A stretch of DNA of 64,000 nucleotides from Botryllus schlosseri (taxonomy: Eukaryota). Of this stretch, positions 1 through 64,000 are shown one piece after another. The notes beneath the pieces were generated by a model. That model was not told the DNA's origin and made no database searches. It saw only the letters and a list, made by a program, of their open reading frames with translations. Both the position numbers and the translations under genes were made by a program. Positions within the stretch are counted from its first letter, which is position 1, and every line of letters starts with the position of its first letter. The stretch covers positions 1,488,001-1,552,000 of the forward strand of contig CM119378.1 in NCBI GenBank assembly GCA_051294905.1, written 5' to 3'.

Positions 1-3000
1 GGCTTTTCTGGCGCCGGCACTTTGCGAGGAATCTCCATCCACGAGATCGTAGGCTTGCTGCATCAGGGTTTCTACTTGCTGAGACTTGCTCGCGAGATCT
101 TTGACTATCGCCTGGATAGAATTGAAATTATGGTCACACTGATGTCTGATTTGAAACTCTTGGGGGCACAGAATTTCCATATACCATTTAAAAATATAAT
201 ATACTCATATTGAAAGAAACCCAAAATATGACAATCGAACCTCGACACGTTCCATTCTCTCCTTTTTCTGTTTCAACTCAGCATCGAGATCATCTTCGTC
301 TCTCATTTTCTTTTCGATATCTTTCAACCACGATGACAGTTCCTTACGATTCTCTTCCAAAGATTTCAAACCAGACAACGACGCTAAGAGTTTACTTTTG
401 ACTTCCTATTAGAAGAAATATTTTTATAATACCTTGAATTTTTACTAAATTACAATAAAGAGGTTGCGATTTCCGAGACATTCCAGAACGGCTTCAAGCA
501 GAAATTGACAATAAAAGGCCTGAAAATTAGATTTGGCCAAGGTGTGGCATAAATTTAGTCGTGAATCAGAGTTGGTATACTTTCTAGATGTAATTGCATA
601 ATGCATTTTCACGCTAAGGCAACATGACTGATGACAAAATATTGGAGACAGTAGGGCGAAATAGTTAGTGTACAAATCTAAAAATAGTAGGCTATATTGA
701 GTTCAAGCCATCTGTTCACCTAGGTTACTCTAATTTTTTAGCCGGTTACGTCATTTATTGTGATATGATTGTTGATATACAATGTTAGGGTGGAGTGAAA
801 AATGGAAAATTTTGAATTTCAAAGCGGACAAGTGATATGTGGTGACAAATATCAAATTTTTTTTTTAAGAATTTTGGACTCGTGCCCCCTCTAGTGGCCG
901 TGCAATTTCACCGAACTAGCCAAAATTAGCTAATTTCCCCATATATTGATGACCGCTTTCGCTAGAAAGCTGATTTTGGGCTTAAAAGATGCGGAAGTAA
1001 CAAGTTTCAATCTCACTTCCACAGAACTTTGTCTCAAAAACGAACAGAAAGAAAGTTACAAGCAAATTATTGATTTCTAGACCCTTTTTGCAATGTTCTT
1101 TCCAATTCTCTACTAGTTGCTGATGATTACCCTTGGCGAATGTCAGCCGATAATATTTTGGTTTATTTCAATTCCAATATGAATATATCATTCCATTGTA
1201 ATAGGCTATTTATGTCATTTCAGAGTTCTTGAATCACTCCTACTATTAATGAAAGATCTTTGCGACAAAGCAAATTGATCGGTGACTCCGCTAATAGGGA
1301 AATTTACCAAAATATATTCAGTTACAACGATACAGGGGCTATTTCGTCAGGTTACTATGATAATTTCACTCGAAAAAGCGAAACAAATCTATTCAAAAAC
1401 TAATTTCTGCTCAAAAAGAGCCAAATTGTGTCAAAAACTTGAGCAGAATTGGAAGTAGCCGACAAAAAACTCTTCGAGAAAGTTGAGCAAATTAGCAATA
1501 TCTAGTTAAGTACTCCAAAACAGTAGAAGTAATTTGTTACAGACCAAATCTCTTCCGCAACTCGTAGCAAAAATCATATTTGAGAAATAGAATATGAGGA
1601 ACGTAATTACATCATGCTGGCTCAGGAAACGCAGCCATTCTTCTTTCATGGTTGTAATCTGTTCCTTTACTGATTCGATACTGCGAGGTAAATGTTCGAT
1701 GGAATGGTTTCCTGCTTCAACCGCGGCATTTAGTTTTGACTGTCCGTCGCCCACTTTAGCGGCGTGGCTTTGCAATTTCTGTAGAACGAGCAGAGAGTTT
1801 TGAAATGTACTCAAGTAATTAGTTTAGTAATGTAGATTTGGTCAGGGAGTAGCATACATTTCATTTTATTACCTGAACCCGTCCTTCCAAAACTGGAATA
1901 TCGGCAGACGTGTCGGAGCATTCGGCTAAGACTTCTTTCCCGGCCCGATAAAACGCGTAGAAAGATTCCACAGCGGCATGGAACTGTTCGTCGAGATGAC
2001 TTTCCAAAGCCTCCACGACTGAAATGGAATGAAAATCTGTTTAGGACAAAAATAGATTTCAAAACATTCAGTAGAAGATCATTGAGCGATACTATATACA
2101 GACTTGTACGAATACTGCATTTTAAAAATGAGAAGCTAGAATTAGAGCTAGAACTACTCATTTATCAAAATCCGCAACTCGAACTAGAACTAGTCACCTT
2201 TCAAAATCCACAACTAGAACTTCTCAAAACACAGTAATGAATTGACTGTCAACTAACTGGATATCAGATGGGCTAATCAAGGAATCCCCAACCTGTGGCC
2301 ATGAGCCTTTTTCAGAAAATATTTCATAACAAAAAAATTTAATGAGCTGATTTTTTAAATTATCATCTCTGAATATACTCCACTATAACTTCACGGACCC
2401 TTTTTTCAACATTTTTTGAATGGCTGAAAAAATAGGTGGCCATTTATTTTTTGAAGTAATTAAAGGGGTTGCAGAAAAGGTTGGGAAGCGCCCTGGCTAA
2501 AAAAACCATTTTAATCTTAAAGAAATTACATAAGAATAACAAATCTGCTCACCATCCACAGAAAGTTTATAGACGTTGTCGTAAGTAATCGTGAGTGTTC
2601 CCACTTTTTCCTTGACCTTGTCCAATTCATTGCTTTGATATTTCCTGCATAAACTGTTCAGATGTTCTTTCGCCGATTCGACATTATCACGTTGTACTGA
2701 GAGATCGTCATGGATTTCCTGAGAATATAAAGTAAATGGTGACTCTTCATGATGAAACCCTCGATTTCCAATGGCAAGGAACGTATAATTCCAGTACCGG
2801 TACTCGAAAACATCATTTTACACTATTCTCGACTTAAATTATTAGATTTAAAACTTGATTGAGATTCGAATAATCCAATCATTTAGACCAGCCCTAGTTG
2901 TTCTTAGGCTAGTAGCAAATTTACGAATGCAAAGCAAAAATTCTGCAGTATAAGAATTGGCTGACACAAAGACATATAATAACGGCTCTCTGGTAAATGA

Positions 3001-6000
3001 AAATTGTGCAATATGCATTAAATTACCCGGGCTTTGTTCAAATTCTCCGGCCTCTTGTCTCTGGTCAGATTTTTCAAGGAATGTTCCTTGTGGTTGAGCC
3101 AGTCGATCAGTTCCTCCACGTAATTGGAGAGCATCGATTTTTGTGAAGTGAAATCTTCCAGCTTTTCCTGAGCCTGTTCGATGTGATAAAGAGAGAGATA
3201 CAGAGGTTATTACTTGTCAACCATGCAAATCAATAACATGCATAACAAATGCAATTGGGTGAAATCATACATGCAGATATGATAAGCCTTGGACAACAAG
3301 ATACCGTTATTCTAGTTATTTGATTTTATTTCATTCTAACTTGGAATATTAATAGTTTTTACAAATTCAGTAATTCCACTTCTAATCTAATTTGGAAGAA
3401 CTGTGTAAATATGATTCAAATTCTTAACTAATTTAGAAAACCTCAAAATTGTCATCCAGGCCTGGAACATCACAGAATTGGTTACCATCCAAACTTTACC
3501 AATAAAATAAAATAATGTACGCAAAAGAAAACACAGCATCACGTAAAAATTACAGCACTCTTGAAAGTTCAACCGACCACACACCTGTTTGTAAACGGCG
3601 ATCGCTTTCTCCAATTTATTCCTCATGTTATCATTCACTTGCGCGAGCTCATCCATCTCTCCAACAGACAGCTCTTTGCGATTCTTCTCCAAATCCAAAA
3701 CTTTGTCTTGCAATGTGTCGTACAGAGCTTGATGTCTGCAAAACATTCACGATTAGAAAATATCAGACCTGCGATACCTTTTTCAAATCTTCGATATTTT
3801 GACTGGTTTAGTGTCTTGTGTCGCATTGTACATTGTATGTGACGTGATCGGATGAAAAATATATCATCTGATGAAGCTTACGAATGTTAAATGGAACTCA
3901 CTTATCGATATCTCCCTCAATGGCAGAAAGCTTGCTCTTGAGAGCAGCACTGTCCTCTAAACTTGAGATAGAAGCATTGAGATCGCTTATAGAAGTATTC
4001 ATCCAAATTTCCATCTCCTCATCGGCTCCTGTGAATTAAAGAATATGTCGCTATCGGTTATTAAAGGTTGCTATACAACACATAGTTTAATTTATCAGTG
4101 GTTCCCAGATTACAGGCACCTCGTTGAAATGCATTGCTTAACATAATGTAGCAACATTTTCCCCCTAGATGTCAATTCATTGAGAGACAACCCACAACAC
4201 ATAAATCTCACCATTTTCAAACTACATACACCCAACTCAGACCTCTCATTGGATTCAATATCTCATTTTAGCTTAAAAATAGGTGGCTCGAAGAATTGAC
4301 CACTGCTAAAACGGATATGCACATTTTATATGTGACATTGCTAATCTCCATAATCGGTATTCAATTCATACTTTCTGTTGATGATGAAAACCATAGTTGA
4401 ATGCAACATTTCCATCAACCAAACAAGGAATACATTTGCACCTGAAAATTCCTTCCACAAGCTCAGTTGCTTCGACAGGCTTTCAATCGTTTCTTCGACT
4501 TTATCTTGAACGTCCAGATATCTAAAATAGAACATAACATTAAATAGGCCGGAATCAAAATCACAGCAGCCGGCAATTCACTCTAATGAGTTTAATTAGT
4601 CAACTAGAATTATCTAGTTGTAAAAGTCTACAGCCCAAACCACCAAAGGTTAGCAATCAGTTAGGTGCCGATAAAGATAATACCAACCTGTCCACGATAT
4701 TCTCAAGCTCTTCGTGAAGATATGCCATGTCACAGACGATGATTTTCTGGATTGCAGCAGAGAGAACTTTTCCCTTTTTCTTCATCTCGTCCATTGCCCC
4801 TTGCTGTTCGTCGAGGCCCTCTTTCAAACCCTGAAAAATCATGCTGCCAATTTACACTTGAATGTATTATTCTCGTATTGAAATAAACCCTGACACTCGT
4901 CAGGGGTAATCATCAGCAACTAGTAGAGAATTTCATAGAATATTGCAATTGGACTTGTGAGGCAATCAGCTATCTTCATGACATATACTAATGTAAGTAA
5001 CATAAAGATTAGTCAATTTTAATCAATTGCTATTAGCATTAATCGAACTTGGTCGTATCGTCAAGTTTGAGTCAATGTTAGGACCCGGTGGACTGATAAA
5101 ATTGAGTCAATAGGACAATTTGGAAGAAATTTCGGTATTGGCCAATAACGGTGAAAAATTTCAGCAATCTTGGTGACGTCACAACATGGTAGTGTGGAGT
5201 CAGAGAACCATAATCTGCAAGTGCCATACTCAGAATATTGATATATTTCTTATAGTTTACAGGTGTACAGATGCAGCCTTTCTAGTTTATTTTGTGTTCA
5301 AGCTCTGAAGTTTTGGAAATGCGCCTTAAGCTGAATGCCATATCTTTTGAATATCGGCAGAATATGTCGAGGATATCGGTGGAAGTGTTAGTATTGTCGG
5401 TATCATTTTATCGTAATCCTGAGCTGTTCTTGTCAGGATTGTAACCAAGTCACAAGGCTCCGAGTCACAAGTTAATCTCCCGTTTATAGTTTTGACTCGA
5501 GTCAAGTCGAGTCATTTTCAATTCACCACCGATAGACTAAATACCAATAATGCGGTGACTTTACTATTCTCCGAAGTTAAAATGAAATGTCTATCTTGAC
5601 CGTCCCATTCTCGAGACATAATGACTCGAGTCGAGTCGTGTCAAGTTGAGTCATCAAAAAGTCGTGGCTCGAGTCGAGTCATTACAACCCTGTGTTTTGT
5701 ATTCGTGAAGTTATCAACGGTCTGAGCATAAATCTTCAATAAGTAGGACCACCACCAACCTCTAACTTGGAAAGGTGCCTTTTCACTTCGTCAATTGTGA
5801 AATGCCTGGGAGCTTCTGCAGCCTCCGCAATTTCCTCCGCATTTTTGATAACTTTCCAACTCTTATCCCGAGTGAGCTCGTAGCTCTTCAATTGAGCCAT
5901 CACTTTTTCCAGGAGCTCCTCAGTCTCGTCAATTGCAGACTCGGCATCTTCCCAGCTCATGTCAACGAGTTTCAGGTGATCTGAGATAATAAGTAAGGCA

Positions 6001-9000
6001 GCTTTGCAGCAAGGACCACAGTGGCATATTTGGGTGGGATACTGACCAAACATAGGGTCATAATTGAATGAATGTAATCAATTGCGATAATGATTACTTC
6101 AGAATCGTGTGATTACAATCAAGATTACAGCAAATTCTACCAGCAGTCGATTAAGATTACATGGAAAAGCAATCACAATAATTCACGATTACACTTAACT
6201 GTAGAGATTCTTGGAGGTACATAACTTCAATGCACAATTGAATAGTATTTTCATATTGAAATGAACCTGGATATTTTCGGCTGACACTCGTCAATTGTCA
6301 ACATATAGTACAAAATTCAAAAGAACTTCAAAGCATATCAACAATAGTATCACCAATTATAATGTCACTGGCATCAAAATTTGAATAATCGAGGCAACAG
6401 ATGGCTTCAGCTCAATGTACAATTTCTAGATTACACAAGAACTTATTCCATGACCACAAAGTAGGTTCGCATATTTTGACAAAAGTCAAGAGCCAGTCAC
6501 ACAAATGAAAGATTGGCAAGCAACTGCCAGCGAAATCTATCGTCTCGATAATTGATTTGCAAAAATAGAATTGAAATTAATAAAATTCTCCTTATACTGA
6601 CAGGACTGAAATCCAGTAATTGGCATGAAAATTACCTTTTACAGTGTCACTCTGAGAAGGGTCAGCATCAGTGAGTTGCTTTCCTTTGCTCTGAAGACCC
6701 GATAATTCGTATTGCTTCGATTCAAGCTTTTCCTGTTCAAGAAGAGATTGAATGTTATTACGGAATTACAAGACAGTGGTGGTGGGCTGTGGGGTTGGAG
6801 GAGTGGTTCTCACACCAGGGGGCGTACAAGCATCTGAAGAGGGGCGCGAAGCTGGAGTCAACAGATAATTTACCTCCGATTCAAAGGTATTGCTCCGTGT
6901 ATAGTAAGTATTTCATATTTGAGAATTCTCTCATCAACAGTCATAATTTTCCATGCCATCAAACTATCCGTTGGGATTGCTAGCATTCTGGTTGCATTTA
7001 CGGGATACTATGGAACTTATTTTTTAAATATACGGCAAAAGCAATACCTTGAGTTTTTCGTTCTTTTTACTTAACTCCTGCAGATCGTCTTGAGTCACCT
7101 TTGTGAGATTTATATCGGACGAGGCGTTTTCTTCGATCTCATCCAAGGCATTGACAAGTCTGTCCTTTCTGAAAAGCAAAACAGATTGGTGCATATTTTG
7201 TGCATTCCTGTCAAGGCATAAATGTGGATTTCGTAAAGTGTGTGATAATGTATTTCCAAGTGCTGCTGAAGTAGACGTGGCATTGAGATTAGTTCATAAT
7301 TGCTTTAGTGCAAAAAGTTGCAGTAGCACTTGCTCGAATCATAGATGATATGATGTATAAGAGTATGATCAGAAGACATCAGATTATCTCCAAATTCCAA
7401 GATAAGATAATTCCATCAAAGGGTAACATTATGAAACCAATGGTGGTTATGGGGAGCGCACGTCAAGTACACAAACAGTGTGAACATTGTTGGTATGAGT
7501 TCATGAACAACAATGCTGAGGCCATGGGTATCTCAAAGACCATGTAGGATAGTCAATCAGTACAAAGATGTGCGTAATTCTTGCAGCAGTCATGATACAA
7601 TTCAATAAAATTGCTCAGGTCGATCTATGTCCAGCTAAATAATTATTTATTCCAGTACAGCAAGGTGAGGAGACATAGGCTGCCCTTATTTTGGTAACCT
7701 ATAATTAACGAAGAAAGCTATGGCAATAATAACAAATTCTACTCGCCTCAAACCTATACATAAAAGGGGAAGGCTCTTTAGCTAGTTTATGAATGGTGTT
7801 ACTTAAACAACTGAGTCCGTACATTGTGATGACATGAAAGGACCATTGTTTGATAAGTAAGGCATTGTGTATAAGTAAATAGAATAGTACAATACCTTAA
7901 ATCCACCATGAGACACCATAGCTTACTATTTCCACGCTGCCAATACCAACAACTCACCAAAATATATATATTGTCAGTAGTGAGGCAAAAGAATATGTTT
8001 TTTATTTTGGCAAGGAGTGGTTATTTAATCTCACTCGAGGGTTCTTGAACTGTCCATAATAATAAGGTGATAACCTAGCTAACATCAACAATTTTCCTCA
8101 ATATCTGGAGTTCAATTGTAGATGCCTTTTTGTAAGTTGAATTTGGTGATATATATGAAAAATGTATGTTCACAATAAGGTAAAATGACATATAGCTCCA
8201 CTGATAGAGCTTTTATGTATTAACATTCCGCTACCATGATACAGAGGCTGTTTCGCCCGATTGATATAGTAGTTTCATAGAAAAAAGTGAACCAAAAGCT
8301 CAAGTGTAACAGTAAGTTGAACTTGGTGAGATATTAAATTTTTGTGTTGAAGTTTTTGAATCTTCATAACATCTTTTAAAGTTTCCCTTGATAAGTGTGA
8401 GCTAGAACAGCTTCAGGTATGGTAAAATGAATAAATGATTCACATCAATTATTTACACATATTCCACCTGTCCAGAAAGTTTTTCCAGATATTATCAACT
8501 TCATCAAAATGCTCTTGCTTGATCGTTATCTCAGACACGATGCGATCAACTTGTGATTCCAATCTGTTTAAAAATCCTTTCACGGTAGTTCGTTGTTTCG
8601 AGGATGTGTTGTCCAAACCGGTTAACTGCGCCTGTTGCAACACTCTATCAAGTCCCGATCCAGCCCTGTTGTGGAAATTAATGTATTATTCATTGCATAT
8701 TCAACATATGTAGCAAGAAAGCGCCATTTGCTGAGTGACACTGAGTATGAAACAGAATGTCACATCGTTTTCACACTATGATCAAACTCTTTGCTTTGAT
8801 ACTTGGAGTGTTCTTTATAAGTTATCTTCCACAATGAGAAGGTCGTACTTGAGTGCTTCTCAAAGTCATGAGAGCAATCTTCAAAAATGTCAAGGGTTTT
8901 GATATGAGCAAATATTTTGGAAAAGCTTTTGGCATCGTCTAGGAACGCTACTAATGATGAGTGCTGAGAAAAATTGAGCACCTGAGTGTGATCCGATTCC

Positions 9001-11848
9001 GAATCTAGTGCTAGCCTTTAAATTGAGACTAGTAATAAAGTAGGCTATTAAGTGAGACATGTTACCAGTAAGACAGACTTGAGTAATTCAAATACCAACC
9101 TTTTATATGATCACAAAGTGCACTGAATCAAAATTCATTTCTATTTTTCAACAACAATTTAACATAGCGATCCCTACTTCACATATATGCTGTTTTCATA
9201 AACCAGGGGTGGCCAACCTTTTTTCTATTCACGGCCGCATTTCGATTACTTATGTGGCCTACGGCCGCATTCCAGGACATAGTCGCTATGAACTAACTGG
9301 ACACCAAATACCCATGATAAATTCTCCATGTCCAATCCCATTGAACTCCGGACTAATCTACTTTTTCATTTCGTCTTACTATTCGCATCTAAATCGCTAG
9401 TGGTCATGGTCATGTAATGAATAATTACCAGGAGTGGTTATGGTCGCAAAAAAATTTTCAGATTCATGAATTAATTTCGTCATTAATATTAGTAGTTAGA
9501 CATATTACTGTCAAATATTTAACCTTTCTCAGCCCATGTGATCAGATTCACGGGTAGAGTTGATGGAGGGGTGTTTTTGAAAATGTAGGGCAAATTTAAA
9601 TGATGATGCATCTTCGGGTGGGCCAATTGTTATTAGTCACTTTGTGCCTACTGTTATTTCTTGACCTCCCATCAGGATTGTCGGTATCGTGATAAGATAT
9701 TGGAATCTCCCAAACGTACCAGAAACAAATTTCTTTCGTGAGGAGCACACGATTCCAAGTTGGTATTGCTATATGGGGTGCATCATTTTCCTCCGCCGTT
9801 CGCATCTGTACTCTAGGGCTCAGATTGCAAAGGGCACTAATATATTAAATTCGAAAAATGAAGATGCATTGAATCGTGGCCAGCGCGAAGAAAATTTCAA
9901 GATCAATTAAATCTCTCAAACATTAATTTATCTCTCAAAAATTCGGGCATAGATTAATTAAAATCTTTCAAAAATTCGGGAGTCAATTCATAAATTTAAT
10001 TTTCATGTCGACGGCCGCCAACACATACTAATTGAATTACGTGTCCACGGCCGAACTAATTTCCTTCCACGGCTGCAGGTTGCCCACCCCTGCCATAAAC
10101 GCACGTAGCCTGGTGCTGTATGTTCTGAATGACACAATCAAGGTTTCAAGGCCCCCAAAGTGAGAAGAAATTAGATAAAAAGAAGATTCTTGTTGATGAA
10201 ATTTCTCCTATAGTAGCACCACGCGTATAATTTCGTACTCGAAAATATCGACTCTCATTACTCGACTCGAATCATTATGACCAGCCATACACATCATAAT
10301 ATGAAATAAAATTGTGTGGCATGGGACGGGAACATGATTTTCTGTGTTCACAAATACAATGTGATCGTATTCATTAATTCAGAAGCTTACATAAGGCATA
10401 AAAATCATGTTTCGTTACATTACAAAATCCAATTTAGCCTTGATTCTTAGTTAGACTTGGTAACACAAAAAAAAAAACTGGCCACCTTGAATAAGAGCTT
10501 TACTTTACAACGCTAGTGTGATCTACTATTAATGAAAAGCATAAATAAAATATGAATATACTATACAATTGTATATTGAAGTTCTGTACCTCCAAGAAGC
10601 TCGTCAAATAACGAAAATATGGCAACCATAACATACTTCAAGCACTCTTTCAACTTTGACTTCAAGTCGTGGGATTGTTGCTGCCATTTCGTGAGTTGCT
10701 CGGAAGTGATCACGGCCGACGTCAGTTCGTTTTGAATCTGTTGAAGCTCTTCTCTGAGATCTTGAGTTGCGTTGTGAAACGGCGACAACTTGTCAAGGGC
10801 GTCTTCGCGTGCCGATACAATCTCGCAAACGCGACCGAGAAACTTCGTACATTCAGTGTATCTAAAAGATATTAATTGAAGTGAATAAGAATGTGTTGAC
10901 TTTTACTTGACAGGAAATATCCAACAAAAATGATGAGAAAATGGGTTCTGGGGCCTGCCTGCAAATGATAAGTTTTTTCCCAATAAAAACTGACGAAAAA
11001 GTCAGATTTAATACTGGAAAGGTTATATGTCAATGATGACAGGCATTTGCCAACATATTTTCATTTCATCCCGTAATCAACTTCCGTGCAGTTATATTCA
11101 GGGCTGTAATGACTCGAGTCATGACTCGACTCAAATGGCGATTTTTTGTAGACTAGACTTGACTCGTGTGATTCCCTTAAAAATGGAAAATGACTCGACT
11201 CGACTTGATTAACTTTGAACATTGACTCTTCTTGTATTCGGGTCATTGCACGATGATTCGACCAAGTCATATGCCTATCAGTACAGATACTTGAAAAATA
11301 GGCCCAAAAATGTCTTTTATCTGTTTGAAAAATCTGTTTGAAAAAAAGAATTGGAAAAATGAGTATATTATGAATTCACAGTATTCGATATCACCAAAGA
11401 GTTTCAAAATGTGACTTCAATTTGAACTCGAAACTGAACAAAATGACTTGGACTCGAATTCGACCATTAGCACACCGACCTGGACTCAACTCGGTGGGGA
11501 ATTGAAAACGACTCGACTTTACTCGAGTCAAAACTATAAAAGTGAGATTGACTGGTGACTCGGAACCTTGTGACTTGGTTACAACCCTGCTCAGATCAGT
11601 GATGAAATTCTTAGAATTATTAAGTTGTCTTTTTTGATTTTGCAATTTCACCTTCAAACCACTCCAGCTATATCGGCTTGTAAAGGGGCTATACGATATA
11701 TACAGTACCATTTCATCGTCAGCTCGCATTCATACCTTGCAATGAGAGTTTTTCTTTCTTTTGGATCACACATGGTCCGCAAATCTTCAAGATGCGACGC
11801 AATCTCCTGATATTCATCCTGATGAGATTCGATTTCATTCCGCTGAGC
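1..11848 (-). CDS. SYNE1: Nesprin-1-like spectrin-repeat protein, partial; exons (minus) 11736-11848, 10637-10861, 8468-8665, 7048-7168, 6636-6732, 5760-5980, 4688-4830, 4442-4521, 3902-4028, 3585-3735, 3027-3173, 2553-2718, 1873-2018, 1611-1778, 241-405, 1-111 (runs off window)
   Basis: 16 GT-AG exons with matching phases join into a stop-free 2,379-nt (793 aa) helical heptad-rich frame. The segment EIHDDLSVQRDNVESAKEHLNSLCRKYQSNEL...CSDTSADIPVLEGRVQKLQ...DGQSKLNAAVEAG...EQITTMKEEWLRFLSQ closely resembles the vertebrate nesprin-1 rod as recalled (NSLCRKYxSxEL; DGQSKLxA). Not database-verified. Confidence 0.85.
2278..2495. mobile_element. hAT-like MITE
   Basis: Degenerate ends ccccaacct / aggttgggaa..ccctg. 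Confidence 0.5.
5434..5692. mobile_element. hAT-like MITE, CAGGGTTGTAA TIR family
   Basis: caggattgtaa ... ttacaaccctg ends with arrays of GACTCGAGTC. Confidence 0.8.
9204..10092. mobile_element. hAT (Charlie-like) non-autonomous element
   Basis: TIR CAGGGGTGGCCAACC / GGTTGCCCACCCCTG; 8-bp TSD tcataaac / ccataaac. Confidence 0.85.
11099..11589. mobile_element. hAT-like MITE, CAGGGTTGTAA TIR family (further copies ~43843-44010, 51560-51660, 54880-55390)
   Basis: cagggctgtaa ... ttacaaccctg ends; shared internal sequence. Confidence 0.8.
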
Positions 11849-13789
11849 CTATCAGATAGAGTAAGTTGAGTGTGTTCAACTGATCATGATGTACATCGTT
11901 TTACTGATAGATGGAAAGTTGAATGCACTGGCGCGAGATGTAAAACAGATAAAAACGCAAAAAGAATGTAATTTGATTGCACTGGGCTGATATGTTCTCG
12001 TAAAAACATTTTTCAGGCTTGCATCGATGAATATGGATCTGGAAAAGAAGCTGCGTTAATAATAACTGCTCCGCATTTCCAGATTTTTCAGACTCTTTCT
12101 TGTCCATATTCCTACATCTTGGTGTCAGCTCAGTTCAGTATATGGCATGGCGCGTCTTTGTGACGTCGTTCGCACCAGATGTCCTGCAAAAATTTGCAAA
12201 TTTCGCGCGTGAGTCAATGCTCGCTGCAATCGAAAGTGGGCCATGCTAGCCAGACTTGGACAACTAGATAATTCCAGCGAAATGCCGGTAATCGAATTCG
12301 AATTTAATTTGTGAAATGTTTTTATGCTCTGCGGAATGAAAATGATACAGGCGAACTGTATAGTGTGAAACAAGCCAAGCTTGCAGTACAGACATTTTCC
12401 ATTTCATTTGAAGAGCTTCTTGGAGGTACGGAACTTCGATATACAATTAATTAATATATTCATATTGAAATAAACCCGAATATTCTCGGCGGACACTCGT
12501 CTGGTGTAATCAGGGTTACTATAGTTGCTGACGATTACTCCTGACGAGTGCCAACTTGAACTATGCGGGTTCATTTCAATGAATATACCATTCAATAATA
12601 ATTCCATTCTAATTTGGAAAAAAAACTGTAGCTATAATTGTAATTCTAATCCAATTTGGAATAGCTGAAAATTTTCTAGTTTTGTCCAAGTCCGATGCTA
12701 TCATTTCGTTGACCTCCGCGACTGCATCGCACGTGAATTTGTTGAGTCGCGGCAAGTAGTAGCTGCCTGGTCAGCATCTTCGTGAACACTCTTATGAACC
12801 ATTTCAGTCTACGATTCCAATGGCGTCTTTGAGGTGCGGGATTGCGTAAGGTCTGAATAGGAAAAGTCGAAATTTGCCTACACGAATCCGTGTTTACGTG
12901 GTCACAGAGGATTCCTACTTATAGACAGAATATCTAGGAGCCCATACATGAGGCACTATACGAGACAGTACTCGCCTAAATAATGCAATACAATCATCCT
13001 AAAAGCGTGTTTTTGGAGCCAAATTTTCGCACGATATTAGATATCATCAATTAAAATAAATACTGGTTTGGCGTTACTTCGCATCTATCAAACCCCATGT
13101 TTGCTACTTTAGTTGTTCACTAACGAATTCTTCGACGGACTCAAGTGAATTTTGTCTACACTGCAACCACTATAGATACGTTTTTAGAATATACTTTTAC
13201 GGTTTTCGAGGCAAAACTGTTTATATTATATTCTGGTATTTCATCTTTAGTTCATACGTTGTTCGTGTGGTGTTATCACGTAACCTCGATTTGTGACCTG
13301 ACCATTTCTTCTCCGTTCTGATATTTCATTGTTATTTCAAACGCCTTCTGTCTTGTTATACAATGTGAATTTCATTGATCGTGGTGCAAAGGGCGACGAG
13401 CGCCAAATCTTTCAGTTGGATAGACAACAACAACTTAAACTTTCACGTTTTCGATATTATCACGTTGAAATTAGTGAAATGGCATTCACAACTGGGTGAC
13501 GCGTCCCCGCACGTGAAACCATATTGTAATTTCAAAAATTACACACATTCATCGCATTTAATTAATATGATGTTAGTCGCGAATCTGCATATCTGTTACG
13601 CACAGCTCACAATCTCTACCAGAATAATCGCAAAGCATTGCGATTTACATACGCGTAGGTAGGTTACTTCTGATTTTCTAGCGAGACATGAAGTGAATAG
13701 TGTGATTGCTCGACAACGTAGTATGTTATTGATAGATGTTCAATCAATGTTCATTCAATCGCATCAGCACCAGCGCACAAAACGGCAAG

Positions 13790-14075
13790 ATCAATCAATC
13801 AATCAGCCTTTTTTTATTGATATTTTCATGATTTCGAAACACCACAAAACTGCGACACAACGAAAAGATAGGAAGTTGTCGAAACAACTTGAAATAGTCT
13901 TTGAGATCAGACACCCATCTTGGCCTAGAGGCGAAGTAAAGAAGAGGCATGTATACTGAATGAAAAGTAAAGCAGAGAATACAAGACGCAAGCGACAAAA
14001 TGAGGTAACATGTGGCGGAAGGCGAGATCGATGTTAGGTCGTGGTCCGGTAATCCTGAAGGCTGACTAGTATTTA
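13790..14075 (-). mobile_element. 3'-end relic of the same LINE group, (TTGA)n tail
   Basis: Shares gtcgtggtccggtaatc, cacccatcttggcctag and gaaaagataggaag with 21621-21900. Confidence 0.85.
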
Positions 14076-14289
14076 TTTAGAAGAAATTGCGAATTCCCAG
14101 TAATCTAATTCTAATCTAATTTGTGAAATGTTTCCATGCTCTAATTATAATTATGATCTAATTCGGAAAAGCTGAAAATTTTCTAGTTATCCAAGTCTGG
14201 TAGTTGTGCTTCGTTGACGCGCGTGTAGCGAACGTGCGCTGTTGACTCTGAGGTGAAATAGTCGTTGAAATTGGAGGGACATTGACAGC

Positions 14290-14470
14290 AATGGAACTGA
14301 TACATAAACTTGGCAATTTCTAGCTTCCTCAATCCTCATATCTTCGATGTTTAGAACACCAAATCTTTTGAGTAGCGATTTATCAGTTGCACATCCAGGC
14401 CCCGTGGGGCTTTGGCAATGATACGGATGATTCGATGTTCAAGTTTTTGCAGTGGGTCAATCGTATCATG
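14290..14470 (-). mobile_element. LINE ORF2 C-terminal relic
   Basis: Encodes PLQKLEHRIIRIIAKAPRG, homologous to 22140-22300. Confidence 0.8.
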
Positions 14471-16090
14471 AATCGAGCAAGAGGAAGGGCTGGATTCACA
14501 TCGCACGCGATCGAAGGTTAATTTCGTTCAAACGTAATACTTAGCCACGTTAATTCCCACTTGATCTAGCTTGAGCTTATCGAGAAACGGTCAAATCGTC
14601 AGAGACAAAGAAAATCGTGTTATTGACAGAGATGTCTTAATTTATCGTATAACTACTTCCGATGCAAGTCTCTTACGTCACTCTTTTAGCCCATTATTTC
14701 GATATTTTCCCACTCCATGACCATCATGTCTCTTCTCAACGTTTTATTAGACTTCGTCAAGTCGCTTCGATGCTATCCTATATTTCCGTAGCATCGCAAT
14801 GTTGTGAGGTTACCACAGATAAATATATTGGTAATTCGAACGTATTATCATTCTAAAACACAAATATGTACATTAATAATAATACCTTGAGAGGTGTCGC
14901 TGTCGCATTAACATTAACAAATAACAGAGTAACCGCGGACGACAATGATCCATGGTAATTGGTAATGTATCGAGTACGTATGGCGTCACAATCAACAAGT
15001 CTAAAATTGGAAGCGTGGAGGTTCTATTTGGACGCCCGGCTTTGCCAGTGAGAAAATGGAGCCCACTAGAAAGTATAAAGTAGCCATTTAAGGTGATCTG
15101 GGACCGACCAACGATATTTTATTATTGTTATTTTATGAAGTTATCGTTGATTCCGGGTAGTCCATATAAATAAATAGAAGAACCACAATGTGCTATTTGG
15201 GGTCACATTGGCGTTCGTTTTAGTACAAGGAAGTTTCTCAGGGCCGGATGATATTTTTATTATAACCATAACATCAAGACGGATGTAAAATTTGCGATAT
15301 TTCCATTTTACGTGTATCGTCTATCATCCATAGTTACAATGGCTGATTAGTCACGTTATTTACAGAATGAATTTCGTTTCTTCGCTTTTGGATTATTCGA
15401 TTTATACCGGGGTACATTTCCAGCTACTGGTTGCTAACTGATCTGGAATTGTATCTATAGTTATCCATAAATGTTTATCGGCCTGTATGGATCCGAATAA
15501 TCTTTGCAGAGGACAAGCAACGCAAGGTCATCGGATTTTCAACTCCCAACTCGATTGCATGTTATAGCTTCAGACTCCTTACATGTATCATGTACGATTG
15601 TACGCGGTGCTGCTATCTTATCGGATATGACACACGAGATATGCAGGTCATGGGAATTCCTCAGCGGTGGAGATCTGTCTTGCTGAGTTATTGGTTTCTC
15701 AGGGTCAAACTTTCGGAAATAATCTGTCATGTTCACTGCACAGTGCACACTGCACGTCATTTATCGCCAGAGATCCACGAATATTTACGCAAATTTGACC
15801 GACTGTATTGCAGTGATTACGACAAGCTGTCAAATTCGGATCGTACACATCTGCGAGTATCCTCGTATGTGATCTCACAAAGCGCTTGATGCGCGTCGCC
15901 CAAATAAGTTTCTGTGGACCAGTGCCTGCACTTCACAGAAGACATTGTGTCAATATCATGCATCAAAAGAAATATCGGTATCGCCCATTAGTGGTTATAC
16001 AACATCGACCATTTTTGCGATATCTCCATACAAATTGTTGGGTTTGAATCATTTTCACTCATTGACTGGGTGTTAAAGCACAATTTAGTA

Positions 16091-16627
16091 CAGATGCGGG
16101 CAGCTTAGGGCCCGCAGGATTTTAAGCTGCCCGAAAACAGTTTCCGGTGTGTACATGATAATGTGGCCCGCGGCCACTGTCTGCCGCAATACCCCAATCC
16201 TTGCTTGTTGCGTCAAACTGTGGTGACTGTAGGTTATTCCTTATTTTCTTTGCTCATTTATGCGTCACTGAATAAATCGAAGTTTGCCAACCTGAGAAAG
16301 ATGGCTGATACTACTTGTTCAATGTTCATGTTCGGGTCTACATACATTCGCGAGCAAAAAAAAATTCGACCATGAACATTAAAAGTACAAAGCTGCGTTC
16401 CAACCTAACTGATGTTCCAGTGCAGTGCATCTATTGACGTATACCCTACTTTAATAAATTCATTGAATACTGTTTTGGTCCGTATGCTTTAAACTTTACA
16501 TTAAATGCGATATATTCCTGGTATAGGTGGATGAATCAGCGATTACTGTATCGATTCAGGAATCCGGCCCGTCAAGTACTTAATGTTCGCACATCAGGCT
16601 CTCGGACTGGAGAAGTTGCCAGCCCTA
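16091..16627 (+). mobile_element. Internally deleted Buster/Charlie-type hAT element
   Basis: TSD atttagta / atttagca; residual transposase C-terminus KFANLRKMA..MFGSTYIREQ; homologous to 53426-54119. Confidence 0.8.
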
Positions 16628-19600
16628 ATTTAGCACATGAAAGTGTCAAAGATCAGATATATATCTGGGCTCCATAAGAGACGTAAAAGAAGCTAAAGTG
16701 AATATGCGGTTTCATCGGAGATGTACACTGTACAGTACATGGTGTGTACTGGAGATAGCGTGGTGTCGCCTCACATTCTCACATTCTTGAGGCATATGTG
16801 TTGGCGATAGGAAGGAGTAGGAAGAGCACGTCATAAAACGAACCAACTGGCGACATTACGACATAACTGCAATGTGAGACTACCAAAAGCACGTCAATAT
16901 CCGCATAGGCAGGTTATTGACGGTCAACTGCTTAGCCTGCATGCGTACGCCGGGCGCAGATGTTTCTGACAGTCAGCATTTATGCAGTTGCGGAACTGAC
17001 TTGACGGGATTGTTTATCTATAATTCTATAAAGACGGTCCTTCTATTTTATATTGCACAGACGGTTGATGGTTGCGGGTAGAAAGCGTCTAGTCCGACTG
17101 AGGCAGAAAATAGGTTCAGGCCAGATCGTATGAAATATCTCGTAGATATCGCGTGTCATATTATAGCGCGGCGGCTAGTGGTGTCGGTAAAAATCTATAA
17201 GTTTCGAAGTTTTTCTGGGGCTGGGCAGTGGGCACAATGATTCGAGTACTATAGAATCTGAATCAAGTATAATAATTCTGATGGTTGGAGTCGGGTAGTG
17301 AGAGATAGGCCTACGTTTTCGAGTTATGAAATTATATGCCTCATTGCCGCTAACAGCAGTTAATTTATCAATTATAGTTTCGATACTGTTTTCCACTGAG
17401 GGAGTATGTAAACCTTGATTTGTTGTATCGCAGCATATGAAACATGCAGTACAAAGATACGCACGTTAGTGGAAATGATATATCTGCATTTTCTCGAAGT
17501 GCTATGAAATGAGTTTTGTCGAAAAAATACCAAATTTTCTTTAATGTGGTGTAGAGGTGGCATTATATTCTTAGTGCTCGCATTAAAAGGTACGTGTACT
17601 AAATCGAGTGATTCGATTGGAGTACTAACGGGAGAACAAGAGAACAGCAAAGGACCTAATGTTTGCAGGCCTGTGTAAGGTGCGCGCTGCGCATCGATGG
17701 GGGTTACTTCTTGACGACTGAGGCATTTTACATTGCGTAGTGCGTAAGTGTGTATGTTCAAATGTTTAGTACTATAACTATATCCCTATTGTCCAACGGG
17801 ACACAATCTATCAGTGATTACACCATATGCTTGCAGTTTGATTACCAAGTTGAAAGTAAATGAAATTATATATACGCGTTGGCCTAAAACTGCAGCATGG
17901 GTCGCGCATGTCGGCTACATGAGGTAACAAAATGCACGAGCATCGACAACAGCAAAATACCCAGTCTTTGAGCTACATCCCTAAATGCTGGATATCATTT
18001 ATTACCCGGGTTGATCAATCCGCAGTACATCGTAAAACCAGATTTTCGTAATCAACTTTCCGGCCTCGACCCTAAGATTTTCATTCGCATTTGATAGATC
18101 GCCAAGGCTTGGACGGTAGACCGAGGCAATGCGAAGGGTCAACGGACCGCAATGTAACAATTTAGCGTTACAGCCTTGTTTTGTCGCTTCATGCAGACTG
18201 CAGACTCACTTCAATACTTGTTAACATTTCTACCTAAAACTTTAATAAAATCTATCTTTGCAAAAAGTGCATATTTTGGCATTTTAAAATTTGCATGTTT
18301 GGGAGTTTTGGCATTTGGTTCCCGAAATGGCAAAAATAACACGGCCTGAGTATAAGCCTTCGAGTATTCAAGTATCACTGATTGTCAACGACTGAGGATG
18401 ATTCAGAAAGTTCAAACACGCTTCAACCAAGAATATAACGCCAGTTCTCCACCACAATGAAGATAATTTGGTATTTTTCGACCACTTTTTAAAACGTAGA
18501 AAGCACTTTTCAGGAAAGTTTAAATCAGTTTCATGAGTGAAATACAGCAGTTGTAAAATGGGTGTGTAATAACCCTTGTATCGCGGCAGCTGGATATATT
18601 TTCGAAGATTGCACCTTTTTAAAGTGCCATTAGTCAATTTGAAGTTGGTCATTTCGAATGTAGCCAGCGCTGATTAAATGCTAAAAGTAGGCGAATCCTA
18701 GAAAAAATTCCAACTAACTTGAAATAGCTTGGAACAGACTTGTAAGGCGCTACTTTTACCTCCAATTGAGTAGAAATGTACGGAGTTAACTTCAACTTGA
18801 GTAGCAACTACGACTACTGTGATTTGGCTGGACGGAGGGCAGTAGCTTTGAGCGGCGATAAAAGCGAAAACAAATATTTAAATTCCATGATTGAAGCGTC
18901 TCTAAACAAACCGCGCAATTCGGTAAATACGCAACTGACCTCGGTATTGACAAAAACAGACAATACAAAACCGAGTGATCAAGGCGTACGACTCGCATAT
19001 TCCCAACAAAAGACGACAGTTTACGCTTTAAATTACCGAATCAGAAGCACCACATTCTTCAAAAGTAGACGCGAGATAACAATCACTCTCTGCCGAATTC
19101 GGTTCGTAATCCGCGGATAAGGCTATGGGCGAAATCGAACAGTTTGACAACTTTTTCCGAATTAGGTTTGAATTAGAATTATAGTTACTGTTACTGAATT
19201 CGAAAAATCGTGGAAATCGAACAAAATTCCGACTTAGAAAAAATACAATAAAATCAAGTTGAGTTTGTAATTTGTTACACATTTGTTCATTCACATAAGC
19301 TCGGCTCGTTTCGTATCACGCAATTCTCCTGTAGCGTTTCAGGAATACAAGAAATTAGATTAGAATTAAAATAAGAGTACAGAAACATTTCACAAATTAG
19401 ATGCGTCATTTCATTGTAATTATACAACTAGAATTATCTCGTCGATGTTAGAAATCGACTATAAATTCTAGACTTCTAGTCCAGTCGATTATTCCAAAAT
19501 AACTCATTATGACATCATACGGGTATGCCTGATGCGATAAGTTCAAAGAAATACCGTCAATACGAGCACGAAGAAAAGATATACTCTACCAATTCTGTAC

Positions 19601-20475
19601 CACATGAAGATATTTTTATACATCGTCGACTATAGCTGTATTTCATTGCACTCTGTAATAATGCAGCGGGCTTTATCACGACTTTTCAGATGTGTCGTTT
19701 CATTCTTTCGCGCGTAGCTTTTCACTGCACCTTTTCGGTGTTGTGATTCGACCAACCGAGGTTTTGAGCCTTCCAAGATGAGAAAAAGTACCCCAACTAT
19801 AATTGGCGTTGATGATGTAACTCTGAGTAAAAAAGGGGTATTGTTTCAGTGCTCGACTCGCATCATTACTATTAACATTCGATTCGGATGCGATTGCTCA
19901 AATCATTGCACCCGGCATTACCCGCGGAATTTACCTACTTCTCGGTAATGGAAATTTAACATTGCATCGAATATGCGGCGTGGATGTCACCTTGTAGCTT
20001 CTACTGCAACCTCAGCCGACCCTCCGCGTATCTGAATCACGATGTGCTAGCTCAAAGTTCACAATCAGAAGAGATTGTCGATTCATTGCGAAGCGACCTC
20101 TACGAACTGCCAGATGGTGTGCCTTATTGCACAACGCAGTGAGTCACGTAACCCGAGGAACGTTTGCGCTAATCTGCAACCTTTCGGGAACCCCTATGAG
20201 TCATAAAAACAAAAATCTATCACAATACAAATCGAACTACTACGCTCTCTGCGTACGCGACTTCACACAACGTACCACCACAACACAACTCGAGTACTGA
20301 TCGGTCCTGGTTACATGCATCCAATGATGGCCAAGACGGGCGTGAAATCACAAATCATATGTATGAGTTTAGTTTGCGTCTTTACGTACAGGTAATCCTG
20401 GAGAACACCGGTTAATGTTGAATCCGAAATCATACTTTGGGATGTAAACCTTGAAACGATATAGAATCTGCGCTC

Positions 20476-21115
20476 GGATTGCCGGACCACGATGTGACAT
20501 ATCGAAATCGCCTACAGACACATGTCGCTTCATTTTTAGCGCCTGTCTTTGTATGTTATCTGCTGTTCCTTGATTCAGTGAGCAATGTGCGTTCTGCATG
20601 GCTCCTACTACATTTTCTAGGACAAGGTGGGTGTCTGATTGAAACACCACTTCCCCCAAGTCGTTGCTACCCCGTCCTATCTTTTCAATTTATCGCAATC
20701 TTGCGGTGTTTTGAAATGAAAACAATTATTAATAAAATTAAACAGAATTGAAAAAGAATACGGCAGGTGTCTGTGCAATCTTTCTGTCACGAGATATAGT
20801 CAAAAATTACAATATGGAATGCAATGAATATGATGTTAATTCCTTTACTTGCGGCCTCGCAATCCCGAAAGCACCTTGTAGTTTCTCGCAACTTTTCTCG
20901 CTATTTTAGGTTATCGTCTATTACCCTTCACTCAATGTGCATTTTGCAATGTGCATGCGTCTTCTTTGCATCGCCTACGCTAAGGTGTGCGTCTGATTTA
21001 AAGACTACTCCAAGTCGTTTCGACACCTTCATATCTTTTCATTGTATCGCAATATTGTTGTGTCTTGAAGGCTAAAATCATTAACAATAAACTCAACTCA
21101 ACTGAACAACCTGAC
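20476..21115 (+). mobile_element. Two tandem degenerate LINE 3'-end relics (~20476-20760 and ~20900-21115)
   Basis: ggattgccggaccacga, ctaggacaaggtgggtgtctga and tatcttttcattgtatcgca motifs. Confidence 0.75.
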
Positions 21116-21620
21116 ATTACTGCGATAAGACAGTTCTTCAAAAATGAAGCATGGAGACAGTAATTGGATTGTACCCGAATTCAAAACTAATCGCTTTCGC
21201 TAATAGTGTCCCAATGGCTGTACTTAACATTACAGCAAGCTGACTTGTACGCCGGAATTCAAGGGCCGTCTTCGAGTGCTATTCAACGGCTCTGGCTATC
21301 CAAACATCAAATTGATCGCGAGAACAAATACACGCGCACATCGCCAATCTATCATCCGTGAATTTCTGAATAGAAACCGTCGGCTGTTGCTAGGTAGCCA
21401 AAAGCCAAGCGCAGGGTGTAAAATGAAATTTGTAATGTAAACAAGCCCGGGAAAGCCTTCTAATTTTAAAAATAAGCGAAAAGCGGAGACAGAGCGACAT
21501 CTGCTGGAAATCAGTTCTTCGTCGGCCACAGATAATGTGTTTGAAGAACTCTTGGCGGTACAGAACTTTAAGAAATGCATGTGCGATTATGGAATTTGAT
21601 AGTGTGATATTCAGTGTAAC

Positions 21621-23078
21621 ATCATCATCATCATCATCATCATTGGTTTATTAGCAATTTTATCAGTTCAATACACCACAAAAATGCGATACAATGAAAA
21701 GACAGGAAGATGTCGAAGCGACAAGGAGTAGTCTATGGAATCTGACACCCACCTTGGCCTAGGCGATGTAAAGAGGAGGCATGCACACTGAATGAAAGTG
21801 AAGAAGATAGTATAGAAAAAGAATGCGACAAGAAATAGGGCGGCATGTCATGGGAAGCGAGATCGATAGGTCAGTCGTGGTCCGGTAATCTTGAGGATGG
21901 ACTGTATTTATTTAGTAGTAATTGCTTGTATTTCGACTTGAATGTGGACATGCTCCTCGACTGTCGGATGGCCGGCGGGATACTGTTCCACACATCAGGT
22001 ACGGCATATTTGATGGAGCGATGATCTTTTCGGTCGATCATATGATATTTGGACGACGTGGACGCGCGTGTGTTGTACTTGTGCGCTTTTGATTCAGAGG
22101 TAAAGAAGTCATTGAAATATTCGGGGCAACGACCGCAGTGAAACTGATACATAAACTTGGCGATTTCTAGTTTCCGCATATCTTCTATGTTTAGGACGCC
22201 GAATCTCTTCAGCAGCGACTTATTGGATGGGCAGCCAGGCCCCTTTGGGGCCCTAGCTATGATTCGGAGTACTTTATGCTGTAGTTTCTGCAGTGGCTTG
22301 AGTGCAGTTTTACTGGCAGCCCCCCCAACAGAGGATGCCATAGTGTAACTTCGATTGGATTAAGGATTTAAAGAGTATCAGAAGAACCCATGCTGGCATG
22401 AAGCGCCCAAGGCTGTAGAACAGGCCGCACTTCGGTGATAATTTAGTTTCTAGGGACTGAATATGACTCTTCCAGGACATGTTCGAGTCCAGTAAAACTC
22501 CGAGATATTTGGCATTATCTGTGTTGGAAACGGGCTGACCAGCGATATTAACGGTTAGGTTATTTTTTGAATTTACTGTCAGCAATTGCGATTTCGAGGC
22601 GTTTATGCAAAGGTTGTTCTGGGCCGTCCACTCATGGACTTTGGGCATTTGGTCACCAGTCAGGGCATCCAGCTCTGCCGTCGAAGATGCGGAAGAGAGG
22701 AGGTGAGTATCATCAGCGAACAGTGTGGTGTTCAATGAGGAGGTTTCAAAAATGTCGTTGACATATAAGGTGAAAAGGACCGGTCCAAGTACTGAGCCCT
22801 GGGGCACACCACAGGTCACCGGGTGAGGAGAGGACAAGGTGTCTGAGATCGCAACCATTTGTTGGCGTCCAGTGAGGTAACTTTTCATGAGCTCAAGTTG
22901 TGGGCCCCGAAGTCCGTAACGCGCCAATTTCGAGATGAGAATTTTATGATCTACGCAGTCAAACGCTTTTTTTAGGTCGAGAAAAATGCTACATCCCACA
23001 TTTCGCTTCTCCGAGATATCATAGTACTGTTCGGCCACTGTTAGGAGGGCATGAGCGGTTTGGTGTTTGTTTCGAATT
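21621..23078 (-). mobile_element. 5'-truncated CR1/L2-group LINE: reverse transcriptase, ORF2 C-terminus, 3'UTR and (ATG)n tail
   Basis: FLDLKKAFDCVDH, GVPQGSVLGPVLF, LFADD and AKYLGVLLD motifs in ORF 22310..23038; one frameshift in a G7 run (22320-22326) links to ORF 21871..22341 (HKYNTR, WNSIP..FKSKYK); (CAT)8 at 21621-21644 is the 3' tail. Confidence 0.95.
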
Positions 23079-23550
23079 CATCGACTGGGCAATGCCCGCC
23101 CCCTTTTATTGCTTTTACTACACCGCATCACAATATTGAGGTAATACGAAAATACGGGTAAATGCTGACAAGTCACTATTTGTTACCATTTCTTTCAAAG
23201 AGACGTTTGAAGGAACAGAACTCCAATATACAGTTGAATAATATATTCGTATTGAAATAAACCAGAATATTTTCGGCTCACACTCATCGAGGGTAATCGC
23301 GTCAGCAACAACGATGCGAGTAGAACACTGGAAAACAACATTGCATATCAACAATCGTATAAACAAATATAACGTTACCGGAGAGAGAGAGAGAGAGAAA
23401 GAGTCTTTCTTTTCATCCAACCAAATACGTGAAAAACAGACGTCAATGATGGTGGTACAGAAAATATGCATGCGCATTGCGCAATGCACAGTATTCGGTA
23501 TCAGATAGGAATGATCGATATACGACCGTGAAGGTCAACTAGTCTGATAC

Positions 23551-24003
23551 TATAGATAACTAACCTGCGTAAACATGCGTAAACTTACATGCGCATCACG
23601 TGATTCACGGCCGAGTGATGCTACAGTAGCAGATTTGTTGTCGCTTCATAGCATGAAACGGCAACGTAATTGCTAATCTCAATGCCCATCCCAGCACAAT
23701 GACCATGACAATCGTCCTTGCGTGGTTGCGATTGCTCATAACAATGCCGATTTTCATATTTTGAGGGTATTTCGAGGGGTTCCATTGCCCTGATCAGATT
23801 TTGATGTATATTATCAGAATCAGCGCGACTGTAACTTTCAAATAAGATCAACTTTGATCAAATTTGAGCGCTCGGGTTGTCATCTATGGGATTAGCAATT
23901 GCGTTGCCGTTTCATGCTATTAAGAGACAACAAATCTGCTACTATAGCATCACTCGGCCGTGAATCACGTGATGGGCATCTATCCGTAGGTTAGTTATCT
24001 ATA
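23551..24003. mobile_element. Long-TIR MITE with 7-bp TSD
   Basis: ~130-bp inverted arms starting TATAGATAACTAACC; flanked by ctgatac on both sides. Confidence 0.85.
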
Positions 24004-25369
24004 CTGATACTCTTATCACACCCGCATCAAACAGGTATACTTGTCTCTTATATACAGTCTTGCTGTAAAAACGTTAGTTAGAAAAGGAAAAGAAATGGAA
24101 AAATTAAACGATGGTAGGACAACAGTGAATTCGAGGCGAGCAGATCGCTTTGCTCAACGCACAATTTTGACATCATACACGAATTCCTTTTGTTGGCACA
24201 AACAAGGTTGACGGATTTTTATGAAAGTCGACTCCACGGTCCACGCTCATAAATGAAAGAATTAATGATTTAATGAACGGCCTCTCCCGACGACGTGAAC
24301 TCTGTCTTCTCGTTAATTTTTCGCACAAATAACATTATCCAGGTAATGTTTGCTAAACGCAGAATTCATGGCCGCTGCCTTTTCTGATCAGCGCCATTGG
24401 TTTCTTGGTTTATTTTCGTTCTTTCAAAGACATCATTAAAATTGCGACACTATAAAAAGGCATAGATTAGATTAGAATTAAAATTAAAGGATACGCATAT
24501 TTCTCAAATTATATTAGAATTAGATTTCTCGCTCTAATCAGTCGAATTCGCTGTCCAAGTCAGCAAGAGGTATCGTCGATTTCTAGCGGCCCATTCGTTG
24601 ATCGTTCTGAACTTGAATTGACTACATCGAGATGATGATTGATGATCTAAGGTCTACTTGTGACGATTACCTTCATTTAATTTAGCCTACGTCTTCATAT
24701 TTATAGCTGGAAATATATAAACTATGTATCGCAGCGAAGTTTGCTATATTATAAGTGACGGTATTGAGGAATTATTGAGGGAAATTCTAAAAACCTCATA
24801 TGAAGCTGTAAATATAGTTGACATTACCTGCTCCATTCATAATTTATACTTGACCGATGATGGCTGCTCAATGACATGGATGTTTTTATGTTTGTTTTGT
24901 TTAAAGCGACACAGCAGTCAGTGCGCTCCCACTTCCTTGATATTAATATTGTAAGTAAAATTTGAAAGAGTTGTCATGACAGAGTCAGAACTCAGACACA
25001 CTCATACATTATTAGGGATCACTCAAATTAACGGAAGACACCATTTCCTCAACAACAACATATGTGCATAATAATCTATGTAAACAATTTGAGTTTTGAG
25101 AGATTGTATTGGGATACTTCGATTGTACAATGTACATCCGCCGTTACGGAACTGGAAAATCAAATGAAAACAACTTTATTGATTCTTTTGTGCTCGGTTA
25201 CAGACGATGGCCAGCAGCAATGGGCAATGTTGTCGAATTCGCTGATCTAATTTACCGCTTCAGGCCAGGTAATTATAGCTGCAACTCTGCAAATCAAATA
25301 GACGCAGCAGAGCATACGTTCGGCTGTTACGCCAACGGATGTGAAATGCGTATCATATTCATATCAATT

Positions 25370-25800
25370 CAAGCAGAGGAGAACACTATCAGATTGCCGT
25401 AAGATGAATAGATAGGAATGATTCTAAACGACTTTGAGTAGTCCTTCAATCAAACACACGCCTTGGCCTATAGGCATGTCACATATGAAGGACAAGTGAT
25501 GAAAATGAAGTGGCATTTGTTGGTATAGGCGGAATAGATATGTCAGATCGTGGCAGGTAATCTCGAGCGTAGGTTAGTATTCATTTGGTTAAATCTACTT
25601 GTATTTTGACTTGTGGACAATGGACACTGGAAATGCTCGGCGATTGCACGATGAGACTGTTTTAGTGTCAACATAAGGAGTTATAATTGAGCTTAAGCCA
25701 TCAGTTCTCCTTGATTATTTGAATTATCATGCATGGCGGGAAGTCATATTTGGTGATACGATTGTCGATATGCAAGTTCTTTTCAATCCTCGACTAGCTG
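25370..25800 (-). mobile_element. Degenerate LINE 3' relic
   Basis: ttgagtagtcc..cacacgccttggccta..ggtaatctcgag motifs in the same order as the 21.6-21.9 kb element. Confidence 0.6.
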
Positions 25801-26243
25801 TTTGCGATTTTCCGTGACGAGTGTTAGCCGAAAATATTCTGATTTACTTCAATATCAATATTATTCAATTTTATATTGAAGTTTTGTGCCTCCAACAGTC
25901 TCTTCGAGGCTGTTTGTCCCACTCTCGAAACAAGATTACCGGTATTTGAACTAGTCGAGTTTATATATTTGCACTCTAAACTGCACACGAGTACTCGCAA
26001 ACAAAATTCCCTGAAAGGCGCGCTGTAGTAAGAATGGAAATTGTATCGGATTAGAATTATCATTTATATTTGACGCACTTAGCGTGCAATTGTACTCAGC
26101 AATTGAAGCGATATCGTATGGATACGTGTTGTGGGGCATGCAAGCCTATTTCGACACATCAATCGCATAATTGAGTTCATAACGGGCTTCTCATGAAACG
26201 CCCGCAGCACACTTACAAGAGAAGAACCGTTCCCTTTATATCA

Positions 26244-26503
26244 GTACATCAAAGCATCTGAAGGGGGGCGCGAAGAAGCGGCCAACTGATTTACTTCCGA
26301 TTCACGCGTGTTTCTCTCTGTATATATACCGAATTTCATATTTTTTTAATTCTCTCATCAACAGTCATAACCTTCCATGCTATCAAACAATCTGTTGAGG
26401 TTGCTAGCATCCTGGTTGGATTTTGTGATATGACGATAAGGGGGGCGCGAAATTTTTTACTTTCATTAAGGGGGCGAGTCTAAAAAAAGGTTGGGAACCA
26501 CTG
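26244..26503. mobile_element. hAT MITE (CAGTGGTTCCCAACC type); partial copy at ~6810-7010
   Basis: Right TIR ggttgggaaccactg; ~200 bp colinear with 6825-7005. Confidence 0.75.
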
Positions 26504-27444
26504 CTTTAAATGCATTTTGGCGCGATTAATGCGATGGCTGCTCGCCTGTATACACAAACATACTCTAACAAGAGATTGCATTGTTGACAAACATACCTGC
26601 AGTACGTCGTCAATTCCACGCAGTCTCTCTCGTTCTCTTTCTCTCTCTCGCCTAAAAGCTTTTAATTTCAGTCAAAACAGAAAAGTCATATGTTCATTGT
26701 TTATATATAAACGTGAAGAGGCCAATATCGCGATAAAATTTCGATTTGCGTTTTTACCGATCATGGAATACGATTCGGGATGAGCAGACGGTCAATAATC
26801 CATCGAAATGATTTCATTGAAAGCAGCGTTTTAAGAAGCGTGTCGTTTCATAAATATATTTCTGTTCCTTCTTCTGCAGAAAAATTGCTTGTGTCATTAC
26901 TTCTATATGGATTAGCCATACGCAACGAATCTGTCGGGTGTTATGTGATTGCACGGTGTATGAATAATGCGGTTAGAATTGTATAGGCCTACATATATCG
27001 GTATACATAATATAATATAGCCTATAATGTATATTTATAAATCATATTACCGACATTAATATCACTAAGCTGCATTTTACTGCATAGTTATTCCCACAGC
27101 ACATCAACAAAACATATGTGTTGGTTCAATATCGTATCGTCATAACCGTCACTATATCCAAATCCAAGCTTAATTATTTCAGCCACTGAAGGAGTTAGGG
27201 TGCTTTTTATTCGCACACGCTTATGCCCTAATTGAAATATATACAGTTATTTTCGAAATTCCAAAGAGATTCGCGGCACTGGACTGGCTTATTCGCGTCG
27301 ATCACTGTACGCCACTGCACAGTGCACACTTAGTGCACATGGACACTGGACAGTGCACACTGCACCGCCACAACAGCCATCACAATTATTATCCCGCCTT
27401 ATTGGCTATTGCCTGTAGCCAATAATGGCCAATATGAGCGTATG

Positions 27445-27745
27445 ATCATCATCATCATTGGTGCATTAGCAATTTTTATCAGTTCAATACACCACAAAAA
27501 TGCGATACAATGAAAAGATAGGAAAGTGTCGAAGCGACTTGGAGTAGTCTATGGAATCAGACACTCACCTTGGCCTAAGCGATGTAAAGAGGAGTCATGC
27601 ACAGCACATTGCACAGTTGCACACTGAATGAAAAGTAAAGAATATAGCAGAGAAAAAAAGCGACAAGAAATGGGGCGGCATGTCATGGGAAGCGAGATCG
27701 ATAGATCAGTCGTGGTCCGGTAATCTTGAGGATGGACTAGTATTT
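27445..27745 (-). mobile_element. Young LINE 3'-end copy with (ATG)n tail
   Basis: Near-identical to 21630-21905. Confidence 0.9.
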
Positions 27746-28589
27746 ATTCAGTATCACGAATCACGAATCATATGTATGAGCCGAGTTTGTGTCTTGACCT
27801 CTTGAGACTGGCTCAGCAGCCAGGGAACCCCGGTTAAGAACAAAAGCAATAAAACGTGATTTGCACGCGAAACAAAAAGATAACAATTAGTAGAGCCCGA
27901 CTCTTGGGCCGACTTATTTGCTAATCCGCCCATGTTAATAATCCTGTGTACATTTGTAGTAAGGTTGATTTTACCGTAAACTTGTTGGTACGCAACAAAT
28001 TCATATAGAGCCTCAAGGTTGAGGACCACTGGTCTTCGCATAGAGGTTGGCTTCCATAACGCCCAGCCCATCCTCGTGACATATAGTAACCTTGCATGAC
28101 GTATGTAACGAATCAATAGCATGGGCTCGTTGACGCGTCGTAGTACTATCAACCTCCGGCATCGCGTTTACGTCGATAGTTTACTACGGGTCGACGCCGT
28201 ATTGTACCTCACGCAATGTGAGTCGAATATTGATTCTCCATTTCTACTTCAAATTGCCCGCGTTACGACGCGGCACAGGGTATAGTACGTTGTGAATGTT
28301 ATGTAGTTACCAGCTATCATTGCCGGAATGCCGGTGTCAAATGAGTTGAAAGACTGGTTGGTAGATTTGACATAAGTCAGCAAATGTAGTTTCGTTCAAA
28401 CATGAGCCTGTCTGTTCCTCTCCTTAAAATGCCTTAACAAGCTGCTTGCTACATTGCAAGTATGAGCAAATGTAGTATATAAAGGTCCTGTATAACGAGT
28501 GTCACATTCAACCGTCTTCGAATTGGCATAAACTACGACAATAGGTAGATTAGTGATGTTGATAAGATACATTCTGATATAACTAATCG

Positions 28590-28960
28590 GTATCAGTTTA
28601 TTAATAATTTCATCATTTCAAAACACTACAAGACTGCGATACAATGAAAAGATAGGAAGGTGCCGAAACGACTTGGAGTACTGTCTTTGAAACCAGACAC
28701 CCACCTGGGCCTAGGGCCCAAGGCGAAGCGCACTAGATGGAAAGAAATATGGGATAGCGTAAATCGACTAGTGATGAATATAGAGATGTGTTGATCGGCG
28801 AGGTTACTATGTTAGATCAAGGTCTGGTAATCTTGAGGGCTGACTATAGTATTCATTCAGTAAAAATTGCTTGAATTTCGACTTGAATGTAGTGACTTTG
28901 TTAGCTTCAAGTTTCGTGGTGCTCTTCCATTTTCATTGATCACTACTAGTCACTTTGGTC
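28590..28960 (-). mobile_element. LINE 3' relic
   Basis: gcgatacaatgaaaagatagg..cacccacctgggcctag..ggtaatcttgagg..ttcgacttgaatg. Confidence 0.8.
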
Positions 28961-29586
28961 CGAACTGTCGATTCCAAGGCCAACTTTCGTCTGTCGCGAG
29001 TAATATATATATACATATATATATATCGGCTACCCTATGTCACTTTGCACCTTTCCTTGAGGTTTCAGTAAGTGGTTGCGATGACATTGGAATCGCGACG
29101 AAACAATGCTATGGGCTTGTGAAATTACAAATGTGATTTCAGTGATGACTCGCTGTTCACAATCAAACTCTAATGAGATAAATCAACGCATTGCGTGTCT
29201 TACATCAAGAAATTAGCAGACCGCAATTATATTCTAGTAAAAGGTTTGAACTGGAATCGCGTGTTCTGCTGTTGCTGGCGTGGTGCATATAATTTATTGC
29301 TGTAACGTGTAGCGCATATATATTTGTATTGGAGGGATTGATGTCATATTCCATTGAATCATTTTACTTTTCAATATGATTTGATATCATCATATACCGT
29401 GTTATGGTATATATATTTTTTCAGCTTCGCCTTTTCTCCGAGCAGGTGCTGTATCGACGATGACTGTTTTTGACTTCACAATTAGAGTGTGACGTCATAA
29501 AGCTTGTTCCGAAAGCTCGTGGCGTCTGGAACGTGCTTCACTTTAGTTACTCGACTTGGTCAGTTTTCTGCTAGTTCTGTATCGGG

Positions 29587-32500
29587 ATGGGGTCCGTTCT
29601 TATCTCGTATCTCGTGTATGGGATGCTGCTATTGGCTGATGCAAAGAAAAGTAGGTGCTATAATATTGTGATAGCATTGATTGCTAGCTATTACTTGATT
29701 TGTTGATCTCGGCGTCGTTAGTATACTTGATCAACTTTAGCTTTCGCCAGTTCTCTATCATATCGTCCGTGTCATGTCGCGTCAATCAATTTCAATGTCT
29801 GTGGTCGGTTTCTTGCGATCCATACATTTGAAAACCATGTTCAATTGCTGAACTATAGGCTGATTATTTATTTTTAAATTATTTCATTTGCCTTGATCTT
29901 TACAGGACTGAATAATTTAATTGGTGTAGTGATCCTCTTGATGGATGCATTGTAGCAAAGCGTCACTGTTTGTGACCTTCCGCATGATTCGTGGCAGTAT
30001 TGAGATTTTGACCAGTGCATACTGGTGTTAAGTTGATTCAACTTGAGTCACTTTGATAAATGAAGTTGACTTGACCGACTCAGTGCTTTAGAAATATGGA
30101 TTGACGGGTGACCCGAAGTGAAATTTTCAAGTCATTATCATTGGTATCAACTGAATCAGTGTATACCTGCCGGCGGGTGCTTCTTATATAGCAGCCAGAC
30201 ACCTAACAATGTTTACCTTGATCACCAATGAATGATTCCTATGAACATGTCAAAATTTATAAAGATCAAAATTAATTATTTTTCGTGTTAGGATTAGAGA
30301 TGATAGTGTTGAGGGTTAGAGGTGTGGGATGATGGGGTGAGGGTATTAGTGTCGGAGGTGGGTTTTGCGAATATTGTAAGATTAGGGTTGTGGCCGGGAA
30401 GGGTATTATGGCTGGCGTTAGTGATACAATACTCCCAACCCGAATGTTAGGATACCCTAACCCACCTCCAACCCTAATAACCCTCACCCACAACACTGAT
30501 ATCCGTCATTTCCAACCCTAATCTTATGATACCCTAACCCCCCTCCAACCCTAATTTCCGTCAACCCTCACCCCAGCGCGAAAATTAATTTATTTTGACA
30601 TTTAGAAATTTTGACTTGCTCATGAAAAACATTTATTGGTGTGGTGAATATTGCTAGATGTATGACTGCCTTCGAAAAAGAGACTTAGGCCTATACCTGA
30701 AGGCTATGTTATGTCACCGGTATAGTTATCAAGTTGAAGTAGTTATGGTTTTTAGACTGTAGATATCTTACTTTGAATCACTTGTTGGGGTGACCGTGCA
30801 TTTAATTGCAGTCCTGGTAAACGTTTATATAGTTTTTCAAGGTATTCTTCTACATCAATTTGGTGGGTAGTCCTGTGCTGCAAATATCACAATATATGGA
30901 CCTACTGCAGAGCAATGCATAGCGAATAACTGTTTTGTGTTTGATTTGTGTGGGCTTACTTAGCAACAGTTTGATCGCTGAGTCAGTTCGACCTTAGCAA
31001 TTGTATGTTATTCTAGGATTACCATGTGTCCTCCTATTTCAAGAAATCTATAATGTTCTCCTCCGACACCCAAAAGTCCCCTTTTTTTGCAGTTCATCCA
31101 CTTTTATAGCTTTGAGAGTCGGGCGACCGTATAGAGACAACTAAATACGCCATAGTGGATGTGAAATCTGGGTTTCGACAGCAAGGTTGACTAAAATAAC
31201 GGTCAACTACAACCGATTATATGTGGGGACGGGTCTTTCGGCAGTCTAGTCGGAAATTTGACCTTTTTTTAGTCAGCCCATCAATATTAGCAGACAAAAT
31301 TTCAAATCCATATTAATGAATGCTGCGTAATCTTGACAATACATGTCGTTGATCTATTATATATTGTCCTGCTTGCATATCTTTTCATTCTTTAGGTTAT
31401 AAATGCTCGGAAAATCCCGACAAGCAGTGCAGATTCCCGTTTACATATGAAGGAAAAGTCTACAATGAATGTGTTGATGGTTGGGATTATTGGTGCTATA
31501 TTGATGATGCCGAAAATTATGAATATTGCAAATTATGTGAAGGTCAGTGAAGATTATCTCATTACAACTGCCGATACAGTGAGTGATCCTTATATGTGAA
31601 TGAGAGCCAATGAGAGCTCATCATCTGAACTGTGGTAATTATTCGTAGGCCTTTGTATAAGTCCTCCCCGTTTTGCATTAGCTAATGCTGTGGTTCTCAC
31701 CTATTCAGCTAGGAGACCAGTATATTTTTAGACAAATTTTGCGGACCGGTGCACCTTGAAAAAATATACATTACCAAAAAATGTAATTACGAAAAATGTA
31801 TGCACCTCAATATCAAACATCGGAAATTTCAATGTAATGACAAATCTGCAGCTGGTTTTTGATGTTACATGTGTTAATCTTGTTCTATTGAAGTTTCTGC
31901 AAAGCCAAGTCAGGTTCTGGCTCGTTTTATTGATATTTTTATCATTTCAATACTCCGTAAGATTTCAATGAGATGAAAAGATAGGAATGTGTCTGAATGA
32001 CCTGGAGTAGTCTTTCAAGATAATGATATAAAATGTGCAAGAGATAAAAATGAAGTGGCATGTGACGGTAGGCGACGACTAAATGTCATATCTTGATAAT
32101 CTTGGTAATCTGGAGTGTACTCATTCTGAAGAATCTGTTTGTGTTCTGGCTTCGATTGTTCGGTTTCTTTTGAAAGAACTGACTCGCCTGTTTGCTAGCC
32201 TCTATTGTGCTGCCGAATGCCCCTTACTGCTGAATTCAAGGAATTTTGTTGAAGAAGTCTTTCCAACTTTCAAATATGACTGGCTTTGAACGAGTTGTAA
32301 TCTACTTTTAAAATCTTTCGGTACAACACTTAACAGCATTGTGACGTAGGCCAAAACAAAAGTACTCCACAAATTCTATATGGCAACACGTTTTCTCGAT
32401 CAATTAAAAATTGTATATTGCATTTCTCCTGTCAATGGTTTTTTTTTTTAAATTTATGGCATTTTGCAATCAAGCTGTAAAAAGTAGGCGACAATTAAAT

Positions 32501-35500
32501 ATATTTGGCATACCAGCAGGAAAGTTGATGCAGATTGTCGGTTGAGAATCTCTGCGGTAATGTATGCCGAGCGAGATAGTGTAATGGTTATGCGTCCGGC
32601 TTCTCGAGCGGTAGGTCGTGGGTTCGATCCCCGGCCGGGTCATACCAAAGACCCGAAAATTGGTATCCGCAGCTATCCTGCTAGGCGCTCAGCAATCACG
32701 GATAGCATGGAGGAGAAAAAAAACGGGGGCGCAGACTAGATGACCTCCTGGGGCCGTATCGCAACTCCGTCGTCAAAAGCATCTCGATGGTGCAGGCGAA
32801 AAAGAATATCATATCTCTCTCTCTCTCTCTTTGAAAGAAATGGCACAAACGTAGGACCAGATTTAAATCCGCACTAGATATGTTCCTCATCCAGCCTGAG
32901 ATGTATATCATCGGCTACAGAATTGAATTTGGAGTCCTCAAAATCGTTATTTTTATATTATTACTAGGGCTGGGCAAAATCGAGTACCTGAGTGATTCGA
33001 TTCTGAATCACGTAAAATGCTTCGAGTCGAGTCGAGTAATCGAGTATTACTCATTATGACGTCATAGCAGAATATTATCTGTCAAAGTTCAAATATGTAC
33101 CTTTTAAGCGACCACAAGAATATAATGCCTGTTATCCATCATATTAAGGATACTTCCAGCATACCGATTTCATTGCACTTGGTGACAATATTGTGGGATG
33201 ATCATGACTTCGGAAATGTGCTATTTCCAGTAACGTTCGTAGCTTTGTACTTCATGTTTCGTATGCTGCGATACCGCCAATCAAGGTTTCAAGGCTTCAA
33301 CAGTGAAATTAGCATAAACTCGTTGATCGTTGATAAACTCATCGTTGATAAATCAACTTTCAGTGGTGAGGAGCGTATAATTTCAGTACTCGAAAAAATC
33401 GTCTTTTACTACTCGACTCGAATCATTAAAATTAATACTCGATTCAGATTCGAGTACTCGAATCATTGTGCCCAGCCCTAATTATTACACCACAAGGATA
33501 ATTGAAAACGCTTTTATAAATCACTGTTGGACAACTAGAAAGTTCTTGAGCTTATCCCAATTACATTAGAATTAGAATTATAGTTACACAAAGTTATAAT
33601 TCCAATGACTTGGGAAATTGAATTAAAGTTCTGGCAAATGTCTGTGTACGCCAAGCTTGGCTTGTTTCGCACGACACAGTTCTCCAGTAGCATTTTCAGG
33701 AAAACCAGAAATTACATTAAAATTAACGATAGAACATCAGTCAGAACACTTCACGAATTAGATAAGATTTAGATAGTCGGAAATTTTTGCTCTAATTAGT
33801 TTGATTGGACAACTAGAATCATCCATTTGTTCAAGTGATGTTTTGTATTTGAAACTAGAGGGGCTCGAAGTCTCGGACCATCATCAAAGGCTAAGAGTCA
33901 GTAAAAGTTTTAGAACCACTACTGTTGAAAGTCCCCACTTATGGTTGCTAAAGCCTATGTGACGGATGTATTTAATAATTCATTACGCTCTACCAGTCCA
34001 CGTCTGTATTTTTAATACTGCAACAACCTTTATCAATGAAATCCACTTGAACATGAGAATTCAATCTTACAGTTCCGGACGCGACAACAACGGATCTCAT
34101 CAATGCAACTTCTGCTAAAACAACTCCGTCTGCTGATTCCAATTTATTATCAACTGTGTGGGCGACTGCAAAATCCGTAATTACGAGTAAGGCACCGACA
34201 ATTGATATTGAACATGAGGCATCTGCAATATCTGTATTGCAATCAACGACAACTGTTATTCCGGTATCAAGTTCAGCCTCGACTCTGCAGACAAGTCGGT
34301 CTGCCGAAAGCCGGAATAATCCAGGTGAAAGATATTGTGCTTTAAAAATCTTTCGAAATTTTATACTTTTTCAGAATAGTCAAGTAGGTTTTGGCGAATT
34401 GCACTACTTGCTAATGTGGTTATATTTCCACAGTACTGCCGATTCTGCTTTTTTGTAGACTACTTCATAGACAAAACTACTCAATTTTTAGGTTTTTGAT
34501 TCTGTGCAGGAGAAAGTAGTTCTCATGTATGGAATGGAAGGTTGGTTTTAAGGCACTTCTTGGTGAATAAAATTGTCATGCAGCTGAGCTAAATACTCCA
34601 CGATTCACAGTAATTTTTATTTCGAAAAATAGCACCTCACTAATCGCTTTGCGGAAGTATCGAAGATGTAACCTGCGTAGGCGCTGGACCCGGGTATGCT
34701 AGGCTTGTGCGGCATACATAGGAATTGTTTTGGGTATGCGGCATACCCAGAATTCCGTTAGGTCTGTAACTGACTGGCTGGTGAATTGATTGATTTGGAA
34801 ATAAGCAATGTATTTCGTAGTGCTGCCGAACATGTGAGCAAATCTGCAGCAATACATTCAGGCGCGTAGCGAAACCCCGTCCTTTTGAAATGACCATTCT
34901 GACATTAATATTCAATTGCAATTCAGTAAGTCGCATTTTATCAGTGTTGCGCGTGGCCATGGCGGATTAGCGAGAAGTGTGTTTCCAATTAGCGAGAATC
35001 AGAATCGTTTGTGCACAATGTAATGCAACACGCGATCTGCCGCTGAGATGATTGCAGAATTAGGTCATTGCTTGCGGCACGCTCTGTAATCGTCGCTGTC
35101 CTGATTTATCGCGTCTCCATCAAACCCAGTTCCGCTGGCTTGACGAATCGCATCTGCAATAGGCCCGGCGCGCACTATGCCATCGTTGGCCTACTTATTT
35201 GCGTCTGCAAAAGGTCTGGTAGGAAATAATGTCATCGCTGGCCTAACTATCGCATCTCGGGTCTAGCATGCTTAGGCTCCTTATCTCTCGATTGTGATTA
35301 ACACTAGAACGATCAAGTGGCTTTTTTGACGCATTTTCATTATTGAAAAGCTGGCCTTCAGTCAAATCTTACGCTGTTCGGCTGAAACTTCTTGACCATT
35401 TTATGTAGGTCACCTTACCTATGATTTTCATCACTCATCTAGTACAAATAAAAGAGTTATACACAGAACTACCTACAACTACCGAGTGGCTTTTTTGACG

Positions 35501-38500
35501 CATTACAGTTTTTCTACCTTCAGGCATCGCAGTTTCATATTCTTGAAAGTGGGTATGTATCTGATAAACGCAGAAAAGCCGTTTGTAACAACAGAACTTT
35601 GTTAATATCGACTTGGTCTAACTGTGTTAGCAACAACATCCCTTGTAATAGAAGGCCCTGGATCTTCCTCGTTCCGAGTCACCAAAGCTATGTAATATTA
35701 TATTTCTGAAGCTCAGCGTGTTACAGGACATGCCATTTGAAATGTACCATTAGACCAAGCCGACATCTGTATTGTCCATACTAATATACTAGGGTTGTAC
35801 AAGGGCAAAGGGCCTTTTCTCCGGTCTACGGGATGGATCTTTGGGGGGAGAGGGAGCTGAATCTAGTGAATTGAATGCATATGAGGACTGAGGGCATGAG
35901 TGCATTATGTTTAGTCAGGCCCTCTCGAAGAACAGGTTTATGGAAGTCATGAGCTTTCTATTGACATGAGGAGTAAAAAAAAGGTGTGGACTCGATAAAG
36001 ATAATATTGTTTTCGTTCATTACATGGTCGAAATGCCAGCAAATAATTGGGGTAAAATGTCAGATGCTGGACGCTGCTGCTACCAAGTATCTGTACAAGG
36101 GCGTCTCATATTTAGGCAAGAATAGGACAGGACACCTCTTCCATAATCTATACATTTGCCAAGCGTAGTAATGTAAAGAGTCTGATGTAATCCATCTCGA
36201 AACAATGTTACGTGAATGTGGCTGTATACGCTTGGAGAAGCAAACGAAGTCGCAGTTGACACTATTGTCAAAAGTTGCTTGAAGCTACCCAGGACCAGAA
36301 GGAACACAGGCAGCTTCATTTAGCCACACTTTTCAAAGCTATCATCTTGTTGATAAGCGTAACGGCGAGATGCCAGTGTAGAGATCGAAGTTGTACACAT
36401 ATACATTGAGTTCACTCCAACCGGAGGTAACTGTTTCCTTCATAAACAACACAAACAAGAAACACAACACAAACAAGAAACCAGTAACAGTTGAATGTTA
36501 TAACGAAACAAAACCAGGTGGTCAGGTTGCAAGGCAGTATTCTATGACGGTACCAACAAGTTGACGCCGGCCCGTGCATGTTTTCTTAGAATGTGAATAA
36601 TCTTCTACTTGCCAAAATGCTGATACTATAAAAATATGCAAATCAAGGATTAGTTGCGAAATTACATTATGCAAATCTTATCTGATAAGCTTTATGATAT
36701 GTCAGCAATAACCAACAATGATGATGTGGCTAAAGCGGATCTGGAACCTACTCTAAATTTTTAAAGAACGTGCTCAAATACCAAATGCGCACCATAGAGC
36801 AACACTTATATGTTACGCCAAAAAACGGCGATTTGTTTTTATAAGTGTTGACCTAAGGTGTATGTAAAATATTGCGAGTAGCTGTGAGCGCAATAAACAA
36901 TGGTTTCTGATGCCGTTTGTTGAGATTTGTGCTGATTTTTAGCTCCGGTAAATGCATTTAATCGAAGAAAATTCAACAAGCGTCAAAAAAGCCACAAGGT
37001 AATTTTAGGTAGTTCGAAGTTCCGGTAGTTCTAGTGTTGAAGATTGACATTGCGAAACTGAATGACATCGGATGTCCGCAAACATGTGCGTGCGATGCGT
37101 GCGTACATACGTACTTGACTTCCGCTAATACTTGAACATACCCATCAGAAGATGAGTGTCAAAGCTTGAGTTATTAAAGATGGGAAAGGTTTAAACCACC
37201 AGAAATCGATGCCATTATAGGATATAGACTTCATAACAACTCGGCTATGCGCCTGAATACATTGATCGAACGCGAGTATTTAGAAGATGCAACGCGAGTT
37301 AGCAAGACCAAGATGTCGACATGGAAGTGGCACTGCGCTCTAAAAATGTGGCCTCAAATTGAAGGGCGAAACGCAAAAATTTTTTAGCCGCAGCCATTGA
37401 TATCAGATCGCCGGCGTAATGGAGCTGCAATTTATTGAAACTTCCACAGGAACTTCACGCTCCAGCTGTCGCGGCTGCGCGTCGTTCCTTAACCCGTTAC
37501 ATGGCACGATGTCTTCACCGTCGCACTTGCTCGACGCGATTAGGCAGTCTCGTAGAAAACGATGTTTAGGTAGTTGTTGACATATTTGCTTCATAACATC
37601 GGCTGACAACTATCTAAAGTTCGTTCTCTGCGTTACTGCCTAATCGCCTAAATGCCTAATTTTTTCGTTTTGCCCTTCAATTTGAGGCCACATCAGTTTT
37701 AGAGCGCAGTGCCACTTTAAAGATGTCAATTTCCATAGGCGTGAAATGTGGCGATTGTCATCTCGTGCCGTGCAGGAATATGATATCTGATGCGCTGGCC
37801 GGAACTATCGCGTCTTCTGTGATTGTGATGTCAGACTGGCTCAGACATTGAACATGGACGGAATTGATTGAAATACATACTGACCGTGAACAGACAGCGG
37901 CGTAATTGATTTTGATTAACGATGGTACTAAAACGGAAAGATCAGAGAATGTCTTGCAGGCTCTTGATATCGAAAATTCTGACTCTTCTGAAAGCAGAGT
38001 TACTAATGAATAGAGTCCAGAACAGACTTTCCAGTTGGAAAAGAATTCCTGTAACTTCAGTTTATTAGTCGTCGCCAAGGATGCGTATTCGTTTGTTCTT
38101 GAGGCGGAGCGATTGAAATCTCCTGATTGTTGCGGGAGATTGCGAGCTCGCTAATAGACTACACAAATGCACAGTCGGACTCGCTAAATCTTATGGTAGC
38201 ATGATGTGCCGAGCATATGTATATCATATGTGCGAGTCCGTTACACAAGGATGCTGTCATTCGATCGATGTATTATTGGCATTGGTGCATGTACTTTACC
38301 GTAATAAACTGATGCTACCTTGGTAAATTTGAAATGAATTCAATCAATTGAGCTAGCGACCGGCTGGCTATAATGCGCCTGCTTAGTAGTGTCGTAATTT
38401 TGTCACCAAATACAAGTGACAGGTGATATTGAACGCTTGCGAGTCGGCTCATTTGTCAATTCTGACGCACTATGATGCTAGCCCTTTGTGACGTTATCAA

Positions 38501-41500
38501 TCCCGCATACCTAGGGAAAATTAGGGTTCAGCGCCTATGGTATCCTGCAATTTCAAGAGTAGCCACCTTCCAATTAACTTCTAAAAGTATACGACCCCTC
38601 GACTGAATCTACTTCTTGAAACTAAACTATCTGAGCACTTTGTCGACCTTGATTTGTGATTTCTATGTGAAGTCGTGTTGTCATGGAAATCGTCACTTCT
38701 ACTTGTACTTTAGTAGAAATTTACGCCGTTACTTCTACTGCTACTGCTCGAGTACCAACAATGAATACTTCAACCACCTCAGGTTGTATCACGACTTTTA
38801 GCTATTTCGATCCTGCACTGCCACTGCAATTTCTCCATTTTCCAAATCCAAAATTTTGCACTCCAATAACTTCGCTTCTATTTGTTGGAATTGAGCCAAA
38901 TTTGTTGTGAATCGTTTTTTCAGACAACCTAACAATTTCATGGGGTAACCAGACAAATTTGAAGACATTTTATATATATTTTTATTAGATAAATCCAGAA
39001 CTTGGTATGTAGCGTTTTTTTAGGTATCCCAACAATGGAATCAAGTACCCAGTGAAATTTGAAAAGAAGTTATTTTCAAACAGCCCTATTGTACCAGCAT
39101 CCAACTTCTTGCATTTTGAAATGCAATTGAGAATAATAAAATTACTAAACCCTAAGGAACGCGGTTTATTTCAAACATCCTCATAATGTTTTTTATTTAA
39201 AAATGCACTGTTGACGAATTTTAGAACCAAGCTGCTGTGGAAAGTACCCTACCTATAAGCGGCTATACCTATGTGATCGGATATTATATATTCTGCCAGT
39301 TAGCTTCTCTGTATTTCTAATGCAGTGGTATTATTATTGCCAACTTTTTTCAATGAACACCACATCAACTTGATAATTTGATTTTTCAGATTCCGAAGCA
39401 ACTACCACAACGGCTTACATTGATGCGACTTCTGAATCTGCAGATTCCGATTTATCATCCACTGTGCGTATGACTGCAAAGCCAGTAACTACAAATGAGG
39501 CATCGAAAATTGACCCTGATAATCACATCGAGGCATCCGCAATCTCGTCGAGCGCTACAGACGTGGAAGACAAAGCTACAAATTCACGTTCCTTGTCTTT
39601 CATTGTTACCTCTGTATTAAAATCAACAACGACTGTTAGTTCATCTTTGCAGACGACAAGTCCACCTTCTGAAAACAAAGAAAGCAAAGGTGAAATATAG
39701 CAGGCGGGTTGTGTTCTGAGGCGGGCAGTAATGAAATACTTGAATATTTTTGTTTTGATAGTACTTCCACTTTGGTTGAGGGTTTTAAGCAAAACTGCTC
39801 TCTTTGTAGACTTGGGATTTTGTGGAAAGTAGTTCATCTGTATGTCTGCATCGCCTCAACGAATGAAATTGTCATGCAGACCGAGCGCAATTGTACCCGT
39901 TTGTGGTGTCATTAATGATTTTGCGTTAGCCGCAAAGATGCACAATTTCATTATCCAATTCAAACGTATATTCATATTGAAGTAAATCCGAATATTTTCG
40001 GCGACACTTGTCGGGGGGTATTCGTCAGCAACTTCTAGAGAATAGAGAATTTGTATATCGACAACGGTACCGCCAAACATGGTCGAATTCTAAAAGTATG
40101 CGGCAAATCTACGTTGTGAAACTACTTGTGCACTTTTCGGCCTTCATTTTCAGTTCAGTTTTGACTTGTCTTGGAAATCAATACTTCCACTTCTACTTGA
40201 TTTAAAGTAGGCGTTTACTTCCACTGGAGTACCAACCATGACACTCCAGTACCGATGATGACGACTTTTGACCTCCTGTGGTTGTATTATGACATATACA
40301 GCTACTGCGATCTTGAATTGTTGGATTGCTCCGAATGTTGAATATGCCGCTTGATTTCTTATGTAAAAAAACTGGCATTATTTCTTTTGACAGTGTCGAG
40401 ATGTTCGATGAATAAAGAATACCCGTGCCAGTTTCCGTTTGAACACGGGGGCAAGCAACACTACGAATGCATATACAGCTCCTGGACCCGCAATTATTGG
40501 TGCAAGAACAAAGAGCCGTTGACGCACTTTGCCTATTGCGAGATATGTGACGGTATGCAATGATTTGCATTGAAAGGGAATGATTGCAAGTGTGGAATCG
40601 GCGCTGAAACTGTTATACACAGTGTTTCAGTTTAGCACAGTGATTTGAGGTGTTTAGTTCCTAACGATCTCGAGTTCTCGACAGCGAATCGTGTAACGCA
40701 GGGGGTTCCAGACCTTTCAGAATTTTAATAAATCAATGACCATCATCACCAACCTTTGAAAAAGTTCGGAAACAAATATTTTCATTGGTAAAAATACCGT
40801 TTATACCTGGGGCTCCCAGCCTTTTTTACGCCGTGGTCCCCTTTTGAGAATTTTTGAAAGTCAATTGCCCACTGCTTTTTCAACCACTTCGCAAAGTTGA
40901 GGACCGTTGTTTATACTGTGAGCTAGCCGGTTAGTTGAAATGATAAAATGATATCAATACAACACGCGATAAACATGATCGCAAATTAATAGTTGTTGCC
41001 TATCCGGTATTGATGGTCAGGCTTGTTTTTGCCGTGGCAATGTCTTCATTGCTCTGTTGTTGTTGAAAAGAACCAGCTACCTGTCATATTGGATATGCAA
41101 GACGCTATGTTGCGTTGTGTTCATTGTTGTAAATCCACATCAATGGCAACGGCACATCCTTCTTCTAGCGGGGTAGCAGTTGCAAAAATTTTAGAAATAT
41201 ATTTAGCAATCTAACTGTAAAACAAAAGTAGCTTGCTGCTATGCTAGCATTTTTATGAAATTTTAATTCATTTCTTTTATTGTGGAGTCGACCCAATATT
41301 AAAATGTCAATATTAATAAACCTAAATGTGAAACAGTACGTTAACTTGATGTCAAGAAGTACCTTACAGCTGGTCTGCTATTTTTGTTCAATTTTTATTT
41401 AATATGGAGTAGACTTGAGTTGAACATATTAATACTAATATATTTGAATATTATATTGAAATGAACCCGGATATTTTCGGCTGACACTCGTCAGGGGTAA

Positions 41501-44500
41501 TGGTCAGCAAATGGTAGAAAATTGGAAACAACATTGTATGATAAATTTATAAGCAAAACAAAGTTGGGAAAGTCAATATCCCGATTTGGCTGTACCGTAC
41601 TTGATTTCATCCAATTCTTTTTTTTGTTCCAGTAGAGTGGACGTGGCTACATGATAATTTTTCAAAATTTTCAGTAAAACGGGCTCGTGCCCCCCGGGTT
41701 GGGACCCCCGCTATAAACTGATGTGAAATTTTTCAGAAAATGAAGTTGCCCCTGAAAATCCGATGACCACCAAAAGCCCCACCACTGTCCTCTCCTCAGC
41801 AAGGCCCGTCGACGAAAGGCTTTCAAGCACCACAAAGAAAAGGATATTGTCTACAGTTGCGTCGGTGATATCGTCAGAGAGTCCCTCCCCCAGTACCCAA
41901 TTCTATTCGCCTAAATCAAAAGTTTCACTGACGACATACAGTGATGCAAAGCCGAATTCTGAAAGGCAGCAGATGTCTTCGACCACAGTGGCTCCTGAAC
42001 AGATCAACTCCACCCCCGAAAAGATCCTTTACGATCCTGCGGTTTCAAGAGCTTTCATCACTACCAGGCCCACTACTACGGAGCTTGATCAGAAGGAGAT
42101 TGCAAGTTCAGCCAAGCCCGAACCTACACCCCTCGTAGAGATTCCGATTACCCCGAAATCCAAGCCTGCAACCGAGTCCTCTCCTCCTACCCAAAGCCAA
42201 TATCAAGGTGTGTCAAGCTGTCTGTAACAGATGGTAGATTGTGTTGGTTTGTGTTGTGGTCGGTAGCGCACTGGCTTGCATCAGCATGTGTTGTTGTGTT
42301 CACTACATGTCGGTTCTTGGGTTTGGTGAAATCGACTACCCTATATTGATTCGATTCGGAATCGTTCATGTTTGAATGTTGTAAAAAAAGTTCAAATAAG
42401 CATCTTTTATCCGACCTCAAGGTATATAATTAGAGTTCTACATCACGTTAAGATAATTTTGCATTTTTTGACTTACCTATTTCATTAATGAGCATGTAAT
42501 TTTAGTCCTCGAAAAACTCGAATCGTTGGAATACTCTATTGAGATTCGAGTATTCGGATGATTGCGCTCAGCCCTAGTTATTATATTCCCTACATGTCGG
42601 TTGGTGTAAAGTTGAAATATTACCAACTAATTTTATGGTCTCGCCAAGATTTAGTCAGCAACCAAGTACTTTTTACTGCAGATTATGTTTGGGTCTTTTT
42701 TGCCTAATTTGGGTGCGCTGAATCCGAATTTGGACATTTGTTTTCTCTCGCGTCGCGTTTTGGAGATAGTCTATCTATTGGTGGGTGGCGGTCAGTAACT
42801 TTTGCATTTTCATAGTGCTCAAGTAGATTTTGCGTTCTTGTCTTTTTCTTGTGTTTTTTGACTACTTCTACTTAGCAGTTTTTAAGGCAAAGCCACTAAC
42901 ATTTTAGAGTTTTCATTTGTGAAGGGGAAAGTAGTTTTGTGGTACGCTTGCATCGCTTTTATGAGTGAAATTTACCTGACAACTGAGCGAACGCTCAAGA
43001 CGTGTACCGATATAGTTGGTTGACGGTCTCCCAACTAGCGGATTTTGAAAATTGAGTTGTTCTAATCCTAGTTGTAGTTGTGGGTTTTCAAAAGTCATTC
43101 GTTTTAGACGTGGATTTTGAAAGTATTAGTACCAATTCTATTTGCGTATTTTCAAAATCCAGTAGTTTTTTCAAGTCTGGAAGGAACCCTGTATCTTGGT
43201 AACTGAACCATTTCTGAATATTGCACCTATTTGTAGTGTGATTTTGTATCGGCCACAAAGATGCATCCTGTGATTTCAAATGTAGGCAACCGCTTAAAGT
43301 ATTCGACCCATCCACCGAATCTACTTTTTGATTTGAGCGCGAGTATTTTTCGTACCTTTATTTTCTACTTGCACTTGAAGTAGTTTTGAACTGTCTTCGA
43401 AACTGCTACTTCTACTTTTAATGGAGTAGAAATGCACTGCATCACTTCTAGTTGAGTAGCGACGAAGACTACTTTGACCACGTCTGGTTTCAACAATGCA
43501 CTGTTTCATTTTTTTTCGTTCTATCTGATTAAAGAAGACATCGCGCCAACATTCTTTGTGGAATGTGGAGATCGGATATTATTTTCAGAAATGAGAATAA
43601 CTTTGTAACAACGATCTCAACTTCATCTCATTGATTTCCAGATGAGGAAGAAAGCGTGCAAGTTTTGGATTCGCGAAATTTGAAGACTGCAAACATACTG
43701 GCGGTGTCTACCACGGATGAAATTTCAACGGGGATGACAACCACGCAGAAAGCTATTGATTTGAGACTGGTCAAAGTCCCGACGCATCGCAACTCTGCCA
43801 CTGATAACTACAATCAAGATGAAGGTATGCGTTGCCGTCTGACTGGGTTGTAATGACTCGACTCAAGTCGCAATTTTTCGGTGACTTCACTCGACTCGAA
43901 GGAGTTATGTGAGATTGACCAAGTCGCAAGGTTCCGAGTCACAAGTCAATCTCACATATAAAGTTTTGACTCGAGTCAAGTTAATCTTTTTCAATTCATT
44001 GCGACCCTACAGACCACCGCTGGTGGATGTCATGATCATATTTGTTGAGACATCACCGAGTTTCTACGCTTCTCAGATGGCGAAAAAGCCAACGGCAAAT
44101 CAGGCCACGTTACGATTATCCTCATCATCTTGTTGCTTCTGGTCATCATCACCGGCGTTTTTGTGATTGTTCTCTGCTTGCGAAGACGCCGTCTCAGGTT
44201 GGTTGGTTTTACTTTTCTCTACAAGTCTCTGGTAAAGATTATGGCGGGGCAAAATCGAGTGCCTTAGCGATTTACTTGAAACGATTTTTTCCTCAAATCC
44301 TACTGGCTACTTGATAAAATTGTTAGGTTACCCAATTGAAGCCTGCACACCGAATTTGGTTCAATTCCAACCGGTAGCCGCATTGCTACAGGAGAAGATA
44401 GGTTTTTATTTACTATAAAAATATGAATTGAAAAAATTTCAAATTTTTCTGTTCACCCCATGAAAGTGTTCGGCTGTCTATAGAAACGATGTTCACCAGA

Positions 44501-46092
44501 TTTGACTCAATTCCAACTATCGGAAGCGGAGTTGTTGGTGTCGAAAAATTTGGTGGTGCCCGTAAATACTATTTTATTCAAATCCAAAATTTTTCGACGG
44601 CAATAACTCCGCTTCCAGTGGTTGGAATTGAGCCAAATTTGGTGAGCATCGTTTCAATAGACAACTGAACAATTTCATGGGGTGAACATAAAAATCTGAA
44701 ATTTTTTTATTCATTTTTTTATAATAAATAAAAAACTTTCTTCTCATGTAGCAATGCGGCTACCGGTTGGAATTGAACCAAATTCGGTGTGCAGGCTTCA
44801 ATTAGCTAACCTAACAATTTTATCTAGCAGCCAGTAGAATTTGAGAGAAAAAGTCATTTTTAAACAACCCTAGTGCGCGCAGCTTTGTAGTACCTATTTT
44901 GTATACAACGATGCTACCAGTCGAGGTTTACAGCATTCCGCACGCCGTGGTGTTGTATAACACTATCGCAGGTATGCTTCTCGCAGATATATCAACTCTT
45001 TGCTTCAAGGAGTATATAATTTCAGTGAGATTGAGCATTAATTATTATCAACGAAAACAAGAGTTTCCATACTTTTTTTCACTGTGGAAGCCCCGGTTAT
45101 GATATGCCGTTTGACTTTGTCATGTGCCTGATACTTGGATTTGATTTACCAAACAGAGCTTCGAAACATCAAGAGGCTGAGATCGGTGAATCGGGCGACA
45201 ATCTGCTGAAACAGAACGGAAGCGACAAAGTGAGTTTTTAACGGAAGGGGTCAAATCCGTCGGTGTTTGCTACTCGGGTAGAAGTAAAAATAAAACCAAA
45301 AATGTCTACTCGATTACAGAAAGTAGGTATTTCCCCAGTCATTTCAAAACTACTACCAAGTAGAAGTAGAATATGGAGATCTTGGAGAGGTATTTAAGAA
45401 AGTAATTTTTAAAAGTAGATTTGGCCGATAAGTCACTTAGTTTTAGCGGTTAATTGTAGGCGGCTAACTTTTGAAATTGCGAGATGCGTCTTGGGATCGA
45501 TGCACCATGGCTGATGGCAGCATATGTAGTCACTTTCGTCTAGTGATGATGAGAATTTCGCTAAAAAAAGTGATGTATGCTCATGCCAAAACTACTGTCT
45601 GCTTTACAAAATTCAAATGAATAGTATATTCATATTGAAATGATCCCGAATATTTTCGGCTGACACTCGTCAGGGTTAATCATCAGCAACGAGAGTCGGC
45701 CGAAGATATTCGGGTTCATATCGATATGAATATAGTATTCAATTGTCTGTTGAAGTTCTGTAACTCCAAGAAGCTCTCAAAAACCGAAATGATAAAACGT
45801 TGAGTAGTTTCGCCTACAAAAAGCAATGCACGTTATTTAAAACCTACTTCGAGTACTAGCAAAAAGTAGCTCAGTATTTCGGTTTTTATCGAATGTCAAA
45901 AATTTATCGACGCTTCAGGCTCGATGCATCTTTTATTACCGCGGGCTTCATTTTCAGAGCGTTTCCGCCGACGGAAGTCAAGAGATGCAGCCACTAAACG
46001 AGAACTGTAGCAAAACAACACCAGGCGACTACGTCGTCATCAAAGATGGGACTGATTCCAAAATAGATCGCAAGGCCACCGTGACTGTTTGA
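29587..46092 (+). CDS. Gene A: type I membrane glycoprotein, SP-FN2-mucin-FN2-mucin-TM-cytoplasmic tail (~657 aa); exons 29587-29650, 31396-31542, 34073-34324, 38714-38782, 39390-39689, 40394-40552, 41737-42207, 43642-43824, 44077-44197, 45157-45229, 45958-46092
   Basis: Signal peptide MGSVLISYLVYGMLLLADA; FN2 motifs CRFPFTYEGKVYNEC..YWC and CQFPFEHGGKQHYEC..YWC; S/T/P-rich exons; TM VTIILIILLLLVIITGVFVIVLCL followed by RRRR; tail ends GDYVVI...KATVTV-stop. All junctions are GT-AG and in frame (ectodomain phase 1, TM exon phase 2, then phase 0). The small 38714 exon is the least certain, and a split into two genes is not excluded. Confidence 0.75.
30190..30670. repeat. Fold-back element with degenerate TTAGGG-like left half and CCCTAA-like right half
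   Basis: ~100-bp outer inverted arms (caccaatgaatg..caaaatt versus aattttgac..tttattggtg); inner G-rich then C-rich repeats. Confidence 0.75.
31396..31542 (+). CDS. Gene A exon: fibronectin type II domain 1
   Basis: YKCSENPDKQCRFPFTYEGKVYNECVDGWDYWCYIDDAENYEYCKLCE; tttag acceptor, gtcagt donor, phase 1-1. Confidence 0.85.
31900..32330 (-). mobile_element. LINE 3' relic
   Basis: aatgagatgaaaagatagga..ggagtagtc..ggtaatctgga motifs. Confidence 0.65.
32566..32830 (+). mobile_element. tRNA-derived SINE with (CT)n tail
   Basis: A box (gatagtgtaatgg) and B box (gggttcgatccc), no closed cloverleaf, ~170-bp body starting GGTCATACCAAAGAC, simple-repeat tail. Confidence 0.85.
32965..33480. mobile_element. 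hAT MITE (TAGGGCTGGGC family); partial copies at ~2760-2897, 10130-10290, 17218-17640 (minus), 42400-42577, 56710-57095
   Basis: TIR TAGGGCTGGGCA / TGCCCAGCCCTA; perfect TSD ATTATTAC. Confidence 0.9.
33640..33830. repeat. Interspersed repeat (CCAAGCTTGGCTTGTTTCGCAC..ATTAG-rich); copies ~12250-12410, 19290-19480, 46375-46555
   Basis: Shared motifs in the same order in four places; class unknown. Confidence 0.6.
35302..37036 (+). mobile_element. Fossil piggyBac transposon (degenerate PGBD-type transposase)
   Basis: TTAA then CACTAGAAC ... GTTCTAGTG then ttga; subterminal GTGGCTTTTTTGACGC (twice left) versus GCGTCAAAAAAGCCAC (right); remnants NRFMEVMSFL, KYLYKGVSYLGK, YNETKPG..QVARQYS and RRPVHVF match recalled piggyBac motifs, with many stops and frameshifts. 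Confidence 0.85.
37326..37716. mobile_element. Kolobok-like MITE
   Basis: ~60-bp TIRs AGTGGCACTGCGCTCTAAAA; TTAA at the right end, left target degenerate. Confidence 0.6.
40394..40552 (+). CDS. Gene A exon: fibronectin type II domain 2
   Basis: SRCSMNKEYPCQFPFEHGGKQHYECIYSSWTRNYWCKNKEPLTHFAYCEICD; gacag acceptor, gtatgc donor, phase 1-1. Confidence 0.85.
41737..42207 (+). CDS. Gene A exon: mucin-like Ser/Thr/Pro-rich stalk
   Basis: 471-nt open phase 1-1 exon matching ORF 41763..42227; tttttcag acceptor. Confidence 0.8.
44077..44197 (+). CDS. Gene A exon: transmembrane helix and stop-transfer
   Basis: GEKANGKSGHVTIILIILLLLVIITGVFVIVLCLRRRRL; ctcag acceptor, gttggt donor. Confidence 0.85.
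44262..44875. mobile_element. Fold-back element with ~290-bp inverted arms; fragment at ~38840-38990
   Basis: gcctgcacaccgaatttggttcaattccaaccggtagccgcattgctaca and its exact reverse complement near 44748-44800. Confidence 0.85.
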
Positions 46093-47238
46093 TGTCGGCC
46101 GAGGCTCCGTGACTTACTGTGATAGTTTGACGATGGACATGCGTGAAACGTCCGTGTGTGCAGGCCTGGGCAACTAAAAAATTCTCAGATTTTCCTGATT
46201 GGAGCAGAATTAGGATTACAGCTACAGTATTTTTCAAAATTCGATTTCAATGGGAATGACTACATTCACAAAAACTTGAAATTGAGTCGGATTCCAAATT
46301 AAAACGAAATAAGTTAACTTCAAGTTAACTTCATATTAAATCAAGAGTTCATTCCCATAAGCATGAGACTGGAAAATGTCTGTACACCAAGCTGCGCGCC
46401 ATACAGCTATCCTGTAGCATTTTCCGGAAAACCATAGAGTAGAATGATAACTGCAACATATTAAGCCTAGGTAAGTAGATACGAATTAGATTAGTCATTT
46501 TACTCTTAATTAGTCAAATGAAACAACTGGAATTGTGTAGTTGTCCAAGTCTGCTCGCGTGTGATCAATGTGATCATGTATCGCTAACTCTTAGTGGAGG
46601 CTAAACACTATGATATCTGTTGAACCATTATTTAACGAATCATTTTCAAGTGAAGTCCGAATCAGTTGCAGTTCAATTCATGTAACCTAACGAGAGATTT
46701 GTTTCGAGTATTCGACATTGGCCTCGACGCATACCTTTTCTCTATTTTTGCGTTTGGAGGCGCGCATATTGTGTTAAATGCATATTTACTTGACTATACG
46801 ATTACGTTACTTATTTCTGCTGATCCCGTTTTATGTTGCGTGCGGTAACGCGCAAGTGTTGCGACACGTTCAGCTGCTGTCGACTATTGCAATTATTTTC
46901 CTGTCGCGGTGTTCGCGCGCTGAACGGGGTTACTTCGTATGGGGTGGTGTTCGTCACTCGCAAGTTCAAAATATTTTTTGTTAGTACGATTCGTGCGTTC
47001 GTTGTTGAGTTGGACTGTTCCTTTATTAATATATGTTTTGTTGGTATCGATTCTTGGTTTTTCGAGCGGGAGGAAACGAGGCAGCGTTACAATGGTTCTT
47101 CTTCTCACCTTTACTACCTTGACGAACTCAGAATTATTGCTTAGCCACAAAAAAAACAGAACTCTACCACGTCACACATTTAATAGGTTGCTCTAAATAC
47201 TAGTTCACAAAATGTGATGTGCGTCAACGAGAGTCTAA

Positions 47239-47515
47239 CAATGGTTCCCAATGTGGGTGATACCGCCCCCCATCCCCCCAGGGTGCGGTCTAGGGGGGCG
47301 ATGGCGCGTTAAAATCGGCTATATTGGAGTCTAGTCGCAGAAATAACCTTTTTTTTTATTAGTCAATTCCCGAAAATTTAGCTGAAAAAGTGTCAACTCG
47401 CCGATGATAACAGTTTGTATGCCCATTTTTCGGTTTCCAACATTTGGGGGGGGGGGGGATGATCGCTGTGGAGCTTGAAATGGGGCGACGAGTCGAAAAT
47501 TGTTGGGAACCGCTG
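47239..47515. mobile_element. hAT-like MITE
   Basis: caatggttcccaa ... ttgggaaccgctg ends; no clear TSD. Confidence 0.6.
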
Positions 47516-47768
47516 GTCGTGATTTTCATACGAAAGGAGGATAACGAATATTTGCTGCGTGTCAGTGTAACTTCTGCTGAGTTGAGCGTGTGTCTTGAGT
47601 GAAATGTGATCATTTGAAGACGATCTATATGCCTCAAGAAATGCATTTCCGGTTTCTTTGCTCGTTATATTATAGACTTCGCTCGAAAGAAAGATGGAAC
47701 CAAATGCAGAGTGTGTTGATCACAAATATTTGAACTAACCGATGGCAGATTTCTGAGCTGATACCGAC

Positions 47769-48638
47769 CAGTGTTGGGATGACTCGAGTCAATTTGCAAG
47801 AATAACTTGACTTGACGCTTCAAAAATGTGGATCGACTCGTGACTCGGTTTACGAGTCAAAATATCAAGTAAACAGTGTCAAATAAATCGCCGTATCTTA
47901 TGTATGTTCGCGATACGCCAAGTGTCACTTGTGAGAGCAACCAGTCATGCATTGATTGTGTACGTTTCACTGGTCCTCCATTGTTCCATGACAAATTCAT
48001 TGACCGCAAACGAAATGATCACACCGTACCTTGTCGTAGTAGTAGTAGATTAGTCTAATAGCAACGGATCTCTGTTTCTTGGATGGCTCAGTGCTTACGT
48101 TGCGCAAAGCCCCCCTTTACATACCATCTTGTATAATTTGAATCGAACGAATATATAGTTTATGCATTTATATTCTCATAGATGTGTAAATGGGTAGTGC
48201 ATTGTATCGTATCAATTTGTATCAACTTATCGCGGCTTCGTATTCGATCCTCTCTATTTTGGCTGATAATATCAGACTGCAGTATGTACCTTAGTTAGGC
48301 TACTCACATATTCTATTAGCAGTTCTAGGTGTGCGTGAGCAATACAACGCCATTCTGTACGTATATTTAACTTTATACTCGTTATTTGATTCAAAATAAA
48401 TGGCCAGTTAATCTGTCTTTCATACATCTAGCAAAATATAATGACTTCATCACTCATGCTTCGAAAATTCAATTTGACTGGAAATGTGTCTTGACTCGAG
48501 TCACCTCCAAAAAACGAGTGACTTGACTTGACTCGAGTCACCTTCGAAAATCGATTGACTTGACTCGAGTCAAAATGTGCAATGACTCGAGATGACTCGT
48601 GACTCGAAGGTAGGCCTAGTGACTTGATCCCAACACTG
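47769..48638. mobile_element. hAT MITE with ACTCGAGT-rich ends
   Basis: TIR CAGTGTTGGGAT / ATCCCAACACTG; perfect 8-bp TSD ATACCGAC. Confidence 0.9.
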
Positions 48639-49523
48639 ATACCGACACAACTTGTACCTTCACCGAAAACTCGGATATTCTATAGTAGGGATCACCAAAG
48701 CGGGCTCCAGGTCGCTCGTAAGGAACAGCTGAATCGCCCTCTTTGCCTCGCGTGGCAGTAGCAAATATTTAAATGATAGCTTTTGAAGATCGAAAGTTTC
48801 CCGTGAATATCAGTTGAACAGTCGAGTGAGTCGACCCTGAGGAACATGCTAACGCAGTTCCGATTGAGGGTGTTGCTTCCTCGCACCCAAGGAGCGAGCG
48901 GAATCTAATTGTTAGCTTCTACTTCCGAACCTGTAGACGCGGAGATTGGCGCCCAGTACGGCAACGCAACAGAACTCGAAGACGCTGGTTCGAGTCCTGG
49001 GTAGAGTTATTTTTCTTGGTACCGACCGAAAGGAAAACCAGCCCAGTTCTATGAATATCAAAGTGAGGAGATTCAACCCATGGAGTGCAAACGGCGGGAG
49101 TAGATGGTAGCCCTTCGCATTAATAAGTACCCAAGAGGTAGCCATTGCTTTTAAAAATATGGTTGGTGAACCCAGCTTCAGAATATATAAATATGCGTGA
49201 AAGTAGACACTCGGCACATATCGGTATCCACAATCCACATGCTTGGCGCGAGTTCTTCAGCACGATTTTCCAATTTGCGGTGATGAAGCGCTGATTAGAG
49301 CTCCTCGTTTCACAGTAGAAAGCACTCCTTACAGTCGGTCGTCTATCGGTATTGGATGCAAACATGTCAGTGAGCTTACGAGCTTGATAACATGTGGAAT
49401 CAACGTCCAGAACAGTTTCTCGACGTATAGCTTATCCATTTCGAACTGAAAGTTTGATAAGATAACACCGTTGTGCTTTGTTCGTTTCCAGGGTTACTGC
49501 TTTTCAGTTGATCATTTGTCGAG

Positions 49524-52500
49524 ATGTTCACGTTCACGTTGATTAGTTTAGCAGTAGCGATGACAGGTAAGAAACGATTCTATCCAGAGTTTGTTGATAT
49601 AGCGGTGAAATGAGAAACGACTGATTGCATTGCATTAGCAATTCTTAACTAAAAGAGTCGTCCGCAGTATGTGGATTTCTGTTATCCGTATGTAGGGTTA
49701 CCATACTGGATGTTGTTGATGCAGGCGTCAGGTCGCGGGAATGCGACGAAATCCGCAGTCATCCGGTGACTGACGGTATTCTCGACGTTCCCGGTCTGTA
49801 TGATGATACTGGGTGTTGGAATATTTTCCTCTCTGACAATGAACCATACTCTGGTGTTCTCATCGAAATTTTAGACTTGGGAGTGGAAGCAGGCGTCAAT
49901 CTCACGTTCAAAGGTAAGGTGACAGTCGATGACCAGACTAACCACTTGTTTGATCAGATCAGACTCTGTATAGTTTTCTTTCTTATCCACACAGCATGGC
50001 CGCCACCAATCCAGTTTTCCCATGAAGTTTCAAAATGTGTGGTGTCTGTATTTGGTTTCGGGTTAAGGATATCTTAGCAGCATTCATTAGTACCGTCACC
50101 CCAACCCGAATCCTACGATTCCCCAACGTAACTATACCCGAACTCTAACCTCACCTTGAACATCACTACTCTGAACTTGCAATACCCACCCCTAACATAA
50201 CTATATGACCCCAAACTCGAATTTTTCGATAACCTAACCCTATTTAAACGATGTCCAACCCATAACCCAACCTTTAATCCTAAATTCAACAATGATCCTA
50301 CTATACCCGAATCCTAAACTAATTGAAACGCTCATGGGAACACCGTTATAGGGTGATTTACTTTTGAAAGAGTATAATTAGGTCAAAATTGTAGTGTTAG
50401 GTCAAAAAATTTACTTACAAAGTTGAAACTTTTCTCACACGTGCATTTCGTTTGTATCGTAGATTTTGCACTGTAGGTGAACTTATCATTCCACATTTTA
50501 TAGGTTCACTGTTGTAGACGGCCCATTGTCTGCTCAGTGTGAATCATAAACATTCGAATGAAACAAATAGGTTGACGTAACGTACCGCAATATCCCAACT
50601 GAAGCAAGACTGCCTGGGCATTGCATGGTTCTTATATCAAGAAGCGCATGATGAAAAATTGTGATGTAGACACCATTGCCAGAATGAAACAACGCGGTTT
50701 GTCACTAGCAGTGTACGCAATTTCTACCAATATGCGTAATCAAACTACTGGAATTCTTCATAAGGGCCAGATTTCGTTAAAATGAAAAAAAATTCACGCA
50801 AAAAGTTTTTTTTATGCCAAACTACTTCATAAGGACAGACAGTTCTAACCAGAAATGAAGATAAATAGTACCAATTCTAGCATTATGTGGGAAACACCTA
50901 ATTTGCATACGTTGGGTCAAAATTAGTCACATTCCAAGATTTTTTAAAGTCAAAAATTGTCTTAAAATTTTGATTTTTAGGTCAAAATCTTCCGTATTTT
51001 AGGTAAAAAAATCGCCCTACTGGTTAGTGATGGTTGTGCTAGATGAGACAGTCCACTACACTAGACTGGCTGGTCCTGCACTCTTCAGCGAAAAGAGCGT
51101 GTAAAGTGTATGTGTATCCACACCCTAAAGGTGGTACATGAAAATAGAACCCAAGTGAGGATGATATCGTGGTTATAAATCGTACATGCCTACACGCAAC
51201 CATCATTTGGATCAAACTGTTGTGTTTGATTTATACCAGAGATCTCAAACACGCGGTCCGCGAGATCATTTTGTGCGTCCCGCGACGGCATATTGTAATT
51301 TCAAGTATTCAACAATATATTCCAAGTGCCATATCTATTTTTCAGATACAAGAACTTTAAGTTCACGCTAAAACTACCATAAAAACCACTTAAATATCTA
51401 CAAAAGTCACCATCACATCATTTCTAAAAGCTGCCTTGCGGTAGGAGATCAGATATTGCGTCGCATTTCTAGATCATGATGATAAAACATGACCCATTGA
51501 TGATTCGTGACTGAAAATTGTGATTTGGTGCGAACTTCTCGTAAAATTACTCGATTTCGGATTGACTGGCTGATTAAATAAAAATGACTCGAGTAGAGTC
51601 GGGCCAAACGGCAAAATCAGAGATGGACTTGCGACTCGGAATGGTGACTTAGTAACCCTACGGATGTAAAAATCTGTGAAACTGTCGAGGTGAATAGTAA
51701 TATATCAGACGGTCTTAGCTTACGTTATAGGTACCACCAATAATTGTGTTGAAATGGACAGGGTTACGAGAAATCTTCTGGGCGACACAAGAGGTACAAT
51801 CGCTAAAAAGGTTAAGAAGCAATGCTATTACTATGGCTCAATGATTATATTTAAGTTGCTATTGATATGTTCCAATCATAATCAAAGGCAAAATCTAAGG
51901 CGGATTTAATTGGACTTTGGCAATGAGAGTAACAACAGCCTATAGGCTACTTATCACGACTATATCAAAACCAGAATTTGGCGTGTATAGTGAATAGTAA
52001 ATTACATTTCCATGATGTTTGTGGAATGCCTGTCCGCAAGGTCCCGTCAAATAAGGCCTAATTGGAAATTATACAATGAATACCCGTATTATTGATGCTG
52101 CGGCCGGCGGAAATTAGGAAATTGGCCCGCGAGCACATTTGAGTTTGAGACCTCTGTTTTATACCGTGGTGTAAGTGTGAGTTAGGTTCTAGTTTGTTTT
52201 ACTGCGGGTCTATATTCACACCCGTATATCACGGGTAGTATACGGATGTGAATACACACTCAGACCCCAAAGTCTGATTTACGATAGCCGAACTCTATAT
52301 TAAGGATACCCAACCCATTAAGGATACCCAACCCAAAACCTAACCATTAATACTAAAACCAACTATAAATGGTTGCTGATAAGAAAGTCTGCTGGGCCGT
52401 CTGGTTTTATATAGAGCTTTCAATTATACTGCTATGCCCGCCTATTCCTGTTTCAGGCTACGAGGAGTACGGGTATGGTTCCAAGACTAAGGAGCCGAGC

Positions 52501-55500
52501 TGCTGGTTCTGGACATTCAACAAAACCTGTCTGTTCAACAGCAAAGAGTTGAACAGCAGATGTAACGGCCACGCGCATTTCATTAGCTTCCACGGCCCCG
52601 TAGTTTTGGAATTGCGCGCGCCAACAAAGTCGTTTACAAGCTGGCGTCCGCTTTTTGGGATCAAATACTCGTATATTACTCCTGAATCTTCCTTGCTGTT
52701 TAGTTGTACCGGTAAGTGGAGAGGTGGCGCGGATTCGCAGTATTAGAATTGTGGACGTATCCAGTCCAGAGGTGAGAATCCAAATTATCCTCAATAGGTT
52801 CTATCACAACGTATTGATTTGCAGTCACAAAACTTCGTGCATCATTATGCAGAAAAACAGTCTTTTTTATATATAGCATACGACAGAACTTTGCCCATAT
52901 TAAAACAACTCTAGTTATCGGGAAAAAAATGCAGTCACCCATTGGCGGTATAACCGGTAATGGTAACCGGTTTGCTATTGTCGTGAAATTTCACGAGGTG
53001 GCTATACAGAACCTGCTTAATCTCCTCATTCAGTATAGTATTTCTTGCGCGTACCAAGAGATGTGGAGCGGATTCTGTTGCCATTTTCTACTTGATTTCA
53101 GCTCTAAATGCGTGTCCGAAAGTGGACAAAGGATCGAATTCCGCAGCGGACAACGCGACGATGACAGTTCCCAGCGTGGGAGAGACGAAGTGCCCGCATT
53201 TGTATGCAGGTGCTCTCATTGCTGTGGATGTGTTTTTATCGATTATACTCCTCATCCAGGGCGTAATGTGAGTCATTAAGTATCTTTGATGATAATCGCA
53301 GAACTACACAAATCCAAAGACCTCGTTTCAATTATACTTAACCTTTACGAGTTATCCATTCATTCGTTCATTGATATTTATTGACTCCTCCAATCGAACC
53401 CGCACGGCGCCGCCTTGACCTAGAACAGGGCCGGGCAGCATACGGCCCGCGGACCGGACCTGACACGTGACGGAATTTTGAGCGGCATTTATACAGTTTC
53501 CGGTAATACATGATGTGGTCTGCGGTCTAGTCTGTCGCAATCCCCCAGTATTAGCTGGCTACATCACATTATGGTGACCGTAGGTTATTTATTAGGTCTT
53601 TGTTTTCTTTATATTGAATGTGTCACTGAATGATTTCAAGTTTGCCAACGTGAGAAAGATGGCCATGACACTAATTGGCCCGTTCGGGTATACATACATT
53701 TTCGAGCATGTTCGACCATGAACAATAACATCAACTTGGATACGAACACGAACCAGCTAATAACATTAACAAGGCGATGCTGCTTTCTAATTGGTGCATT
53801 TCAATCTAACGGATGTTAATGCGCTGTCTTTGCTAAGGGTTTTTACGTTTGCCGAGTTCTAAGAACTTGTTCACAACTTTGATCGACCACAGATATCTGA
53901 TAGACTCCAACAGCTATAATCTAAGTACATTAAGTCGGTAAATTAATTGCATACTGTATTGGTCTCTATGCTTCAAACTGAAGTTTACACATTAAATACG
54001 ATTTATTCCTTGTATAGGTGGATGAATACGCGATTAATGTATCGTTTCAAGAATCCGGCCCGCCAAGTACCTAATTTTCCCGTATCAGGCCCGCCGAAAG
54101 TAGATGTTGCATGCCACTGACTTAGGACATGTAAATAAGACACGTGTATATAATGAATGTAGAGTAAAAGAATATGAAATGGGTTCCCAAATTAGGGGTC
54201 CGCTTCGAGTTGACCTTTTTAGTAGTCTCTGCATAGTCGCCTTACACTGAAAACAACGAGAGATGACGGATTGCAAAAAATAGAGTATGTGGGCGTCCTC
54301 GGAGGACGTTTTAGTTTTTATTGAAAAAGAGGACAAACCCTCTTTAAAGAGGGCATATGATATATGAGATTGTACTTTTACCGAGACTTATAGGCAAGAC
54401 GTAGTATTTATTTCTCAAAAATATAATGGTGTACTCAACATACATGCTGAATTGCTGTTTTAAAAAAGGATTTCAAACGAATTGTCGTACCTTCTTATAT
54501 AGTTGTTATTGCAAACAGTGTTCGGCGTTCTGTGCTTTTGTACATGCGATGATCTGTCGCAAGTTCTCTGGCGCAATTTCGAATTTAACAGACCTATTAT
54601 CTGGACGTTCGTATATATTTCAAAGATATTTTGTGTATAGAATTTCTCGAACTCGTAAAAGATATCATTCTTCATTGTCAAAAGTCAAGTGTAGGCCTAC
54701 CGCAAAGTATTCGTGGGCTGAATCTGAAAAATGAACTTGATCTGTTGCTTATTTGTCTGTTTTTATAATTTTGCCTGCAGCTACTACCAAGGAAATGTGA
54801 AACATCATCCGACTCAAAGTGGCAATTATACTTCTGTTTTACTTGCCGACAAACATCTCTTCTTTATGGGTGTTGAAAACGGGGTTGTAATCTAACTTTT
54901 ATAGTTTTTACTCGAATCAAGTCGAGTCTCGAATCAAGTCGAGTCAATCTGACTCACCACCGAGTCAAGTCCGAGTCCAAGTCGGGGAGTAGAGGGTCGA
55001 TATCGAGTCCAAGTCATCGCGTTCACTGTTCAGTTTTGAGTTCAATCCGGTTCAACCCACTTTTTCAACTCTGCTCGAGTGATTTAGAATGGCTCGCATT
55101 CATAACATCGTATTTTTCTTCAGTCGTAAGAGTTTCTGACTCCCATTTTCCAAGTATCAGGACTGATAGACGAATTGCCAATAATGTGGCGACTCCTCTT
55201 CTGTAGAAGTTACAATGAAATGTCTGTCGTGGCCGTCCTATAGTCTCGGGTCATACGACTTGCTTCGAGTCATGTAAACAATAGACGGGTCAATACAAAA
55301 ATTGACTCGAGTCGAACTATTTTACGCATTTAAAAAAAGGACTTTAGTTACATCGAGTCACCAAAAAATTGTGACTCGAGTCATTACAACAAGGGTTGGA
55401 AATATGGTAACCCTCAAATTCAGTATGCTTGTGAAATCTTGAAATCTGGCTCACTGTGAGTCGCGGTAATATTTGCCCGACAATCAACTCGATTTTTGCG

Positions 55501-55829
55501 TTTTCTTTCCAAGAAATTCGCGTTGCTGTAGGCCTACTCCAAGTCCAAAGTATTGTCACCTCGATGAAGAGGGTAAGGGCGAGGTGATGTCACGCGATGT
55601 ACAAGACTCGGCCGGAGACCAGCCTTCGTCTTGTCCGGACAGCGTCAGCCAGGAGACTACAGACTGTCACGCGGGAGGCGATAGTGCCCAATCATCGCAC
55701 GCCGATGTCGTGATGCAGCACGCGCCAGCAGTTGAGACCGCCGTTAGTTCCGCGAGTGACATAATTGCGGTCGATGACGCAGCGGCTGATAAGCCGCTGG
55801 ATGCGAGCGAGTCCGGGCCGAGTGGATAA
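49524..55829 (+). CDS. Gene B: divergent CUB-domain single-pass membrane protein (~327 aa); exons 49524-49566, 49725-49913, 52457-52711, 53102-53262, 54781-54818, 55532-55829
   Basis: SP MFTFTLISLAVAMTG; CUB-like C..DGILDVPGLY....CWNI...VLIEILDL...RCNG..ISFHGPVVLELRA...FGIKYSY split over two phase-1 exons; hydrophobic AGALIAVDVFLSIILLIQGLL then PRK; GC-richer acidic tail with KYCHL. The last two junctions are less certain (weak gtggca donor). Confidence 0.65.
50351..51017. mobile_element. Non-autonomous DNA element with GGGCGATT TIRs
   Basis: ta then gggtgattt ... aaatcgccc then ta; reverse-complement homolog at 63212-63996. Confidence 0.75.
53426..54119 (+). mobile_element. Second copy of the 16.1-kb hAT derivative
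   Basis: Colinear similarity to 16091-16627; TSD acctagaa / acttagga. Confidence 0.8.
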
Positions 55830-55984
55830 ATGTTTGGGTGAGTGGCAGATATTTAATATTTTCACATCCGAACGCTGATCCGGTTTTCAAATTCAAATCT
55901 AAGTTGAATCCGCTGAGTTAATTTCGTCTCATTCTTATATTGACTGAAATTCAGTCTTATGCAATCTACTGGAGATTCTATGCG

Positions 55985-56330
55985 CAGGACTAGAACTACC
56001 CATTTTTTAAAAGTCCGCAGTTAGCACTCGTCTATATCTACTCGCTTTTCAACATCTGAGACTAGAGCTAAAACTACTTACTTTTGACGATTCGCAATTA
56101 GAACAAAATCTAGAACTATTCACTTTTCAAAATCTGCGACTAAAACTAGAAATAGAACTCCTTACTTTTGAAGATCCGCAACTAACAAAAGCTAGAACTA
56201 CTCGCTTCCAAATCCGCCACCAGAACTAGAAATAGAACTAAAACGACTGTACTTTAGAAGATCCGCAACTGGAATTAGAACTAAATCTATTCACTTTTCA
56301 AAATCTGCAACTGAAACTACTCAGAAACCA
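55985..56330 (+). repeat. Dispersed ~35-45-bp minisatellite (CTAGAACTA..CTTTTCAAAATCCGCAA); related copies 2110-2240 (+) and ~42990-43180 (-)
   Basis: About eight degenerate tandem units visible. Confidence 0.75.
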
Positions 56331-57139
56331 GTAGTTGGTTGACCGTGAAGTAATTAGATTAGTAGTTTGTGCAAGTCTTCTGAAATTATAGTTAAAAGTG
56401 TCTTGCAAATTGAAAAGTATCAGAAATTTTATAAACCGGTCCAAATCCAGCTTCATTATAATCGCAAATCCATACCCGATCCAAATCTGGTCTAATAGAT
56501 CTTTAGTGATTTAAGTCGGGTTTGAACGATTTTCAAATGGCTTATCGATAACGTTATTTCACAGGTTTCCTAGAATCTGCTGATATCTGAATGCCGACGA
56601 AAAGATGCTGTTTCGACTACTATCGCGACCGTTCCTTGTTTTGAAATATACACATTTGAGTGTGTTCGATGCTTCCTACTATTGCAGCGTAGCCTGTATT
56701 GGGTTATGGTTAGGACCGGGCAGAATCGCGCACCTGCGTAACATGAAGAATATACTGCCAGTTCTACATCATATCATTAAATAGGATTTTATTTCGATCA
56801 CACATGGCTATTTCATAGTACTTCTTGACAATGACGTGGGTTGATCACGACTTAACAAATAGGAGGCTATGACATGGTCAGCAACATGCGTAGCTATGTG
56901 AAGGCCTACTATGTATGCTCGATTGCTCGTATGCTGCAATCGGGCCAGCCGCGGTTTCAAGACTTATAATGATGGTATCGAGACTATAATTTCCGTTGAC
57001 AAATTGGCTATTGGTAGCAAGTAGCGTATAATTTCAATACTCTGACACTCGAGTATGATTTGAGTGCCACTCGAAATCATTATGTCCAGTCCAGGCCTAT
57101 TTATGAGTATATGACAAGCTCGTGAATGAACAATACGTT

Positions 57140-57693
57140 GCGCTACACACCTACATTTTAACGGCGGTATACCTAGAAAGCTACTTACAAATCAAGACCA
57201 TGGATCGCTATGGCGTTGTTTGTTATTTGAATTTCTAATTGTGAATGTCACATCCAAGGCATCTCATTTCTCGTCGTGGATCAGGAAGACAATGTGTATT
57301 TGAAAACTGCATTGAAATACAAGCGTCGACCTCGCCATGTCTGCTATACTCTTTGATCAATGAAGTTGTCGTGCAATCCATAATTTCGTGGATCGAATTC
57401 GCGAGTGATGTTAGTCGCCGCCGCGACAGCAATTTGAAATGTTGAGATTTTGAAGGGATACGAGAAAGGAAAGGGGGATACGAGACCCCAACCCTGGATA
57501 ACCTACTGTCTTGACCTCTCAAAAGACATGTTTAGGCTGCCACGAGAATAATTATTCTGGGCGTAATGGGAATTAACTAATAAGTTGCTGCAATATTACT
57601 AAATTCATTACAAAATTGGAATATGTTTAAGAGCCATATCTTATGCCCAAAAGAGCCATATATGGCTCGCGAGCCATAAGTTCCCGACCACTG
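57140..57693 (-). mobile_element. Truncated inverted copy of the left ~550 bp of the 58476 hAT element
   Basis: Reverse complement aligns with 58476-59030; TIR ends at 57693. Confidence 0.85.
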
Positions 57694-58475
57694 TTCTATA
57701 GTGACGACAGAAAAGGAAAGCAAGTGATTATTAGGAGCTGGAACAGCTTTTTTAAAAGCGCTCTGGTTTTGTGCACTGATTTGAGATGTTATTTCCGAAC
57801 AATCTGAAGTTCTCGAAAGCGCAACATGTGACGCAGGGGTTCTCATTCTCAACATGGGCCATGAGCCCTTGGTCATAGGAAATTACGAAATTGTCGTCTC
57901 AAGTCTACTTCACGATAACAAATGTAATATGTTGAAATGTAAGCTGCAATAAGAGACATGAAACTGCCATGAGACTTTTTCATGGCGGGGGGCAGAAACT
58001 ATTACAAAATTAATGTCTCTAAGTATACTTCACTATAACAAATGAAATATGTTGAAATGTAAGCTGCAATAACAGACGGCATCCCGATTGAGCTCTGGGA
58101 CATAAACTTTGAACATGTTCCTGGCCTAACTAGGAAGTTATCGAAGCTTAAGGTAATTGTCATGCCATTACTTCTGAAGCACAATTTCTTGGGTATTCTG
58201 TGTGTTGCTGTTCTTTTCGTTCGCAAGTTTTCATTTCCTAATTAATTTTATTACTTATCTATTCCGATAATTGCTTATGGCATGGGTTGCTCGGCTTTGA
58301 AGTCTTTATCATATCTAGCCTCTCGTCTACCCTGCATGTCGCATTTCAAAGTGTTGCATTTTAGATGTGTGTGATGTTGACTTGTAATGTGGACAATTAA
58401 ATATTTCTCTCTCTTTAATATGAGATTCGGCAGGCTCTTTCTATTTTTATTATCTATTCTGATAATTGCTTATGG

Positions 58476-59544
58476 CAGTGGTCGGGAACCTATGGCTCGC
58501 GAGCCATATACGGCTCTTTTGAGCATAAGATATTGCTCTTTAACAAATTTTAATTTTGCAATTAATTTATCACTGTTGCAGCTACTTGTTAGTGTATTAT
58601 CATAGCGGCCAGATAATTATTCTCGTGACGGCATAAATATATCCTTGAGTGGTCAAGCTCAAGAGAGTGAGCATCCTGGGTTCGGGGCTCGTATCCCCCT
58701 TTTCAAAATCTTCAAATTTATGTTTCTGTCGCGTCGGCGACTTACATCACTCACAAATTCGATGTAACCGACATCGCGCGCCTCGAAATCTTGGATTGCA
58801 CGATACCTTGATTGATCAAAGAGACAAGCAGACATGACGACGCTTGTATGGCAATGTAGTTTTCAAATACCCATTTTCTTCCTCATCTACGCCGAGAAAT
58901 TAACTGACTTGGACGTGACATTCACCATTATAAATTCAAATTAAAAACAGCGACATAACTATGTTCTTGATTTGTACGTAGCTTTCTAATACCGCCGTTA
59001 AAATATAGGTGTGTAGCGCAACGTTTTGTTAGCCGAATACTAAATAGGTCGATCAATAATCAAATATTCGGAATCAGTGAGCCAATTAGGCCGACATTCG
59101 ATCGATATGAATGATTGTAAATTGTGAGCTACTTACGACGAATACCGCTATCACAGGTACGGCTTGACCCATCTGCGCCCTACCTGTGCCTTACCTCTTC
59201 TATCGCGCTATATTTTCGAATGACAAATTGGAAAATTCCTTGATTTTGGAAGTTGAAATGTTCATAATCTAGTCATTCATAAACATCGATAGAAGATACC
59301 AATACATTGAAAGTTTCGAGGTGTGTACTGCTGTAGTAATCATGTTTGGTTTCACCTACACATGTGAGCAGAGGAAATATGGTGCACACTACGAATGTCA
59401 TGTATAGCCTACTAGTGGTACCAATACGTCACGAATTCTCAATTGTGACGTAACAGTTGGTTGACATTTAAGGCTCTCTTGAAGTTGCAATTGCAAATAT
59501 TGGGTCAATATGGCTCTTTGGTCGAAAAAGGTTCCCGACCACTG
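58476..59544 (+). mobile_element. hAT (Buster/Charlie-type) derivative with perfect TSD
   Basis: TIR CAGTGGTCGGGAACC / GGTTCCCGACCACTG; TSD GCTTATGG both sides; MFGFTYTCEQ remnant near 59341. Confidence 0.9.
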
Positions 59545-59584
59545 GCTTATGGCATGGGTTGCTCGGCTTTGAAGACTTTGCCAG

Positions 59585-60600
59585 ATCTATCCACCAAACC
59601 AGACATCACGACACTATCAGAGCAACAAATCTCCATCGTCGCATATACTGAATAAGTAATAACAGAACTATAATTAATGTACTGTCATGTTAATTAAATG
59701 TTGCTTTTATACCATTCCATCATACCAACTACCAGTTACTGTATAAACCAGTTTTTAATTGAAATAACAACCCCTGATGTAGGCTATTAAATTTTTCAGA
59801 AGATGAAGTCACTCCTGAAAATCCGATGACCTACTCCACTAGCACAAGTCCCACTATCCACACCTCAGCACGCCCTGTTAGCGAAAAGCTTTCACGCATT
59901 CAAACGAAATGGATCTCATCTACAGTTACCACAGTGAGATGTTCGAATATGATAATATCTGTAAAGTATATTTCTGCTTTCATTTCGTTTTGGTGTTCGC
60001 GTATAATGGCATTTTTACACTAAACACCGAATTACCAAGTACTGAAGGCAGATACGGAACAGACAGTCATCATATTTCAATCACGCGCCTTAGATGATCA
60101 AGATTTTAGACCTACAAGACTAGATTAAGGCTATGCTGGTGTATATTTGATGCTGTTATTTTGGTATATATGGTGCGTCGACTACATTTGTCATTTCAGA
60201 CCAGGCCGATATTATATTTCATGATTCGTGATCTGATTGCTGTCGATTACCCTTGAGGAGCGTTAACCGAAAATGTTCAATATGAATATATAATTCAATT
60301 GCATAATATATATTATCATTGCAATATTTGCTAATCGTTTGTCTGATGTGTTTGCGAGCTTCGAGTCCCGTGCTTTGATCTGGTCATCTACGGTCTCGTC
60401 ATCACACGCGTTTTGTCGATTGTGAAAACGGATCAGACAACTCGTGAGTATCGGAAAGTATAGAAAGCGTATGTTTTCAGGAAGTTGACTACGCGTACTC
60501 ACTACTCATCGTGACACCCAGCGAATGAGAAACAGTATACCGAAGACGGCTCATCGACGTGCATTCAACCGACTGCGTCTATGTAGCGATGAATGTCAGA
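59585..60600 (+). pseudogene. Decayed gene-A-like fragments
   Basis: From 59800, atttttcag then EDEVTPENPMTYSTSTSP..SARPVSEKLSRI is clearly paralogous to gene A 41737 (ENEVAPENPMTTKSP..SARPVDERLSST) but has no phase-1 donor. Weaker hints: S/T piece 59585-59655 ending in a stop; ENGSDNS plus gtgagt near 60425-60452 resembling gene A QNGSDK plus gtgagt. Confidence 0.5.
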
Positions 60601-60644
60601 TGAATATTTGAAGAACTTGGAGATACAGAGCTTCAATAAACAAT

Positions 60645-60869
60645 TGAATAATATATCCATATTGAAATAAACTCGAATATTTTCGACTGACACTCGTTAG
60701 GGGTTACCCGCAACAACTAGTAGAGAATTGAAAGGGACTTTTTATATCAAAATTCCGATCACCAAATAGGACTTCACTGGCATGAATTCCCTATTATGTG
60801 CTGACGATTACCCCTGACGAGTGTCAGCCGAAAATATTCGGGTTATTATCAATATGAATTTAATATTCA
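60645..60869. mobile_element. Palindromic MITE (TGAATA..ATTCATATTG family); full copies also 12451-12596 and 45618-45742; arms at ~1120-1190, 4860-4930, 6243-6300, 23240-23325, 25815-25865, 39955-40035, 41440-41515
   Basis: ~70-bp arm ATATTCATATTGAAATAAACCCGAATATTTTCGGCTGACACTCGTCAGGGG recurring about ten times in both orientations. Confidence 0.85.
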
Positions 60870-61522
60870 ATTCATGTTTGACTTGGCGAGGTTGAGAAGC
60901 AGGCCTTCAGAGGTGGTCAGTAGCGAAGCACCTTTAAGTTTTCCAAGCACTCGCGTAGTTTTTGCCTACTTGCACTGTACTTAGACTCATGTTTTAGATT
61001 ATTTCCGTTCATAATTTATAGATTTTTGGGCAGAACTACGTGCATTTCACACTTTGGACTGAGTAAAGTAAAATGCAAATTTGGGGCACGTTTGCGTTAC
61101 GTTTATGCGTGAGATTGCAATTGCAACTGCTCGAAACAGCCCTACGTCAAGGTAGCATGAATATATTTTCGGAAAAGGTACCAATTTGTGTAGCTCTGTT
61201 GGTAATTTTGCGTTACCAGTGAAGATGCAACCGGGATCTTCGTAAGTGGTAACATCCGACTGACTGCTAAAAGCATGTGAACCATCGAGCAAAATCTACG
61301 TTTTGAAACGATTAACTTGTATAGTTTTCAGAGCATCATTATCTTCTCTCGAAGTTATTTTGACGTTGGTCCTAAATTGATACCTCAACCCGTAATTGAG
61401 TAGAAGTTTGCGATGTTACTAATCGCGTTTCTCTTTACAGTTCATGGTGGAGTCCTATTCTCATTTAATTCTGCTCCTAAATCTGCATGGAAAGATTTGA
61501 ATGCATCCGTCCTGCTCGACAA

Positions 61523-62603
61523 ATGACCGTACACGCTTTAGCAGTTCTTATGTTAGCGACAGGTAGGATGCACGTAAAACAAATGCCATGTTACAATACC
61601 CATACGTGTTACCTACACAGCAGACTCTAAATCGATCAAGCATCCACTAAGGTTGTATTTAAAACAAGTAGCGCTTTAAAGCACTTTGCTTAAAACGTGT
61701 TTTAAACAATGTTTTAAATAAATGACATTTTAAAAATGATGTATTTTTTAAAAAGTTGTATAATCATTTCATAATTGCGTAAATACTTCCGAAAAAACGG
61801 GCGGACTGAGCCTTCGGATGACTTGCGCCAGATGTAGTAGATATAGGCTACCATATGGAATGGTTCAAACCCTACAAATTGTCGCAAGTTCAACGGTTAT
61901 ATAGTACGTAGATACATATCCGTAGAACGGAATGGGTGCTATGATGATGACCGCTGACCGTAAAAATATTAGATAAATGTGTAGTCCTGCTCAAATATTT
62001 TTTGTCGGTTTAAGAGGGTATTCAAGGAAAATCTTTTTCGTCGAAGGAGCCATATTGACTCTGTATTTTCTGTTGTTGTTAAGAGGCCATAAAACAATTT
62101 CAATCCATGGTGACGTCATAGTTGAAGATTCTTGACGTCATGGCTAACAAACAAAACATAAAATAAAAAACATTCTATAAACAAGGGCCCTGTTATAAAT
62201 ATGTTTGTTTTGAATTTATTTTTGTCTTAAATGCAACCCTACCTAAAGCGTGATGTTTGGTTCATTGACTTTTCCACGTCGTTTCGACTCCGTCCTATTT
62301 TACCATTGTATCCCAATCTTGGAGTGTTTTGAAATAATAAAAAAGTTTCATCATCTGAATCTGCATCTTGTATTCACAATCGTTCTCAACTTTAACGACA
62401 AGGTGGACTCTCTGACAATATTGGCAGTTGTAACTTCCACGAGCGCGTGAATACGACAGAGGGAGCAATTAATGGACCCCGAGGGAATGAGTTGGCTTGT
62501 TGGATCTTCGAACCACCGATCGAAAGCCCGAAGCAAGGACTTTTTATCCAAGTGAAAAGTGTCGATTTTAAAGAATACCCAGACGTCTCTTTCTACTTTG
62601 AAG
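61523..62603 (+). CDS. Gene C (5' part; continues beyond window): paralog of gene B; exons 61523-61562, 62403-62603
   Basis: SP MTVHALAVLMLATG with phase-1 gtagga donor; CUB first half CNFHERVNTTEGAINGPRGNELACWIFEP...GLFIQVKSVDF...FYFEG with the same exon boundaries as gene B 49725-49913. Confidence 0.65.
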
Positions 62604-63211
62604 GTAATAATCTCGGTGAGGTATGGCAACGCCAGAAAAATTGGATTTAAATTGTCGCTGTGGAATCAAAGTAGCTCATGTCCATTTTAAACATTCAGAG
62701 AAAATAAACTCTTTATCAAGTTTTTATTTTCTTTCGGCCATATCTTGGCCATGGTTAACTTTCAAACAATGTGAAAAACATAAACATGGCCGAAAAATAT
62801 GAAAATTTCACAAAAATATGAATTCTATCAGTTTAACACCCACCAAAAGGATCTCAAAATATGAAAAATGAAAATGAACTTTGATTCCGCCGCGACGAAA
62901 TTTTCAAATCCAACCCTTGTTCCTGATATAAACGCGAAATTTCGTATTCTGTAAGTTCCTTATTTTTTCGAGACACGCCAATATCCAAGTCTTAATCCGG
63001 TAATGAGTAAAATTTATTTGAAAGTCGCATCAATTTGGAAATTACTAGAGATTCCATGTCTTACGCCGACTATTTCCAAGCGTGCATCCCCTAGTTCAGT
63101 GGTTCTTTAACCGGCGTTCCGCGGAACAAGGCTCCTACCAGGAGACAGTCGCAGGGGTTTCGCGGAGCTCAAGACAGACACTTATAACTCATACATATTT
63201 TGCAATGATTT

Positions 63212-63996
63212 GGGCGATTTTGTTTTACCCAAAAACGGAATATTTTGATCTAAATAAATTTGAATTTTGACATTTTTTGACCTAAAAACACTTAATTTTG
63301 ACCAAATTTTGACACCACGTATGCAAATAAGATGTTTTCACACAGTGTTAAAATTGAACCACTTATCTCCATTTCTGGTTGGAACTGTCTGTCCCTGCGA
63401 AGTAGTTTGGCATGAAAAAACGTTTTTGACTTGAAAACTGACAATTTTTACATGAAAAAATGTTATTTTACCTGAATCTAGCCCTATGAAGAATTCCAGT
63501 AGTTACATCACGTATTATGGTGGAAATAATAAAAATTTGTTGTAATAAAATGAAAGATAGGCTACTTTCCTATATTCTAAGTAGCTTGTCATGAACGGAG
63601 AAAGAAGGTTCAACAGAAAAAGTTGTGGGCTGACAACACTGAAGTTGTGCGTACACTGCTGGTGACACACCGTGCTGCTTCATTCTGACAATGTTTTCTA
63701 CATCACAATTTTTCATCATGCGCTACTTGATATAAGAACCAGGCAATGTCCAAGCAGTCTTGCTTCAGTTAGGATATTGCGGTACGTTGACCATAACACC
63801 ATGTCAACCTATTTGTTTCGGTTGACCGTTTATGATTTGGAATGAGCAGACAATGAAGCGTCCACAACGGTAGGCTATAAGCTGTAAAATATCAAATGAA
63901 AAGTTCACCGACAGTGCAAAATCTACGATAGGCTACAAACGTAATGCAGGGGTCAACAAAATTATGACTTTTTTGACATGTCAAAACGAATCGCCC
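63212..63996. mobile_element. Second GGGCGATT-TIR element, inverted relative to 50351-51017
   Basis: gggcgattt ... gaatcgccc; interior is the reverse complement of ~50380-51010. Confidence 0.75.
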
Positions 63997-64000
63997 TAAT

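What the first reader, a model, noticed from the sequence alone, without database searches (positions are those of the whole stretch)
11849..64000. Cell-surface receptor cluster apparently nested antisense inside a >52-kb nesprin intron
Seen: the most 5' nesprin exon found (11736-11848) begins with a splice acceptor in phase 0, the other nesprin introns are only ~0.1-2 kb, and I found no further minus-strand spectrin exons up to 64,000. Knowledge: the matched segment lies in the spectrin rod, far C-terminal of the N-terminal CH domains of nesprin-1. Inference: the missing N-terminal exons lie beyond the window, so genes A, B, C and the A-like relic, plus a dense TE field, sit in one giant intron that acts as an expanding accessory gene nursery.
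Basis: partly seen in the sequence, partly recalled or inferred. Interest (0 to 1): 0.75.

Follow-up and report, generated by a model that had tools for sequence, protein, structure and literature searches.

The report
Nesprin gene split by 0.6-Mb inversion
The supposed giant nesprin intron adjoins or lies inside a 0.6-million-base flipped block that separates the two halves of a sea-squirt nesprin gene, so the claim that receptor genes are nested in it is unproven and may rest on an assembly error or a real inversion.

Summary
Exon 11736-11848 (minus) has an AG acceptor in phase 0 and is spliced to 10861 in RNA contigs. Downstream introns are about 2 kb or less. No nesprin-like exon follows on the minus strand up to 64,000, nor in the next 200 kb. 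The gene is a true nesprin: the genome's only KASH exon lies 93 kb downstream on the same strand.

The missing N-terminal part is not simply further upstream. A relative's single mRNA (CH domains plus rod) bridges this exon. About 1,800 residues precede the exon in that mRNA. Those that can be placed, 13 exons, map colinearly to C8:2,074,175-2,109,013 on the PLUS strand. That is 609 kb away and points away from the window. The last of those exons ends in phase 0 (AAG|GT), which fits exon 11848.

So in this assembly nesprin is cut in two by an inversion-like rearrangement. One breakpoint lies in an intron that is also large (at least 14 kb) in another relative. As assembled, 11849-64000 cannot be spliced out as one intron.

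Whether the plus-strand genes (FN2/mucin gene A, B, C) are nested depends on a breakpoint I could not locate. I could not tell a real inversion from a misassembly. The "gene nursery" reading has no support.

The parts
11736..11848 (-). Nesprin rod exon: the first exon of the 3' half in this assembly, phase 0 at its 5' end
   Evidence: ag acceptor and gt donor. Joint to 10861 in RNA contigs X1 and X2. 74-85% identical to relatives' proteins P0003 and P0001.
10636..10861 (-). Next nesprin exon, RNA-verified
   Evidence: X1 contig record 1 covers 10636-10861 directly after 11736-11850. It matches residues 299-327 of the relative's mRNA ORF.
1..10635 (-). About 14-20 further spectrin-rod coding segments of the same gene; boundaries are approximate
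   Evidence: Open frames with rod-like composition. A rough splice-aware chain, which over-calls some exons. Homology to the relative's mRNA at 8473-8664 and 6628-6735. A weak PF25034 Spectrin_SYNE1 hit at 8452-8685.
11849..64000 (.). Stretch with no nesprin exon on either strand. It is either the left remnant of the interrupted intron, the start of the inverted block, or both
   Evidence: Composition scan. tblastn with P0003/P0006 and with the genome's own 5' exons. No N run in the window or in the next 200 kb.
11896..12182 (-). Last exon of a spliced transcript with no long open frame, ending about 48 nt upstream of the nesprin acceptor
   Evidence: Nine X19 raw reads show the joint 12182->14676 with GT/AG on the minus strand. 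The stretch is unique in the genome. No long open frame.
14677..14900 (-). Upstream exon of the same transcript; its 5' limit is approximate
   Evidence: X19 depth in 14500-14899 and a GTAAGA donor at 14676. The loose end at 14793 re-aligns at 14820-14840, so it is an allelic indel and not a splice.
21619..23074 (-). Young 5'-truncated LINE fragment with a reverse-transcriptase ORF
   Evidence: PF00078, 91.9 bits, on 22313-23077. At least 38 copies at 98-99% identity across the genome. Absent from the C179 copy of this region.
29587..46092 (+). Gene A (span taken from another scan note): two FN2 domains, Ser/Thr-rich exons, a TM exon and a short tail
   Evidence: FN2 at 31428 (25.5 bits, above cut-off) and at 40426 (19.6 bits, below cut-off). 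Ser/Thr-rich open frames at 34057-34455, 39377-39697 and 41727-42224, and a hydrophobic stretch in 44049-44264. The plus-strand G>C and T>A skew is weak evidence. No RNA or homologue evidence was obtained.
53102..55829 (+). Gene B candidate (span taken from another scan note); not verified here
   Evidence: The open frame 52987-53268 has a hydrophobic segment containing Asp. No Pfam hit.
59778..60020 (+). A-like relic
   Evidence: 57% identity over 49 aa to the gene A exon 41727-42224, E 1e-13.
62396..62647 (+). Gene C candidate exon; not verified
   Evidence: An open frame only. No Pfam hit.

Best explanation
The minus-strand exons at 1-11848 are the start of the 3' half of the genome's single KASH-domain nesprin gene. 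The exons for the preceding part of the protein (about 1,800 residues in a relative's mRNA: paired CH domains plus early rod) lie at C8:2,074,175-2,109,013 on the plus strand. That is 609 kb to the right, and they read away from the window. In this assembly the gene is therefore interrupted by an inverted block of roughly 0.6 Mb. One breakpoint lies in the intron between the exon ending at C8:2,109,013 and the exon at window 11848. The other lies just beyond C8:2,109,013. That intron was already the large one of the gene: it is at least 14.3 kb in another relative, where the one neighbouring intron measured is about 1 kb (0.07-2 kb in this window). The stretch 11849-64000 is partly the remnant of that intron and partly, or wholly, DNA that the inversion brought next to it. 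The plus-strand FN2/mucin and other candidate membrane-protein genes are ordinary independent genes there. Shown: the positions and strands of both halves, the splice compatibility, and the absence of same-strand upstream exons for 252 kb. Inferred: that a single inversion explains the layout. Unknown: whether it is a true inversion of the sequenced haplotype or a contig-level assembly error, and where the left breakpoint lies.
For: KASH (PF10541, 56 bits) occurs once in the genome, at C8:1,395,229-1,395,402 on the minus strand, 93 kb below the window. phmmer with the 37-aa exon found P0003, a Tara-type metatranscriptome protein of a relative, with 336 rod residues N-terminal of this exon. One ORF of the relative's mRNA contig L042 maps residues 41-256 to C8:2,107,035-2,108,998 (+) and residues 263-521 to window 11845, 10863, 8664 and 6735 (-). 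L042 overlaps L041 by 1,429 nt at 99.7%. L041 begins with CH (PF00307) and Spectrin_SYNE1, and its N-terminus maps colinearly to C8:2,074,175-2,084,537 (+) (the CH hit also). Seven colinear plus-strand exons lie at C8:2,104,849-2,109,013. The last ends ATTAAG|GTTTGT in phase 0, which matches the phase-0 start at 11848 and the two extra 'AG' letters by which the X1 and X2 contigs overrun the exon. The X2 contig has 664 nt upstream of 11848 that do not lie in 10500-16499. No copy of the 5' exons exists in the window plus 200 kb, and no second copy of the 3' exons exists elsewhere. The relative's genomic contig L043 has at least 14.3 kb upstream of the orthologous exon without the preceding exon.
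Against: Neither breakpoint was located. There is no N run in the window or in the next 200 kb, so a plain scaffold-orientation error with a breakpoint near the window is excluded. That leaves a true inversion or a rarer contig-level error. The unplaced contig C179 is colinear with window 15,753-31,876, so no discontinuity is visible there. The 664 upstream letters of the X2 contig were not displayed, so their identity with the C8:2.107-2.109 Mb exons is inferred and not seen. The 5' exons are only 20-44% identical to the relative's protein, though they are colinear, with E-values down to 1e-12.
Confidence: 0.6

Rival explanations
1. The window is truly inside one nesprin intron, and only a block carrying the 5' half (somewhere between C8:1,752,000 and just past 2,109,013) is mis-oriented in the scaffold. 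The real intron would then be at least 252 kb and up to about 575 kb, and genes A-C and many others would be nested in it.
For: Exon 11848 is contiguous, without any N, with 252 kb of upstream sequence, so a scaffold-level orientation error must have its left end beyond that. Small contigs are the ones most often mis-oriented (general knowledge). This intron is also the large one in a relative.
Against: Such an intron would exceed the gene's other introns by more than 100-fold. It would hold same-strand protein-coding genes, for example minus-strand TSP1 and sushi exons at C8:1,676,000-1,698,000, whose terminators would oppose read-through. The compositional skew of 11849-29500 is plus-like and not minus-like, which is weak evidence. 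No gap was seen, although the relevant stretch could not be fetched.
Confidence: 0.2
2. Lineage-specific gene fission. The inversion is real and fixed or common, so this sea squirt has a CH-rod gene and a separate rod-KASH gene. The rod-KASH gene starts from new 5' exons lying beyond 16.5 kb. The window would then be its upstream region rather than an intron of a full-length nesprin.
For: The contiguous assembly with no gaps favours a real arrangement. Vertebrate nesprin genes make CH-less, KASH-containing isoforms from internal promoters (general knowledge of SYNE1/2). The X2 contig's 664 upstream nt were not seen and could be new exons. A minus-strand spliced transcript starts near 14.9 kb.
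Against: The last 5' exon keeps an intact donor and the exact phase needed to join 11848. The contig overrun 'AG' fits it. No coding-like minus-strand exon lies in 252 kb upstream. The 14.9-kb transcript ends at about 11896 and was not seen joined to 11848.
Confidence: 0.12
3. The gene simply starts near 12 kb: a transcription start or a missed first exon at 12-16 kb, giving a truncated nesprin.
For: There is no upstream same-strand coding exon. The X1 contig begins exactly at 11850.
Against: The X2 contig continues 664 nt upstream of 11848, and none of it lies in 10500-16499. The exon has a canonical acceptor and its frame is closed by a stop just upstream. Relatives' mRNA continues N-terminally.
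Confidence: 0.03

Closest known systems
Giant nesprins (vertebrate SYNE1/SYNE2, Drosophila MSP300, C. elegans ANC-1)
   Same: N-terminal paired CH domains, a very long spectrin-repeat rod encoded by many small exons, and a C-terminal KASH exon. All three parts are found for this gene.
   Different: In this assembly the CH/early-rod exons and the late-rod/KASH exons lie on opposite strands, 609 kb apart.
Genes nested antisense in a large host intron (textbook case: EVI2A, EVI2B and OMG in an intron of human NF1; from general knowledge)
   Same: Plus-strand candidate membrane-protein genes lie next to minus-strand host exons, beside an intron that is unusually large in relatives too.
   Different: The defining condition, host exons on both sides on one strand, is not met in this assembly.
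Intron-breakpoint inversions that split a gene (for example the F8 intron-22 inversion in haemophilia A; from general knowledge), and inversion or orientation errors in chromosome-scale assemblies
   Same: Two intact gene halves in opposite orientation, with the break inside an intron and splice sites preserved on both sides.
   Different: No flanking inverted repeats or breakpoints were identified, and there is no evidence on allele frequency or phenotype.

Membership tests
Nesprin (KASH-domain spectrin-repeat protein) | C-terminal KASH domain on the same strand, downstream | tested here: met
   PF10541, 56.2 bits, is the only hit in the genome, at C8:1,395,229-1,395,402 (-), 93 kb below the window.
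Nesprin (KASH-domain spectrin-repeat protein) | Spectrin-repeat rod of the SYNE type | tested here: inconclusive
   Single exons reach only 16.3 and 12.7 bits for PF25034 (cut-off 35). Generic PF00435 gives weak hits near the KASH exon only. The orthologous mRNA of a relative carries PF25034, and the window exons align to it at 47-82% identity.
Nesprin (KASH-domain spectrin-repeat protein) | N-terminal paired CH (actin-binding) domains in the same transcription unit | tested here: not met
   CH exons orthologous to the relative's nesprin exist at C8:2,074,175-2,082,621, but on the plus strand 0.58 Mb away. In the assembly they are therefore not in one transcription unit. The relative's mRNA shows they belong to the same gene.
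Nested (intronic) gene arrangement | Host-gene exons flank the guest genes on both sides, on one strand | tested here: not met
   No host exon lies on the minus strand from 11849 to C8:1,752,000. The upstream host exons are on the other strand.
Nested (intronic) gene arrangement | RNA shows the host splice that spans the guest genes | tested here: inconclusive
   The X2 contig shows that some upstream exon is joined to 11848, but its 664 letters were not displayed, and the read tools were capped.
FN2-domain membrane protein (gene A) | Fibronectin type II domain | tested here: met
   PF00040: 25.5 bits (cut-off 22.2) at 31428; the second copy reaches 19.6 bits, below cut-off, at 40426.
FN2-domain membrane protein (gene A) | Signal peptide, TM helix, spliced and expressed mRNA | not tested
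   A hydrophobic stretch was seen by eye in 44049-44264. No RNA was laid beyond 16.5 kb, and no homologue was found in the metagenome scan.

The most novel reading that the evidence does not exclude
The inversion is real and common or fixed in this sea-squirt lineage. The ancestral giant nesprin has then been split into a CH-rod gene and an independently promoted rod-KASH gene. The window would hold the new upstream region of the rod-KASH gene, including a spliced transcript without a long open frame at 11.9-14.9 kb and neighbouring receptor-like genes.
Probability: 0.12. Interest if true: 0.6.

Novelty: new member of a known kind. Interest (0 to 1): 0.3.

Why it matters
For genome annotation, any gene model here will either truncate nesprin into two genes or invent a giant intron. 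The nested receptor cluster could be carried forward as biology when it may be a by-product of a 0.6-Mb orientation problem. If the inversion is real, it is a natural allele, or a lineage-specific fission, that separates the actin-binding head of nesprin from its nuclear-envelope anchor. That would be a useful natural experiment on LINC-complex function in a chordate. If it is an assembly error, it marks C8:1.50-2.11 Mb for correction.

Tried and rejected
1. Pfam CH and spectrin models run over the whole genome, to find the upstream exons on the minus strand near the window. None were there.
2. Fetching the gene's downstream 100 kb and more upstream DNA.
3. A search for same-species transcript-derived proteins spanning the junction. 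Only genomic or relatives' proteins came back.
4. The look-up of encoding contigs for P0003: not on record.
5. Two metagenome scans, one for the relative's exon preceding 11848 and one for a gene A homologue. Both were empty.
6. A comparison of a relative's 14.3-kb intron with the window and with the sequence after C8:2,109,013. Nothing is conserved.
7. Walking right from C8:2,110,498. Only TE matches appeared, with no gap and no window-like sequence up to 2,111,998.
8. Whole-genome DNA searches with window segments, looking for an inverted duplicate at the far breakpoint. These were swamped by young TE families. They did reveal the colinear contig C179.
9. Loose ends of reads: the one at 14793 is an allelic indel and not a splice.
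10. Strand compositional skew as a footprint of transcription: too weak to decide.
11. A home-made splice-chain predictor for the window's exons. It over-called exons (for example a TE at 11560-11667 that the RNA skips), so I used it only for rough intron sizes.
12. A literature search on nesprin in ascidians: nothing relevant.
Full report
LOCATION AND HOST GENE
The window is C8:1,488,001-1,552,000 of a 495-Mb genome. Another note of this scan calls the organism a sea squirt. Minus-strand open frames with spectrin-rod composition fill 1-11848. The genome's only KASH domain (PF10541, 56 bits) lies on the same strand at C8:1,395,229-1,395,402, 93 kb below the window. Weak spectrin hits lie between the two. 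The host is therefore a genuine nesprin, read right to left.

THE OBSERVATION
- On the minus strand a pyrimidine-rich tract ends in ag at 11850-11849. The 113-nt exon 11848..11736 opens in phase 0 and is followed by gt.
- Contigs of two runs from different studies (X1, X2) join 11736 to 10861 across a GT..AG intron of 874 nt, and X1 covers the next exon, 10636-10861.
- Spacing of the coding segments shows the introns below 11848 to be about 2 kb or less.
- A composition log-odds scan trained on the window's exons finds 13 positive minus-strand segments in the first 12 kb. It finds 0-1 per 12 kb over the next 252 kb (window plus C8:1,552,001-1,752,000, fetched). That equals the plus-strand background.

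IS EXON 11848 INTERNAL?
Yes. In run X2 an 815-nt contig maps its positions 665-779 to 11850..11736. Its first 664 nt lie nowhere in 10500-16499. A transcription start at 12-16 kb is therefore excluded for that transcript.

WHERE ARE THE UPSTREAM EXONS?
- phmmer with the 37-aa exon against 1.84 billion representatives gave P0003. This 394-aa metatranscriptome protein of a relative is 74% identical on the exon and has 336 rod residues N-terminal of it.
- Those residues hit nothing in the window plus 200 kb.
- A whole-genome search placed them at C8:2,104,840-2,108,998 on the PLUS strand.
- Re-alignment shows seven colinear exons at C8:2,104,849-2,109,013.
- The relative's mRNA contig L042 has one 521-aa ORF. 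Residues 41-256 map to those plus-strand exons, and residues 263-521 map to window 11845, 10863, 8664 and 6735 on the minus strand.
- L042 overlaps L041 by 1,429 nt at 99.7%. L041 is a 6.4-kb contig that starts with CH domains and Spectrin_SYNE1. Its N-terminus maps colinearly to C8:2,074,175-2,084,537 (+), including the CH exon already seen.
- About 1,800 residues thus precede exon 11848 in the relative's mRNA. The 13 exons that could be placed in this genome span 35 kb, are 0.58-0.61 Mb to the right of the window, and read away from it.
- The last of them ends ATTAAG|GTTTGT in phase 0. This fits the phase-0 start at 11848 and the two letters 'AG' by which both RNA contigs overrun the exon.
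- There is no second copy of either half.

WHAT THIS MEANS
As assembled, the two halves of nesprin lie on opposite strands, with their 5' ends facing each other across about 575 kb. The simplest repair is one inversion of about 0.6 Mb. One breakpoint would lie in the intron upstream of 11848 and the other just beyond C8:2,109,013.

That intron was already exceptional. In a closer relative's genomic contig (L029/L043, 82-85% identical on the exon) at least 14.3 kb upstream of the orthologous exon lack the preceding exon, while the next intron is about 1 kb.

I could not locate the breakpoints.
- No N run occurs in the window or in the next 200 kb.
- Nothing in the 3 kb after C8:2,109,013 resembles the window except old TEs.
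- Genome-wide DNA searches were swamped by young TE families.
- Those searches did show that an unplaced contig, C179, is colinear with window 15,753-31,876 at 82-96% identity and lacks 19,927-26,107. No discontinuity is visible in that span.

CAUSE
Because exon 11848 is contiguous with 252 kb of gap-free sequence, a simple scaffold-orientation error near the window is excluded. Three possibilities remain.
(a) A true inversion of the sequenced haplotype, or a contig-level error, with the left breakpoint at an unknown place to the right of 11849. I put this at about 0.6 together.
(b) A mis-oriented block holding only the 5' half. This would make a real intron of at least 252 kb that contains the window and many genes, including same-strand TSP1/sushi exons. 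I put this at about 0.2.
(c) A fixed fission into two genes, about 0.12.
The RNA contigs differ from the assembly by 2.6-5.8%. In exon 10636-10861 many of the differences are spaced in multiples of three, and site 11795 is a third codon position. The RNA animals are therefore a divergent lineage, and a lineage-specific or polymorphic inversion is plausible.

THE GUEST GENES
On the plus strand two FN2 domains are found, at 31428 (25.5 bits, above cut-off) and at 40426 (19.6 bits, below cut-off). With them are Ser/Thr-rich exons and a hydrophobic exon. A relic of one exon lies at 59778-60020. Genes B and C gave no family hit, and I have no RNA evidence for any of them. Whether they are nested cannot be decided. 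I estimate about one chance in three that they lie inside the intron in the colinear arrangement.

VERDICT
The sequence-level observation is right. The inference that the N-terminal exons exist outside the window is also right. The giant intron with a nested receptor nursery is not established.

Noticed in passing
window 11896-12182 and 14677-14900, minus strand: A spliced two-exon transcript with good GT/AG sites and no long open frame, seen in raw reads of run X19. It ends about 48 nt upstream of the nesprin acceptor and after an AGTAAA hexamer. It may be an intronic lncRNA or an alternative 5' or 3' end.
   Followed up: partly
window 21619-23074: A 1.46-kb 5'-truncated LINE fragment with an RT ORF. 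At least 38 copies at 98-99% identity lie on many chromosomes, so the family is very recently active. It is absent from the C179 copy of this region.
   Followed up: partly
G000:C179:1-10960 versus window 15753-31876: An unplaced contig is colinear with the window but only 82-96% identical, with a 6.2-kb indel. That is too divergent for an ordinary haplotig. It may be a very divergent haplotype, a second lineage in the sample, or a segmental duplicate.
   Followed up: partly
window 10636-10861 and 11736-11848: RNA contigs of the same species label differ from the assembly by 2.6-5.8% in these exons. In exon 10636-10861 many differences are spaced in multiples of three. Three alleles (C, G, T) occur at site 11795, a third codon position. 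This points to extreme polymorphism or a cryptic species complex.
   Followed up: no
window 12274-14099: Reads and contigs from other copies join 12273 to 14100. The stretch is therefore a 1.8-kb insertion nested inside an older, expressed repeat (12251-12680 plus 14100-14470).
   Followed up: no
window 35298-37038 and 32964-33480: Two more abundant repeat families. One is a 1.74-kb element with about 40 scored copies at 87-94% identity. The other is a 0.52-kb element with 40 or more copies at 91-99% identity. Both sit inside the span of gene A.
   Followed up: no
window 52987-53268, plus strand: An open frame with a short Cys-containing ectodomain and a hydrophobic segment carrying an Asp, reminiscent of DAP12/FcR-gamma-type signalling adaptors. 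No Pfam hit. It is the subject of another note of the scan.
   Followed up: no
C8:1,663,956-1,668,308 (L020:1956-6308), minus strand: A run of long open frames (572, 397, 223 and 312 aa) with a Gln-rich coiled-coil N-terminal part. It looks like a nearly intact LTR retrotransposon.
   Followed up: no
C8:1,676,332-1,697,661 (L021-L023), minus strand: Exons with thrombospondin type-1 and sushi/CCP motifs, suggesting a multi-exon secreted or membrane protein gene on the same strand as the nesprin 3' half.
   Followed up: no
G000:C18:590656-644397: Five identical weak hits spaced exactly 13,395 bp apart, indicating a tandem array of 13.4-kb units on C18.
   Followed up: no

Follow-up and report, generated by a model that had tools for sequence, protein, structure and literature searches.

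A tandem cluster of apparently lineage-restricted membrane glycoprotein genes in Botryllus schlosseri, with a predicted FN2-bearing mucin

Clusters of genes for diverged surface proteins raise the question of whether their products take part in recognition between cells or individuals, and it was raised here by a stretch of the genome of the ascidian Botryllus schlosseri (64,000 nucleotides of contig CM119378.1, positions 1,488,001 to 1,552,000, hereafter the window). From the letters of the window alone, it had been predicted that three co-oriented genes and a relic encode surface proteins built of FN2, mucin and CUB parts, and that these could form an undescribed immune, allorecognition or gamete-interaction system. 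The genes, named A, B and C, and a relic of A were found at the predicted positions, all on the + strand, position 62603 being the final base of gene C exon 2 (Table 1). The locus is probably best read as a tandem array of genes for type I membrane glycoproteins that are restricted to ascidians, in which A would be an FN2-bearing tethered mucin, while B, C and a further paralogue, B’, would be small receptors. Such a cluster would have been made by local duplication together with exon shuffling.

Gene models, expression and family distribution

The model of gene A (29587-46092, +) is a prediction from genomic sequence, in which open exons were joined by phase. Its eight exons have canonical GT-AG ends and matching phases, and together give one open reading frame of 1683 nt, coding for 560 amino acids in the predicted order signal peptide, FN2, mucin, mucin, FN2, mucin, transmembrane (TM) helix and tail. 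Exons 3 and 4 may be alternative to each other instead of being both included. The share of gene A k-mers in RNA run X1 was 0.11, a value for which intronic repeats could account.

Table 1. Features of the cluster, in positions of the window.
Feature	Positions	Strand	Description
Gene A exon 1	29587..29650	+	ATG and signal peptide MGSVLISYLVYGMLLLADAKK, phase-1 GT donor
Gene A exon 2	31396..31542	+	FN2 module 1, six Cys, phase 1-1
Gene A exon 3	34073..34324	+	Ser/Thr-rich mucin exon
Gene A exon 4	39390..39689	+	Mucin exon; tandem duplicate of exon 3 (61% amino acid identity where alignable)
Gene A exon 5	40394..40552	+	FN2 module 2; 38% identity to module 1
Gene A exon 6	41737..42207	+	Ser/Thr/Pro-rich mucin exon
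Gene A exon 7	44077..44231	+	Stalk, TM helix, RRRR stop-transfer; putative donor 44232, alternative 44198
Gene A exon 8	45958..46092	+	Tail with GDYVVI, ending TVTV-stop; exon 7-8 junction putative
Gene B exon 1	49524..49566	+	MFTFTLISLAVAMT, conserved in B’
Gene B exon 2	49725..49913	+	N-terminal half of all-beta ectodomain (Cys ... CWNI motif)
Gene B exon 3	52457..52711	+	C-terminal half of ectodomain, four Cys
Gene B exon 4	53102..53267	+	Stalk and TM helix with one Asp
Gene B exon 5	55514..55829	+	104-aa acidic tail with KYCHL; acceptor (exon 4-5 junction) putative, from conservation in B’
Relic of gene A exon 6	59790..59936	+	Acceptor at 59800 kept; similarity stops after ~47 codons
Gene C exon 1 candidate	61523..61562	+	MTVHALAVLMLAT, phase-1 donor as in B; putative
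Gene C exon 2	62403..62603	+	Diverged homologue of B exon 2

Gene B (49524-55829, +) has five exons and codes for 322 amino acids. Its exon 1-2, 2-3 and 3-4 joints are present as GT..AG joins in spliced contigs from RNA runs X1 and X5, which come from two studies. Acceptors at 49696 and 49668 had been considered for exon 2, and were replaced by 49725 on the basis of the RNA joints and of conservation in B’. Expression of B is weak, with a contig depth of 8-12 and almost no signal in two bulk RNA-seq runs. Gene C runs past the end of the window, with exon 3 at L001:1596-1860 and the TM exon near L001:3841-3996. A further 11 kb beyond gene C lies B’, a nearer paralogue of B than C is. The TM segments and the tail motifs GDYVVI and KYCHL were all found, in agreement with the claim that these are single-pass surface proteins of the secretory pathway.

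In this genome, the B family occupies eight places, namely seven intact-looking members on one contig (C8) and one broken copy on another (C14). A profile of B-family exon 3 retrieved a single weak match, P0001, among 1.84 billion representative proteins, and a word-based protein search with A exon 6 and B exon 2 retrieved none. B is transcribed, yet the word search returned nothing for it; the library evidently lacks the transcripts of this species, so the blank is uninformative for A. No literature on such proteins in ascidians was found, and feature searches of the ESM Atlas gave no usable lead. Taken as sequence evidence, the profile and word searches support the view that the genes are lineage-restricted and, as originally predicted, undescribed. 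The 2-kb Logan contig in which P0001 lies (L013) was little informative.

An origin of the cluster genes by local duplication, also part of the original prediction, is likewise supported, as judged from the B-family copies and from the relic of A exon 6. The relic is a single exon, which shares 57-60% protein identity with the beginning of A exon 6. The more specific proposal, a duplicated two-gene cassette in the order A-B-A’-C, fared only in part: A’ exists as this relic, whereas the cassette, for which the evidence is one relic exon, was not sustained, and no further colinear A sequence was found near it.

Ectodomain modules of gene A and of the B family

The FN2 identity of both modules of A was upheld by Pfam and by a profile search of the PDB. 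Against the Pfam fn2 model (PF00040, curated cut-off of 22.2 bits), hmmscan scored exon 2 at 23.6 bits and exon 5 at 19.6 bits, and a six-frame search of the genome gave 24.2 and 22.6 bits, respectively, both above the cut-off. Of the FN2 signature (C-x-FPF ... C ... W-C ... Y-C), the alignment keeps the four canonical Cys, FPF, W and WC, and in neither module is any of the six Cys or the aromatic core lost. A profile of three FN2 sequences matched PDC-109 (3.8e-10), MMP-9 (2.4e-9), MMP-2 (3.5e-9) and fibronectin (4e-6) in the PDB, together with the FN2 module of CI-MPR. The AF2 model, built from three sequences only, was of low confidence (pLDDT 60, pTM 0.31), and Foldseek gave no meaningful match for it.

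Around these modules, exons 3 and 4 together code for 38% Ser+Thr, and exon 6 for 31% Ser+Thr and 13% Pro, all of them Cys-free. A therefore carries what defines a membrane mucin, a long Cys-free Ser/Thr(/Pro)-rich region beside a TM anchor. Its tail of ~60 amino acids holds one YxxΦ motif (YVVI) and has a hydrophobic C-terminus. On this predicted architecture, A would have one TM helix and, above it, two FN2 modules carried by spacers that are rich in Ser/Thr and presumably O-glycosylated. FN2 modules elsewhere have ligands of the collagen/gelatin or phosphorylcholine type, so that A, by analogy, would most likely bind matrix or tunic components at the cell surface and could be internalised through its Tyr motif.

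The label of CUB, which had been given to the ectodomain of the B family, was not confirmed by Pfam, by PDB profiles or by comparison with the CUB domains of this genome itself. The Pfam CUB model (PF00431) gave no match to any B-family exon, even at E 10, and none of the CUB exon matches from a scan of the genome, which numbered at least 146, fell in B-family loci. Profile searches of the PDB with the family alignments of exon 2 and of exon 3 returned no CUB; matches to Photorhabdus lectins and scorpion toxins in these searches were dismissed as chance. When the joined exon 2+3 family alignment was compared by hhalign with 17 CUBs of this genome, P was 0.049 and the probability 1%, the match being one local stretch of 27 columns around the second-Cys motif, in equivalent register. 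An intron position shared by the B family and genuine CUB genes was also considered and was dropped because, by inspection, the intron of the B family precedes the third Cys and the split CUBs here break after it.

The AF2 model, which was made for one paralogue (L010) and has an in-frame intron left in, shows an all-beta sandwich; its pLDDT is 62.9 (65-88 in the core) and its pTM 0.63. The best Foldseek E value was 0.047, and the best VIA match was C-CPE with Z of 5.3, CUBs scoring Z 3.7-5.0; the AFDB clusters and the Atlas held weak matches only. The modelled beta-sandwich fits CUBs no better than other jelly rolls, and fold searches do not discriminate among them. By their architecture, B, C and B’ would be small receptors: a short signal peptide is followed by an all-beta ectodomain of ~150 amino acids with six Cys, then by a stalk and a TM helix, and the tail is acidic and divergent but has a conserved YxxΦ close to the membrane. 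Any functional link between these receptors and A is presumptive.

Selection, polymorphism and alternative readings

Between B and B’, the two ectodomain exons have dN/dS values of 0.47 and 0.24 at dS of ~0.5, and the ectodomain is, by this codon comparison, under purifying selection. For the stalk/TM exon the value is 0.91, and for the tail 0.51. The tail YCHL of B aligns with YNRI of B’, while the Asp in the TM helix of B is not conserved in B’. A constrained ectodomain combined with a drifting TM helix and tail is consistent with a ligand-binding unit that is conserved and an intracellular coupling that can change, and the B family may be built in this way.

Such constraint would also be expected if the proteins were non-polymorphic receptors with which blood cells serve innate immunity or pattern recognition, their FN2 modules and beta-sandwiches binding microbial or damaged-matrix ligands and triggering uptake through YxxΦ. 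The architecture resembles, by analogy, that of the mannose receptor family and other endocytic receptors with FN2 and a Tyr-based tail, and the low bulk RNA level is as expected of a minor cell type; however, neither a lectin nor another known pattern-recognition module is present, and this reading is regarded as unlikely.

A polymorphic self/non-self or gamete recognition locus, at which alleles of A, B and C would differ strongly and their products would discriminate between partners, was part of the original prediction, and was left unsupported. It would suit a cluster of lineage-restricted surface proteins with very diverged paralogues, and the five variants of B observed in RNA all change an amino acid, although five of five is not significant. 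The ectodomain of B and B’ is nevertheless under the purifying selection described above, and of 610 exon bases of B only 2 differ between the genome and the transcript contigs of two studies, a third RNA run adding three changes in the stalk/TM exon. The extreme ectodomain polymorphism of an allorecognition locus was thus absent from B in what is a very small sample. Low polymorphism had been named beforehand as evidence against recognition; it was seen weakly in B, and with so tiny a sample the idea stands as unproven instead of refuted. In addition, A and B are not paired at the four other B-family genes. The tails of A (PGDYVVI), B (SPKYCHL) and B’ (SRDYNRI) contain neither an ITIM ([SIVL]xYxx[ILV]) nor an ITAM (paired YxxL spaced 6-8 residues apart), each having a lone YxxΦ with no -2 residue and no second motif. 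On balance, a recognition locus is considered improbable.

The same idea can draw on an unplaced contig, C179, which is colinear with positions 15753-49652 of the window at 75-96% identity, and whose sole long relative in the assembly is the window. Its version of A is a short signal peptide-FN2-TM form without exons 3-6 and 8, that is, without the mucin regions, the second FN2 module and the tail. The FN2 copy scores 28.1 bits in the six-frame Pfam fn2 search (cut-off of 22.2); in the shared exons dS from A is ~0.2, and dN/dS of the FN2 exon is 0.29. If C179 were the other haplotype, alleles of A would differ by four exons (mucin-mucin-FN2-mucin) and the cytoplasmic tail, balancing selection would be implied at a new ascidian recognition locus, and C179 and the window would be old, structurally distinct haplotypes of a surface-protein locus. 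However, C179 may be an unplaced paralogue, and the allelic interpretation is judged highly improbable.

It is also doubtful, to the point of receiving little credence, that A is not one functional gene and that the 560-aa model is a chaining artefact of two genes, of mutually exclusive mucin exons or of a decaying locus, since against the same-phase duplication of exons 3 and 4, the loss of exons 3-6 and 8 from the C179 copy and the nearby exon 6 relic stand eight open GT-AG exons that fit in phase into one frame with start, TM helix and stop, the six Cys and aromatic core of both FN2 modules, and the constraint on the FN2 exon between A and C179.

Relation to known receptor and recognition systems

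A tandem cluster of ascidian membrane glycoproteins, the preferred reading, would, if the models hold, provide in A an unreported use of FN2, in which a membrane mucin of an invertebrate chordate displays the modules, and in the B family a lineage-restricted receptor fold outside the coverage of sequence libraries. This would be of moderate value for the history of domain shuffling and for the annotation of ascidian surface proteomes. The locus would be important only if it proved highly polymorphic or C179 allelic, in which case it would be a new candidate for tunicate recognition genetics.

Recognition loci of tunicates include fuhc, BHF, fester and uncle fester of Botryllus and s-Themis/v-Themis of Ciona, whose defining marks are extreme polymorphism among alleles and genetic linkage to a phenotype, and whose products have EGF/Ig, SCR, PKD or fibrinogen-type domains. 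The present cluster shares with them the grouping of lineage-specific secreted or membrane proteins, but its domains differ, and the polymorphism of B looks ordinary in a very small sample. With CUB membrane proteins (neuropilins, NETO, CDCP1, Kremen) the B family shares, in its modelled form, a beta-sandwich ectodomain of similar size, as well as the spacing of the N-terminal Cys pair and a ‘C-[WL]-x-I’ motif in the equivalent place. CUB chains recur among its weak structural matches, whereas their scores are tied with those of the C-CPE, PliG, collagen-binding and SID1 jelly rolls.

Like A, tethered mucins and sialomucins (CD43, PSGL-1, endomucin, CD164, MUC1) cross the membrane once and have a short cytoplasmic tail and a long ectodomain that is rich in Ser/Thr(/Pro) and free of Cys. 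No sequence relatives of A were retrieved by word search, in a library evidently without transcripts of this species. Unlike these proteins, A has folded FN2 modules embedded in the mucin, and has neither a SEA domain nor a tandem-repeat array. The mannose receptor family (MRC1, Endo180/MRC2, DEC-205, PLA2R) and CI-MPR share with A an FN2 module in the ectodomain, one TM helix, and a Tyr-based sorting motif in a short tail. A differs from these receptors in that it is devoid of ricin-type and C-type lectin domains and carries two FN2 modules with mucin spacers between them. In each FN2 module of A, the C2-C3 loop is shortened, and the four canonical Cys are flanked by two additional ones.

Gene A and its FN2 modules

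The genes of the cluster are real, lineage-restricted genes for type I surface glycoproteins, derived from tandem duplication, and lie in an intron-rich stretch (C8:1488001-1552000) of about 40% G+C within an assembly of 495.5 Mb. In line with the co-orientation put forward in the original prediction, the exons of genes A, B and C and the relic all lie on the plus strand; gene A is a complete open reading frame with a predicted exon 7 donor and tail junction, the first three introns of gene B are read from RNA, and gene C is partial in the window. Exons 2-8 of gene A have AG/GT ends and phases compatible throughout, exons 2-6 being all phase 1-1, as is usual for exons of extracellular modules. 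Once joined, the exons give an ORF of 1683 nt encoding 560 aa, in the order signal peptide, FN2, mucin, mucin, FN2, mucin, stalk/TM/RRRR and tail. Ser+Thr make up 31-38% of the mucin parts, which are free of Cys, and exons 3 and 4, tandem duplicates of one another, may be both included or used as alternatives.

The FN2 modules were borne out by several lines of evidence. With the Pfam fn2 model (cut-off 22.2 bits) exon 2 scored 23.6 bits and exon 5 scored 19.6 bits, and both exceeded the cut-off in a six-frame genome search. A profile made from both modules and the copy on C179, an unplaced contig of the same assembly, matched PDC-109 (3.8e-10), as well as MMP-9, MMP-2, fibronectin and the FN2 of CI-MPR. 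The four canonical Cys are retained in each module and flanked by two extra Cys. The AF2 model of the 48-aa module (pLDDT 60) was too poor to judge the fold.

Across 39300-46200, 0.11 of sampled words were present in the RNA-type run X1, a share that is no proof of gene A transcription, since comparable shares in gene B come largely from intronic repeats. In RNA-type runs these gene B repeats (50340-50939, 51340-52339, 53940-54139 and 54940-55339) show contig depths of thousands; they are transcribed, are present in high copy number and push k-mer shares up. Elsewhere in the window, an RVT_1 match (Pfam, 91.9 bits; 21874-23077, minus strand) marks a retroelement reverse transcriptase fragment, and at 1500-11000, also on the minus strand, successive open exons whose sequence resembles coiled coil, and for which Pfam returned no family match, probably form a separate upstream gene.

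Features of the cluster (window positions unless stated)
Feature	Position	Strand	Remarks
Gene A exon 1	29587-29650	+	ATG at 29587; opens MGSVLISYLVYGMLLLADAKK, then GT donor
Gene A exon 2	31396-31542	+	FN2
Gene A exon 3	34073-34324	+	mucin
Gene A exon 4	39390-39689	+	mucin
Gene A exon 5	40394-40552	+	FN2
Gene A exon 6	41737-42207	+	mucin
Gene A exon 7	44077-44231	+	stalk/TM/RRRR; predicted donor 44232 or 44198
Gene A exon 8	45958-46092	+	tail with GDYVVI, C-terminus TVTV; predicted junction with exon 7
Relic of gene A	59790-59936		exon 6 remnant
Gene C exon 1 (candidate)	61523-61562		B-like
Gene C exon 2	62403-62603
B'	L003:1369-7615 (C8:1563369-1569615)		intact, 11-18 kb past the window

Gene B, its family and the fold of its ectodomain

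The gene B model was confirmed for its first three introns by contigs of runs X1 (697 nt) and X5 (929 nt), which come from two studies, with GT..AG joints at 49566|49725, 49913|52457 and 52711|53102. The paralogue B' retains exon 1 (MFTFTLISLAVAMT) together with its donor; conservation with B' also points to an exon 5 acceptor at 55514, with which the X5 contig, running 386 nt past exon 4, agrees. Contig depth is low (12 and 8), and raw reads in two bulk RNA-seq runs are near zero. The 322-aa product comprises a short signal peptide, a six-Cys ectodomain of about 150 aa that exons 2 and 3 encode between them, then a stalk, a TM helix holding one Asp, and an acidic tail of 104 aa. Both predicted Tyr-containing motifs, GDYVVI in the tail of A and KYCHL in that of B, are present. 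A low-depth X1 contig was also seen at 53289-53437, shortly beyond the exon 4 donor; read-through there would yield a tail-less protein ending in ...LIQGVM-stop.

Gene C runs on past the end of the window, where an exon 3 and a TM exon follow in the same phases. Four distant members form two tandem pairs at C8:3.00-3.13 Mb (L007, L008, L010 and L011), with no A-like exons beside them; their N-termini read 'CGKT' and are more CUB-like in look. A broken copy with an in-frame TAA lies at C14:22463892-22464005, on another contig. Among 1.84 billion representative proteins, the profile search brought up a single weak relative, P0001 (E 1.6e-4), which stems from one public run. Its Logan contig, L013 (SRR23343704), the sole outside relative of the B family, has an ORF in which an exon-3-like part is fused directly to the stalk and TM start. 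As for the supposed relic of gene A, one exon 6 remnant stands, with its acceptor and some 47 similar codons (57-60% identity), but no further gene A sequence was found near it.

The CUB label given to the B ectodomain did not fare well. Pfam searched per exon gave no match, even at E 10, the CUB model gave at least 146 exon matches genome-wide, none at B-family loci, and PDB profile searches with B-family exons gave chance matches only. When hhalign was used to compare the joined exons 2+3 of seven paralogues with 17 bona fide CUBs encoded in this genome, a single match of 27 columns was obtained at the second-Cys 'C-W-x-I' motif, in equivalent register (P 0.049, probability 1%). A model of the paralogue at L010:6404-6946, built on an alignment of exon fragments from all paralogues and carrying junk residues at about 57-100 from an open in-frame exon 2-3 intron, is an all-beta sandwich (core pLDDT 65-88, pTM 0.63). 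Foldseek found no PDB match below E 0.047 for it, VIA-align placed the C-domain of the C. perfringens enterotoxin highest (Z 5.3), and the CUBs of meteorin, TMPRSS6, neuropilins, cubilin, Kremen, TSG-6 and C1s (Z 3.7-5.0) were level with other jelly rolls; AFDB-cluster and Atlas matches were as weak. A CUB-like jelly roll is plausible, CUB membership being unproven.

Variation, contig C179 and possible function

B and B' share 68-77% identity in the ectodomain exons and only 39-43% in TM and tail. Their dN/dS is 0.47 in exon 2, 0.24 in exon 3 and 0.91 in the stalk/TM exon (dS ~0.5 in each), and 0.51 in the tail (dS ~0.9); being lowest in the ectodomain exons, it identifies the ectodomain as the constrained part. 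Over 610 exon bases of gene B, the X1 and X5 transcripts depart from the genome at two positions, identical in both, and a third run adds three, in exon 4 (overall 49799, 53174, 53176, 53218 and 53245). All five are replacements (Y40D, S187N, V188M, I202V and I211V), far too few for a test, and Y40D gives the residue present in B'. On these small numbers, the variation does not look like that of an allorecognition gene.

C179 (18.9 kb; L002, L006) matches window 15753-49652 colinearly, with an identity of 75-96%, and no other long relatives of it occur in the assembly. Its signal-peptide exon of gene A is intact, as is an FN2 exon (85% aa identity to gene A, dS 0.2, dN/dS 0.29), and the TM exon reads into a stop, giving a short SP-FN2-TM-stop version; gene A exons 3-6 and 8 are absent, and a variant of gene B exon 1 is present. 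C179 may be a haplotype of great divergence or else a paralogue left unplaced, and it is the sole observation keeping the recognition idea alive. The proposed allorecognition, immune or gamete role is speculation that present data do not support. Most likely, gene A would use a mucin stalk to display FN2 modules for binding, with internalisation via YxxΦ, and the beta-sandwich of the B family would bind a conserved ligand, with divergent cytoplasmic coupling.
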